Below, one piece after another: positions 1-42,022 of a DNA stretch of 42,022 nucleotides. The stretch is from Candidatus Thorarchaeota archaeon (lineage in GTDB: Archaea; Asgardarchaeota; Thorarchaeia; Thorarchaeales; Thorarchaeaceae). Location of the stretch: the NCBI GenBank assembly GCA_020348985.1, contig CP070761.1:2739387-2781408 (forward strand), given 5' to 3'. Numbering within the stretch: the first letter of the stretch is position 1; every line of letters begins with the position of its first letter. The notes beneath the pieces are model-generated. The model was not told where the DNA came from. It saw nothing but the letters and a program-made list of their open reading frames with translations, and made no database searches. The translations under genes were made by a program, and so were the position numbers.

Positions 1-1813
1 AGTATACTAAGACGTGTGTTGTATTCCAGAGCTTGAATGTCTTCAACGATTCTGTTAGCGACGTCGACATCATGGCGTAGCCCATCAATGCAATCTGCGT
101 ACTATTGAACGTGGCATTATCGACTATCGTTTTTGCCCCGGCTGCACCGTTGATCCAGTATCCGTAGTCCCACCAGCTACCGATGACAGCCGTTTCGGGC
201 AAGACATTCCGTATGTAGGTCATTGCAGTCTGCCAATCAGTCACTTGTTGGCTATCTGAAACGGCAGCCGGAGCAAACTCCGGATTTGCGACTCCCGCTG
301 TGGCATACTGCACTCCAAGAAACACGTTCACGGAAAGAAGTAAGCCTAAAAACGCAAATGCTGCAATTGCATGTTCTGACGTTAAGGATGAACTCATCCG
401 GAATCGACGTCTTTCGAATACAGACTTCTGCGTGACAACTTTCGCATATGGTGACAATGCGTTGCTTACAGCGACAGCTGAAAGCACTGCAACACCAGGT
501 GCAAGAATCAGGCCAAGCCGAATCATACTCCCTGTGAAGTAGACTGCAGTTACTCCGTAGAGAAAGATGAGCCAGTCTTCATCTCTTCCACGCTTGAATA
601 GAAAGTACATGCCTAGTGGGAAGAAGAATATCAGAACAACTAACGTGTTGTAGAAGCTTGACCACGGGCTCGGTAGGTGTTCTGCTACTGAGGCGAATAT
701 CCGTTGATCAAGTCTGTAGAATGGATTGATGACAGTTAGGAATTTGCCGCCAATCGTAAGAATCGGATTTGATTGGTAAGTGGAAATGGAAAGATCAGCA
801 TTCGATGCATACAAGAAGTATGTTGCCGCTCCCACGATGGGTGCAATGGCTCCAAGCAGAATTTGTCTTGCATATGGCGTCAATGCCTGTGCTGTCGCTT
901 CCCGATAGCCACCAATTCTTAACCAAACCTCATACCCTGCTAGAAGAACACCAACGCCGATTGGAACCAAAAGCTGGAATGATGTAAGGTTGGCGAATCC
1001 GTTTCGTGGAACAAGACCACCTATGAAAAGCCCCAGGGAAATGGTGACGAGATATGATGAAAGAAGCTTCTTGCTGTATCGACCGAAAACAAGCATGAAG
1101 AATGCGTACATTGCCAAGAGGTCTGTGAGGAAGTCTGCGGCCCCCCATGAACCCATAAGGTACGCTAATGATAATCCTGCTGCCATTGCAGACGGAAGGG
1201 ACCCCCGTTTGATGCTTCTGGTGAAGAAGTAGAGTGTAGTTACAATGGCAAAGACACCAATGAACTCGTTGTCGTAGAATCCCGCAATCGTTCTCTGAAG
1301 GAAAGCAGGCATGAAGGCTAGAAACAACGCACTCAACAAGCCGACTGTGTTGTTGGACAGCTCACGTCCAAGCAAGAATGCAACAATCGTTGTTAGGGCA
1401 CCAAAGAATGCTGGAATGACGAGTGCCACAGATAGAATGTCGACACTGATGCCTATTCCGTTGATTATCTGATGAAAGATTGCTGTAGTGAACGGAACTC
1501 CCAGATAGGTTGTTCTTGTCATGTCGCGTCCGAACGGGACCCAAGTTGTCTCGTCGTACCAAGTGAAGAATGAACCAAAGCCATTCTCAGTAATGTACTC
1601 TGACACTTTGAGCTGGAACCACGGGTCGAAAGCACGTACTATGGGTTGCGAATCAAGAATGGGAACAAGGCGCAATCCTAATGCCGCAAAGAAAATCAAA
1701 CAAAGTGAGATGACCAGCATGATAGAGCCGCGTGATATCTTCGCCTTTGGTTTGTGGAATACCTGCCGCAGGAACCTGACAGCTGACCTCTTAAATCTGC
1801 TAAATCTGGACAT
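1..1813 (-). CDS. aglB: Oligosaccharyltransferase catalytic subunit STT3/AglB, truncated at the window start
   Basis: Absent from the ORF track because it runs off the edge. Manual translation from ATG 1813 gives MSRFSRFKRS...RAFDPWFQ...WYDETTWVPFGR, QRTIAGFYDNE, FASVAEHLP, and SWWDYGYWI...IVDNATFNST. These are the STT3 catalytic motifs, including WWDYG. Confidence 0.96.
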   Translation of the reverse strand, partial: MSRFSRFKRSAVRFLRQVFHKPKAKISRGSIMLVISLCLIFFAALGLRLVPILDSQPIVRAFDPWFQLKVSEYITENGFGSFFTWYDETTWVPFGRDMTRTTYLGVPFTTAIFHQIINGIGISVDILSVALVIPAFFGALTTIVAFLLGRELSNNTVGLLSALFLAFMPAFLQRTIAGFYDNEFIGVFAIVTTLYFFTRSIKRGSLPSAMAAGLSLAYLMGSWGAADFLTDLLAMYAFFMLVFGRYSKKLLSSYLVTISLGLFIGGLVPRNGFANLTSFQLLVPIGVGVLLAGYEVWLRIGGYREATAQALTPYARQILLGAIAPIVGAATYFLYASNADLSISTYQSNPILTIGGKFLTVINPFYRLDQRIFASVAEHLPSPWSSFYNTLVVLIFFFPLGMYFLFKRGRDEDWLIFLYGVTAVYFTGSMIRLGLILAPGVAVLSAVAVSNALSPYAKVVTQKSVFERRRFRMSSSLTSEHAIAAFAFLGLLLSVNVFLGVQYATAGVANPEFAPAAVSDSQQVTDWQTAMTYIRNVLPETAVIGSWWDYGYWINGAAGAKTIVDNATFNSTQIALMGYAMMSTSLTESLKTFKLWNTTHVLVY

Positions 1814-1846
1814 TCTAGTGCTCCATCCGCTTTGACCCGGTTTCAT

Positions 1847-1874
1847 CCGAGCCAATCTTGGTTCGGCTAAAAAG
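1847..1874 (-). promoter_or_regulatory. Putative aglB TATA-like box followed by a 20-bp palindrome
   Basis: Minus strand reads CTTTTTAG, then CCGAACCAA-GA-TTGGCTCGG (1847-1866), 34-53 nt upstream of the ATG. Confidence 0.4.
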
Positions 1875-1956
1875 CTTGCTGTTGGTGGAAGAGATGTACA
1901 GGGCGGTCTGGTAGCTGCAGAAACATCCAATCGACGCGTCTGGAACAGTCCTGCAT

Positions 1957-2355
1957 TCAGAGTGCTGCAATGAAGTCGGAATAACCCTTACTGTCCATCA
2001 GGTTCTTGAGTTCTTCATCCAGATTAGATGGTTTGACTTTCATCATCCAGCCCTTTTCATAAGGTGACTCATTGACAATCTCAGGAGCATCTTCTAGGGC
2101 GGCATTGACTTCAACAATCTCACCAGAGATTGGCACATATAGCTCAGATGATGCTTTCATGGATTCAACAAGACCACATTCGTCACCTGCATTGAGTACG
2201 GTGCCAGCTTCGGATATCTCTACAAATGTAATCTCATGCAGTGAATGCTGGGCAAAATCAGTGATTCCTACAACAACCACGTCACCTTCCACGCGAGCCC
2301 ATTCGTGTTCCTTGCTGTAGTAAAGGCCTTCGATAACATTCGTCCCTTCAGTCAT
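1957..2355 (-). CDS. gcvH: Glycine cleavage system H protein
   Basis: YYSKEHEW, VGITDFAQ, lipoyl-lysine motif VESMKASSELY, and NESPYEKGW. TTTAAA box at 2393-2398. Confidence 0.96.
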   Translation of the reverse strand: MTEGTNVIEGLYYSKEHEWARVEGDVVVVGITDFAQHSLHEITFVEISEAGTVLNAGDECGLVESMKASSELYVPISGEIVEVNAALEDAPEIVNESPYEKGWMMKVKPSNLDEELKNLMDSKGYSDFIAAL

Positions 2356-2412
2356 ACAGGTCCACCACGACTCGCGATTGGTGAGGCGGTCCTTTAAATC
2401 AGTTTGGGAGAA

Positions 2413-3561
2413 TCAGAGAGTTCTGTGTTCTCCGTATCTCTCGGGATCAAAGAAAGGCCACGTTGTAACCCTTGCCCTTCTTGTTCTTCCCTTGATATCT
2501 ATCTCTACTACGTCGTCAACTTCCACAGTCTTGGGCTTGACATAGGCCAGACCTATGCCTTTACTCAGCATAGGCGACATAACTCCGCTTGTTATCTTTC
2601 CGATCTTGCTACCTTTGAAACTGACATCGTACTGAGGACGTGGGATACCCCTGTCAATCATCTCGACCCCAATCCGAGTCTTTCTAATCCCACCCTCTTT
2701 CTTGTGACGTCTAACAACATCATATCCCAAGTAATGCGGGTCGACTTTGAACTTGACTGCATACGGTATTCGTGCCTCAATCGGTGAAGTGCTTTCATCT
2801 AGCTCATTTCCATAGAGGACAAGCCCAGCCTCTAGACGAAGTGAATCTCTTGCACCCAAACCACAGGGTTTCGCATTGTATTCTTCTCCCAGTTCTAGCA
2901 TTCCTTCCCAGAAAGCTATGGCTCTTTGCTTGCCATCAGAATCGATCGGCGTATTCAAGACCAGAACCTCGCCTCCGCTTTCGCCGGTATATCCAGTTCG
3001 GCAAAGATAGCATTCAAAGCCTGAGAGAGTCACAGGATTGATACTGAATCTTGCTAGGTCAGTAAGATCCTTGCCTGCTGCCTTCGAGAGAAGATGAAGT
3101 GCACTTGGACCCTGAATAGCCACCATAGACACTTCACTAGAACGATCCTCTATGGATACCTCAAACTTTTCTGCATTCTTGAGGAGATGCTTCTTGATTT
3201 TCGGACCATTGACAGCGTTTGTTATCCAGATGTACTCCTCTTCGCTCACGCGATAGAGGGTCAGGTCATCAAGAATACCGCCTTGCTCGTTGAGACAAGT
3301 CGTATACTGGCCCCCATATACACCAATCTTGCTCACATTGTTGCTTGTGAGGGTCTGCAGAAACTCTTGTGCCTGTGGTCCACGAATCCAGAAACGAGAC
3401 ATGTGAGAAGTATCAAAAATGCCCACTGCGTCGCGAACGGCCATATGTTCTTGTCGAATGTCAGTATAACGAACCGGCATTTCCCACCCAGCAAAAGGAA
3501 CGACGTCACCATGGGCAACGTGCCAATCATACAGCTGTGTTCGCTTGAGTGTGTCGCTCAT
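2413..3561 (-). CDS. gcvT: Glycine cleavage system T protein (aminomethyltransferase)
   Basis: FAGWEMPVRY, GIFDTSHM, RTGYTGESG, GLGARDSLRLEAG. Confidence 0.96.
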   Translation of the reverse strand: MSDTLKRTQLYDWHVAHGDVVPFAGWEMPVRYTDIRQEHMAVRDAVGIFDTSHMSRFWIRGPQAQEFLQTLTSNNVSKIGVYGGQYTTCLNEQGGILDDLTLYRVSEEEYIWITNAVNGPKIKKHLLKNAEKFEVSIEDRSSEVSMVAIQGPSALHLLSKAAGKDLTDLARFSINPVTLSGFECYLCRTGYTGESGGEVLVLNTPIDSDGKQRAIAFWEGMLELGEEYNAKPCGLGARDSLRLEAGLVLYGNELDESTSPIEARIPYAVKFKVDPHYLGYDVVRRHKKEGGIRKTRIGVEMIDRGIPRPQYDVSFKGSKIGKITSGVMSPMLSKGIGLAYVKPKTVEVDDVVEIDIKGRTRRARVTTWPFFDPERYGEHRTL

Positions 3562-3695
3562 TCTAAGTTCTCCTTGTGATGGCCGTTCCTCATTGACTTG
3601 GTTATATCACTTGCGACCTGACTTTGCATAATCGACAGCAACAAAAGCAACTCTGTTTCATCTGTGCCTGGAAGACAATCAGAGGATATCAAGAG

Positions 3696-4526
3696 TTGAA
3701 GTATCATACCGTAGTTGTAGATAGGCTGAATATTGGACGAGACTTCCCAGTTCGGATAATGGGTGTCATCAACCTCTCCCCAGAGTCATTCTACAGGGGT
3801 TCTGTCGCAGAAGAGTTGGATGAAGTCGGAACGCTGGTTAGGAAGTTGGATGAAGCAGGCGCTGATTTGATTGATGTTGGAGGAGCCTCTTCCGCACCAA
3901 CGAATATCTACGGAACACAGCAGGTGACACGTGATGAAGAGCTTCGGCGAGTCTCGTCTACGATGGATGTGATTTGCGAAAGTACAAAGAAACCCATTTC
4001 GATAGACACCACATCGGCAAGGATTGCAGCCGAAGCTCTGGATTTAGGTGCATCTCTTGTGAATGACATTTCAGGACTTAAGAGTGATCCAGAGATGGCG
4101 TCCTTGATTGCAGTTCGAGATGTACCTGTGATTATAATGGCAAACTGCAAGGCGCCCTGTACGAGTTGCGATTCTGTTTTCGAAGCGATTGAGAGAAGCC
4201 TCCAGGCCGCGGCTTCAGCAGGAATATCTAGTCATCAGATTATTGTAGATCCTGGATTTGGATTTGGGAAACCTTATGACGTGGACTTTGAAATACTTAG
4301 AAACCTGGATAGGTTCGCATCATTTGGACATCCTGTGTTGGTTGGTCTTTCGAGAAAGGCCTTCATAGGCTCAGTTCTGCAGCAACCAAATCCTGAATCT
4401 AGGTTGGCTGGAACAATAGCGGCTACATCTTTGGCAGTTGCCAGAGGAGCAAACGTAGTCCGGACACACGACGTTCAAGAAGCAGCGACTGCTTCAATCA
4501 TTGGAAGTGCCATGAGAAACTGGTGA
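3696..4526 (+). CDS. folP: Dihydropteroate synthase
   Basis: IMGVINLSPESFY, IDVGG, ISIDT, VNDISG, DPGFGFGK, GLSRK, VRTHDV. Start placed at in-frame TTG 3696 (the ORF track starts at 3624). Confidence 0.92.
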   Translation: MKYHTVVVDRLNIGRDFPVRIMGVINLSPESFYRGSVAEELDEVGTLVRKLDEAGADLIDVGGASSAPTNIYGTQQVTRDEELRRVSSTMDVICESTKKPISIDTTSARIAAEALDLGASLVNDISGLKSDPEMASLIAVRDVPVIIMANCKAPCTSCDSVFEAIERSLQAAASAGISSHQIIVDPGFGFGKPYDVDFEILRNLDRFASFGHPVLVGLSRKAFIGSVLQQPNPESRLAGTIAATSLAVARGANVVRTHDVQEAATASIIGSAMRNW

Positions 4527-5246
4527 TTGAAGTTGAAATGGGAAGATTGGGAAGAAACGTATCTGGACATAGTAGGACGCCTTGGCCTTGATACTGATGC
4601 AGACAGAGCCGCAACTTCTCTTCTGTCGACACTTCTAAGGGACACAGATTCTGAGGTCTTGCTGACTGAACTGGAAGAAAGAATCAGAAACCGTACAATT
4701 GTCGTCTGCGGCGCAGGACCATCGTTGGAAAGGCACTTGGCCGAGCTGCTTTCTTCTGAGGAATCAGACAACTTGGTCTTTGTCGCGGCAGATGGTGCGG
4801 TATCTGCGCTTCTGAACATAAACAACGATTGTGACATCCTCGTGACTGATCTGGATGGAAAGCTATCAGACATTAGACAGGCAAACAAGACTGGGACTTT
4901 GACCATTGTTCATGCACATGGAGATAATACAAATGTTGTCCAACGAGTGGTTCCCGAACTTGGAGAGGTTTTGGGCAGCACTCAGGTTGAACCTGCTCCG
5001 AATGTGTTCCTATGGGGTGGATTCACAGATGGTGACAGGGCCTGTCATATTGTCTCCCATTATTCTCCCAAACGAGTTATCCTTGCAGGAATGGATTTTG
5101 GTTCGAAGGTTGGACTATGGTCAAAACCAGATCACTCATCACATTTTAGAGCATCCAATAGAAAGCAAATCAAGCTGCAAATCGCAGACGAGCTAATCTC
5201 ATCTCTGAAAGAGACCGGCAAGCTGGAATACACTATCTTAAGGTAG
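4527..5246 (+). CDS. mptE: 6-hydroxymethyl-7,8-dihydropterin pyrophosphokinase, MptE/DUF115 family
   Basis: VCGAGPSL, AADGA, VTDLDG, VHAHGDN, GGFTDGDRA, LAGMDF. Abuts the folP stop codon. Confidence 0.9.
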   Translation: MKLKWEDWEETYLDIVGRLGLDTDADRAATSLLSTLLRDTDSEVLLTELEERIRNRTIVVCGAGPSLERHLAELLSSEESDNLVFVAADGAVSALLNINNDCDILVTDLDGKLSDIRQANKTGTLTIVHAHGDNTNVVQRVVPELGEVLGSTQVEPAPNVFLWGGFTDGDRACHIVSHYSPKRVILAGMDFGSKVGLWSKPDHSSHFRASNRKQIKLQIADELISSLKETGKLEYTILR

Positions 5247-5272
5247 TCGTCTGGTGGCGAACTTCGCTAGGA

Positions 5273-5695
5273 CTAGAACTGGCCTGTCTTGATGCCGAAC
5301 ATGTAAGTGATGATAAGAAAGGCAACTCCCGCTAGAATCATGCCTAGAGTCATAAGACGTGTGGCATATCCTGGTTGGAATACGTACTTTGAGGAGTAGT
5401 AGACTAGGCCTAAACCTAGCGCACCCATCATTATAGTAACTGATGCCACAATGCCCTCCATGCCCAGTTGGAAATCGATAGACGGAGCTATGAGAATCGG
5501 CTGGCCACCTGCACCGCCCGCAATTGCTGGGGGTGTTTTAACCAGAGTGTATATGTTTCCCCCAAGTATGAACAGCACAGCAATCATCACTAGACCAAAG
5601 ACCACGACGTCAGGGGGTCGAGTAGGCATCTTGAATCGGGGTCTTGACAGTCTTACACTGGGCTTCACTATGGTGCTGGGCCACCAAGGCTTCAT
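5273..5695 (-). CDS. OST3/OST6-family membrane protein, DC2/OSTC-like oligosaccharyltransferase subunit
   Basis: 140 aa with three hydrophobic helices and the pattern LGGNIY...PP...Q-x-x-MEGIVAS...MGALG, matching DC2/OST3-6 C-terminal motifs as recalled. Confidence 0.8.
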   Translation of the reverse strand: MKPWWPSTIVKPSVRLSRPRFKMPTRPPDVVVFGLVMIAVLFILGGNIYTLVKTPPAIAGGAGGQPILIAPSIDFQLGMEGIVASVTIMMGALGLGLVYYSSKYVFQPGYATRLMTLGMILAGVAFLIITYMFGIKTGQF

Positions 5696-5822
5696 TTTTG
5701 AACCTCTAGCGGGACCGTCTTGTGGTCTGCTTTTAAGACTATCGTGAGGTGCACAGCTGTACCAGCCGAATCCGAGTGTTTCATCCAGGCGAACCGTTCT
5801 TGACAGGCTTCCTTCGGGCAGT

Positions 5823-5830
5823 ATTTAAAG
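5823..5830 (+). promoter_or_regulatory. TATA box of topA
   Basis: ATTTAAAG about 45-50 nt upstream of ATG 5874, followed by a GAGGTGA/GAGGAG SD-like sequence. Confidence 0.5.
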
Positions 5831-5873
5831 AACTGACCATTTGAACCGATGACGAGGTGAAGAGGAGTTCCTA

Positions 5874-8009
5874 ATGTCCCGACTAATGGTCATCTCTGAG
5901 AAACCAATGGCTGCCAAGAAGTTAGCCGAAGCCTTGGACGAGCAAGGTAAGCCTGTTGAAATCAAGAAACGAAAGGCATCATACTACGAATGCAAAAGAA
6001 ATGATGACACTCTGGTTGTGGTCTACGCCCTGGGTCATCTATTCGAGCTTCGGCAGATAGAGAAGGGTTGGACATATCCACGGCTGGAAACAGAGTGGGT
6101 GCCGAAGTACGAAGTAGTGAAGAAGGCCCAGGATACAAAATACATAATCAACCTCATCAAGAAGCTCTCAAAAGATGTGGATAGGTTCATAGTCGCAACT
6201 GACCATGACATGGAAGGCAGCCTCATTGGATACACAACTCTAAAGTATGCTTGTGGAGCAGATCCAAAAACAGCTGAAAGGATGTTCTTCTCATCATTGA
6301 CCAAGACGGATCTTATCGAGGCATTTGAGAATAGGGCATCATCTCTGGACTTTTCGATGATAAACGTTGGCTGTGCCAGACATCAGATAGACTGGTTATA
6401 CGGGATTAATCTTACACGTGCAATGACGCTTGCAGTAAAAGATGTGTCTGGCTGGTTCAGGATTGTATCCACTGGCAGAGTTCAAGGACCAACCCTTGGT
6501 TTCGTGGCTGAGCGCGAAATGATGATCAATATGTTTGTACCAATCCCATTTTGGAGAATAGAAGCAGTTGCAGAACATGAAGGGAAGTCATTTGAACTCG
6601 AGTATTCGATGAAACGCATTTCAAAAGAGAACCATGCTGAAAGAATTGTGGAGAGCCTAGAGGACAAGAGTCTAACTGTTGATACAATAAGGACGACGAC
6701 GACATTACAGAATCCTCCAGTGCCCTTCAACCTAAGTGGTCTTCAATACGAAGCATATAGACATTTCAAATTCAAACCAAGTCGGACTCTTGCATTGGCA
6801 CAGAAGCTATACCTGGATGCATTGATATCTTATCCTCGTACCAGCAGCCAGAGAATTCCAGAAACTCTTGATGTAAAGACCATAATCGAGGGTCTACGAA
6901 AGAATAGAATCTACGCGAAGCTCTCCGGTCGAATTCTTGAGACCAATCTAGTTCCAGTGCAAGGGAAGAAAGACGATCCGGCACATCCCGCCATACATCC
7001 TACTGGATTAAAGCCCGAAAGGAAACTTACTCCCAGTGAAGGAAAGGTGTATGACCTCATCGTTAGACGATTTCTCGCACTATTTGCAGATTCTTCCAAA
7101 AGAGAGAGCATTAGAGCAGATCTCGTTAGGGAGAACCATCGTTTCTATGTGCGGGGGCTACGGGTCCTTGAGTTGGGATGGATGGAGTACTATGGCCCAT
7201 ATGCCACCTTGGAAGAAAGATCTCTTCCCAGTATTAGCAAGGGGGATACAGTGGACATTGCGTCAATCGTAGCTGAGAGAAGACATACTTCTCCTCCTTC
7301 AAGGTTTAATCCCTCTAGTCTCCTCAGAGTACTGGAGAAGGAGAATCTTGGTACTAAGGCAACTCGTTCAACTATCGTAGAATCGTTAAGATCTCGTGGA
7401 TACACATTGAGTGACCGACATGAATTGTCCACACTAGGGTATGCAGCATTTGAGACTCTGAAATGCCATGTTTCAAAGCTGCTTTCAGCAAGCTTCACAA
7501 GAGAATTAGAGCTGGAGATGAATTGTATACATGAAGGAACCTCTACCAGACAAGAAGTGCTGTCAAGAGCCAAAGACGGTCTTCTGACATTACTTGAGAC
7601 CTTCAAAGCACATGATAAAGAGATTGGAGAAGCACTTGTGTTTGGACTCCGGAAATACTGGAAAGCCAAGCAAGAGATTGGGACTTGCCCCAGTTGTGGA
7701 GACGGTACTCTCAACATCATACGTTCACCGAAGACAGGAAAACGGTTCGTCGGATGTTCGAATTACAAAGAAGGTCTCTGTAATCAGACATACCCACTCC
7801 CTCAGAAGGGAGACATATCTCCCCTAGACAAGATGTGTCCGCATTGCGGGCATCATATGATCAGGATTCTGTCAAGAAGAGGGGTTTGGGAGACTTGCAT
7901 CAATTGGAGCCTATGTCTAGGAAGACAGGATGACATCAAGGCGCTGGAAATGAAGAGAAGGGAACACAGGAAGGAAACCTCCACGGGAAGTGAGAAACTG
8001 AATGAATGA
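5874..8009 (+). CDS. topA: DNA topoisomerase I (type IA) with C-terminal zinc ribbons
   Basis: TOPRIM ISEKP and ATDHDMEG, STGRVQGP, active-site ISYPRT, AHPAIHPT, LGTKATR, and CPSC/CSNY/CPHC zinc ribbons. Confidence 0.96.
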   Translation: MSRLMVISEKPMAAKKLAEALDEQGKPVEIKKRKASYYECKRNDDTLVVVYALGHLFELRQIEKGWTYPRLETEWVPKYEVVKKAQDTKYIINLIKKLSKDVDRFIVATDHDMEGSLIGYTTLKYACGADPKTAERMFFSSLTKTDLIEAFENRASSLDFSMINVGCARHQIDWLYGINLTRAMTLAVKDVSGWFRIVSTGRVQGPTLGFVAEREMMINMFVPIPFWRIEAVAEHEGKSFELEYSMKRISKENHAERIVESLEDKSLTVDTIRTTTTLQNPPVPFNLSGLQYEAYRHFKFKPSRTLALAQKLYLDALISYPRTSSQRIPETLDVKTIIEGLRKNRIYAKLSGRILETNLVPVQGKKDDPAHPAIHPTGLKPERKLTPSEGKVYDLIVRRFLALFADSSKRESIRADLVRENHRFYVRGLRVLELGWMEYYGPYATLEERSLPSISKGDTVDIASIVAERRHTSPPSRFNPSSLLRVLEKENLGTKATRSTIVESLRSRGYTLSDRHELSTLGYAAFETLKCHVSKLLSASFTRELELEMNCIHEGTSTRQEVLSRAKDGLLTLLETFKAHDKEIGEALVFGLRKYWKAKQEIGTCPSCGDGTLNIIRSPKTGKRFVGCSNYKEGLCNQTYPLPQKGDISPLDKMCPHCGHHMIRILSRRGVWETCINWSLCLGRQDDIKALEMKRREHRKETSTGSEKLNE

Positions 8010-8223
8010 ATGTGCTATATGCGATCGTCTAGCTACGCCGGGAAGTGTCTATTGTGAGTATCATTCCAAAGCCTACGATAATCTCAGAGATGCCTTTGAG
8101 AAGTGGAAGGAATCTCTTGAGATCGAATGGGACAAGTACTTGAAACAACTGCTAGAAACAGAGGGCACAGGGCTTTGGATACAAGAGATTGCAGAATACA
8201 TCATTCAACAAGGTTCGATTTGA
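8002..8223 (+). CDS. Small hypothetical protein with a C-x2-C-x9-C-x2-H zinc finger
   Basis: CAICDRLATPGSVYCEYH followed by amphipathic helices; overlaps the topA stop by 8 nt. Confidence 0.7.
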   Translation: MNECAICDRLATPGSVYCEYHSKAYDNLRDAFEKWKESLEIEWDKYLKQLLETEGTGLWIQEIAEYIIQQGSI

Positions 8224-8545
8224 GTGCTGATATGATATCAACCATCACTGCTCGGTCCATTTGTGCAACATGCACAACTATCATGCATGTCTTGTTTAGG
8301 TAAGCTGCAACTTTCTCCGCAATGGTTCTGACAAGTGTACTGCCGAGTCCCATAGTGAATAGGCCAGAAGACGTGGGCTCGTTTCGTCCTTGACCTGGAG
8401 GGATTGCAACCGCAGATAGTCCAAGTTTGAATGCAGGTGAATCAGTGATTAGGACCAATGCCCCGTTTTCCAAATCCATCATGCGGAACTTCAGTTTTCC
8501 TCCGCTTGTATCAGATTCGAACTCCCGAATATCACTGAACTCCAT
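8201..8545 (-). CDS. Proteasome assembly chaperone PAC4/PSMG4-like protein
   Basis: 114 aa from ATG 8545. FRMMDLENGALVLIT...LGLSAVAIP...PTSSGLF...IAEKVAAYLNKTCMIVV resembles the PAC3/PAC4 pattern. Confidence 0.6.
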   Translation of the reverse strand: MEFSDIREFESDTSGGKLKFRMMDLENGALVLITDSPAFKLGLSAVAIPPGQGRNEPTSSGLFTMGLGSTLVRTIAEKVAAYLNKTCMIVVHVAQMDRAVMVDIISALKSNLVE

Positions 8546-8683
8546 TTTTCCTCGATTCACAAAGATTAGTTGTCGCCAAATAAAGCCTATTCAAACAACT
8601 TAGTGACTGGACCAGTCCAACTGTCTCTCGGACCGAGCAACATGGTTATCAATAGCTTGGAATCCGATGCATGGTGGCCATCA

Positions 8684-10612
8684 ATGACTAAACGCCTCTC
8701 CGCTTCAGATTTCTTTCCCTACGACATGCCCAGAAAGGGTCAGGACAGGATGATGGAGCAGATTGAGAAGGCTGTGAGAAACGGGCAGAACATGATAGCA
8801 GAAGCACCAAATGGATTTGGAAAGACCATCACAGCTCTGTGCGGGATTCTGCCTTGGGTCCAAGAAACCTATGGAAAAGTGCTGTATTGTGCAAGAACTC
8901 ACAAGCAACTGGACAGGGTGATTGAGGAACTCGAAAAGATAGCAGAAGGCCGCCCCGTCACCGGTGTATCGTTCCGTGGAAGGCATCACATGTGCCTTAA
9001 CGAATTCGTTCTTGAGAATGCCGGCCTAATTGCACCTATTGGAGAGGTTTGCAGGCAACTAAAGGCTACTCGGAAGTGTGTATACTATGAGTATCTTCGT
9101 AAGGCAGGGACCCCAGAAGATCTATTGGAGGATATGCCGTTCAGAGTAATGACAGCTCCTGACATCATCAAGACAGCTAAGATTCGGAGCTACTGTCCTT
9201 ATGAACTTGCTAAGCAAATAGCGAAAGTAGTTGATGTCGTTGCTTTGTCATATCTGTATGTGTTTGATCCAGACATTCTGGAATCTTTCTTACCTGAATT
9301 GGAGACTCCACTCTCAAAGATGGTTCTTATACAAGATGAGGCTCACAATGTACCTTCTACCGCATTGGACTCTGCAAGCGATTCACTGACTATTGGTACT
9401 GTGCGCCAGGCAGTTCGTGAGTCGGCCACATACAATGATTCTCTGTCACAGACATTTTGTAGAGAGCTTGCAAAGGTGATTCTGGCTAATCTGGAGGGAT
9501 TGCAGGAAAACGATGAGAAAGCCGTTGCTCCCTATGAGATATACGAATCTACGGTCAAAGCTGCCAAACTTGATTCCGAGGACGAACCATTGGCTCACAT
9601 GATTTCCATTGGAGCGAACATTCAGAAAGCTCTTCTGAAAGCAGGAAGATTCCCGCAGTCAGCTATCTTTCGTGTGGCAGAGTTCATGTCAGGGTGGCTC
9701 CAAAGGGCGGACAGGGAAGACTATGCGTTTGTTCTGTCCTCAGTCACAGAACCCGGAAGGAGTAGGAGGGCCTCGATTGATCTTGTTGCACTGGATCCAA
9801 CTAAGGTGACCAAACCAATCTTGAGGAGAATTCATAGTAGCATTGCAATATCAGGGACAATCTCACCACTCGACGCATACTCTGATATGCTGGGATTTCA
9901 GGATGATTTTGTAGGAGAGACATTCGAGAGCCCTTTTGCCCGTAGGAATCGACTTGGAATGATTGTAGAAGGCATAGACACTGCGTACGGCAGTAGGAAT
10001 GAAGCCTTGTTTGAACAGCTTGTTGATCACTGTGTAGCTATAGCTCATGCGACACCTGGGAACACGGGTATTTTCGCAACCAGCTACTTCCTTGCAAAGT
10101 CTCTTGTAAAGGCCGGTCTCGAAAAGAGACTAGACCGTCCTCTGTTTGTTGAGAAGCAGCGTGCAAAAAGTGCAGATAATGACAAGATGGTAGAGGAATT
10201 CAAGGAAATGGGTGCGGGTAGAGGAGCTGTTCTTCTTGGTGTGCAAGGAGGACGAAATTCTGAAGGGGGGGATTTTCCGGGACCCACTATGAATAGTGTG
10301 ATTGTGGTTGGGGTTCCATATGCCAGACCAACCCCACGGACTGAAGCAAGGATTGAATTCTATGACAAGAAGTTCAAGAGCAGAGGCCGAGACTATGCGT
10401 ACGTTCTTCCTGCAATGACCCGAGCTACACAAGCTGCAGGCAGACCGGTGAGAAGACTTGAGGACAAGGGTGCTATCATTCTCCTAGATGAGAGGTTTGC
10501 AACGCCCTATCTTAGAAGATTCATTCCATCATGGCTGAAAGACGTCTTACAAGTCATGCCTAATGATCCCGGGATGATATCACAGCAGGTAGAGAGGTTC
10601 TTCTCAGACTAA
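8684..10612 (+). CDS. xpd: XPD/Rad3 (DinG-family) Fe-S DNA helicase
   Basis: EAPNGFGKT, ARTHKQL, four Fe-S cysteines (HMCLN, VCRQ, KCVY, YCPYE), DEAHN, ISGTISP, SEGGDF, QAAGRPVR. Start placed at ATG 8684. Confidence 0.93.
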   Translation: MTKRLSASDFFPYDMPRKGQDRMMEQIEKAVRNGQNMIAEAPNGFGKTITALCGILPWVQETYGKVLYCARTHKQLDRVIEELEKIAEGRPVTGVSFRGRHHMCLNEFVLENAGLIAPIGEVCRQLKATRKCVYYEYLRKAGTPEDLLEDMPFRVMTAPDIIKTAKIRSYCPYELAKQIAKVVDVVALSYLYVFDPDILESFLPELETPLSKMVLIQDEAHNVPSTALDSASDSLTIGTVRQAVRESATYNDSLSQTFCRELAKVILANLEGLQENDEKAVAPYEIYESTVKAAKLDSEDEPLAHMISIGANIQKALLKAGRFPQSAIFRVAEFMSGWLQRADREDYAFVLSSVTEPGRSRRASIDLVALDPTKVTKPILRRIHSSIAISGTISPLDAYSDMLGFQDDFVGETFESPFARRNRLGMIVEGIDTAYGSRNEALFEQLVDHCVAIAHATPGNTGIFATSYFLAKSLVKAGLEKRLDRPLFVEKQRAKSADNDKMVEEFKEMGAGRGAVLLGVQGGRNSEGGDFPGPTMNSVIVVGVPYARPTPRTEARIEFYDKKFKSRGRDYAYVLPAMTRATQAAGRPVRRLEDKGAIILLDERFATPYLRRFIPSWLKDVLQVMPNDPGMISQQVERFFSD

Positions 10613-11376
10613 TCACGTATCAGAAGAAACTCCTTCAACGACATCTTACCAAGGAGTACCATGCGTGCTTGCTCCTTTGTGGCTTTGTGCTTTCCTTCAG
10701 TGAGCTTCCTCTTCATATGCAGTAGTGTACGAACATGACCTTCCTTAGGATCAATCCGAAAGTCGGCCTCGGTGGGGTTGTGTCCATGCCGTGATGCAAT
10801 AAGAACTGCAGCCATTTGATCGGTTTCCCCCACCACTGTTGTGTTACGCTCGTCAACAAGCTGGACCCTTGTTAAATGAAAGTCAGGAGGAAATGAACGA
10901 AGAAGAAGAACTGTGAAAAGCCGATATCCAGTTCCTATGCGAAAAGAAGTCGTTACTTCAGGGAAGAGCTCCGAGATGTACCGTTCCCATCTGAGTGTGA
11001 GTTCGGTGGCATCATGAGGAGTAGAGAGCGTTCTTGTATTTACCACGTATCCATCAACTACCAATGCTAGGCCGAATCTCATGCCAGGATCAATGCCAAT
11101 TGTTGCACCAACGGGCCGATGAAGTCTGAGCAACTTCATCATTATCTGGATTGTAGCAAGTTCCTCGTCAAAATGTTCACCAAGAATAACCAGACGTTCA
11201 GGGTCAAGTCCTGATATCTCGTCATTGAAGGAGACTATAACAACAGAAGCAGAAAGGACTAGTTTGTTGTCAGGTTCTAGTACTTCAAACTCGAAATTGA
11301 GCGTCTTTAGGAGAGACACAGCGTGATAGAGAGCTTTAGGGTTTCTTGTGGCGACAACTATTGCCGGTCTGACCAT
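10609..11376 (-). CDS. YqgF/RuvX-like RNase H-fold nuclease with N- and C-terminal extensions
   Basis: IGIDPG..FGLA, VDERNTT, DQMAAVLIA. Start placed at ATG 11376 to avoid overlap with the divergent radB. Confidence 0.7.
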   Translation of the reverse strand: MVRPAIVVATRNPKALYHAVSLLKTLNFEFEVLEPDNKLVLSASVVIVSFNDEISGLDPERLVILGEHFDEELATIQIMMKLLRLHRPVGATIGIDPGMRFGLALVVDGYVVNTRTLSTPHDATELTLRWERYISELFPEVTTSFRIGTGYRLFTVLLLRSFPPDFHLTRVQLVDERNTTVVGETDQMAAVLIASRHGHNPTEADFRIDPKEGHVRTLLHMKRKLTEGKHKATKEQARMVLLGKMSLKEFLLIRD

Positions 11377-11400
11377 CCGCTCGTACCTTCTCAGGGTAAG

Positions 11401-11406
11401 TTTATA
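11401..11406. promoter_or_regulatory. Shared TATA box of the divergent YqgF-like and radB genes
   Basis: TTTATA lies about 25 nt from both start codons in a 52-nt intergenic gap. Confidence 0.45.
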
Positions 11407-11428
11407 CCTGTTCCGTAGTGACGTATCG

Positions 11429-12127
11429 ATGGTGAAGGGTGATTTGATTCTTCCGTCCGGTGTATCCTCACTGGACCGCATACTCAACGGTGGTCTGTCC
11501 ACTGGACATTTGACTCACGTATTTGGCAGTGCTTCCGCCGGAAAGACAACCTTGGCTTTGCAGTTTGTTGCAGGTGCATGCCGACTAGGAATTAGAGTTG
11601 CCTACATCAACTCTGAGACAACCTCTCCACTTGAAAGGCTATCACAGATAACAGAGAAAGAATTTACTGAACTTGAGGACACTGTCAGAATCCTATCACC
11701 AAAAACGTTCGAAGAACAAGGCGCTGTGATTAATGATTTGGAACTCTATGCACGTGAGGAAACGCAGCTCATAGTAGTTGACACTCTTACTCGTCTTTAC
11801 CGAACTGTGCTTGAGGACAAGACAGCCAATTACGCAGCACATAGAGAACTAAACATGCAGGCAGGCATTCTGAAAGGACTTGCGAGACAAAAAGACATGG
11901 CGGTCTTGGTTCTGAATCAAGTAAGGGGAAGTCTGGAAGAAACCAAGGGATTTGTGCCAGTCGCTCACAACATCCTCGATTACTGGGCGGACTATGCAAT
12001 CAGGATGACCAGAGGAACTAGAAAGGGAGAACGGCACTTGGAACGACTGTTGCCTGAGGACGGGTTCTCTCAGACAGTTTTCATTACAGAGAGAGGTTTC
12101 TCGCTAACGGAGAAGCCGCAAGAGTAA
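11429..12127 (+). CDS. radB: RadB-like RecA/Rad51 paralog (ATPase core only)
   Basis: LDRILNGG, Walker A GSASAGKTT, Walker B LIVVDTLTRLYR, VLNQVR. No N-terminal HhH domain. Confidence 0.8.
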   Translation: MVKGDLILPSGVSSLDRILNGGLSTGHLTHVFGSASAGKTTLALQFVAGACRLGIRVAYINSETTSPLERLSQITEKEFTELEDTVRILSPKTFEEQGAVINDLELYAREETQLIVVDTLTRLYRTVLEDKTANYAAHRELNMQAGILKGLARQKDMAVLVLNQVRGSLEETKGFVPVAHNILDYWADYAIRMTRGTRKGERHLERLLPEDGFSQTVFITERGFSLTEKPQE

Positions 12128-12150
12128 TACGATGTGAGCTTTCGTTAGGG

Positions 12151-12726
12151 TTGACGTCGATGTATGAGGAAGTTGCGCTAATTGGTCTAGCTCTCTGGAT
12201 TGGACTCCCTGCATGGATAACCAACTCAACACCTGTGATATTTGGTGGGGGAAGACCGATTGATGGCGGCCGATTTCTTCGGGATGGGCACCGGATTTTA
12301 GGAGATGGAAAGACCATTCGCGGATTCATAGCTGGAGTAGTCTGTGGGACGCTAACAGCCTTAGCTCAGTACCTTGCTGCGCCATTCGTTAGGATTGAGA
12401 TGGAAAACTATATTGTCGTTACTCCTGAAATGGATGTGATTCTTTTCATGGGGGTCTTGGCAGGATTCATGCTCTCCCTTGGGACACTAGTTGGCGACCT
12501 TGTGGGATCATTTGTGAAGAGAAGAGCGAATCTCAAGAGCGGGGCGCCGTCGCCAGTGTTAGATCAATTGGGATTCATTATCATGGCACTCATCTTCGCG
12601 GCCCCGTTTTTTGCGCCTTCACCCAGTTACCCTGCGGTTGCGGTGCTCTTCGTGATGACTTTTCTTGTGCACTACATCAGTAATGTCGGAGGATATTTGC
12701 TGGGTGTAAAGGAACACCCTTGGTAG
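12151..12726 (+). CDS. carS: CDP-archaeol synthase (DUF46)
   Basis: NSTPVIFGGGRPIDGG, ILGDGKTIRGF, GDLVGSFVKRR, LDQLGF, terminal GVKEHPW. Confidence 0.93.
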   Translation: MTSMYEEVALIGLALWIGLPAWITNSTPVIFGGGRPIDGGRFLRDGHRILGDGKTIRGFIAGVVCGTLTALAQYLAAPFVRIEMENYIVVTPEMDVILFMGVLAGFMLSLGTLVGDLVGSFVKRRANLKSGAPSPVLDQLGFIIMALIFAAPFFAPSPSYPAVAVLFVMTFLVHYISNVGGYLLGVKEHPW

Positions 12727-12879
12727 CGGCCGAGAACCATTCGAGGAGTATTGTTGGCCTCTCATGATGACAAACCTTCACTCCCGTTCGAAGAAAACCA
12801 TAAAAGGCAACTAAATGCCATAATCTTGTTCTGACAATATTGCTGGACAGCTGATGTTCGGCAGGAATACTGAGTATCG

Positions 12880-13737
12880 ATGAAAGTCTCAGAGTGCATG
12901 CAATCTGATGTGATCCATGTTGTTGTCCCAGGGACAAGAGAAGATGTTCTGCATCTCATGGCTGAGCAGCAAATCAATGGAGTTCCCGTCTGCAAGAAAG
13001 GAACAAAGACGCTTGTAGGTATGATTACGAGAAGTGACCTCTTACGCAAACCAGATGAGAATCAGATAGGCATGCTAATGGTCCGAGATCCTGTCACAGT
13101 CACTCCCAGAACGGAGGTAAAGACCGCTGCGAAGACTATCATGGAGAAAGGATTCCGGAGACTGCCCGTCGTTGACAAGGACAACCTAGTTGGTCTTGTA
13201 TCCATTCCTGATATTCTAGGTGCTGTACTCGAGAATGATGATAAATCACAAAAAGCTAGCATCATGCCTTATGTCAATAAGCAGATAGTCGCGGTCTGGT
13301 CAGAGACCCCTCTTCCTCTGTCCTATATGATAATGGAGATGGCGGGGAAGACATCACTTGTTGTTCTTAATGATGGCGGCGGAATAGCAGGAATGATCTC
13401 TGTCAGCGACTACCTTCGATTGTCAGAAGTGCAGATTGAGGACAACATTTCTAAGACTTACAGTGGAGAAGAGAGTGCCGTTGAGTGGGGCTGGACCTCC
13501 AAAGACTTCTTGGTTGTGACGAAGAAGCTGCTGCAGTTACCGCAAGTCCCGGTCAAGGATGTCATGACAAAGAACTTGATCAACGTGAGCGAAGTCATGT
13601 CAGTTGCGGATTGTGTGAGAATTCTGAGGAAGAATGATATCGACCAAGCCCCCGTTGTTTCAGCCTCAGGCAGCTTGATAGGAATGATTGAGGACAAAGA
13701 CCTCTTGAAGTTGGCCTTCGAATCTCTGGACAGTTAG
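12880..13737 (+). CDS. Tandem CBS-domain protein (4 CBS)
   Basis: Repeated CBS motifs (GVPV..LVGMITRSDLL, RRLPVVD..LVGLVSIPDIL, QAPVV..LIGMIEDKDLL). Confidence 0.88.
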   Translation: MKVSECMQSDVIHVVVPGTREDVLHLMAEQQINGVPVCKKGTKTLVGMITRSDLLRKPDENQIGMLMVRDPVTVTPRTEVKTAAKTIMEKGFRRLPVVDKDNLVGLVSIPDILGAVLENDDKSQKASIMPYVNKQIVAVWSETPLPLSYMIMEMAGKTSLVVLNDGGGIAGMISVSDYLRLSEVQIEDNISKTYSGEESAVEWGWTSKDFLVVTKKLLQLPQVPVKDVMTKNLINVSEVMSVADCVRILRKNDIDQAPVVSASGSLIGMIEDKDLLKLAFESLDS

Positions 13738-16700
13738 ATGAAGTCCGTCAGCTGTGTTTGCTCTGTATAGAAAAGTGAATCAAGGGCAGAATGGACAAGC
13801 TTCAAACGTTCTTGGAGATAGTCTCCAAGACCGTGTTCCGCAATGAGCTTTTCAGCAACACGCAGATATTTTGAGATATTTCTCTTACGAACCGTTAATG
13901 AAAGATCTGAACCGCACACACAAGCTCCTGACAGTGGAACTCTTCTATACACTCGATGACATTTGCGACATTGAATCTTCTGCGTCGAATATGCTCTCAG
14001 ATTCCCCCTGATGTCTCTGATGAAGTGATGGGAGAGGACTCTCTCAGCTACATCCTTGGAATCTACTGCATCGATTAGGATTGCAAGATCAAGCTGAGCA
14101 TTAAGCTTCTCTTCCATTGAGCCCAGAGTCTTGTACCTCGAATTCTGTGGACCAGCATCAAATGCTGAAGTTCCATGTGTAAAACCAAACCCCTCGTACT
14201 GTGCCTCTGTTCCCAGTCTTGATGCTATGATGTCAACAAGACCTTCAACCGCCTTTGGATGCTTGGCATCGGCGACCATCTCAAAGAACTGAGCAGGATA
14301 TCTATGGCATACCTCGATATTATGAGCCTCATCATCCACTTCGGACGGGTTTAGAATGACTGAAAGAACAAGAGGCGCATCCATAAAGCCTCCTCGTCCT
14401 GCCGGCAAATACTCCTTAGAGAAGTTGAGCAGGGCATCAAGCACCAAGATTAATGCGTCTTCGTCTCCGTCGCAGTTTCTGCGTTTTGCAGCGTGCCAGT
14501 AGGGGTGTGCGTAGCATATACTCGCATTAGTGAAACCCACGATTCTGCCCACGATGCCTGCTGAGGTATGTGGTGCCAATCCAACTATCAGTTGGCCGAG
14601 AATGTCATCGATAGTGTCAAACCTGTAGTATCTCTCCAAATGGTAGATCTTCTCTAGACAATCGTCCACAAATCTTCCGACTCTTACAAGATAGTCGGCA
14701 CAATTGTCGGGTATAATGATGTCCTGAACCTTGAGTTCAATAACCTGAGTAGGACTTGTAAGGGGCTCACCTAGATAGTCAGAGTGGTAACCCAGCTCTC
14801 TCAGCCGCTTTATCGAAACACCAACTTCTTCGGGTATGAAGTGTGTCAAAGGAGCGTCTGTGATATCAAACCGTGCTGTGCCATCACGATAGCAGTAGAC
14901 ACCATGTTTAGCACGAAGAATTCCCTTCCCCAGGTATTCTGGGATCTTCATATCACTGGTGAGCCCAAGGACGCCACGTGGATTATACGTCTGTGGTTCG
15001 TCCACTTCTGACTTCACTCGAGCAAGGATCTCTTGAAGATTCACAAAAACTTCCCTTGTAGCTCGAATCTGGTTGACATCGTGGCTTCTTGGACACATTC
15101 CTGAGTCCTCGTCAATGGGAAGACCACAGTCCTCTTGAGCGCACCATCTTAGAACTTCTGTGTGTGCGTCACATTGTGGACATCTGGACTCAAATGTGGA
15201 GTATCCGCATCCCGGACATTGTCTGGAGACCATTTCAAGCGTAGTTCCGTTTGATACCAATTGCAGCTGTTGCTCCACAAGATCGATATCAAACCCTTCT
15301 AGGGACGTTGTACTATCGATACTTTTGGCGACTGTGTCAATACGCCGTTCACTACCCTTGGTTCTACCGACTGGGAAGAGAACCTGCACCGGAGGCCGCA
15401 TCTTACGTTCTTCAGCTTTCTCAGGCCGACCCATTCTAGCACCAATGGAGAAACCGAGTTTGTCCATCAGCTCTACTTTGGAAACAGAGTTGATGACAGC
15501 GAGTGTGTCTGTCTTCGACTTTGAATTGTCGAGTTTCTTGTCACCTATCTGCGTAAGCATTGTTGTTGGACTATCAGTGAGAAGAACTTGCTTTCTGCTC
15601 TTACTCAACGAATAGGTGACACCAATACGCTGCAATAATGGTACGAACTTAGCGTTGGCAGGCAGGAGCAAGACCTTCTCGCCCTTAATATCACGTATCC
15701 TGTGGTTCTTGAGAATCCAGTCTCTTAGCTTGATAGCCTCGTTTACAGTGATTGCATTCCAGCGGTACAGGTATCGTGGATGAAGGGGTACTTTCAAGCT
15801 CTTTGAAAGTCCAACAGCTTGCTCAGGGGTTGGTATGTTTGTTAGGGGCAAGTTGATGAAGGCATTCAGGTCTTCCGTCGAGACTCCTGCACGATTTAGC
15901 CTTCTCCCGAGCTTGTCCTCACTGAGAAGACTACATCTGTAGTCTAAGTCATGGGACCACCACTCCTCACAGTAACCAGATGGAACCAGAGGGTGATTGT
16001 TCTCAAGGAATTCTCCAAGGGCAACGAGCACGTCGCCGAGGTAAATGATTCTCTCGACTTTCCCCAATACTTCTTTGGCGTCTTCAGCTGTAAAGAGCTG
16101 TTTCACCGATCCATCATTGAGAAGAACAATCGGACCTTCGATGGTGTCCACTGGTGTCACTATGGAACCTTTCCCCGGGCGCTCGGTTCGAATATGAGTT
16201 CCGGGCGCCAAGAATCCTTCAACGACATGCATGGTGGCTGGATGCACTCCAACTCCTGCAAGACCAGTGTTTCGAGAACGTCCGTATCGTAGCCTGAATC
16301 CTCCTGATCGAGAAGGATGAGAGAAGACTGGTCTCCCTCCTATCACATCGGCCAAGTATTCTGATTTGGGATCGAGTTTCTTTGCAGCCTCGTCCTCTTC
16401 TGACAATTCGGATTTTGATGTCCTTTTGGCAAGATCGTCGAGCCACTCCCAGCCGGATATCTTCGCTTTCTCGACTATCTTGGATAACTTCGTAGCCCGT
16501 CCCACCACACCATCATTGAGTACAAGAACCGCTCCACCGCGTACTCGGTTTGTCTCGATACGATCTATGTCACGGCTGCCTGACACTTCGAACTCTTCTG
16601 TTGGATCACCTGTCAGCATGATTGGCAGTTTCGAAGCAGCCAGTTTCACAAGCTCCGGCTCCACCGGATATTGAAGGTGAACTGCTCGAGCGTATAGCTC

Positions 16701-17282
16701 AACCTCCTCAAGTGCACGCTCCACTTCCTCTTCGGTGGCCACGAAGGCTGGGAGATCGAGGACTTGCCTGACATAATCTGCTACCAGAACGGTCATTGCT
16801 GCTTCGGTACCACCGGCTGCACGAATAGGACCAGCAAGGTATATTGCCAGATACCTTTCTGGACCAGAACCTCTAATCCGGACTCTCGCAATGCCCTCCA
16901 ATGGAGCCGCCGTTATACTCTCTGTGAGCACCGCCAGTGCGACTCTTACAGCCTTGTCTGCAGCCTTCTCGGGGTCAGTGATGTTGCCTAGTTGACCGCT
17001 GGCAATTTCTTCAGCAATCTTGAATGCGACTTCTTCTCTGGACATTCCTTGCTGGAGCTCGCGAATTCTCTTGGCAACCCCTTTGGGTCCTTCAAGAGTT
17101 GCTTCTACCCGCCCGGCTACATCATGTGCCGGAGGAATCTCCACTCTGGTTGTAGGATCTACCCCTGTTAGTCGTGCCTGTTCAGCGAGTGCATATATCC
17201 TGTGAATCTCTTCGTTGATTTCTTCAAAGTAGGCATCGTAGTGTATACTGTGCTCAGGAAGGGTCAGATCTGATTCTTTCAC
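13734..17282 (-). CDS. polC: DNA polymerase D large subunit DP2, intein-free, with C-terminal PIP box
   Basis: AGPIRAAGGT, GGFRLRYGRSRNTG, RMGRPEKA, LAPHTSAG, HAAKRRNCDGDED (uninterrupted intein site), zinc fingers, and terminal QTQLTDFI. GTG start. Confidence 0.97.
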   Translation of the reverse strand: MKESDLTLPEHSIHYDAYFEEINEEIHRIYALAEQARLTGVDPTTRVEIPPAHDVAGRVEATLEGPKGVAKRIRELQQGMSREEVAFKIAEEIASGQLGNITDPEKAADKAVRVALAVLTESITAAPLEGIARVRIRGSGPERYLAIYLAGPIRAAGGTEAAMTVLVADYVRQVLDLPAFVATEEEVERALEEVELYARAVHLQYPVEPELVKLAASKLPIMLTGDPTEEFEVSGSRDIDRIETNRVRGGAVLVLNDGVVGRATKLSKIVEKAKISGWEWLDDLAKRTSKSELSEEDEAAKKLDPKSEYLADVIGGRPVFSHPSRSGGFRLRYGRSRNTGLAGVGVHPATMHVVEGFLAPGTHIRTERPGKGSIVTPVDTIEGPIVLLNDGSVKQLFTAEDAKEVLGKVERIIYLGDVLVALGEFLENNHPLVPSGYCEEWWSHDLDYRCSLLSEDKLGRRLNRAGVSTEDLNAFINLPLTNIPTPEQAVGLSKSLKVPLHPRYLYRWNAITVNEAIKLRDWILKNHRIRDIKGEKVLLLPANAKFVPLLQRIGVTYSLSKSRKQVLLTDSPTTMLTQIGDKKLDNSKSKTDTLAVINSVSKVELMDKLGFSIGARMGRPEKAEERKMRPPVQVLFPVGRTKGSERRIDTVAKSIDSTTSLEGFDIDLVEQQLQLVSNGTTLEMVSRQCPGCGYSTFESRCPQCDAHTEVLRWCAQEDCGLPIDEDSGMCPRSHDVNQIRATREVFVNLQEILARVKSEVDEPQTYNPRGVLGLTSDMKIPEYLGKGILRAKHGVYCYRDGTARFDITDAPLTHFIPEEVGVSIKRLRELGYHSDYLGEPLTSPTQVIELKVQDIIIPDNCADYLVRVGRFVDDCLEKIYHLERYYRFDTIDDILGQLIVGLAPHTSAGIVGRIVGFTNASICYAHPYWHAAKRRNCDGDEDALILVLDALLNFSKEYLPAGRGGFMDAPLVLSVILNPSEVDDEAHNIEVCHRYPAQFFEMVADAKHPKAVEGLVDIIASRLGTEAQYEGFGFTHGTSAFDAGPQNSRYKTLGSMEEKLNAQLDLAILIDAVDSKDVAERVLSHHFIRDIRGNLRAYSTQKIQCRKCHRVYRRVPLSGACVCGSDLSLTVRKRNISKYLRVAEKLIAEHGLGDYLQERLKLVHSALDSLFYTEQTQLTDFI

Positions 17283-17422
17283 TTGCTGTCAATTGGATGC
17301 TCACATCAACCATAATTTGCCTTTCGGCCCGACACAAGTGAATATGACTCGGTGAGTACGAGTAGGGAGCTTTATAGGTTTCAGCAGGAATCTCAGGTTG
17401 AATCACCTGCTCATCCGCCGGG

Positions 17423-19204
17423 ATGGTATCAAACATGCTCACACTTGAAGAAACTATAGAGCAAATTCTGAAACATTTGCCGCATTATGACAAGAAAGAC
17501 ATCCTAAAGATGATTGAAGAGAAGCGTCAAGAGCTCGGTCCTGATGTTATCAATGAGGAATCGGCTGCAATGATTGTTGCACGTGAACTCGGCGTGGATC
17601 TGCTGCAGGATTCACCAAGAGCGCGCTTTACAATCGAGGACATAACTGAGGGGTCCAGAAGTGTAACACTGACAGCGAAGGTAGTCAACGTGGGAACTGT
17701 TCGTACCTTCTCTCGGCGTGATGGCAACAATGGAATGGTGACGAGCATTGTAATAGCTGACAGTACGGGAAAGATACGAGTAGCATTGTGGGATGAGATC
17801 ACCCGAGCGGTTTCTGAAGGTCACGTTACTGTTGGAAGTGTGGTTCAGATTCGAGGCGCTTATGCAAAGAAGGGGTTGAGAGATTCTCTCGAACTGAATC
17901 TGGGGAGACTAGGTGGAATTAGAGTCTTGGAGGACTATGAAACTGAAGACCTTGATATTGAAGTGGTCGATTCTGAGGTTTCCAAACTAGGAGAACTCGA
18001 AGATGGCATGTATGATTTGACCATCCTTGCAAGAGTAACACGGGTCTTTGAGCTTTCAACATTCACCCGCAAGAGCGACGACACGGAAGGCAAAGTGCTG
18101 AGTCTAATTGGAGCTGATGAAACGGGGTCAAGAAGGATTGTCTTCTGGGACAAGCATGCTGAAGACATGGAAAATGTGGAAGAAGGAGAGGTCATTCAGA
18201 TTACAGGGGCATATACTAGGGCTTCCAGAACGGATGATGTGGAAATCCATTCGAGCAGGTCCTCTACAATAGAAAGAGGAATCAAAGGAAAACTGGAATC
18301 GGTCGAAGCTAGTCCGGCTGCAAAGACATCTGAACCACTGGGAAGGAAGACTATTTCTGAATTGACACCGGACATGCGGAATGTGGATGTTGAGGGAAAG
18401 GTCACCAGAATATTCCCCCCAAATGAGTGGGAAAAGGACGGTAGAGAGGGAAAAGTACAGAATGTAGTCATTGTTGATGAGTCTGGCTTGGAGCTGCGAG
18501 TGACATTTTGGAATGAAACGGTTGAGCTGATAACAGACCTCAAGGACAGTGATGTCATAAGAGTGAAACATGGTTATGTACGCGAACGTGAAGGCAGGAT
18601 TGAGCTTCAGGTAGGCAGATTGGGACAAGTGGAGATAAACCCTGGAGACTCTCCACTTGATCAGTTAGAACTTCCTGAGTCCCCTCAGCAGACATTTGTG
18701 GCTCCTGATAGAGTTCCAATCGGAACCATAACAGAAGAGAGTGAAGGGAACACGATAGAAGTGGCCGGTATTGTCGTCGGTATATCTCAGACTTCTCCTG
18801 TATATGCAGCTTGTCCGAGCTGTAGGAAGAAGGCAGTGGAAGACAACGGGCAGTATGATTGCAGGACATGTGGGAAAGTCGAGAAACCTGACTACCGAAT
18901 GGCTTACAAAATCACTTTAGATGATGGCTCGAGTTCAATTAAGGTCACCCTGTTCGGGAGACCAGGAGAGAAACTGATGCAGATGACCGCTCAAGAAGCC
19001 CAGAAGCTCATTCAGGAAACGAAAGAAGAGAAGGAACCCATACGTGTCAGTCAGGACAAAATCCTTGGCAAGTACATCACAGTCCAAGGACGCGTGAACA
19101 AATTCAGAGATGCTATTGAAGTAACAGCCAGCAGACTAGAATTCACAGATCCCATTGAAGAAGTGAAGAAGCTCAGAGAAGAGGTCGAGGACCTGATGGA
19201 CTAG
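17423..19204 (+). CDS. rpa: Replication protein A large subunit (multiple OB folds plus zinc-finger OB fold)
   Basis: Three repeats of the D.TG..R..(L/F)W OB motif, then CPSC...CRTC and LDDGS. The start may be ATG 17435. Confidence 0.9.
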   Translation: MVSNMLTLEETIEQILKHLPHYDKKDILKMIEEKRQELGPDVINEESAAMIVARELGVDLLQDSPRARFTIEDITEGSRSVTLTAKVVNVGTVRTFSRRDGNNGMVTSIVIADSTGKIRVALWDEITRAVSEGHVTVGSVVQIRGAYAKKGLRDSLELNLGRLGGIRVLEDYETEDLDIEVVDSEVSKLGELEDGMYDLTILARVTRVFELSTFTRKSDDTEGKVLSLIGADETGSRRIVFWDKHAEDMENVEEGEVIQITGAYTRASRTDDVEIHSSRSSTIERGIKGKLESVEASPAAKTSEPLGRKTISELTPDMRNVDVEGKVTRIFPPNEWEKDGREGKVQNVVIVDESGLELRVTFWNETVELITDLKDSDVIRVKHGYVREREGRIELQVGRLGQVEINPGDSPLDQLELPESPQQTFVAPDRVPIGTITEESEGNTIEVAGIVVGISQTSPVYAACPSCRKKAVEDNGQYDCRTCGKVEKPDYRMAYKITLDDGSSSIKVTLFGRPGEKLMQMTAQEAQKLIQETKEEKEPIRVSQDKILGKYITVQGRVNKFRDAIEVTASRLEFTDPIEEVKKLREEVEDLMD

Positions 19205-20448
19205 GAACTCGCTTCAATCAGTGTTTGTAGACCTTCAAGGAAAGCGTCAACATCTGCGGAATTGTTGTACAGGTAGAAACTGGCTCTTGCTGAACCCTTC
19301 TTAGGATCGATGCCTATCTGGTAATGGAAAGGACCAACACAGTGCCAACCGGATCGGATCATTACACTGCATTCTTCATTGAGAAATGTTGCAATGTCAT
19401 GGGCGGAATCGACTGTATCTACGGTGAAAGTGACAAGACCCGTTTTGAGATTGATATCCTCGGTTCCAATGATACGTACGCTTTCCATGCCCTTCAATTC
19501 AATGAGGGCTTTGCTCAGTAAAGACCGCTCTCTTTTCTCAATATCGTCCATCCCAATCGAGCGGAGATAATCAGCAGCTGCACCTGCACCGATTGCACCC
19601 GCGTAGTTCTGTAGACCCGCTTCGAATTTCTCGGGAGGAGGAAGGTACTCTGGGATAATCTGACCATTCTCGTACTTCACATCTGATACTGTGTCGCCAC
19701 CAACCAGAAACATGTTCATTGATTCTAGTAGGTCCCTCTTTCCATACAGAACACCTACACCGGTGGGACCACACATTTTGTGAACGGATATTGCTGAGAA
19801 GTCGACGTCTAGTTTCTGAACATCGAGTGGATGATGAGGTGCATATTGAGCATCATCAGACATGACCAAAGCATCTCTGTCATGCGCCATCTCGACTATC
19901 TCTTTCATCGGTGCAACAGTACCAGTAACATTCGAAGAATGTACGACAGAAACAAGTCTCGTTCTGCCATCTATGGCGTTCTTCCAGTCTTCTAGGTCAA
20001 AAGTTCCGTCATTCTTGGCTTCAACAATCGCTACGTCTAGTCCATCTCTTCGAGCTCGCTCGATGAAGGGCAATGATCCACTGTGATGTTCCAATGTTGT
20101 CGTTACAATCTTTGCATCTTTGGGAAGTTTCACGCAGTTGGCTACTATGTTCATTGACTCGGTCGCATTTCTTGTCCAGACTACTTCATCGGTGTGCTCA
20201 GCATTGATGAACTCTGCGAACTTCTCACGAGAATCACTATACGCATTTGAAGCCTCTTCACCCAGCTTATGTATGCTTCTTCCGGCGCAGGCAGGATACT
20301 TTTCATAATATTCACTCATCGCATCAATGACTTGTCGAGGTTTCAAAGCCATGCAAGCGCTGTCCAAGTATACGAGGGGTCTTCCGTTGATTACTCGCTT
20401 GAGTACAGGAAAGTCTTCTCTTATGCGATCCCAGTCAACCATTATCAA
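19201..20448 (-). CDS. sufS: Cysteine desulfurase, SufS/group II
   Basis: REDFPVL, VYLDSA, EHHS, SNVTG, PLP lysine in HKMCGPTG, and catalytic RSGWHC. The start may be ATG 20442. Confidence 0.92.
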   Translation of the reverse strand: MIMVDWDRIREDFPVLKRVINGRPLVYLDSACMALKPRQVIDAMSEYYEKYPACAGRSIHKLGEEASNAYSDSREKFAEFINAEHTDEVVWTRNATESMNIVANCVKLPKDAKIVTTTLEHHSGSLPFIERARRDGLDVAIVEAKNDGTFDLEDWKNAIDGRTRLVSVVHSSNVTGTVAPMKEIVEMAHDRDALVMSDDAQYAPHHPLDVQKLDVDFSAISVHKMCGPTGVGVLYGKRDLLESMNMFLVGGDTVSDVKYENGQIIPEYLPPPEKFEAGLQNYAGAIGAGAAADYLRSIGMDDIEKRERSLLSKALIELKGMESVRIIGTEDINLKTGLVTFTVDTVDSAHDIATFLNEECSVMIRSGWHCVGPFHYQIGIDPKKGSARASFYLYNNSADVDAFLEGLQTLIEASS

Positions 20449-20678
20449 TCCCTCACAAGGACCCAGCGGTAGCCGCCTTTGCCGAATTTCTTCGTTATCA
20501 GACCTCTCTCTACAAGTTGATTTGCGCCTGCTACAACAGAATCTCCTCCAGCACAGTCTGCGCAGAGATCCGAATGCTCTGGCTTCTTGGCTCTGGCAAG
20601 AATCTCAGTAGTTGTCAGTGATTCCCCGGACTCCAGAATGCGTAGAACACATTGCGCGTTCCTTGTGAGGTCGGTCAT
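20445..20678 (-). CDS. Small winged-helix protein with a CxxC insertion
   Basis: 77 aa: VLRILESGESLTTTEIL...CADC...ANQLVERGLITKKFGKGGYRW (helix-turn-helix plus wing). Adjoins the sufS start. Confidence 0.7.
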   Translation of the reverse strand: MTDLTRNAQCVLRILESGESLTTTEILARAKKPEHSDLCADCAGGDSVVAGANQLVERGLITKKFGKGGYRWVLVRD

Positions 20679-20708
20679 TGGTTTCGGCTCCGAGCAGACT
20701 GTAATATG

Positions 20709-20761
20709 AAGGCTTCTGTCAGATGTTGTCATAGATGACAAGCCTTAAATGAAATCTGACA
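20709..20761. promoter_or_regulatory. Divergent promoter region (wHTH-sufS and elf1) with nested palindromes
   Basis: Perfect TTGTCAT-AG-ATGACAA (20726-20741), outer TGTCAGAT/ATCTGACA, and CTTAAAT TATA at 20744-20750. Confidence 0.5.
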
Positions 20762-20831
20762 TGGTCGAGCCCGCTCTGTTTCTTTCGGGCTCTACGTTCG
20801 GATTGTGTGAAATAGGCGAAGGTGAACAGAA

Positions 20832-21086
20832 TTGGGTAGAAGGCGAAGACAGAAAGTCCGGCGTCGGCCTCAGAGACGAATTCCAGACGTATATCCGTGT
20901 CCTGAATGCGGCAACACGGCCGTCAAAATCGAGATATACAGAGACAACAAGATTGCAACGGTTAGATGTGGTTCGTGCTCATTGGAAATGTCCATCGACG
21001 GCGACAAGGTCGGTCCGCTCACTGAAGCTGTTGATATATACGGCGATTTCATAGATGTGTTCTACCAGAGCCGAGAGAGTACTTGA
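20832..21086 (+). CDS. elf1: Transcription elongation factor Elf1
   Basis: Basic N-terminus GRRRRQK, CPECG...CGSC zinc ribbon, and EAVDIYGDFID. AAGGTGA SD before the TTG start. Confidence 0.9.
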   Translation: MGRRRRQKVRRRPQRRIPDVYPCPECGNTAVKIEIYRDNKIATVRCGSCSLEMSIDGDKVGPLTEAVDIYGDFIDVFYQSREST

Positions 21087-21150
21087 TAGTTCAATACTCG
21101 GAATTCAGCAACGATTATAAGAGAAGCAAATCCGGGGTCACGGGATTCCC

Positions 21151-21264
21151 ATGCAGACCAGTTTCATCGAACAGATTATGCCCATCGTTCTCAACGTCAT
21201 GGGTTTCATGGCATTGTTGATAATACTGGGCTACATGGTCTATGGTGAAGAGGAAGAGGAATAA
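21151..21264 (+). CDS. 37-aa single-pass membrane microprotein, candidate OST4-like
   Basis: Below the ORF-track cutoff. Sequence MQTSFIEQIMPIVLNVMGFMALLIILGYMVYGEEEEE. TTATAA box at 21115-21120; the ORF fills an otherwise empty gap. Confidence 0.65.
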   Translation: MQTSFIEQIMPIVLNVMGFMALLIILGYMVYGEEEEE

Positions 21265-21285
21265 TCAAACGGAAGCGTTCTCCCG

Positions 21286-21516
21286 ATGGGCTCTATTGAA
21301 TCCATTCAGCTTGCTTTCGAGAACGTAAAAGCTTACATTACAAACACTGATGCAATGAAGAGCTTGGTTCAAGAGCTCTCATCTGAAGTCAACTCACCTA
21401 ACGAATTCCTTGACACGCTTTACGATAGGATGAGTAGCGCTGAAATCACTCTGAAGACTGATATCAGGATTCTTCTGAATGAGATTGAGAGGTTACAGCG
21501 CAAGGAGTCTGGTTGA
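21286..21516 (+). CDS. Hypothetical helical protein
   Basis: 76-aa ORF with amphipathic helices; its stop overlaps the lhr start (TTGATG). Confidence 0.7.
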   Translation: MGSIESIQLAFENVKAYITNTDAMKSLVQELSSEVNSPNEFLDTLYDRMSSAEITLKTDIRILLNEIERLQRKESG

Positions 21517-24353
21517 TGAGTGGATTCGAGCTTCTGGATTCTGCTATCACTTCTTTTCTTGCAACCAAGAACTTAGTGAAGCCTACACCAATTCAATCGT
21601 CCTCAATTCAGAAAGTACTTGATGGTGATAACGTTCTACTTCTTGCACCAACTGGAACTGGTAAGACAGAAGCTGCACTCCTACCATTAGTACATCGCCT
21701 TCTCGAGATGAAGAAGGAGAGAGAGCTTTTCGGGTTCTATGTTCTCTACATTACCCCACTTCGTGCGCTGAATCGTGATGTATTCCTGCGAATAGAAGAA
21801 CTGTGTGCACACTTGGGACTAAATGTCTCTGTTAGACATGGAGACACAACTCAATATGCTCGGAGAAAACAGGCACTATCCCCACCTCATATTCTGATTA
21901 CAACCCCAGAAACTTTGCAGGCAGTACTGCCTGGAAAGAGATTGAAAGAGCATCTGAAATCTGTGTTTGCTATAGTTGTTGACGAAATTCACGAATTGGC
22001 GGACAGCAAACGAGGTACCCAGCTGAGTCTTGGACTAGAACGCGTCGATAGAATTGCTAACCAAGAAGTTCAAAGAATCGGGCTTTCCGCGACTGTTGGA
22101 AACCCAAAAGAAGTTGCCGACCTTGTAAAAGGTGGGAGAAGTGACGTTAACATCATCTGGGCAGGTTACGATTCACGGGAGACAAGGCTTCGCGTTGAAT
22201 CACCCGTTCCTTCGGAGGAACAGCGGAAGTTGGCTCGGACGCTATCATATCCAGCCTATTCAACTGCAAGGCTTCAGAAGATTGTGGAGCTGATAGAGAA
22301 TCACGATACAACACTTGTGTTTGTGAACACGAGATCTTTTGCAGAAGTCCTTGGTTCGAAGATGAGAGCTTTGAAACCGTCGTTTGAATTCGATGTGCAT
22401 CACGGTTCATTGTCAAAAGATGTGCGACTAGCAGCTGAAGGCAGATTGAAGAAATCAATATCGAAAGCGATTATTGCTACGTCAAGTCTCGAATTGGGAA
22501 TTGACATTGGTACAGCTGATCTGGTTATTCAGTATTCATCGCCTCGTGAGGTTTCCAGAGCACTGCAACGCACTGGACGTGCAGGACACAGTGTAGGCAT
22601 GGTCTCAGAAGGCGTGATACTGGCTACAGCCAATCTCGATGATATCACTGAATCTGGAGTTATTCTACGTCGAGCCAGGAAGAACAAGGTGGAAAGAGCG
22701 AGTATCCCGAAGAAGACTTGGGATGTTCTTTGTCATCAGATTAGCGGCATTGTTCTAGAGACGGGTGAGATTCAGCGCTCCGTCCTAATGACGATGGTGA
22801 AGTCGGCTTATCCATTCTCTTTCATTGATGACTCTGAACTTGATAGAGTTCTGCGATTCATGATTGACAGGAAGATTGTGAAACTGATTGACGATAAGGT
22901 GGTGAGAGGACCCAGATCAAGACAATTCTATTACGAACATCTTTCTACAATACCAGATGTCAGTCAAGTCAAGGCGGTGGATATTGCCACAAGGACACCG
23001 ATTGGAGTTTTGGACGAGAGCTATGTGAACGAACATTTGGAAATTGGCCAAGTATTCGTGATAAGAGGTCGGCCATGGTATGTTGTAAGTATAGAGGATG
23101 AGGAGTTGATGTGTGCTCCTGCAGGTGGGACTGAGTCGGATGCTCCGAAATGGGTTGGAGAGATGATCCCAGTCCCCTACGAGGTAGCTACAGAAGTTGG
23201 AGAGCTTTGGGATTCTGTTGTGAACATCGGCAGTGATAATGCACGAGGCATGTTGAAGAACCGCTATGGCATAGTTGGAGAAGCACAAGATCATGTCATC
23301 GACACACTGAAAGCGGCCAAGGATTCGCTAGGCGTCCTTCCATCAGCTGAACGTGTTGTCATAGAGAGTCTTGCAGAGGGTGTTGTGCTGCATGTGCCGT
23401 TGGGAACCAAAGCAAATGAAACACTCGGAATACTCGTTGCCTCGTTGCTTACAACGAGAATGGGAACTGATGTGGCGGTTGAAAGAGACCCGTATAGAGT
23501 ACTAATGACATCAAATGAACGCATCAACTCAGAGATGATTGTAGAAACCATCAGAGAATACAGCCCAGAGCATGTCTCAGCCATACTAAGACTAGCTATG
23601 AAACGGACTCAGACATTTGCTTCAAGATTCATTCATGTCGGCAAGCGAATGGGGATCATCCGACGTGATGCCAAAACAAAGGAGATCCCAACTCGCCGGC
23701 TAATAGACACGTTCGAAGATTCACCAGTGTTTGAGGAAGCTATGAGAGAAGTCTTGGATGAGAAGTTGGACGAGAAAAGAGTACTTGATTTCTTCCGGAG
23801 TGTGTCTGAAGGGGCTGTAGAAATCCATGTAGTGTATAATGAACAGCCTTCTCCTCTTGCCAGATTGATATTGGAAGAAAAGACTAGGTTTGAGGTCATG
23901 GCCGAAATAACAGAAGAAGAGGAAGTACTCAGATTACTGGAAGACCGACTTCTTTCGAAACGGTTCAGGTTTGTCTGCATGGCAAAAGGAGATTGGAACT
24001 CGGTGAGAACTGTCTCAACTCTGGACAACGAGCCTTCTTGTCCCGTGTGCGGCTCCAAGAGATTGGCTGCAACAACACCAATTGAGAAGGGTCTCCAGAA
24101 GATAGTGAGGAAGGCACTGAGGGGTGAAAGCCTATCAGCTGCTGATATGAAGATGTATAAGATGGCTGATATGATAGCAGATTTGGTTTCATATTACGGA
24201 AGAGCAGCGCTTGTAGTATTGGCTGGGAGAGGTGTAGGTCCACAGACAGCGTCGAGGATTCTAAAGCCCGGTCTCACGAACAGGCTTGATCTACTCCGAG
24301 AGATAGTGGCAGCTGAGAAAGACTATGCCCGAACAAGACCGTTCTGGGATTGA
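21513..24353 (+). CDS. lhr: Lhr-family SF2 helicase
   Basis: APTGTGKT, ITPLRALNRD, RHGDT, TTPETLQ, DEIH, LSAT, HHGSLS, SSLELGIDIG, QRTGRAGH, LSTIPD, and C-terminal CPVC. Confidence 0.94.
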   Translation: MMSGFELLDSAITSFLATKNLVKPTPIQSSSIQKVLDGDNVLLLAPTGTGKTEAALLPLVHRLLEMKKERELFGFYVLYITPLRALNRDVFLRIEELCAHLGLNVSVRHGDTTQYARRKQALSPPHILITTPETLQAVLPGKRLKEHLKSVFAIVVDEIHELADSKRGTQLSLGLERVDRIANQEVQRIGLSATVGNPKEVADLVKGGRSDVNIIWAGYDSRETRLRVESPVPSEEQRKLARTLSYPAYSTARLQKIVELIENHDTTLVFVNTRSFAEVLGSKMRALKPSFEFDVHHGSLSKDVRLAAEGRLKKSISKAIIATSSLELGIDIGTADLVIQYSSPREVSRALQRTGRAGHSVGMVSEGVILATANLDDITESGVILRRARKNKVERASIPKKTWDVLCHQISGIVLETGEIQRSVLMTMVKSAYPFSFIDDSELDRVLRFMIDRKIVKLIDDKVVRGPRSRQFYYEHLSTIPDVSQVKAVDIATRTPIGVLDESYVNEHLEIGQVFVIRGRPWYVVSIEDEELMCAPAGGTESDAPKWVGEMIPVPYEVATEVGELWDSVVNIGSDNARGMLKNRYGIVGEAQDHVIDTLKAAKDSLGVLPSAERVVIESLAEGVVLHVPLGTKANETLGILVASLLTTRMGTDVAVERDPYRVLMTSNERINSEMIVETIREYSPEHVSAILRLAMKRTQTFASRFIHVGKRMGIIRRDAKTKEIPTRRLIDTFEDSPVFEEAMREVLDEKLDEKRVLDFFRSVSEGAVEIHVVYNEQPSPLARLILEEKTRFEVMAEITEEEEVLRLLEDRLLSKRFRFVCMAKGDWNSVRTVSTLDNEPSCPVCGSKRLAATTPIEKGLQKIVRKALRGESLSAADMKMYKMADMIADLVSYYGRAALVVLAGRGVGPQTASRILKPGLTNRLDLLREIVAAEKDYARTRPFWD

Positions 24354-24945
24354 CCCTGAAGATAAGCTAATTGTCATTGCAGGTCGTAGCAATGTGGGCA
24401 AGAGCAGTATGATAAGAGCGCTCACTGGGAGAAAGGTAAGAGTTGGAAAACGACCTGGAAGCACAAAGTGGGAGCAATTGATCGACCTTGGCGCCTTCTT
24501 GCTAGTAGACATGGCAGGTTTTGGCTTCATGGCTGGACAGAGCAAGACTGCGATTGAGGAAATGAAGACAGAGATTGTTAGAAAGCTGGAGAGTTGGGGC
24601 AGACAAATCGTCCTATCCATTCTCATTGTGGACATTTCGTTGTTCAGAACACTCTTCGAGAGATGGGACGCTCGAGACGAGATTCCAATCGATGTCGAGT
24701 TCTACAGCTTTCTTTCTGAAATATCACCTGAAGTCATTGTTGCAGCTAACAAGAGTGACAAGCTGAAGAAGAAACAGCTTGAGATTGACTTGGAATTCAT
24801 GAAGTCGTGTCTCGTCGAAATCGTTCCTAGTTCTGAACCCATTATTGTCCCAATATCTGCCACTAAAGGAAAAGGGGTACTCAGCCTGAAAGATGCGGTT
24901 GAGTGCTCACTGAGAGATAGAGACCTTGGAAAACCGAGTTGGTAA
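24325..24945 (+). CDS. engB: EngB/YihA-family GTP-binding protein
   Basis: GRSNVGKSS, GKRPGST, DMAGFGFM, NKSD, PISA. Confidence 0.9.
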   Translation: MPEQDRSGIDPEDKLIVIAGRSNVGKSSMIRALTGRKVRVGKRPGSTKWEQLIDLGAFLLVDMAGFGFMAGQSKTAIEEMKTEIVRKLESWGRQIVLSILIVDISLFRTLFERWDARDEIPIDVEFYSFLSEISPEVIVAANKSDKLKKKQLEIDLEFMKSCLVEIVPSSEPIIVPISATKGKGVLSLKDAVECSLRDRDLGKPSW

Positions 24946-24946
24946 A

Positions 24947-26071
24947 CTATCGCTTGATTCTCTTGAATATGTAGAAAGCCACGCCGACTACAAGAATGGC
25001 TGAAGAAATAATGGCCATTGGAACTATGGCTCCGGGGGGCTCAGTAGAACCTTCAGAAAGCCAATTGAGCATATTCATGAAGAGCCTAGAATTATCCGCT
25101 TGGTAGAACCAACGTAGATCTGTGCGGTCATCTTCAAGAGGGAGATCCAATGTGCGAGCTGTAAACATCAGAGTAGACCCAGCAACGATGACTCTGCTCG
25201 TGTCATACTGGAACGCTGCTAACCATGGTGGGAATGTTCCATTTATAGCGGAATATGATAATGGTACTTCATTGAAAGCATCGAGACTCATGTTGGGGTA
25301 TGATAGGTTCGCCCAAGTGTTTGGCCCTCGACGATACTGAGCGAATGTTGTCTCATGACTCCTAGCAACTATGCTAGCATCGTCGATAGGCTTCAGAGTT
25401 GCAGTCATTGTGATTAGAGAGTTTATGTCTTTGAATATGGGGTGAGTTGTATCCCAGGTCGAAGAATCTAACTCAATGACCCAGGGGACCGTTTCGTTGA
25501 GAGCGTGTTCATAGTCGAACATAGTGTCTGCCCTCTGAGTTGGTAGACCTGCGCTTGTAGTATGATTGACACTGAATCTGACACCAGTCATGTTAATGCC
25601 ATCAAAGAAATTGTTGAGAGCATAGTTTTCTCCAAGATCTTGGAATGTCTGATCGGCAACCCAATAGGTGGAATTCTGAGAAATCGTTGGATCTCCAAGC
25701 GCCAATAGTGAGCTTCCATTCGCCAAGAACTCAACAATGCTTTCCAGCTCTTCTTGCCTAAATACGGAAGAGTTGTCTGGATCAGCTATGATCAGAATAT
25801 CCACATCACTCAAGATTGTATCATTGAGAGGATCTTCCTCGTTCAGCTTTACGATGTATTTGGTGGATGCATTGACCACGTCTAGCATGAGTTTCAGGTC
25901 ATAATCGGGATCCCTTGCATCGAATTGTTGTCGGTGTGTTGTATCATATAGCACAACTACGGTGTCCATCTCTTCTCTCTGGGCGGCTACCTCATACTGG
26001 AAACTCGATAATAGCAGCATGGCCACAATGAGAATGGTCCCGGTTCTTGACACAAACGTAGTACGGTGCAT
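24947..26071 (-). CDS. Type I membrane glycoprotein with a GIFT (GldG/IFT52/OST48-N, DUF4350-like) domain
   Basis: Signal peptide; VLYDTTH, DILIIADP, EFLANGSSLLALGD, HPIF, RVIVAGS..MF, DNSRLFMNMLNWL; C-terminal TM helix plus KRIKR; 11 N-x-S/T sequons. Confidence 0.75.
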   Translation of the reverse strand: MHRTTFVSRTGTILIVAMLLLSSFQYEVAAQREEMDTVVVLYDTTHRQQFDARDPDYDLKLMLDVVNASTKYIVKLNEEDPLNDTILSDVDILIIADPDNSSVFRQEELESIVEFLANGSSLLALGDPTISQNSTYWVADQTFQDLGENYALNNFFDGINMTGVRFSVNHTTSAGLPTQRADTMFDYEHALNETVPWVIELDSSTWDTTHPIFKDINSLITMTATLKPIDDASIVARSHETTFAQYRRGPNTWANLSYPNMSLDAFNEVPLSYSAINGTFPPWLAAFQYDTSRVIVAGSTLMFTARTLDLPLEDDRTDLRWFYQADNSRLFMNMLNWLSEGSTEPPGAIVPMAIISSAILVVGVAFYIFKRIKR

Positions 26072-26154
26072 GGGCTGTTCCGACCTAGGTGCTTAGACAG
26101 CGGTCCACATCCTCGGCTGAGTTTTAAACTTAACCTTCAGGAAACGGTGCATGT

Positions 26155-26541
26155 CTAGCGGATTCTTCTCCACTCCTGATACAGCTTCCTGCGATCTGAA
26201 TCGGTTGCTTCAACAACTTTGTGCTCTTCTCGGATTGACGCAATGGTTTGAGCAAGCAGATGATAGCACATCTGGGCCTCTCGATTGATGACCACGGCTT
26301 GGTAGAAGTCTCTACAGGTACAGAAGGTACTAGGAATAACTAGGTAGTCTCTCTTTCGTCCAAGGACTGTCCACGCAAGTGAATCGCTTGGTTTGAAGAG
26401 ATACATTTTGACCTTGCCTTCCTCAACTGCTCTGAAAGCACGTACGAACCGTTTACCGTATTTCGTGCGGAAGTATTCGATATCCTCCTGATCCAAGCGA
26501 TCCTTAGATAATCGTTTTACTTCTTGGGAAGACAAGATCAT
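26155..26541 (-). CDS. SWIM zinc-finger protein, SWS1/ZSWIM7-like
   Basis: Exact C-x-C-x15-C-x-H-x-x-A signature (FCTCRDFYQAVVINREAQMCYHLLA) in a 128-aa standalone protein. Confidence 0.85.
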   Translation of the reverse strand: MILSSQEVKRLSKDRLDQEDIEYFRTKYGKRFVRAFRAVEEGKVKMYLFKPSDSLAWTVLGRKRDYLVIPSTFCTCRDFYQAVVINREAQMCYHLLAQTIASIREEHKVVEATDSDRRKLYQEWRRIR

Positions 26542-26606
26542 AGTGCTCAGATTCCTGTTTATACAGCTGTGTTAAAATGTCGTACGATTGATGTGTCAGT
26601 CTGATT

Positions 26607-27449
26607 ATGGAGTTCATCTTCGATGACCGAGGGCTGGTCATAGCGGAATCCGAAAGAACCACGTTGGTGATTGCTGATCTTCATCTTGGTTTTCATGTTC
26701 AATTGTCTGAGAAGAGTGGAGCATCGTTTCCCTCACAGCATACCTCGATGCTTGATAGAATCAGACTTCTTGTTGAACACCATTCGGTGGACAGTCTATA
26801 CATTATTGGTGATGTCAAGCATACGATATCGGTTGACAGACCGTTTAATTGGAGTATAATCCCCTCGTTCTTGACTGATGTCTCTAGCTTGGTCAGTACA
26901 GTAATAGTTCCTGGGAACCATGATGGAGATTTGACACCCCTTCTCCCAAGGAGCATTGAAGTGACTGGTGTTCATGGAGTCATTATTGGATATGGTGAGG
27001 AGTCTGTTGGATTGGTTCATGGACATGCATGGCCATCTGAGAAGGTGTTGTCTTCTAGAGTATTGGTCATTGGACACAGTCATCCTTCACTCCTTCGATT
27101 GAAGGTAGTGCATGCTCCGGGGGTTGATAGACCGAATCGAAAGAGATACGGTGGCACAGTCCCTGTTGTCTTGCGATCACGATTCTCAAGGGATTGTGTC
27201 TGTGGACATATTGGTACCAAGAGTAGCGATGTTGATGCTGGACAGCTGGTAACGCTTCCTAGCTTCAACCAGATTATCTCGGGCATTCCTATTAACAAAC
27301 AGGCCGTCGAGCTCCCTGGAGTATTCTTCCAAAGTGACTGTGTGAGTTTTCAAAATTCGGATGTTATCAGTACTGACGGAGTACATTTGGGAACAGTAGA
27401 TGCCTTGCAAGAACGTTATACAGAGAAGACCACCCAACGAAACGATTAA
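26607..27449 (+). CDS. Calcineurin-like metallophosphoesterase (Lhr-associated MPE type)
   Basis: ADLHLG, GDVKH, PGNHD, VHGH, GHSHP, LPSFN. Confidence 0.88.
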   Translation: MEFIFDDRGLVIAESERTTLVIADLHLGFHVQLSEKSGASFPSQHTSMLDRIRLLVEHHSVDSLYIIGDVKHTISVDRPFNWSIIPSFLTDVSSLVSTVIVPGNHDGDLTPLLPRSIEVTGVHGVIIGYGEESVGLVHGHAWPSEKVLSSRVLVIGHSHPSLLRLKVVHAPGVDRPNRKRYGGTVPVVLRSRFSRDCVCGHIGTKSSDVDAGQLVTLPSFNQIISGIPINKQAVELPGVFFQSDCVSFQNSDVISTDGVHLGTVDALQERYTEKTTQRND

Positions 27450-27479
27450 ATCGCTGGCAAAATGGGTTCATTCTTGCAT

Positions 27480-27587
27480 GGGTCGGTGGTCTAGCTTGGT
27501 ATGATTCTTGGTTCGGATCCAAGGGATCGCGAGTTCGAAAACTGACGTGCTTCGGCACCTATGTCGGAACTCTCGTCCGGCCCACCA
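27480..27587 (+). tRNA. tRNA-Pro(CGG) with encoded CCA and a 31-nt intron at position 59/60 (27540-27570)
   Basis: Acceptor GGGTCGG/CCGGCCC, A73, CCA; D arm GTCT..TGAT; anticodon arm CTTGG-TTCGGAT-CCAAG; T stem GCGAG/CTCGT. The T loop TTCGAA|T is interrupted by a BHB-bounded intron. Confidence 0.92.
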
Positions 27588-27674
27588 TTTCTTGCATTCA
27601 CTGTTAGTAGTGCATTGGATTGACTAGCTGAGAGTTCATATTGGGACAATGTGCAATCCTAGAACGAGAAACCC

Positions 27675-28250
27675 GTGTTTTCGCGTGTTATGCTGCCGTT
27701 TGTGCTTCTGGGAATCTGTGTAGGCTTAACACTGACATCAGGCTATGTTCTACATAGTGGGCAATCAATACAAGTCTCTCCTGTTTGGATATCTGAAGTG
27801 GACCTAGTACCAATCAACAATGAAACTGACTTCTTTCTAGATATTTACTATGGGTTTCAGTTTGAGGGAGATGAGAGAATCACATCAGAGACACTTTACC
27901 TGTCCCTAGACAACAACTCCTTTGTCTCTACGGTGCACCGTGATGTTAACCCCGATTTGATGTCTGCTAATGGAACTAGTGGATTCTTCTTCTCTAACGC
28001 GGCCGGAGATCCCTTGCCTTTTGATGTGGAGAAAGGTCAAACACTATTTGGCTATGTTGAGGTCACAACAACTGAATCATCGTATCGAACTGAAATCTTT
28101 GCGGAAGAGATTCCTGTCACGGTAATTCGACCCTTTCTGTTTCGAATCCCCAGCGCTGTAATCCTCGTGGGAGGAATCGCTCTCTCGGTATTGCCGATTA
28201 CTGTGATTTTGTATCTGTGTATCAGGCAGAGAGAGAATCGCCAAGTCTAA
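27675..28250 (+). CDS. Hypothetical membrane-anchored surface protein
   Basis: N-terminal hydrophobic signal or anchor, beta-rich acidic ectodomain with sequons NET, NNS and NGT, and a C-terminal TM helix with basic tail. Confidence 0.7.
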   Translation: MFSRVMLPFVLLGICVGLTLTSGYVLHSGQSIQVSPVWISEVDLVPINNETDFFLDIYYGFQFEGDERITSETLYLSLDNNSFVSTVHRDVNPDLMSANGTSGFFFSNAAGDPLPFDVEKGQTLFGYVEVTTTESSYRTEIFAEEIPVTVIRPFLFRIPSAVILVGGIALSVLPITVILYLCIRQRENRQV

Positions 28251-28707
28251 TGTGATGAAGGATTACTGCTGCGGTTCCAGCTGGTCCGATATCGATTTCC
28301 GAATCGAGACTCTTGCATTCGCCTAAGTCCATCTCCTTCCTTGAGAATGAGCTGGTACTTCCAGTCAGCACAATGACCAGCTTATCACCGGAAGTGGCTC
28401 TCTGCCGAATTTCCTCCATAATTATACGATTCTTAGATAGCTTGGGAGAAACGATCAGAAGTGGTTTGTCAATGTTCAAGATTTCAATCACATCTTGGAG
28501 GTCTGGGAGAACCATGAAGTTGCGTTTCATCTTCATTGAGAAACGGTTTGCTTCGGGAACTCCAGCATGTGCTGCTGAGCCTTCTGCTCTAGAAACAACG
28601 AAGTTTTGGAACCCAAGACCATAGACCACTTGAGCGGTTTCAATGACCTTGGATACAGCATGTACATTGTGTAGTACAACATAGACGTTCTTCTTGAATT
28701 CACTCAA
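28222..28707 (-). CDS. SPOUT-superfamily putative RNA methyltransferase (COG4080/DUF2122, often mis-called RecB-family nuclease)
   Basis: YVVLHN, VVSRAEGSAA.AGVPEA, VLPDL.D.IE, GSTSSFSRKE, IGPAG. Confidence 0.75.
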   Translation of the reverse strand: MSEFKKNVYVVLHNVHAVSKVIETAQVVYGLGFQNFVVSRAEGSAAHAGVPEANRFSMKMKRNFMVLPDLQDVIEILNIDKPLLIVSPKLSKNRIIMEEIRQRATSGDKLVIVLTGSTSSFSRKEMDLGECKSLDSEIDIGPAGTAAVILHHIRLGDSLSA

Positions 28708-29665
28708 TCTGTGTCAAAGCCTCCTTTGCGATAAGCTCGGAAATCAGAGGTGGGACACTCTCGCCAACTTGATCATACTGACTATCGATGGGCCCAGTGA
28801 ATATGAAGTTGTCTGGATATGACATGAGCCGAGCATGTTCCCGAACAGTAAGCAGCCTATCTTCAATTGGATGAATGTACCTTCCTAGACCGATTATTGA
28901 AGTTGCAACTTGGTCCGGAAACAGGCGAACCCAATTCGGAAGAACTCTCTCCTTTGAACCACGGAAGTGCTTTGCTCCTTGGCCCCATTGCGTCTTCCGA
29001 ATCAGTTTCATTTTCTCTTCTGTGAGAGGATGAATCTCGTGATTTGGCACATTGTCATGGTCTTCTAGGAGTGCCCCCAATCCTAATGGTGGTAAGTCAC
29101 CTATTGCTTCCATGACATGAGGTGCTCTCTTGCGGCGAAGGACGTACTTCCGGTTGCTGATGAATACCCTGAGTCGTTTTGATGGGTTTCCATGATGATG
29201 TGCGTGAACCATGTTGAAATGCACATCTTCAATCCCAACTCGTTCGAATTCTGCCTTGACAATCCCACGACCTCCTGAGTGCAGAAGGGCTGCAACATTC
29301 TCGACAATGAAAACCTTAGGTGACAGATCTCCTATGAGTCGGATTGTATCAAGCAGCAGGCGGGCAGAACCATCGCCGTAGATTCTCTCGGCAGCAGGAC
29401 GGTCACTTTCTGGGTTTGCTTTGCTAAATTCCTCACAAGGCGGAGATGCGATTATGATGTCAGGATAGCCTCCTAGTTCGCCGACAATAGTAGACGAGTG
29501 CATTCTTCCTATGTCCACTTGTAGTAGTGTGGCATTCGGATAATTCATTGTGAAGGTAGATGCGGCAGAAGGGTCTGTATCCACCCCCAATTGATCAGAA
29601 TTGGAATCAGTCTTGAATCCGAACGAGAAACCTCCTGCGCCACAGAATAGATCCAGTATCTTCAT
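28700..29665 (-). CDS. C5-cytosine methyltransferase (Dcm/Dnmt2 fold), orphan
   Basis: Motif I LDLFCGAGG, IV SPPCEEFS, VI IVENV, VIII SKRLRVF, IX RLLTVREHARLMSYPD, X QVGESVPP. Confidence 0.9.
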   Translation of the reverse strand: MKILDLFCGAGGFSFGFKTDSNSDQLGVDTDPSAASTFTMNYPNATLLQVDIGRMHSSTIVGELGGYPDIIIASPPCEEFSKANPESDRPAAERIYGDGSARLLLDTIRLIGDLSPKVFIVENVAALLHSGGRGIVKAEFERVGIEDVHFNMVHAHHHGNPSKRLRVFISNRKYVLRRKRAPHVMEAIGDLPPLGLGALLEDHDNVPNHEIHPLTEEKMKLIRKTQWGQGAKHFRGSKERVLPNWVRLFPDQVATSIIGLGRYIHPIEDRLLTVREHARLMSYPDNFIFTGPIDSQYDQVGESVPPLISELIAKEALTQIE

Positions 29666-29711
29666 ACATATCGTTCCAGTTTGATATCTTGTTCACAATA
29701 CATCTTACATT

Positions 29712-29737
29712 GGTCTATGACATCAATGTTATGGACC
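29712..29737. promoter_or_regulatory. 26-bp imperfect palindrome between the divergent MTase and mvk genes
   Basis: GGTCTATGACAT-CA-ATGTTATGGACC. Confidence 0.4.
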
Positions 29738-29833
29738 TTGACAATATCTCTGGATTTGAAGAATGTCGAAAGAGAGACTTCAAAAGCATGGAAAAACATC
29801 GACCGCCCCAAACCTAAGGCCGTGTGTGAAATC

Positions 29834-30772
29834 ATGGGTGTTGGCTCTGGAAAAGGAAAATCAATTCTCTTTGGTGAACATTTCGTGGTCTATGGTATTC
29901 CTTCAATTGCAGCCGGAATATCATCTGAAACAGTTGCCAAGGTTACTCGAACAGAACAGCCGGGATGGACTCTGGATGACAGAAGACCAGCGGTGTCGGG
30001 GTATAAAGAGAAGAAACTAGAGGAGCAGAAAGGTTCGATAGAAAACATTCTGAGTTTCTGTGGTGTTGACATATCCAAGCGAGGTATCCATATTGAACTG
30101 GAAGGTGATTTAGTGTGCGCTTCCGGAATAGGTGCGAGTGCTGCAAGCTGTGTGGCGCTAGCTCGTTCACTGAATGAAGAGTTCTCGTTAGGCTTTGATG
30201 ATAGCAAGATAAACGAAGCAGCGTATCAGGGAGAGCTTGGCTACCATGGAACACCATCCGGCATTGATAATACTGCTTCAACCTATGGAGGACTAATTTG
30301 GTATGTTAGAGACCTTGAAGGAGGGTCACCCACGTTTGAAATGCTCAAGCTCAGCGATGAGGCACATTTGGTGATTGCATCTACAGGAATCACGGCAAGC
30401 ACAAAGGATGTTGTGGGGGACGTTAGAAAGAAGAAGGAAGAAGATCCATCCTGGTTCGATTCAATCGCTGATAAGTACACCAGACTGGTATACAGGGCAA
30501 GGGATGCGTTCTTTCAGTTCGATTTGAGAGAAGTGGGGCTGTTGATGAACGAGAACCATCAGATGCTACGAGAATTGACAGTCTCATGTGAGGAGCTAGA
30601 TAATTTGGTGGAGATTGCAAGACGGAGTGGGGCACTAGGTGCAAAGATGACCGGCACAGGGAGAGGAGGCAATCAGCTGTCGCTCGCTGCAGACTTACGA
30701 ACGGCTGAAAAGATAGCAGAAGCCCTTGCAGAAGAAGCATCGGGCGTTTGGATTACAACATTCGGGCGTTAG
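29834..30772 (+). CDS. mvk: Mevalonate kinase
   Basis: GKSILFGEHFVVYG, ASGIGASAA, HGTPSGIDN, GALGAKMTGTGRGG. Start placed at ATG 29834. Confidence 0.93.
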   Translation: MGVGSGKGKSILFGEHFVVYGIPSIAAGISSETVAKVTRTEQPGWTLDDRRPAVSGYKEKKLEEQKGSIENILSFCGVDISKRGIHIELEGDLVCASGIGASAASCVALARSLNEEFSLGFDDSKINEAAYQGELGYHGTPSGIDNTASTYGGLIWYVRDLEGGSPTFEMLKLSDEAHLVIASTGITASTKDVVGDVRKKKEEDPSWFDSIADKYTRLVYRARDAFFQFDLREVGLLMNENHQMLRELTVSCEELDNLVEIARRSGALGAKMTGTGRGGNQLSLAADLRTAEKIAEALAEEASGVWITTFGR

Positions 30773-30786
30773 CGGGGTTGTGAAGA

Positions 30787-32097
30787 ATGATTTTAGAAGA
30801 ATACATCAAGATACTCGCGCAAGAAGACAAACTCGTAACGGTCAAGAAAGGGATTTCGAAGAACCTGGATATCGCAGGGGTCTTGAAGTCAATTGAACCT
30901 CAGCCAGCACTCTTTGAGAATCTGATTGACAGTGATTTTCGTGTCGCTGGAAACCTCTTTTGCACAAAGGCACAGATAGCCGACTATTTTGGAATCGCTG
31001 TTGAAGACATAATTCCCACTCTGACTAGAGCTATAGAGAATCGTAGCTCACCTGACGTGGTGGATGAGGCCCCTTGTCAGGAGGTAATACGTGAAGAGGT
31101 GGACCTTGATACACTACCTATATTGATTCACAACAAGGTAGACGGCGGTCCGTACATCTCTTCTGGCGTTGTTGTAACATCTGATCCGGAGTTCGGACAG
31201 AATCTGGATTTCCACAGGGCCATGCAGATAGGAAAGGACCGAATGGTCATTCGTGTGGTTAAGGGACGTGATTTCCACAAATTCCTTGAGAGAAATAGTG
31301 AGATAGATGTAGCATTCTGCATCGGAAACACGCCTGAGGTTCTGATTGCAGCCGCGACCAGCGTAGAGACAGGGATTGACGAACTTGAGATTGCAAATGC
31401 TTTGCGAAGTATCAGAGTGACCAAGGCAAAGACGGTAGACCTGCTGATACCTGCTGACTGTGAATTCGTTCTTGAAGGGAGAGTGGTCTTACAGGAAAAA
31501 CATGACGAAGGACCATTCATTGACTTAACAGAAACTGTGGATGTAATCAGACAAGAACCAACATTTCAAGTTAGAAAGATTACTCATCGAAAGAATGCTA
31601 TTTGGCAAGCACTTCTGCCAGGTCGGGCAGAACACAAAATCCTGATGGGGATGCCCAGGGAGCCCACCGTGTACAAATCAATTAAGGATGCAGGAATAGA
31701 TGTGCTCGACGTGAACATAACACCAGGCGGGGCAAGCTGGCTTCATGTTGCAGTGAAAGTGAGAAAGAAGCATGAAGATGAAGGGCTCAAAGCAATTGAG
31801 GCGGCTTTCGCAGGACACCGCAGCGCAAAGCACGTTTGGGTATACGATGAAGACATCGACATCTACAACGAAGAAGAGCGGGAGTGGGCCATGGCAACCC
31901 GATTTCAGGCAGACATTGACTTGCTAATCAAGGACAAGGAACCTGGGAGTTCTCTGGATCCCAGTGCCGAATCTGGAACTAAGATGACAACCAAATGCGG
32001 TTTTGACTGCACCAAAATCCTGGACGCCAAAGGGAAGAGCTACGAGAAAGCCGAATTTCCCAAAGTCGACCTACAAGACTTCTTGGGTGATTATTAA
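30787..32097 (+). CDS. UbiD-family decarboxylase, probable anhydromevalonate phosphate decarboxylase
   Basis: DGGPYISSG, NLDFHR, EFVLEG, EGPF, SSLDPS; lies between mvk and the aconitase X genes. Confidence 0.88.
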   Translation: MILEEYIKILAQEDKLVTVKKGISKNLDIAGVLKSIEPQPALFENLIDSDFRVAGNLFCTKAQIADYFGIAVEDIIPTLTRAIENRSSPDVVDEAPCQEVIREEVDLDTLPILIHNKVDGGPYISSGVVVTSDPEFGQNLDFHRAMQIGKDRMVIRVVKGRDFHKFLERNSEIDVAFCIGNTPEVLIAAATSVETGIDELEIANALRSIRVTKAKTVDLLIPADCEFVLEGRVVLQEKHDEGPFIDLTETVDVIRQEPTFQVRKITHRKNAIWQALLPGRAEHKILMGMPREPTVYKSIKDAGIDVLDVNITPGGASWLHVAVKVRKKHEDEGLKAIEAAFAGHRSAKHVWVYDEDIDIYNEEEREWAMATRFQADIDLLIKDKEPGSSLDPSAESGTKMTTKCGFDCTKILDAKGKSYEKAEFPKVDLQDFLGDY

Positions 32098-33284
32098 TGA
32101 GAGTGGTTCTAACTAGCGAAGACAAAGCCATGCTTGATGGCAAATACGGAAAGGCCACAAAGAAAGCCATGGAAATCATCGTCACGCTTGGAGAAATCTA
32201 CGGAGCAGAGAGACTGATTCCAGTATCAAGCGTTCAGATTGCCGGAGTCTCATATCACAATCTGGGAGAAGCTGGTCTTGAATACCTCTTAGAAATGGCT
32301 GAAGATGGACAAACAAGAGTTCTGACAACTTTGAATCCTGCTGGGATGGATATGGATGAATGGAAAAAGCATGGAATCAGTGAAGAATTTGCTGTCAATC
32401 AACAACGAGTTGTAGATGCATTCGCTCAAATGGGAGTTGTGACAACTTGTACATGCACGCCATATCTGATCGGCAACCTGCCACACTACGGCGAACATAT
32501 TGCTTGGGCTGAGTCTTCAGCTGTCTGTTTTGCAAACTCAGTTATTGGAGCACTTACAAACAGAGAAGGAGGACCTAGTGCGTTGGCTTCTGCCCTTACA
32601 GGCAAGACTGCTGAATATGGACTTCATCTTCAGAAGAATAGGGAAGCTGAAGTCCATTATGAGATTCGAGCTCCTCTTCATTCCACTGATGGTTTCGGAC
32701 TTCTGGGACAGATCATTGGTGAAAGAACTGGTAAAGCGATTCCCCTAATATCTGGGATTCAGACTGCAACGACTGAGCAATTGAAATCGTTCTGTGCATC
32801 CGTTGCAACCTATGGAGGAGTGCCCCTGTTTCATATGGAAGGAATAACACCCAACAGAACTACAGAACCTGAAAGGAAGGAGGTTGTCACTGAAGACAAC
32901 TTGATTGCAGCCCGCAAAGCACTGGACGATGAGGATGCAGAGATTGACTTCATCAGTATTGGATGTCCACACGCCAGCATAAAGGAGATTGCAAAAGTAG
33001 CAGAGCTACTGAAAGGCAAGAAAGTCGCTGAGGGAAAGACTGTCTGGATAACAACAGCTAGACCGACAAAGGACCTGGCCATCAAGATGGGATACTATGA
33101 TGTGATTGAGGAGTCCGGAGCGTTTCTGGTGAGTGATGCTTGCTGCGCCGTAGCTCCTCTCAAGGGTCGTTTCAAGGGACTAATGACTGATTCGGCGAAA
33201 GCATGCTTCTATGCTCGTGGGAAGAACAAATTCAGAACTGAGATACGAACTCTGGATGAATGTATTGAGAAGGCGATTGCATGA
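32097..33284 (+). CDS. Aconitase X catalytic subunit (DUF521), probable phosphomevalonate dehydratase large subunit
   Basis: AGVSYHNLG, TTLNP, TCTCTPY, AWAESSA, TNREGG, IGCPHAS, DACC, TDSAKA. Confidence 0.92.
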   Translation: MRVVLTSEDKAMLDGKYGKATKKAMEIIVTLGEIYGAERLIPVSSVQIAGVSYHNLGEAGLEYLLEMAEDGQTRVLTTLNPAGMDMDEWKKHGISEEFAVNQQRVVDAFAQMGVVTTCTCTPYLIGNLPHYGEHIAWAESSAVCFANSVIGALTNREGGPSALASALTGKTAEYGLHLQKNREAEVHYEIRAPLHSTDGFGLLGQIIGERTGKAIPLISGIQTATTEQLKSFCASVATYGGVPLFHMEGITPNRTTEPERKEVVTEDNLIAARKALDDEDAEIDFISIGCPHASIKEIAKVAELLKGKKVAEGKTVWITTARPTKDLAIKMGYYDVIEESGAFLVSDACCAVAPLKGRFKGLMTDSAKACFYARGKNKFRTEIRTLDECIEKAIA

Positions 33285-33673
33285 CTGAAATGAAAGGCAG
33301 AAAGATATTCGGAGGAAAGGCGGCGGGACAAGCACTAGTCACAAAACAAGACATCTCATTCTATGGCGGTTGTGACCCGGAAACGGGTGAGATTGTAGAA
33401 AAGGGACATGAGCTTGAGGGACAGTCGGTATCAGGGAAGATTCTGGTCTTTCCAACTGGAAAAGGTTCTACAGTTGGATCCTATGTACTCTATGCACTAA
33501 AGAAAGCGGGCAAGGCTCCCCTGGGAATAATCAACACTTCCACGGACCCAGTTGTAGCTGTTGGATGTATAATATCTGAAATTCCAGCTATTGACCAAAT
33601 TGAGATTGAGAACATAAGTAGTGGTCAAAAGCTGAAAATCGACGCCGATAATGGCGTCGTTTCTATTGTGTAA
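33281..33673 (+). CDS. Aconitase X swivel subunit (DUF126), probable phosphomevalonate dehydratase small subunit
   Basis: ISFYGGCDPETG, HELEGQSVSGKILVFPTGKGSTVGS; ATGA overlap with the large subunit. Confidence 0.92.
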   Translation: MTEMKGRKIFGGKAAGQALVTKQDISFYGGCDPETGEIVEKGHELEGQSVSGKILVFPTGKGSTVGSYVLYALKKAGKAPLGIINTSTDPVVAVGCIISEIPAIDQIEIENISSGQKLKIDADNGVVSIV

Positions 33674-33675
33674 AT

Positions 33676-34314
33676 CTAGAATCTTTGGAGCTGTGGTTCG
33701 AAGTCCTGCTCGGTGAATGCAGCCTCGTCATCAGGTCCAATTAGGCCCTTCTCTCGTAAGACCTCTCTTGCAAGAAGGAAGTAGACTAGAGCCAATGCTT
33801 TGCGCCCACGGTTGTTGGAGGGAATGCAGAGGTCTATGTTTGTCGTGACATTGTCAGTATCACAGAGTGCAATGACAGGCACTCCTATCTTTGCTGCTTC
33901 GGAGAGAGCCTGGGCGTCCGTGCGTGGATCTGTGAGAATCACAAGGTCAGGTTCAACATACGTACGAGGACCAGAAATGTTCGGATTGGTAAGCGTGCCC
34001 GGCACGAACCTCTCTGTGAAGGCATTACCACCTATGAAGTTGGCAAACGACTCAACAGGACGCTTCCCATAGACTCTGCCCGATACGATAACGATTCGTT
34101 CGGGGTCGAACCGGGATATCATCTTCGCAGCGACTCTGATTCTCTCATCGGTCTTCCTGACATCCAATACATAGAGACCGATGGGTCTCTGTCTGTACAC
34201 AAATGGCTCCATATCCTGTGTCTTTACTTGAGTCCCAATGTGGCAGCCTGCTGCTAGGTACTTGTCCATAGGAGCAAGAAGGTCAGCCTCAGATATCTCG
34301 CCTTCACTAATCAT
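33676..34314 (-). CDS. rps2: 30S ribosomal protein S2 (uS2)
   Basis: [44 protein letters not shown]. Confidence 0.97.
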
Positions 34315-34529
34315 CGCCTGGCCTCCGGACTATCGGTTGTGGCGAACGCCATGAAACTATCAATGATGTCAATGTGAGAGAGTATCATCCTTCGACAACA
34401 GTAGCGTTTAAGCCCCAATCTATCCAGAATCTCAGCTGGATCTTCATTCTGCTGCAGCTCTCGCTTGAACTGCTCGAACTTGTCTGCAACAACTTTGCCG
34501 CACGTGAAACATCTTACTGGTATTATCAT
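34311..34529 (-). CDS. rpoN: RNA polymerase subunit Rpo10 (RpoN)
   Basis: [12 protein letters not shown]...RYCCRRM. Confidence 0.97.
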
Positions 34530-34541
34530 CCTATTGACACC

Positions 34542-34940
34542 TCACCTGTACGATTTTTGGTATCTTGACCTTGCTGAGGGCCCACCGAACTTCTTTGGTT
34601 CCGTCCTCCGTGGATCTCCTACTAACATGGTTCTATCATGTTCTAGCATCTTTGCGCGAGCCTCAAAGTCCTGACTCATGTTAAAAAGCCCGGTGGCAAT
34701 TGCCATCCTAATTGCATCGGCTTGGCTCATGAAACCTCCCCCACGGACTCTTACTCGAATATCATAATTCTTCCAGTTCTCGCCGAATAGGATTAGGGGT
34801 TCCATTATCCTCATTCGAGCGACTTCTGGTTGGAGTATCTCAAGTGGTTCGCCGTTAATCCTGACTCTACCGGAGCCATTCTTGACTGTGGCTTTCGCCA
34901 AGCTTGTCTTCCTCTTTCCTGTTGAAACAACAACTCTCAT
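34542..34940 (-). CDS. rps9: 30S ribosomal protein S9 (uS9)
   Basis: GKRKT, VRGGGFMSQADA, GDPRRTEPKKFGGPSARSRYQKSYR. Confidence 0.98.
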   Translation of the reverse strand: MRVVVSTGKRKTSLAKATVKNGSGRVRINGEPLEILQPEVARMRIMEPLILFGENWKNYDIRVRVRGGGFMSQADAIRMAIATGLFNMSQDFEARAKMLEHDRTMLVGDPRRTEPKKFGGPSARSRYQKSYR

Positions 34941-34941
34941 A

Positions 34942-35394
34942 TCATGTCACCTCGGGGCTTCTCCAGCCAAGTTCATGACTCAGGTCTGAAATCGTGATAT
35001 GTTTCTGACTAAGACTTTTGTATCTCGATTCCTCCAAGACAATCTTCTCAGTATCAATGAAGTGCTCTGGCACACCAATATACACGCGGATTCGTTTGAA
35101 GGCAGCTTTCCCTCGTGGTGTTGGCCATGGAAGCATGCCACGGATCATTCTTCTGACCATCATGTCGGGCCGTCTGTACCAAAAGGGGCCCTTACGGGGA
35201 TTGTAAGACGTTCTAATCTTGTACTTCTCCTTGAATGAATCGATGATCATTCTTCTGCTGCCTGTGATGATAGCCTTCTCTGAGTTGACTATGGCGACAT
35301 TCTGACCAAGTAAGGCGGCCTTGGCAACCTTCGCTGCTAGTCTTCCAATAACCATGCTCTCTGCATCGTAGACTTTTATCGTTCCTTCGTTCAT
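34942..35394 (-). CDS. rpl13: 50S ribosomal protein L13 (uL13)
   Basis: GRLAAKVAK, VNSEKAIITG, RRMIRGMLP. Start placed at ATG 35394 after the GAGGTGG SD. Confidence 0.96.
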   Translation of the reverse strand: MNEGTIKVYDAESMVIGRLAAKVAKAALLGQNVAIVNSEKAIITGSRRMIIDSFKEKYKIRTSYNPRKGPFWYRRPDMMVRRMIRGMLPWPTPRGKAAFKRIRVYIGVPEHFIDTEKIVLEESRYKSLSQKHITISDLSHELGWRSPEVT

Positions 35395-35405
35395 TGCCTG
35401 CCACC

Positions 35406-35774
35406 TCATGTGATAATGGTGATGCCGTTCCCCTTCGGACTCTTGTTGAGTAATTCATCTATGGATATTAAGGAACCACCGGCATCAACTATGGTAGTTC
35501 TTGCTGTCATTGAAGCATTGAGCGCTGCAACCGTAACATTATGTGATATTGTGCCAGAGCCCAGAACTTTCCCAGGGACTATGACTATGTCGCCGGCATT
35601 GGTATGTCTGGCGATCTTGCCAATGTTTACTGCAGCTCGTTTCCTGGCAGGTCTAGATATGAGCTCAGCAACTCTCTTCCATATTCTGACATTATGCTTT
35701 GTCGAAGTCTTCCTTAGTGCGTTGACTAGAGCGCGTGTATTTGGATCAGTGGATCCAGATCGTACCATTTTCAT
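35406..35774 (-). CDS. rpl18e: 50S ribosomal protein L18e (eL18)
   Basis: IWKRVAE, VNIGKI, VPGKVLGSG. Confidence 0.95.
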   Translation of the reverse strand: MKMVRSGSTDPNTRALVNALRKTSTKHNVRIWKRVAELISRPARKRAAVNIGKIARHTNAGDIVIVPGKVLGSGTISHNVTVAALNASMTARTTIVDAGGSLISIDELLNKSPKGNGITIIT

Positions 35775-35779
35775 TCACC

Positions 35780-36580
35780 TCACAGAGTGCCTGCAAAGTC
35801 AAGGGCTATTCGTGTTCGTTCCTTCAGCAATTCAGCTGCTCTGACCACAATGTCCTCTGGGGGAAGAGATCCTGATGACTCAACTTTGAAGAGAAAAGCA
35901 TCCTTCTTGGAGTCGATTGTGATTGCCCCTGATTCGCATTCTTTGACACAGATTTCGCACAGTGCACAATCAAGTGTATTCTGAGTCGATATTGTGTCGC
36001 CCTCGATAACGAAGATATTCTTAGGGCAGACTTCCACACATACGCCGCACTGGTCACACTTTGAAGCATCCACACTGACAACGGGTACATACTTGTAGGC
36101 CACTGTCGAAACAGGCTGAAACTTTGCATTTTCTCCACCAGTTCCAAGACGAGCATATGCTTCAATGATGATACTCTGATTGGGAGCAAGCTTCACAATT
36201 GGGATTTCATTGGACGCAGGTATCACCTTTGGATCCTGCGAGGAAAGATCGCCCGAATATACAACTAGTTCTTCATCCCCGGCTTCTTTCTCAAGTGTGA
36301 GAGTACATTGACATAGACTGCACCCCTTTCCTTCACAATCGCAATCTTCTGGAAGGTTGTAGGAATCGAGATCTGTTGTGATTGGTATCAATCCAAGACG
36401 CTGAGCTAACATCTCGTCGTACATAACACTAGTATTCTCAAGAATCAGGACCTCATCTATGGCCATCGCAGGGAGTCTGTTGAGCATTGTCCTTCTCATT
36501 GCGTTGGCAAATGCAACGTCCATACCCTCTACCAAGAAGTGGACTCTATCTTCTTCTCGGTGAATGATTTTGATCTCCAT
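35780..36580 (-). CDS. rpoD: RNA polymerase subunit Rpo3 (RpoD) with zinc loop and ferredoxin-like domain
   Basis: FANAMRR, ENTSVMYDE, RLGLIP, CDC..GCSLC, CDQCGVCVEVCP, CALCEICVKEC. Confidence 0.96.
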   Translation of the reverse strand: MEIKIIHREEDRVHFLVEGMDVAFANAMRRTMLNRLPAMAIDEVLILENTSVMYDEMLAQRLGLIPITTDLDSYNLPEDCDCEGKGCSLCQCTLTLEKEAGDEELVVYSGDLSSQDPKVIPASNEIPIVKLAPNQSIIIEAYARLGTGGENAKFQPVSTVAYKYVPVVSVDASKCDQCGVCVEVCPKNIFVIEGDTISTQNTLDCALCEICVKECESGAITIDSKKDAFLFKVESSGSLPPEDIVVRAAELLKERTRIALDFAGTL

Positions 36581-36595
36581 TATCTCACCTTATCG

Positions 36596-36701
36596 GGCAG
36601 TCTTGACCGTACCCAAAAGACACTGTTCCCGGACGGACTCGCAGAAAGACCAGAGCAGATGGTCAGACAGCTCACTCGCCCGTGTCCTGGGCTGGACTGC
36701 C
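36596..36701 (-). ncRNA. Putative structured 5' leader of the rpoD-ribosomal protein operon
   Basis: Nested helices on the minus strand: GGCAGUC/GACUGCC, CCCAGGACAC/GUGUCUUUUGGG, GGGCG/CGUCC, GACCA/UGGUC. Ends just before the AAGGUGA SD. Confidence 0.5.
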
Positions 36702-36754
36702 ACTTTCGGGTGTCCATAAAAGCATTGCTGAATGAGCTGGTTCAGAATCGAGAT

Positions 36755-37252
36755 TCAGGCTGCTACTTGCATCATACCCTTGAGACCATCGACAATGAGT
36801 CTATACCCACGTACTCTCTGTTTGGGATCAACTGCAACCATGCCAAATGTTGGAACACCAAGAAGATCTTGAACTGATTGTGGCTTCATGGATCCAGGAA
36901 TGTCCTGTTTATTTGCAATGGCAATGATTTGCATGTTGCTCAGGTGCTCTTTGTACTTGTACAAAAGCTGTCGTGTTCTAAGAACCGCTTTTGGTGTGCT
37001 CTCAGTCACAACCACTACCATCTTACTTCCCCGAAGAAGATCACTCCACATGAATTCGAAATGGGATTGTCCGCCCATTTCAACTAAGGATATCTTTGTA
37101 CTATTATCCAGAGTTATTGTGCCGCAGTCCATTCCACAGGTTGGCTGGTAATTCGTTCTAAGCTTGTCAACCTTGTCCGTCAGAAGCTTGATGAGCGTGG
37201 ACTTTCCGGCATATCCGGAACCCATGAGAGCAACCTTGACGTATTGGGTCAT
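36755..37252 (-). CDS. Small Ras-superfamily (Arf/Rab-like) GTPase
   Basis: G1 GSGYAGKST, G2 YQPT, G3 EMGGQ, W in switch II, G4 NKQD; 165 aa. Confidence 0.9.
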   Translation of the reverse strand: MTQYVKVALMGSGYAGKSTLIKLLTDKVDKLRTNYQPTCGMDCGTITLDNSTKISLVEMGGQSHFEFMWSDLLRGSKMVVVVTESTPKAVLRTRQLLYKYKEHLSNMQIIAIANKQDIPGSMKPQSVQDLLGVPTFGMVAVDPKQRVRGYRLIVDGLKGMMQVAA

Positions 37253-37448
37253 CTAGTACGACTCCACACGGTCGTAGCGTAATTCGATGTATAGATGGTA
37301 GTGTTACCTAGGAAACACTCAGTGTTGATATCTTACGCGCCGTATTACCCCAGTTATATACACTCTGCAACACATTGTCGTGGAATTCGATTTGGCACCC
37401 GATGGAAGAGCTTAACAATGAGAGCGCGGCCGCAATTCTGGATTCGTC

Positions 37449-38450
37449 ATGTCCTCGGCAGACCCTCACACAGTTATCATAGGGGAGGGTGTAATAGGAG
37501 AAGTCGTCAATCTTCTGGCCGATTGCGAAAGCCCACTTCTTGTTACAGATGAACAAATCTACGGAAGATACGGGACAAGTGTAGATGAGCTTCTTGGCAC
37601 GAAAGATCGGTGGTTGATGGTATCAGACTATGAGAAGAAACGGTATTCTATGGCATATGGAACTGATATGATTCTGGGCTTTGGTGGAGGTCGCAGTATT
37701 GACGTTGCCAAGCTTCTTGCTAGAGATACTGGTCTCGACTGGATGGCAATCCCAACAGCAGCCTCTCATGATGGCATAGCCAGTGATGTGGCGTCGGTGA
37801 GTCAGAATGGATACAGATATTCTGTGAAATGCAAGAGTCCAAAGGCCGTAATAGCGGATTTATCAATCATAGCGGAAGCGCCACCGAGACTCAGGCTCGC
37901 TGGGATTGGTGATGTTGTTAGCAAGGCATCAAGCCTTGACGAGTGGCGCTTAGGGCACGAAACTCGTGGAGAGCCATTTGATGATGCTATCTTCTCTTTT
38001 GTCAACTCAGCCTTGAGTTCAGTTTTGAAAGACAATAGTCTTGACGCTTTGATCAAAGCACAGATTGACTGTGGGAAAGCGATGAGCCAGTTCGGCAGTT
38101 CAAGACCCTGTTCGGGAACTGAACATGCAATATCTCATGCATTGGATCGTGATCAGTTGGATCTTCATGGACTTCAGGTTGCGCTTGCTACACCTTTGTG
38201 TGTCTATTATCTGCATGGTAGTGGATATGCAAAATACAGAACGTCGGATCTTATCGGCTTCTTCAAAGAGACTAGAATACCTACACGACTCACAGATTTC
38301 GGCATAGGAAGAGAGAGGTTTCTGGACTCCATACGTCATGCGAAAGAGATTATGAAGAAAAGAGACAGATATTCTATACTTGAACACGTTGGTGCCTCAG
38401 ATTCTGATATAGTTGCGACCCTCATGGAGCTTTCAATGATTGATGGCTAG
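37449..38450 (+). CDS. egsA: sn-glycerol-1-phosphate dehydrogenase
   Basis: GGGRSIDVAK, PTAASHDGIAS, AGIGD, SSRPCSGTEHAISHALD, LHGLQVA. Confidence 0.88.
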   Translation: MSSADPHTVIIGEGVIGEVVNLLADCESPLLVTDEQIYGRYGTSVDELLGTKDRWLMVSDYEKKRYSMAYGTDMILGFGGGRSIDVAKLLARDTGLDWMAIPTAASHDGIASDVASVSQNGYRYSVKCKSPKAVIADLSIIAEAPPRLRLAGIGDVVSKASSLDEWRLGHETRGEPFDDAIFSFVNSALSSVLKDNSLDALIKAQIDCGKAMSQFGSSRPCSGTEHAISHALDRDQLDLHGLQVALATPLCVYYLHGSGYAKYRTSDLIGFFKETRIPTRLTDFGIGRERFLDSIRHAKEIMKKRDRYSILEHVGASDSDIVATLMELSMIDG

Positions 38451-38483
38451 TAACGCCATTCTAACCCAGACACTTCGACAGGC

Positions 38484-38490
38484 TTAAAAG
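38484..38490 (+). promoter_or_regulatory. TATA box of the rpl7ae operon
   Basis: TTAAAAG preceded by GACAGGC; implies a leader of about 90 nt. Confidence 0.5.
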
Positions 38491-38550
38491 AAAACTCCTA
38501 ACGACGCATGACTGCTCGCACTGTTACGAGTGTGAGTCTGTATTCATTGA

Positions 38551-38596
38551 TACCAATGAAATGAGACATGCTTCAGCATGTCAATGAAATGAGGTA
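38551..38596 (+). promoter_or_regulatory. Double K-turn in the rpl7ae 5' UTR overlapping the SD
   Basis: TACC-AAT-GA-AAT-GA-GACATGC-TTCA-GCATGTC-AAT-GA-AAT-GA-GGTA. Confidence 0.82.
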
Positions 38597-38603
38597 GAAA
38601 GAA

Positions 38604-38975
38604 GTGCCAAAACCATCTTTCGTTGAGTGGGAAGCTCCTGAAGAGCTCCAGAAGAAGGCCCTGGAGGCCCTTGAGATAGCCAAAGACACCGGCAGGATCA
38701 AGAAGGGAATAAACGAAGCGACCAAGAGTATCGAGCGGGGAATTGCACGCTTGGTAGTGGTTGCGGAAGACGTCGAACCTCCTGAGATAATCATGTATAT
38801 TCCAGGCCTATGCGACGACCGAAATGCTCCCTACATCTTTGTGAAGAGCAAGAGGGACTTGGGAAATGCAGCTGGGATTGAACGTCCGACCGCTGCAGTA
38901 GCGATTGTTGTCGATGGCAAGGCAAAGGACCTTGTAGATGACATTGTTGAGAAGATAGGCGGCCTCCGAAAGTAG
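38604..38975 (+). CDS. rpl7ae: Ribosomal protein L7Ae (eL8)
   Basis: IKKGINEATKSIERG, AEDVEPPEI, LGNAAGI. GTG start. Confidence 0.97.
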   Translation: MPKPSFVEWEAPEELQKKALEALEIAKDTGRIKKGINEATKSIERGIARLVVVAEDVEPPEIIMYIPGLCDDRNAPYIFVKSKRDLGNAAGIERPTAAVAIVVDGKAKDLVDDIVEKIGGLRK

Positions 38976-38995
38976 ACTCTAGGTGATGGATTCCA

Positions 38996-39226
38996 ATGAG
39001 CAAGAAAGAGGAAGAAGCTGAAACTCCAGCGATTCCAGCAGAGGTTATCCAGCTCCTAGGGCGGACCGGAGTAACGGGTGAAATCACCCAAGTACGTGTT
39101 AAGATTCTCGAAGGACGTGACAAAGGAAGAGTGCTTACTCGGAATGTCAAAGGGCCTGTAAGAGAACAAGATATTCTCATTCTTAGAGAAACTGAACGTG
39201 AAGCACGTAAGATGAGGAGGCGCTAG
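38996..39226 (+). CDS. rps28e: 30S ribosomal protein S28e
   Basis: [29 protein letters not shown]. Confidence 0.97.
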
Positions 39227-39228
39227 AC

Positions 39229-39429
39229 TTGGTTGGAACGCAAAGATGCGTTTTTTGCGGTAAGGACATTGAACCGGGAACCGGCTCAGCTTTTGTGCAG
39301 ACGAAGGATGGTTCTGTTCTTTGGTTCTGTTCAAGCAAGTGCAAGTCTGCAAACCTGAAACGCCGTATGAAGCCACGTGATACAAAATGGGCGGCAGCCT
39401 ATGAGAAAGGCGGCAAGACTAGACGCTGA
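39229..39429 (+). CDS. rpl24e: 50S ribosomal protein L24e
   Basis: CVFCGKDIEPGTG, FCSSKC, PRDTKW. Confidence 0.95.
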   Translation: MVGTQRCVFCGKDIEPGTGSAFVQTKDGSVLWFCSSKCKSANLKRRMKPRDTKWAAAYEKGGKTRR

Positions 39430-39443
39430 TTACAGGCCACAAT

Positions 39444-39479
39444 GAGAGAACGGTGGTTAAGTGCCACCCAGGTTCTCTC
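39444..39479. terminator. Stem-loop between the convergent rpl24e and ndk genes
   Basis: GAGAGAAC-GGTGG-N7-CCACC-cag-GTTCTCTC. Confidence 0.5.
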
Positions 39480-40154
39480 TTACTGTTTCTCAATCTCTTC
39501 TAACACAAATTCGTGAATGACCCTTGCAAGAGCCTCAATTTCTTGGTTCTCAATTCCGTTGGCATCTTTTCTAAGAAGATCAGTAAGTGATTCCAAAATC
39601 GTTTCAGACGTGTCTCGTTCTTCAATTGCATCTCTAACGATACTACGAATCTCCATTGTGAAATCCGTATCTCCCACGGCGTATCTCTCAATGTAATCAA
39701 GTGCATTAGAACCTGCGTCATCTGATTCGACGACACCTCCTTCACTTGTCCACAGGCGAATCTCCTCAGAGGCGGTTTCAGATGCATCCGATGCATGCGC
39801 TATGTTGACTCCAGCCCAGATACCGTACTTGCCTCTCAGGGTGGATGGTTCTGCTTTTTGCACAAAAGTAGAACCCAAGGCATCTCGAATACCCTGAATC
39901 ACATTCTCGGCTTGGAATATCAAAACTAGCACGGGAGCTGAAGTGATGAAGTCTACAAGCCATGAGAAGAATGGTTTTTCGCTGTGAACCGCATAGTGCA
40001 TCTCTGCCAAACGGCGGGTTACTCGCATTTCTTTGAAAGCTCGAACGCGGTATCCCCTTTCCAAAAGAGCCTTGATTACCAATGCACCGATTCTTCTTCT
40101 AACAGTGCCGTCGGGTTTTATGATTACGAATGAACGCTCCAATGACTTCACCAA
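39480..40154 (-). CDS. ndk: Nucleoside diphosphate kinase with an acidic C-terminal extension
   Basis: ERSFVIIKPDG, HYAVHSEKPFF, TLRGKYG, catalytic NIAHASD, then about 85 extra residues. Confidence 0.9.
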   Translation of the reverse strand: MVKSLERSFVIIKPDGTVRRRIGALVIKALLERGYRVRAFKEMRVTRRLAEMHYAVHSEKPFFSWLVDFITSAPVLVLIFQAENVIQGIRDALGSTFVQKAEPSTLRGKYGIWAGVNIAHASDASETASEEIRLWTSEGGVVESDDAGSNALDYIERYAVGDTDFTMEIRSIVRDAIEERDTSETILESLTDLLRKDANGIENQEIEALARVIHEFVLEEIEKQ

Positions 40155-40313
40155 TCTTCTGTTTAGTGCTGTTCAGGCACGTGTCTGACTTGGACCGTTC
40201 ACGGAGTACGCGGTTATTTCAGGATTATGGCAGGTACTAGGATCCACGTGACATAATCTTCATAAGATGTTCCAGAGTTCAAGCGGCAAACTCTGTTTGT
40301 GAGGCGTCAGCAA

Positions 40314-42022
40314 ATGTCGCAAGAAGGTAGGTTGCGGTCCCCCATTGTCACGGTTTTGGGGCACATCGACCATGGGAAGACCTCTCTTCTCGACAAGATG
40401 CGTGGCACAGCTGTTCAGGATAGAGAGGCTGCCGGTATCACGCAGCACATAGGAGCTTCATTCTTCCCCACGGAGACAATTCGGTCCATATGTGGAGACC
40501 TTTTGGAAACGGTAAAGACTGAACTAGCAATAGAAGGATTGCTTTTCATTGATACACCTGGCCATGAGGCCTACCTCAACCTTAGAAGACGGGGTGGTGC
40601 CATAGCTGATTTCGCAATCCTAGTCGTTGATGTGAATGAAGGTTTTCTCACTCAGAGTTACGAGAGCCTCAAGATACTGACATCAGGAAAAACTCCGTTT
40701 CTTGTAGCCGCAAACAAACTTGACAAGGTACCAGGATGGCAAGAACGCGAGGGGATGAGCCTTTTCGAGGCCATAAAGTCACAAATCACCACAACTCAGA
40801 ATGAGCTTGATAGACGCATTTACGAACTCGTTGGTGCGCTTTCAGCTAACGGGATACAGTCGGAAAGATTCGACAGAGTAGAGGACTTCACAAAGACTAT
40901 TGCCATCGTCCCTACAAGTGCTAAAACGGGTACGGGTATTCCTGAACTACTGATGGTTCTCTCTGGGTTGACACAGCAATACATGAAAGACAGGTTGGCT
41001 ATAGTCTCAGGTCCCGCCAAGGGAGCAGTTCTGGAGGTTAGAGAAGAGACAGGTCTTGGGCTTACTCTAGACACAATCATCTATGAAGGGTCCCTTAGAA
41101 AAAGCGATACAATTGTCATTGGTGGACTTGACGATGTAGTTGTAGCCAAAATCAGAGCGCTTTTGCAGCCACGAGAACTTGATGAGATTCGTGACCCAAA
41201 GGAGAAGTTCACACATGTAGATGAAGTTCACGCGGCTGCAGGTGTGAAGATTGTTGCTCCAGATATAGAGGGGGCGGTAGCAGGCGCCCCAGTTTATGCC
41301 GTGACTGACCCAGCTCAGCTTGAACCGACAGCTGCCAAAGTTCGAGAAGAAGTGAGTTCAATTCGAATTCAGACCGACAAATCGGGAGTTGTTGTGAAAA
41401 CTGATACTCTGGGGTCTCTGGAGGCAGTTACACAGTTTCTACGTGATCGGAAAGTACCTGTAAGAATAGCTGATGTTGGTCCAATCGTGAAACGTGACGT
41501 TGTGGAAGCGCAAGCAGCAGGAGACGCTGATCCTCTCAATGCAGTGATTCTTGGTTTCAATGTCAAGTTCAGACCTGACATCGAAGACCTTGCTGCAGAA
41601 TTTGGTGTCGAAGTATTTCTCAACGAGGTCATTTACAGGCTTTATGATGAGTATAACGCATGGATTATTGTGAAGAGAGAACAAGCTAAGGCTGAATCGC
41701 TTGGAGTCATTGTTCGACCAGCTAAACTTGAGCTTATTCCCGAATATGTTTTCAGACAGAAAGATCCTGCGATTGTTGGGGTCAGAGTTAGTGGATTTCT
41801 GAAGTCTAGGGTTGGATTGATCAATTCTCAAGGAAAGCGAGTAGGTCGACTTCTTCAGATTCAGGATCGTAGCGTGACAATAGAAGAGGCAACAAATGGA
41901 ATGGAGGTTGCTATTTCACTTCGGGGTCCAACAATAGGTCGTCAGGTGAAAAAAGATGATATTCTCTACGTTGATGTTCCCGACAAGCACATTATAGCAA
42001 TCAGGACCAAGTTTAGAGATGA
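40314..42022 (+). CDS. infB: Translation initiation factor IF-2/aIF5B, truncated at the window end
   Basis: Manual translation from ATG 40314: LRSPIVTVLGHIDHGKTSLLDK...GITQHIGA, IDTPGH, NKLD. The frame runs off the edge. Confidence 0.96.
   Translation, partial: MSQEGRLRSPIVTVLGHIDHGKTSLLDKMRGTAVQDREAAGITQHIGASFFPTETIRSICGDLLETVKTELAIEGLLFIDTPGHEAYLNLRRRGGAIADFAILVVDVNEGFLTQSYESLKILTSGKTPFLVAANKLDKVPGWQEREGMSLFEAIKSQITTTQNELDRRIYELVGALSANGIQSERFDRVEDFTKTIAIVPTSAKTGTGIPELLMVLSGLTQQYMKDRLAIVSGPAKGAVLEVREETGLGLTLDTIIYEGSLRKSDTIVIGGLDDVVVAKIRALLQPRELDEIRDPKEKFTHVDEVHAAAGVKIVAPDIEGAVAGAPVYAVTDPAQLEPTAAKVREEVSSIRIQTDKSGVVVKTDTLGSLEAVTQFLRDRKVPVRIADVGPIVKRDVVEAQAAGDADPLNAVILGFNVKFRPDIEDLAAEFGVEVFLNEVIYRLYDEYNAWIIVKREQAKAESLGVIVRPAKLELIPEYVFRQKDPAIVGVRVSGFLKSRVGLINSQGKRVGRLLQIQDRSVTIEEATNGMEVAISLRGPTIGRQVKKDDILYVDVPDKHIIAIRTKFRD

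Follow-up and report, generated by a model that had tools for sequence, protein, structure and literature searches.

Genes in the Window

The window, a stretch of 42,022 nucleotides from a Candidatus Thorarchaeota genome that is 86% complete, carries four genes within 26 kb that a preliminary description had grouped into a eukaryote-type oligosaccharyltransferase (OST). All four open reading frames proposed there were found at the coordinates given below, and none of the STT3, 140-aa, 37-aa and GIFT genes is a chance ORF. Together with two features next to the 37-aa gene, they are arranged as follows:

1..1813, minus strand: eukaryote-type STT3/AglB, catalytic oligosaccharyltransferase, assigned from Pfam STT3, PDB matches and motifs
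5273..5695, minus strand: DC2/OSTC-like protein of the OST3/OST6 family, 140 aa, three transmembrane (TM) helices, assigned from Pfam OST3_OST6 and the human OSTC match
21114..21120, plus strand: ATTATAA, a TATA-like box read from the sequence, candidate archaeal promoter for microprotein-orf76-Lhr
21151..21264, plus strand: 37-aa microprotein with one TM helix, devoid of Lys and Arg and ending in a penta-Glu tail, supported by conservation; proposed to be OST4-like, identity unproven
21286..21516, plus strand: orf76, a small 76-aa protein, the constant neighbor of the microprotein by tblastn synteny
24947..26071, minus strand: 374-aa GIFT-domain glycoprotein, predicted to be extracellular and anchored as a type I membrane protein, assigned from Pfam, an AF2 model and a fold match

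About 20 housekeeping genes lie between the four genes on both strands, which agrees with the earlier statement that these do not form one operon. A dedicated OST operon is ruled out by the intervening glycine cleavage, folate, topoisomerase, XPD, RadA-like, CarS, PolD, RPA, IscS and Lhr genes.

STT3 and the DC2-Like Protein

The STT3 frame is open from 2 to 1930 on the minus strand, and the ATG at 1813 is its likely start. The window holds the N-terminal and central parts of the gene, which extends beyond the window start, and in the genome copy its far C-terminal end is hidden by masking. The gene is present in a single copy and is the sole STT3 of the genome. Its product matches Pfam STT3 (PF02516) with 185.5 bits (cut-off 24.5), and its closest solved relatives are human STT3A (E 3e-85) and yeast Stt3 (4e-75), whereas the C-domains of archaeal AglB match the same protein at about 1e-5 and PglB at 1e-4. 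The motifs SWWDYGYW and VDNATFNSTQIA align with their counterparts in yeast (WWDYGY) and human STT3. Judged by these matches, the enzyme is of the eukaryotic type, with archaeal AglB and bacterial PglB both more distant from it than eukaryotic STT3, so that the eukaryote-like STT3 of the preliminary description is borne out. Homologs were found in 144 of the 151 Asgard genomes. In yeast, the glycan at N539 of Stt3 contacts Wbp1 and Swp1, and the sequon aligned with N539 is kept in the thorarchaeal STT3. The enzyme would transfer the lipid-linked glycan to the Asn of N-X-S/T sequons at the outer face of the membrane.

The 140-aa protein has three hydrophobic stretches and no thioredoxin domain. 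It matches Pfam OST3_OST6 (PF04756) with 38.1 bits (cut-off 27), and the match covers profile positions 183–290 of 294, that is, the C-terminal TM part only. Human OSTC (6S7O chain H) is matched over residues 12–103 with an E of 7e-6, and no Ost3, Ost6 or MagT1 chain was among the PDB matches listed. By this direct sequence match the protein is a clear DC2/OSTC relative, as its earlier naming as a three-TM DC2/OSTC-like protein had suggested. Relatives occur in 140/151 Asgard genomes, with open frames of 124–219 aa and two longer exceptions (338 and 496 aa); in size and domain make-up, the Asgard "OST3/OST6" protein corresponds to DC2/OSTC, a protein of about 150 aa with three TM helices. Going by human OST-A, its most likely place is against the TM helices of STT3, and it may bridge to the Sec61 channel.

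A Conserved Membrane Microprotein

Of the 61 genomes in its family, 60 carry the 37-aa ORF intact, with all 16 genera covered (16/16), and residues G18, A21, L22, Y28, Y31 and G32 are invariant. The codon-position differences in the gene are 471/153/867. Judged by this conservation across the family and the codon-position pattern, the ORF is a real gene under purifying selection, encoding a strongly conserved membrane microprotein. It is mostly missed by gene callers, and this conserved gene is mostly absent from protein databases. The status of the microprotein as an OST4 subunit is unsupported by sequence tests.

These tests were made at several levels. Pfam Ost4 (PF10215) matched neither the microprotein nor 12 relatives, gave no match in a six-frame search of its own genome, and over 151 Asgard genomes returned noise, with nothing above the cut-off. 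When the family profile was searched against the PDB, OST4 chains were not reached at E 10, and a search of the ESM Atlas with the microprotein returned unnamed clusters only, below 0.9. The 37-aa OST4-like peptide of the preliminary description is therefore a real gene product of OST4 size whose OST4 identity is not supported by any of these statistical tests.

The sole conserved linkage of the microprotein is to orf76, which matched no Pfam family, and to the Lhr helicase. The microprotein may accordingly work with orf76 and Lhr as operon partners, or it may be a general membrane microprotein unlinked to glycosylation, and this we hold to be a real possibility, if somewhat short of an even one. 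The gene is separated by 21 nt from orf76, which overlaps the start of Lhr, and within the unit a TATA-like box precedes the microprotein gene only (ATTATAA, 31–37 nt upstream), a candidate promoter for the 37-aa ORF, orf76 and Lhr whose function is suggested by its sequence and position. The microprotein-orf76 pair is kept in 10 of 11 related loci (tblastn), including one that has lost Lhr, and a second Asgard family (f15) has a microprotein-like ORF in the same place, before orf76 and Lhr. However, a membrane peptide has no obvious role beside a cytosolic DNA/RNA helicase, and the adjacency is weak evidence because gene order is conserved throughout the region.

Alternatively, the microprotein alone could be the true Ost4 counterpart, wedged between STT3 helices and stabilizing the binding of the DC2-like protein, with the GIFT protein unrelated to OST. 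OST4 sits between TM1 and TM13 of STT3 (PMC7226087), and according to Eme et al. (2023; PMC10307638) most Asgard classes have an Ost4 homolog. The microprotein resembles OST4 (36–37 aa) in its length and its one TM helix, and small and aromatic residues are among its invariant ones (G18, A21, Y28, Y31 and G32), which suits helix-helix packing. Hhalign pairs the two in the register N..G....Y, but with a probability of 4.9% (family profile against a single OST4 sequence). The YH motif at the cytosolic end of the OST4 helix, LYHYV in human and IYHAV in yeast, is faced by GYMVYG, and the family has no His; its tail carries acidic residues, in contrast to the KKQE terminus of human OST4. Moreover, confident relatives were found in one family, with weak matches only elsewhere, and the constant neighbors are orf76 and Lhr rather than OST genes. 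On this balance, we regard a true Ost4 counterpart as less likely than not, though a fair possibility. The microprotein may occupy the Ost4 place on STT3 or may not, and its sequence does not discriminate between the two.

A Membrane-Anchored GIFT-Domain Protein

The 374-aa protein consists of a signal-like helix (5–23), a GIFT domain (37–342), a TM helix (349–373) and a KRIKR end, and has 245 close relatives. A first AF2 model reached a pLDDT of 64; with a deeper alignment the pLDDT rose to 87.9, and this model was used. In fold comparison via the AF2 model, the best structural match was IFT52 (5FMR and 5FMS, Z 22.7 and 22.0), and the N-domain of human OST48 (8B6L chain N, 45–302) followed with Z 21.0, an rmsd of 2.8 over 230 residues and 16% identity. 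As modeled, the fold would be about equally close to IFT52 and to the OST48 N-domain. With sequence profiles, a broad alignment reached IFT52 at 8e-13 and OST48 at 2e-9, and from an alignment of Thorarchaeota alone only IFT52 was matched, at 0.004. The N-terminal GIFT domain of IFT52 is thus the best match of the protein in both structure and sequence profile. However, IFT52 is cytosolic and has neither a signal peptide nor a TM helix, whereas the thorarchaeal protein is predicted to be extracellular and is rich in sequons.

With OST48/Wbp1 the protein shares the GIFT fold, type I topology, a C-terminal TM helix and a short basic tail. In contrast to OST48, it has no middle domain: in the model, the TM helix 349–373 begins about 10 residues past the last GIFT helix (327–338). 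The OST48_N family (PF03345) was matched neither by this protein nor anywhere in the genome, while WBP1-like proteins of Hodarchaeota (415–460 aa) do pass the OST48_N cut-off. The thorarchaeal GIFT family aligns with these proteins in hhalign at 97.4% (E 1e-11). In this genome, their profile selects a different, cytosolic GIFT protein, and a search with their alignment returned Hodarchaeota proteins only, with no eukaryotic OST48. Of the further subunits, DAD1, ribophorin I and ribophorin II gave nothing significant with the Pfam models DAD, Ribophorin_I and Ribophorin_II in this 86% complete genome, the Ribophorin_II model being silent in control genomes too; DAD1 (Ost2) and ribophorin II (Swp1) are the subcomplex III partners of OST48/Wbp1. 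The OST48 label is only superfamily-deep because IFT52 lies at least as near, there is no middle domain, OST48_N is not matched, and the Pfam searches of this 86% complete genome gave neither DAD1 nor ribophorin II. From the earlier characterization as a type I GIFT protein resembling the OST48/Wbp1 N-domain, type I topology and the GIFT fold are retained, and the OST48 identity holds at the level of the GIFT superfamily.

The ABC_transp_aux family (PF09822, 40.4 bits against a cut-off of 34.7) is the only Pfam family above its cut-off for this protein, and NCBI names the relatives "Gldg family protein"; even so, a GldG-like accessory role in an ABC transporter is improbable, as the gene is flanked not by ABC transporter genes but by those for a GTPase, Lhr and a phosphoesterase and by small ORFs, its syntenic orthologs lie beside PolD or RPA, and the nearest structures are IFT52 and OST48.

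There are 11 sequons in the protein, and for eight of them no more than one of 24 relatives lacks the site. It is probably a heavily N-glycosylated surface protein of the GIFT superfamily, which STT3 would sooner modify as a substrate than bind as a subunit, and this Thorarchaeota-wide, sequon-rich protein may offer a natural reporter substrate for Asgard N-glycosylation. Against this reading, the TM helix is conserved nearly as well as the ectodomain (mean column identity 0.66 vs 0.70), which fits packing against a partner.

Conserved Gene Neighborhoods

The STT3 and OST3-like genes of the window recur near each other in other Asgard archaea. A block of OST3-like, CarS, RadA-like, (XPD) and STT3 genes is found, in shuffled order, in several Asgard families, and an alternative block in several families contains STT3, GcvH, GcvT, FolP, MptE and OST3-like. 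The distance from STT3 to the DC2-like gene is 0.4–17 kb in eight families, and in one Hodarchaeal family the two genes are adjacent and divergently transcribed. In another family, GIFT orthologs adjoin PolD or RPA. That the four genes fall within 26 kb is explained by their membership in an old, slowly shuffling Asgard housekeeping block, not in an OST locus, and this block accounts for apparent "OST clusters." The preliminary description had allowed that the clustering could be chance; it was right that the genes are not one operon, and their proximity reflects inherited synteny. The persistent closeness of STT3 and the DC2-like gene could nevertheless be due to selection that keeps them linked instead of inheritance alone. 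An Ost5 homolog is encoded in the same genome, 1.9 Mb away.

Probable Composition of the Thorarchaeal Oligosaccharyltransferase

As with other membrane machines of eukaryotes, an Asgard archaeal ancestry is proposed for the OST complex. Homologs of OST subunits in Asgard archaea were reportedly described by Zaremba-Niedzwiedzka and colleagues in 2017. Asgard homologs of all OST subunits have been published, with WBP1/OST48 restricted to Heimdallarchaeia (Eme et al., 2023; PMC10307638), and OST1, OST3/6 and STT3 of MK-D1 have been expressed in HeLa cells (PMC11417166). An OST of several subunits is plausible for Asgard archaea and is already in the literature. The STT3 and "OST3/OST6" families described here are those of the published sets, and the Ost5 homolog is likewise shared. 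In contrast to those sets, the thorarchaeal GIFT protein fails OST48_N, and ribophorin I was not found in this genome with the Pfam model. The toolkit of STT3 and a DC2-like protein was thus already known, and it is confirmed here in one further Thorarchaeota genome, with the Ost5 homolog elsewhere.

The nearest known arrangement is the STT3A-OST4-DC2 subcomplex of human OST-A (6S7O, 8B6L) and its yeast counterpart, subcomplex II with Stt3-Ost4-Ost3/6 (6EZN, 6C26). The thorarchaeal STT3 is closest to STT3A and shares the catalytic motif WWDYG and, with VDNATFNSTQIA, a second motif of eukaryotic STT3; the likeness to human OST-A extends to a thioredoxin-less, three-helix OST3/6 member that matches OSTC and to an Ost4-sized single-TM peptide encoded nearby. 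However, this peptide differs from OST4 in its acidic tail and in lacking significant similarity and the YH motif, housekeeping genes separate the candidate subunit genes, and a thorarchaeal assembly is a prediction. The proto-OST-A complex first envisaged is upheld in the identities of STT3 and the DC2-like protein; its OST4 label is unsupported, and its OST48 label does not reach below the superfamily.

Taken together, we consider it probable that STT3 and the DC2-like protein form a core, that the microprotein is real with an Ost4 role that its sequence leaves undecidable, that the GIFT protein is likelier a substrate, and that the co-location of the genes is synteny. A four-subunit proto-OST-A in Thorarchaeota, with the 37-aa peptide as Ost4 and the GIFT protein as OST48 beside STT3 and the DC2-like protein, would draw on the conservation of all four membrane proteins across the family, on the match of the GIFT fold to the OST48 N-domain over 230 residues with like type I topology, on the Ost4 size and N..G....Y register of the peptide, and on the STT3 sequon aligned with yeast N539. 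It is nevertheless very unlikely: there is no statistical OST4 signal, OST48_N is unmatched and the middle domain absent, IFT52 is as close as OST48 or closer, the Hodarchaeal WBP1-like profile prefers the other, cytosolic GIFT protein, Pfam searches of the 86% complete genome gave neither DAD1 nor ribophorin I or II, and the linkage is general synteny.

We likewise give little credence to the possibility that the 37-aa microprotein and the short, middle-domain-less GIFT glycoprotein are both genuine STT3-bound subunits in Thorarchaeota. If they were, the microprotein would be an Ost4 counterpart too diverged for sequence detection, and the GIFT protein would be a proto-OST48 predating the Heimdall-type WBP1, so that subcomplex III-like parts would extend beyond Heimdallarchaeia.

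Subunit Assignments

A proto-OST-A complex had been proposed in the preliminary description from STT3 together with DC2-, OST4- and OST48-like genes, represented by four candidates:

2..1930, minus strand, STT3 open frame, likely start at the ATG at 1813
5273..5695, minus strand, DC2/OSTC-like protein, 140 aa, three hydrophobic helices
21151..21264, plus strand, 37-aa ORF (microprotein)
24947..26071, minus strand, GIFT protein, 374 aa

Two of these calls are solid (STT3 and the DC2-like protein), OST4 is unproven, and OST48 holds at the superfamily level only. Reports of Asgard homologs date from 2017 for Ost1 and Ost3 and from 2023 for Ost2, Ost4, Ost5, Swp1 and Wbp1 (PMC10307638), human cells have been made to express OST1, OST3/6 and STT3 of MK-D1 (PMC11417166), and OST48-like clusters were listed again in a 2026 preprint; the present finding therefore adds one more case to an idea already in print.

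The single-copy STT3 scores 185.5 bits against Pfam STT3. Read on into the flanking genome, it has human STT3A as its best solved relative (3e-85), followed by STT3B and yeast Stt3, against about 1e-5 for archaeal AglB domains and 1e-4 for PglB. The segment SWWDYGYWINGAAGAKTIVDNATFNSTQIA matches its yeast counterpart column by column, and both sequons are retained in the alignment, one of them being yeast N539. These scores and the segment alignment confirm that STT3 is eukaryote-like. The C-terminal part beyond the window start (L003:859-1000, an extracted locus) reads N in the genome copy, so the length seen (658-716 aa) is unreliable; the open frames of relatives span 908-966 aa.

The DC2-like protein matches Pfam OST3_OST6 above the cut-off, but the match is limited to the membrane part of the profile (positions 183-290 of 294). 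Among all PDB sequences, OSTC/DC2 of human (7e-6) and dog (4e-4) gave its only meaningful matches, with no Ost3, Ost6 or MagT1 chain among them. Relatives occur in 140 of the 151 sampled Asgard genomes, and their open frames of 124-219 aa (two are longer, 338 and 496 aa) leave no room for a thioredoxin domain. In the literature this protein goes by the name 'OST3/OST6', as a eukaryotic signature protein; the earlier DC2-like label, which is more precise, proves correct.

DAD1, ribophorin I and ribophorin II were not found in this genome, which is 86% complete, and the Ribophorin_II model was silent in control genomes too. A 71-aa two-helix membrane protein (L023:1468-1683, plus strand; about 812442-812657 of the source contig) matches Pfam Ost5/TMEM258 above the cut-off (28.7 bits).

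The GIFT Protein and OST48

The GIFT protein has 245 close relatives, of which the named ones all belong to Thorarchaeota or Promethearchaeia/Promethearchaeota, some as 'Gldg family'. In Pfam it matches ABC_transp_aux (40.4 bits) and, weakly, IFT52_GIFT; OST48_N matches neither this protein nor anything else in the genome. In a confident model built from 106 sequences (pLDDT 87.9, pTM 0.83), a signal-like helix precedes an alpha/beta domain at 37-342, from which about 10 residues lead to a TM helix at 349-373. Since so short a linker joins the domain to the TM helix, the second luminal domain is absent, whereas Wbp1/OST48 has two (PMC7226087).

Structure comparison of the GIFT protein model; a second comparison agreed
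Fold: Z score; residues aligned
IFT52 GIFT domain: 22.7 and 22.0; 215
Human OST48, residues 44-302 only: 21.0-20.4; 230
Yeast Wbp1: 19; about 222
Other GATase1-like folds: 18 or less

Against the PDB, the profile from a broad alignment reached IFT52 at 8e-13 and OST48 at 2e-9, and that from Thor sequences alone reached IFT52 only (0.004). The earlier OST48-like reading thus stands at the level of the GIFT superfamily (Z 21.0) and goes no further, there being no OST48_N match, no second luminal domain and a closer profile relative in IFT52.

Across the 151 Asgard genomes, OST48_N scores above the cut-off in only three families. The proteins of the two families searched are 415-460 aa long and named Hodarchaeota, in keeping with the restriction of WBP1 to Heimdallarchaeia reported by Eme et al. 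(PMC10307638). The Thor GIFT family is homologous to these WBP1-like proteins (hhalign 97.4%, 1e-11). The top match of the hodarchaeal profile in this genome is not the GIFT protein; it is a cytosolic 387-aa protein (L009:853-2016, minus strand; about 2951103-2952266 of the source contig) whose GIFT domain at the N-terminus is followed by a long, charged coiled-coil tail, and which lacks signal peptide and TM helix and resembles IFT52 in architecture.

Eleven N-X-S/T sequons, eight of them retained in at least 23 of 24 relatives, make it very likely that the GIFT protein is a glycoprotein exposed outside the cell and modified by STT3. Conservation of its TM helix comes close to that of the ectodomain, which would allow for a membrane partner.

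The 37-aa Microprotein

The 37-aa ORF is a real gene. In a six-frame search it was stop-free in 60 of 61 same-family genomes (16 of 16 genera); 12 aligned copies share invariant G18, A21, L22, Y28, Y31 and G32 and have an acidic tail. Differences in its core fall 471/153/867 on codon positions 1/2/3, as expected of a protein under purifying selection. Four of five copies are missing from a collection of 15 billion proteins, so gene callers have mostly missed it.

Neither the peptide nor 11 relatives matched Pfam, a six-frame search of the genome found no Ost4, and at E 10 the family profile picked up none of the PDB's OST4 chains. Against human OST4 (a sequence identical to 2LAT) hhalign gave 4.9% probability, in the register N..G....Y noticed earlier. 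Human and yeast OST4 find each other only at E 0.07, so these blank searches are weak evidence either way. OST4 carries a YH motif, whereas the peptide lacks its His and has an acidic tail. Judged by sequence, OST4 identity is unproven: what stands of the earlier claim is a conserved, mostly uncalled gene, and its OST4 label gained no support from the tests.

In a profile search, the family alone yields confident relatives (26 of 26), matches elsewhere being marginal. The gene keeps constant company with orf76, a 76-aa protein gene 21 nt downstream (21286..21516, plus strand), followed by the Lhr helicase; one marginal match, from another Asgard family, is a TM ORF of 34 aa immediately preceding orf76 and Lhr homologs. 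Linkage can therefore be demonstrated with that unit alone and not with OST genes. Directly upstream lies a 101-aa ORF (20749-21054, plus strand) with two Cys-X2-Cys pairs (CPECG...CGSC), suggestive of a small zinc-ribbon protein that may be Elf1-like; the ORF has no Pfam match at E 0.001 and is only weakly conserved among relatives.

Gene Order

The window covers 2739387-2781408 of a genome of 3.16 Mb in a single contig, and its proteins have close relatives named Candidatus Thorarchaeota. Besides the candidates, window 1-26 kb holds GcvH, GcvT, FolP, MptE, topoisomerase I, XPD helicase, a RadA-like ATPase, CDP-archaeol synthase, a CBS protein, PolD large subunit, RPA, cysteine desulfurase, Lhr helicase and a GTPase. 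The genes lie on both strands and no operon unites the four candidates, as had been recognized.

Distance from STT3 to the DC2-like gene in Asgard families of the 151-genome sample
f1 (own family): about 3.5 kb
f2: 4.9 kb
f3: 4.3 kb
f4 (Hodarchaeota-named proteins): 0.4 kb, divergent neighbours
f5: 7-17 kb
f8: 1.9 kb
f15: 6.3 kb
f21: 1.5 kb
At least eight other families: far apart or on separate contigs

The 26-kb 'cluster' is inherited gene order. In most family members with both coordinates listed, about 16 kb separates the 37-aa gene from its DC2-like counterpart, so the whole region is syntenic. The genes that separate STT3 from the DC2-like gene belong to one old block that has been shuffled, found in the orders OST3-like, CarS, RadA-like, (XPD), STT3 and STT3, GcvH, GcvT, FolP, MptE, OST3-like, all of whose genes also lie within the window. 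GIFT protein orthologs adjoin PolD or RPA in another family, and nearly so here, and the Ost5 homolog is 1.9 Mb from STT3. The STT3 and DC2-like pair alone persists in a way that might reflect function.

The block (loci L058-L063; window 1-12726) comprises STT3, OST3-like, CarS, RadA-like ATPase, XPD, GcvH, GcvT and FolP, shuffled in at least six Asgard families. In another Asgard genome, G126, the PolD large-subunit match falls in two pieces about 1.6 kb apart within one region (L042:3690-8732), which suggests an intein or other insertion. A 119-aa ORF in the window (8201-8560, minus strand) matches Pfam PAC4 (proteasome assembly chaperone 4) below threshold, scoring 19.9 bits where the cut-off is 31 (E 7.6e-4). 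At 29681-33284 (plus strand), genes for a GHMP kinase, a UbiD-family decarboxylase and aconitase X (AcnX) are consecutive, an arrangement that resembles the modified mevalonate pathway of archaea, which has a kinase, anhydromevalonate-phosphate decarboxylase and phosphomevalonate dehydratase.

What the first reader, a model, noticed from the sequence alone, without database searches (positions are those of the whole stretch)
38515..38603. Symmetric double K-turn switch occluding the L7Ae Shine-Dalgarno
Seen: CAATGAAATGAG occurs twice around the hairpin GACATGC-TTCA-GCATGTC. The fold gives two opposed K-turns, each with a C-stem, AAU bulge and tandem G-A/A-G pairs, sharing a 3-bp core. The outer C-stem TACC/GGTA and a GA pair use the SD (GAGGTA). 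Upstream TTCATTG (38543-38549) can instead pair with CAATGAA, breaking the K-turns and freeing the SD. A further hairpin CTCGCACT/AGTGTGAG precedes it. Established: L7Ae binds K-turns and autoregulates through its 5' UTR in archaea. Inference: a two-site, possibly cooperative ON/OFF translational switch for L7Ae-S28e-L24e.
Basis: partly seen in the sequence, partly recalled or inferred. Interest (0 to 1): 0.7.

Follow-up and report, generated by a model that had tools for sequence, protein, structure and literature searches.

The report
Doubled kink-turn in L7Ae leader
The messenger RNA leader of ribosomal protein L7Ae in this Thorarchaeota-like Asgard archaeon carries the known self-regulating RNA kink that L7Ae binds. 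Uniquely among about 135 leaders examined, the kink is doubled into a mirror-image pair, and its function is untested.

Summary
The 12-mer CAATGAAATGAG occurs at 38554-65 and 38582-93, on either side of a perfect 7-bp hairpin. TACC/GGTA closes the element, and the 3' strand is the Shine-Dalgarno sequence GAGGU, 8 nt before the GTG start of L7Ae.

On paper this gives two inverted K-turns sharing a 7-pair non-canonical helix: four sheared G.A pairs, two A-U pairs and one A.A mismatch.

The outer K-turn is orthologous to a single K-turn hairpin found in all 84 other species genomes of the family and in 10 metagenomic relatives. That hairpin is the known L7Ae autoregulation device (Daume 2017; Huang, Ashraf and Lilley 2019).

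The doubling, the loss of the otherwise invariant 4b-4n G-C pair and the GTG start are seen only in this genome. There is therefore no covariation support for the inner K-turn. A 40-leader sample of the wider phylum showed no other double. Two pattern scans for this genome's own form (GTDB genomes, JGI metagenomes) found it ahead of no other L7Ae gene.

The proposed anti-helix exists and is the predicted lowest-energy fold. However, it is not beyond chance given base composition (p about 0.1) and is not consistently conserved.

Verdict: a known kind of switch in a new, single-genome variant. Two-site cooperative binding is plausible but unproven.

The scan had already noted a 'double kink-turn' L7Ae leader on other DNA (e1-2506843, unchecked).

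The parts
38472..38489 (+). Promoter: conserved TTCGACAG block followed by a TATA box (GCTTAAAA, 38482-89)
   Evidence: The same block, TTCGACAGTTTTAAAAGA, sits at a fixed distance from P1 in nearly all 85 family leaders.
38511..38513 (+). Predicted transcription start (about 26 nt after the TATA centre). It aligns with the conserved AGA column of relatives.
   Evidence: Alignment. Inference from archaeal TATA-to-TSS spacing; not mapped experimentally.
38514..38537 (+). P1, a 5'-proximal hairpin (9 bp including G-U pairs; loop GUUACG)
   Evidence: RNAfold. A hairpin at the same place has different arm sequences in nearly all family leaders.
38543..38549 (+). UUCAUUG, the 5' strand of the candidate anti-helix that pairs with CAAUGAA 38554-60
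   Evidence: Part of the MFE. The isolated hairpin is -5.0 kcal/mol. Not significant against shuffles.
38551..38554 (+). Outer K-turn C-helix, 5' strand (UACC)
   Evidence: Pairs with GGUA 38593-96. The CC of this strand is present in all 85 family leaders.
38555..38564 (+). First AAUGAAAUGA strand: outer bulge AAU (55-57), outer G1b A2b (58-59), shared core AAU (60-62), inner G2n A1n (63-64)
   Evidence: Sequence. Formal scan.
38565..38582 (+). Inner hairpin GACAUGC-UUCA-GCAUGUC, the C-helix of the inner K-turn
   Evidence: -8.7 kcal/mol. Unique in the genome, so not a repeat element. Absent from all relatives.
38583..38592 (+). Second AAUGAAAUGA strand: inner bulge AAU (83-85), inner G1b A2b (86-87), shared core AAU (88-90), outer G2n A1n (91-92)
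   Evidence: Sequence.
38591..38596 (+). Shine-Dalgarno GAGGU(A). It overlaps outer 2n, 1n and the outer C-helix 3' strand (GGUA 38593-96).
   Evidence: The 16S 3' tail is GGAUCACCUCCU. The spacer to the GTG start is 8 nt.
38604..38975 (+). L7Ae gene with a GTG start. An in-frame TAG lies 2 codons upstream.
   Evidence: Pfam PF01248, E = 2.9e-27. All 94 family relatives start with ATG at the aligned codon.
38612..38625 (+). Coding-region complement (ACCAUCUUUCGUUG) of the second repeat plus the SD
   Evidence: MFE helix. Nucleotide sequence not conserved in relatives.
38996..39429 (+). S28e and L24e genes of the same operon
   Evidence: Pfam PF01200 and PF01246. The intergenic gaps are 20 nt and 2 nt.

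Best explanation
**What it is.** This is the translational autoregulation leader of the L7Ae-S28e-L24e operon.

**Ancestral part (high confidence).** UACC, an AAU bulge, tandem G.A/A.G pairs and GGUA form a standard K-turn. Its C-helix 3' strand and its 1n/2n nucleotides are the ribosome-binding site GAGGU. When free L7Ae is in excess it binds and folds the K-turn. This locks the SD into the C-helix and lowers initiation at the weak GTG start.

**Lineage-specific part (moderate confidence).**
- In this genome the short GNRA-type cap of the non-canonical helix has been replaced by about 21 extra nucleotides.
- The insert repeats the bulged strand on the opposite side and adds a stable 7-bp hairpin.
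- This creates a second, inverted K-turn joined to the first through a 7-pair non-canonical helix.
- The inner K-turn has a pre-formed C-helix and a C:G -1b:-1n pair, so it is most likely the better L7Ae site.
- Its occupation would build the shared helix, bring UACC next to GGUA and so favour the outer, SD-occluding K-turn. That would be two-site, possibly cooperative, repression.

**Protein-free state (inferred).** The 5' strand is predicted to sit in a competing hairpin with UUCAUUG.

**Shown versus inferred.** Shown: sequence anatomy, family conservation of the outer K-turn, promoter position and uniqueness of the doubling. Inferred: binding, stoichiometry, cooperativity and switching.
For: - **Gene identity.** L7Ae, S28e and L24e are confirmed by Pfam.
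- **Conservation of the outer K-turn.** CC-RAU-GA-N-G..C-N-GA-GGU is present 8-12 nt before the start codon in all 85 family genomes across 16 genera. It is also present in 10 metagenomic relatives.
- **Variation consistent with K-turn rules.** 3b.3n varies (A.A, A-U, U-A, C.A, A.C, C.U, U.U) while the G.A pairs, CC and GG are invariant.
- **SD assignment.** The 16S tail matches GAGGU.
- **Transcribed leader.** The promoter, the predicted TSS and P1 are conserved upstream.
- **Published mechanism.**
  - L7Ae binds a K-turn in its own 5' UTR and represses translation (PMC5539422).
  - The SD is incorporated into the C-helix in A. fulgidus, and every K-turn analysed folds on L7Ae addition (PMC6298567).
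- **Precedent for two proteins on one unit.** Synthetic two-K-turn units joined through a common NC helix bind two L7Ae (PDB 5G4U and 5G4V; PMC5058347).
- **Rarity.** The formal double-K-turn pattern occurs once in 3.16 Mb, at this site.
- **Size constraint.** No other insertion has been tolerated in the K-turn cap in 94 relatives (cap plus NC is 10-12 nt in all).
- **Energetics.** The K-turn register is only about 3.4 kcal/mol above the anti-helix state before any G.A or protein energy is counted.
Against: - The inner K-turn is seen in one genome only. No covariation, population or transcript data exist.
- The two 12-mers are identical and the hairpin is perfect. This fits a recent duplication as well as it fits selection.
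- The ancestral 5' strand already carried GA at positions 9-10 (a GAGA loop). Copying it to the 3' side would therefore give a formal second K-turn automatically.
- The shared helix has 7 pairs, against 10 in the solved synthetic unit. Whether two kinks and two proteins fit is unknown.
- The invariant 4b-4n G-C pair is lost (A.A).
- An unkinked register (A56-U90, U57-A89, A61-U85, U62-A84) scores about the same (-26.2 against -25.9 kcal/mol). It would occlude the SD without any protein.
- Without protein the SD is predicted 0.91 paired to codons 3-8, so a clean ON state is not evident.
- The anti-helix is not significant.
Confidence: 0.55

Rival explanations
1. Only the ancestral outer K-turn works. 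The 21-nt expansion is a recent, nearly neutral duplication or template-switch insertion in the variable cap of the NC helix. The 'inner K-turn' is a by-product with no regulatory role.
For: - The doubling is confined to one genome out of about 135 leaders examined.
- The repeats are 12/12 identical and the hairpin is perfect, which suggests a recent event.
- The ancestral strand AAUGAAGUGAGA already has GA at both positions. A copy on the other strand therefore makes a formal second K-turn without selection.
Against: - None of the 94 relatives tolerates any other insertion in this cap. Arbitrary insertions therefore appear to be selected against.
- A consensus K-turn with a stable 7-bp C-helix and a C:G -1b:-1n pair is expected to bind L7Ae, because every K-turn analysed folds on L7Ae addition (PMC6298567).
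- The insertion co-occurs with a unique ATG-to-GTG change at the same gene.
Confidence: 0.3
2. The doubled element acts mainly without protein. It forms a stable unkinked hairpin, or the second repeat pairs with codons 3-8. Either keeps the SD paired and sets a constitutively low L7Ae output, reinforced by the GTG start. L7Ae feedback would then be weakened or lost.
For: - Register-ii hairpin: -26.2 kcal/mol.
- Conformer with the downstream helix: -35.1 kcal/mol, against -29.3 for the SD-free state.
- The SD is 0.91 paired in the ensemble, against about 0.6 in most relatives.
- The invariant 4b-4n G-C pair is lost.
Against: - Nearest-neighbour models do not score G.A pairs or K-turn tertiary contacts.
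- The same model also predicts SD pairing of about 0.6 in relatives through a 4-bp mini-hairpin, so these numbers are soft.
- All K-turn signature nucleotides of the outer site are intact.
- The downstream complement is not conserved.
Confidence: 0.1
3. The doubling is an assembly or sequencing artefact of this single-contig genome.
For: The doubling is seen in no other assembly. Pattern scans of GTDB genomes and JGI metagenomes found no second copy.
Against: - A structured 21-nt insertion with a novel 7-bp palindrome is not a typical long-read error.
- The flanks and the reading frame are intact.
- The palindrome is not a repeat found elsewhere.
Confidence: 0.03
4. It is a box C/D-like small RNA overlapping the leader.
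For: There are two K-turn-forming sites in one short RNA, as in C/D plus C'/D'.
Against: - There is no RUGAUGA or CUGA box.
- The two sites share one helix instead of being separated by ~12-nt guide spacers.
- Rfam found nothing.
- The position is fixed on the SD of l7ae.
Confidence: 0.01

Closest known systems
Archaeal l7ae 5'-UTR autoregulatory K-turn (Daume et al. 2017, PMC5539422; Huang, Ashraf and Lilley 2019, PMC6298567; A. fulgidus complex structure)
   Same: - It lies in the leader of the L7Ae gene.
- It is a standard K-turn: a 3-nt bulge plus tandem G.A/A.G pairs.
- The SD is built into the C-helix.
- 3b:3n is a Watson-Crick pair (A-U), which under the published rules prevents ion-induced folding, so the fold should depend on the protein.
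- S. acidocaldarius l7ae also has a GTG start.
   Different: - Published leaders have one K-turn. Here a second, inverted K-turn replaces the cap.
- -1b:-1n is C:G here, which none of the six published leaders has.
- The leader is long (about 93 nt), with a conserved 5' hairpin P1 and a possible competing hairpin. The A. fulgidus leader was reported as unstructured without protein.
Synthetic two-K-turn unit (Huang and Lilley 2016, PMC5058347; PDB 4CS1, and 5G4U/5G4V with two L7Ae)
   Same: - Two K-turns sit head-to-head with their bulges on opposite strands.
- They are joined through a common NC helix.
- The arrangement has two-fold sequence symmetry.
- Each K-turn binds one L7Ae in the crystals.
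   Different: - The synthetic unit is a bimolecular self-complementary duplex with 10 pairs between the loops. This one is a unimolecular hairpin with 7 pairs, including a central A.A on the dyad.
- This element is natural and sits on an SD.
- Its geometry has not been modelled.
Box C/D sRNA (C/D K-turn plus C'/D' K-loop, two L7Ae per RNA)
   Same: There are two L7Ae sites in one short RNA with pseudo-two-fold symmetry.
   Different: - There are no C/D box consensus sequences.
- There are no guide spacers.
- The two sites share one helix.
Engineered tandem K-turn/L7Ae translational OFF switches (Saito-type designs, for example PMC3105309 listed; tandem use recalled from memory)
   Same: More than one K-turn in a 5' UTR could strengthen L7Ae-dependent repression.
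   Different: The engineered sites are separate hairpins in series acting as roadblocks in eukaryotic mRNAs. They are not a fused symmetric pair occluding an SD.

Membership tests
L7Ae 5'-UTR autoregulatory K-turn | Located in the transcribed leader of the l7ae gene | tested here: met
   - The element ends 8 nt before the L7Ae start.
- A conserved TATA box places the predicted TSS at about 38511, upstream of the element.
- The TSS has not been mapped experimentally.
L7Ae 5'-UTR autoregulatory K-turn | K-turn consensus: C-helix, 3-nt bulge, tandem sheared G.A/A.G, NC helix | tested here: met
   - The outer K-turn reads UACC / AAU / GA ... GA / GGUA.
- The same signature is invariant in 94 relatives.
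- This is sequence-level evidence only.
L7Ae 5'-UTR autoregulatory K-turn | Ribosome-binding site occluded in the folded state | tested here: met
   GAGGU (38591-95) comprises 2n, 1n and -1n to -3n of the outer K-turn. It is complementary to the 16S tail.
L7Ae 5'-UTR autoregulatory K-turn | K-turn not expected to fold without protein (3b:3n and -1b:-1n rules) | tested here: inconclusive
   3b:3n is A-U, and Watson-Crick pairs at this position prevent ion-induced folding. However, -1b:-1n is C:G, which favours folding (rules quoted).
L7Ae 5'-UTR autoregulatory K-turn | L7Ae binds the leader and represses translation | not testable with these tools
   Needs EMSA or ITC, probing, and a reporter or toeprint assay.
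Two-K-turn unit (Huang and Lilley 2016) | Two inverted K-turns on opposite strands joined by a common NC helix with a two-fold axis | tested here: met
   The drawing in the K-turn register and the formal scan. This is secondary-structure level only.
Two-K-turn unit (Huang and Lilley 2016) | Ten base pairs between the two loops (horse-shoe geometry) | tested here: not met
   Here there are 7 pairs between the loops (G58.A92 to A64.G86), against 10 in PDB 4CS1.
Two-K-turn unit (Huang and Lilley 2016) | One L7Ae per K-turn (2:1 complex) | not testable with these tools
   Shown for the synthetic unit. Not known for a 7-pair helix.
Box C/D sRNA | C (RUGAUGA) and D (CUGA) boxes with ~12-nt guide spacers | tested here: not met
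   The strands read AAUGAAAUGA. There is no CUGA and no spacers. There was no Rfam hit.

The most novel reading that the evidence does not exclude
[quoted passage not shown] The inner site would nucleate the shared helix and the outer site would close over the Shine-Dalgarno sequence, giving a steeper (ultrasensitive) autoregulatory response than the single-K-turn leaders of all relatives.
Probability: 0.3. Interest if true: 0.65.

Novelty: new variant of a known kind. Interest (0 to 1): 0.45.

Why it matters
L7Ae/K-turn pairs are the standard example of protein-sensing RNA switches in archaea. They are also a workhorse of synthetic translational control.

- **For the field.** This work extends the SD-in-C-helix K-turn leader, with strong conservation, to a whole family of Asgard archaea (Thorarchaeota).
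- **If the inner site is functional.** The doubled form would be the first natural counterpart of the Lilley laboratory's synthetic two-K-turn unit.
- **As a design.** It would be a compact (42-nt) natural design for two-site, possibly cooperative, protein-responsive repression.
- **As an experiment.** It allows a direct test of how K-turn spacing (7 against 10 pairs) affects double kinking and double occupancy.
- **If the inner site is not functional.** It is a neat example of how a duplication in a K-turn strand creates a second consensus site for free.

Tried and rejected
- **Rfam.** A permissive cmscan of 38300-38800 gave only noise hits.
- **Mobile-element idea** (12-nt direct repeats as target-site duplication around a palindrome). 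Rejected, because the palindrome is unique in the genome.
- **Other doubled leaders: pattern scans.**
  - Scan of 185,579 species genomes: 114 stretches matched and 80 were listed. The seven listed archaeal hits were inspected and none precedes an L7Ae gene. The rest of those listed were bacterial.
  - Stricter scan of JGI metagenomes: 0 hits.
- **Other doubled leaders: leader survey.**
  - 85 family leaders, 40 leaders from other families of the phylum and 10 metagenomic loci all carry a single K-turn or other forms.
- **Anti-helix test.** Per-sequence folds were heterogeneous. A longest-helix test against 2000 composition-preserving shuffles was not significant in any of the 22 representatives.
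- **Downstream complement 38612-25.** Not conserved at the nucleotide level, so it is treated as genome-specific or chance.
- **A second K-turn in or around P1** (the conserved G-AGA motif). Rejected, because no matching GA lies on the 3' side. The motif fits the predicted initiator/TSS position instead.
- **RNAalifold on the whole-leader MAFFT alignment.** It recovered only the C-helix, because of length variation.
- **The look-up of encoding contigs.** The second contig that encodes the identical L7Ae (P0040) could not be fetched to check the assembly.

Full report
**1. The observation**

- CAATGAAATGAG sits at 38554-65 and 38582-93. These are the only two copies in the window.
- The two copies lie on either side of the perfect hairpin GACATGC-TTCA-GCATGTC (38565-82).
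- TACC (38551-54) and GGTA (38593-96) close the element.
- TTCATTG (38543-49) lies just upstream.
- CTCGCACT/AGTGTGAG forms a further hairpin at 38515-36.
- The ORF at 38604-38975 is L7Ae, followed by S28e and L24e (Pfam).
- The 16S rRNA tail of this genome is GGAUCACCUCCU. GAGGU at 38591-95, 8 nt before the start codon, is therefore the Shine-Dalgarno sequence.

In the K-turn register the two identical 10-nt strands AAUGAAAUGA pair as follows:
- G58.A92, A59.G91, A60-U90, A61.A89, U62-A88, G63.A87, A64.G86.
- An AAU bulge sits on each strand.

This gives two inverted K-turns joined through one 7-pair non-canonical helix. The '3-bp core' is two A-U pairs and a central A.A, which lies on the dyad. 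Both K-turns have -1b:-1n = C:G and 3b:3n = A-U.

A formal scan for this architecture hits once in the 3.16-Mb genome, at this site. Shuffled genomes give 0-1 hits.

**2. What relatives show**

L7Ae was found in 85 of the 86 species genomes of the family, spanning 16 genera. By the names of the relatives' proteins, the family is Candidatus Thorarchaeota. I fetched all the leaders.

Every leader contains one K-turn hairpin 8-12 nt before the start codon.
- The form is (U)ACC, a RAU bulge, GA, a 2-3-pair NC stem with a 4-8-nt cap, GA, then GGUA.
- A typical sequence is UACC-AAU-GA-AGU-GAGA-ACA-GA-GGUA.
- The G.A pairs, CC/GG and the 4b-4n G-C pair are invariant in the 84 relatives.
- 3b.3n varies freely (A.A, A-U, U-A, C.A, A.C, C.U, U.U), as expected for a K-turn.
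- Ten further metagenomic family members are the same.

The outer K-turn of the window is therefore the ortholog of a strongly conserved element. The inner one is not.
- The window's genome alone carries the 42-nt doubled form.
- It alone has A.A at 4b.4n.
- It alone starts L7Ae with GTG instead of ATG.
- Even its two congeners have the single form (L002 at 94% protein identity, and L017).

**3. Search for other doubles**
- A pattern scan of one genome per GTDB species matched 114 stretches, of which 80 were listed. None of the seven listed archaeal hits lies ahead of an L7Ae gene, and the rest of those listed were bacterial.
- A stricter pattern in JGI metagenomes gave nothing.
- Forty leaders from other families of the phylum show K-turn-like leaders of other designs. 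Several have tandem GAUGA strands, but none has a symmetric double.
- The palindrome is unique in the genome, so it is not a repeat element.

**4. Leader anatomy**
- The block TTCGACAGTTTTAAAAGA is conserved upstream in nearly all leaders. Here the TATA box reads GCTTAAAA (38482-89).
- About 26 nt after the TATA centre lies a conserved AGA column, which is ACT here at 38511-13. I read this as the start site.
- Three nucleotides later, nearly every leader has a hairpin P1 whose arms differ between genera while pairing is kept.
- P1 is therefore a real, conserved 5'-proximal stem.
- The whole K-turn element lies inside a roughly 93-nt 5' UTR.

**5. The switch idea**

RNAfold places UUCAUUG/CAAUGAA in the minimum-energy fold. 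Conformer energies at 37 C:

| Conformer | Energy (kcal/mol) |
|---|---|
| P1 + anti-helix + inner hairpin (SD free) | -29.3 |
| K-turn register (G.A pairs and protein not modelled) | -25.9 |
| Unkinked alternative register (A56-U90, U57-A89, A61-U85, U62-A84) | -26.2 |
| Conformer with the second repeat and SD paired to codons 3-8 (38612-25) | -35.1 |

A protein-driven switch is thus energetically reasonable.
- Without protein the SD is predicted 0.91 paired.
- The downstream complement is not conserved.
- An unkinked hairpin could occlude the SD with no protein at all.

The anti-helix is also weakly supported.
- UUCAU(U) precedes ACC in several genera.
- In other genera a hairpin GUAUUCA...UGAAUAC overlaps the UAC of the C-helix instead.
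- In the largest genus, pairing to the K-turn strand is weak and inconsistent.
- A longest-helix test against composition-preserving shuffles is not significant for any representative. It gives p about 0.10 for this genome.

**6. Comparison with what is known**
- Daume et al. (PMC5539422) showed that L7Ae binds a K-turn in its own 5' UTR and represses translation. They also showed that l7ae leaders from diverse archaea respond.
- Huang, Ashraf and Lilley (PMC6298567) showed that the A. fulgidus leader folds only on L7Ae binding, incorporating the SD into the C-helix. They also report that every K-turn analysed folds when L7Ae is added.
- The family-conserved outer K-turn meets every sequence-level criterion of this system.
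- It differs in having -1b:-1n = C:G, which none of the six published leaders has.
- Neither paper describes a doubled K-turn.
- The nearest structural precedent is synthetic. The Lilley two-K-turn unit has two inverted K-turns joined through their NC helices, with 10 pairs between the loops. It was crystallised with two L7Ae bound (PMC5058347).
- Here the shared helix has 7 pairs, so the relative orientation of the arms and of the two proteins must differ. Fit is untested.

**7. How it most likely arose**

The ancestral 5' strand AAUGAAGUGAGA already has GA at positions 4-5 and 9-10, the latter inside the GAGA cap.
- Copying this strand to the 3' side, plus a short inverted duplication to make the hairpin, yields the symmetric form in one or two events.
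- The central self-facing nucleotide is then necessarily a mismatch.
- The 12/12 identity and the perfect stem suggest a recent event.

This weakens any argument from design. Against pure neutrality, none of the 94 relatives has tolerated any other insertion in this cap. The same gene has also uniquely changed its start codon.

**8. Verdict**

The core is the known L7Ae autoregulatory K-turn. This is a new, well-conserved member in Thorarchaeota, with about 0.85 confidence that it works as published.

The doubling is a real sequence feature and a new variant. It most likely offers a second L7Ae site that stabilises the repressed fold. It rests on a single genome and on drawing rules, so two-site cooperative control remains a hypothesis (about 0.3-0.4).

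**Limits**
- There are no binding, probing, TSS or read-level data.

**Earlier scan notes (unchecked AI notes, not used as evidence)**
- A 'double kink-turn' rpl7ae leader was noted in another genome (e1-2506843).
- A K-turn with a competing hairpin was noted in Nanohalobium (e1-5226090).

Noticed in passing
window 38604-38606: L7Ae starts with GTG in this genome, whereas all 94 family relatives examined have ATG at the aligned codon. An in-frame TAG two codons upstream excludes a longer ORF.
   Followed up: partly
window 38472-38537, and the aligned region of L002-L090: The family-wide l7ae promoter block is TTCGACAGTTTTAAAAGA. A conserved AGA lies about 26 nt after the TATA centre (probable TSS). 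A covarying 5'-proximal hairpin P1 starts 3 nt later. The role of P1 is unknown; mRNA stabilisation is one possibility.
   Followed up: partly
L237, L239, L246, L250, L260, L263, L265 (last ~60 nt before the L7Ae start): L7Ae leaders of other Asgard families carry two or three tandem (U)GAUGA strands before a short GC stem and GA-AGGAGG. These are repeated candidate bulged strands, a different way of multiplying K-turn strands.
   Followed up: no
window 38612-38625: Codons 3-8 of L7Ae (ACCAUCUUUCGUUG) are complementary to the second repeat plus the SD (38582-95). The predicted 13-bp interrupted helix encloses the start codon. The nucleotide sequence is not conserved in relatives.
   Followed up: partly
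G002 contigs C288 and C13 (L002, L064): The congeneric bin G002 holds two L7Ae loci. One is 94% identical to the window's protein. The other is 89% identical and has a leader typical of another genus (g6). This suggests a mixed bin.
   Followed up: no
window 39480-40154 (- strand): The nucleoside diphosphate kinase is 224 aa. The NDK domain covers residues 6-137, and an acidic C-terminal extension of about 85 aa has no Pfam match.
   Followed up: no
protein P0040: A 123-aa L7Ae-cluster member, presumably this genome's own L7Ae (identity not checked), is on record on two contigs. One has the chromosome's exact length (3,157,342 bases). The other could serve as an independent check of the leader sequence, but could not be fetched.
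   Followed up: no
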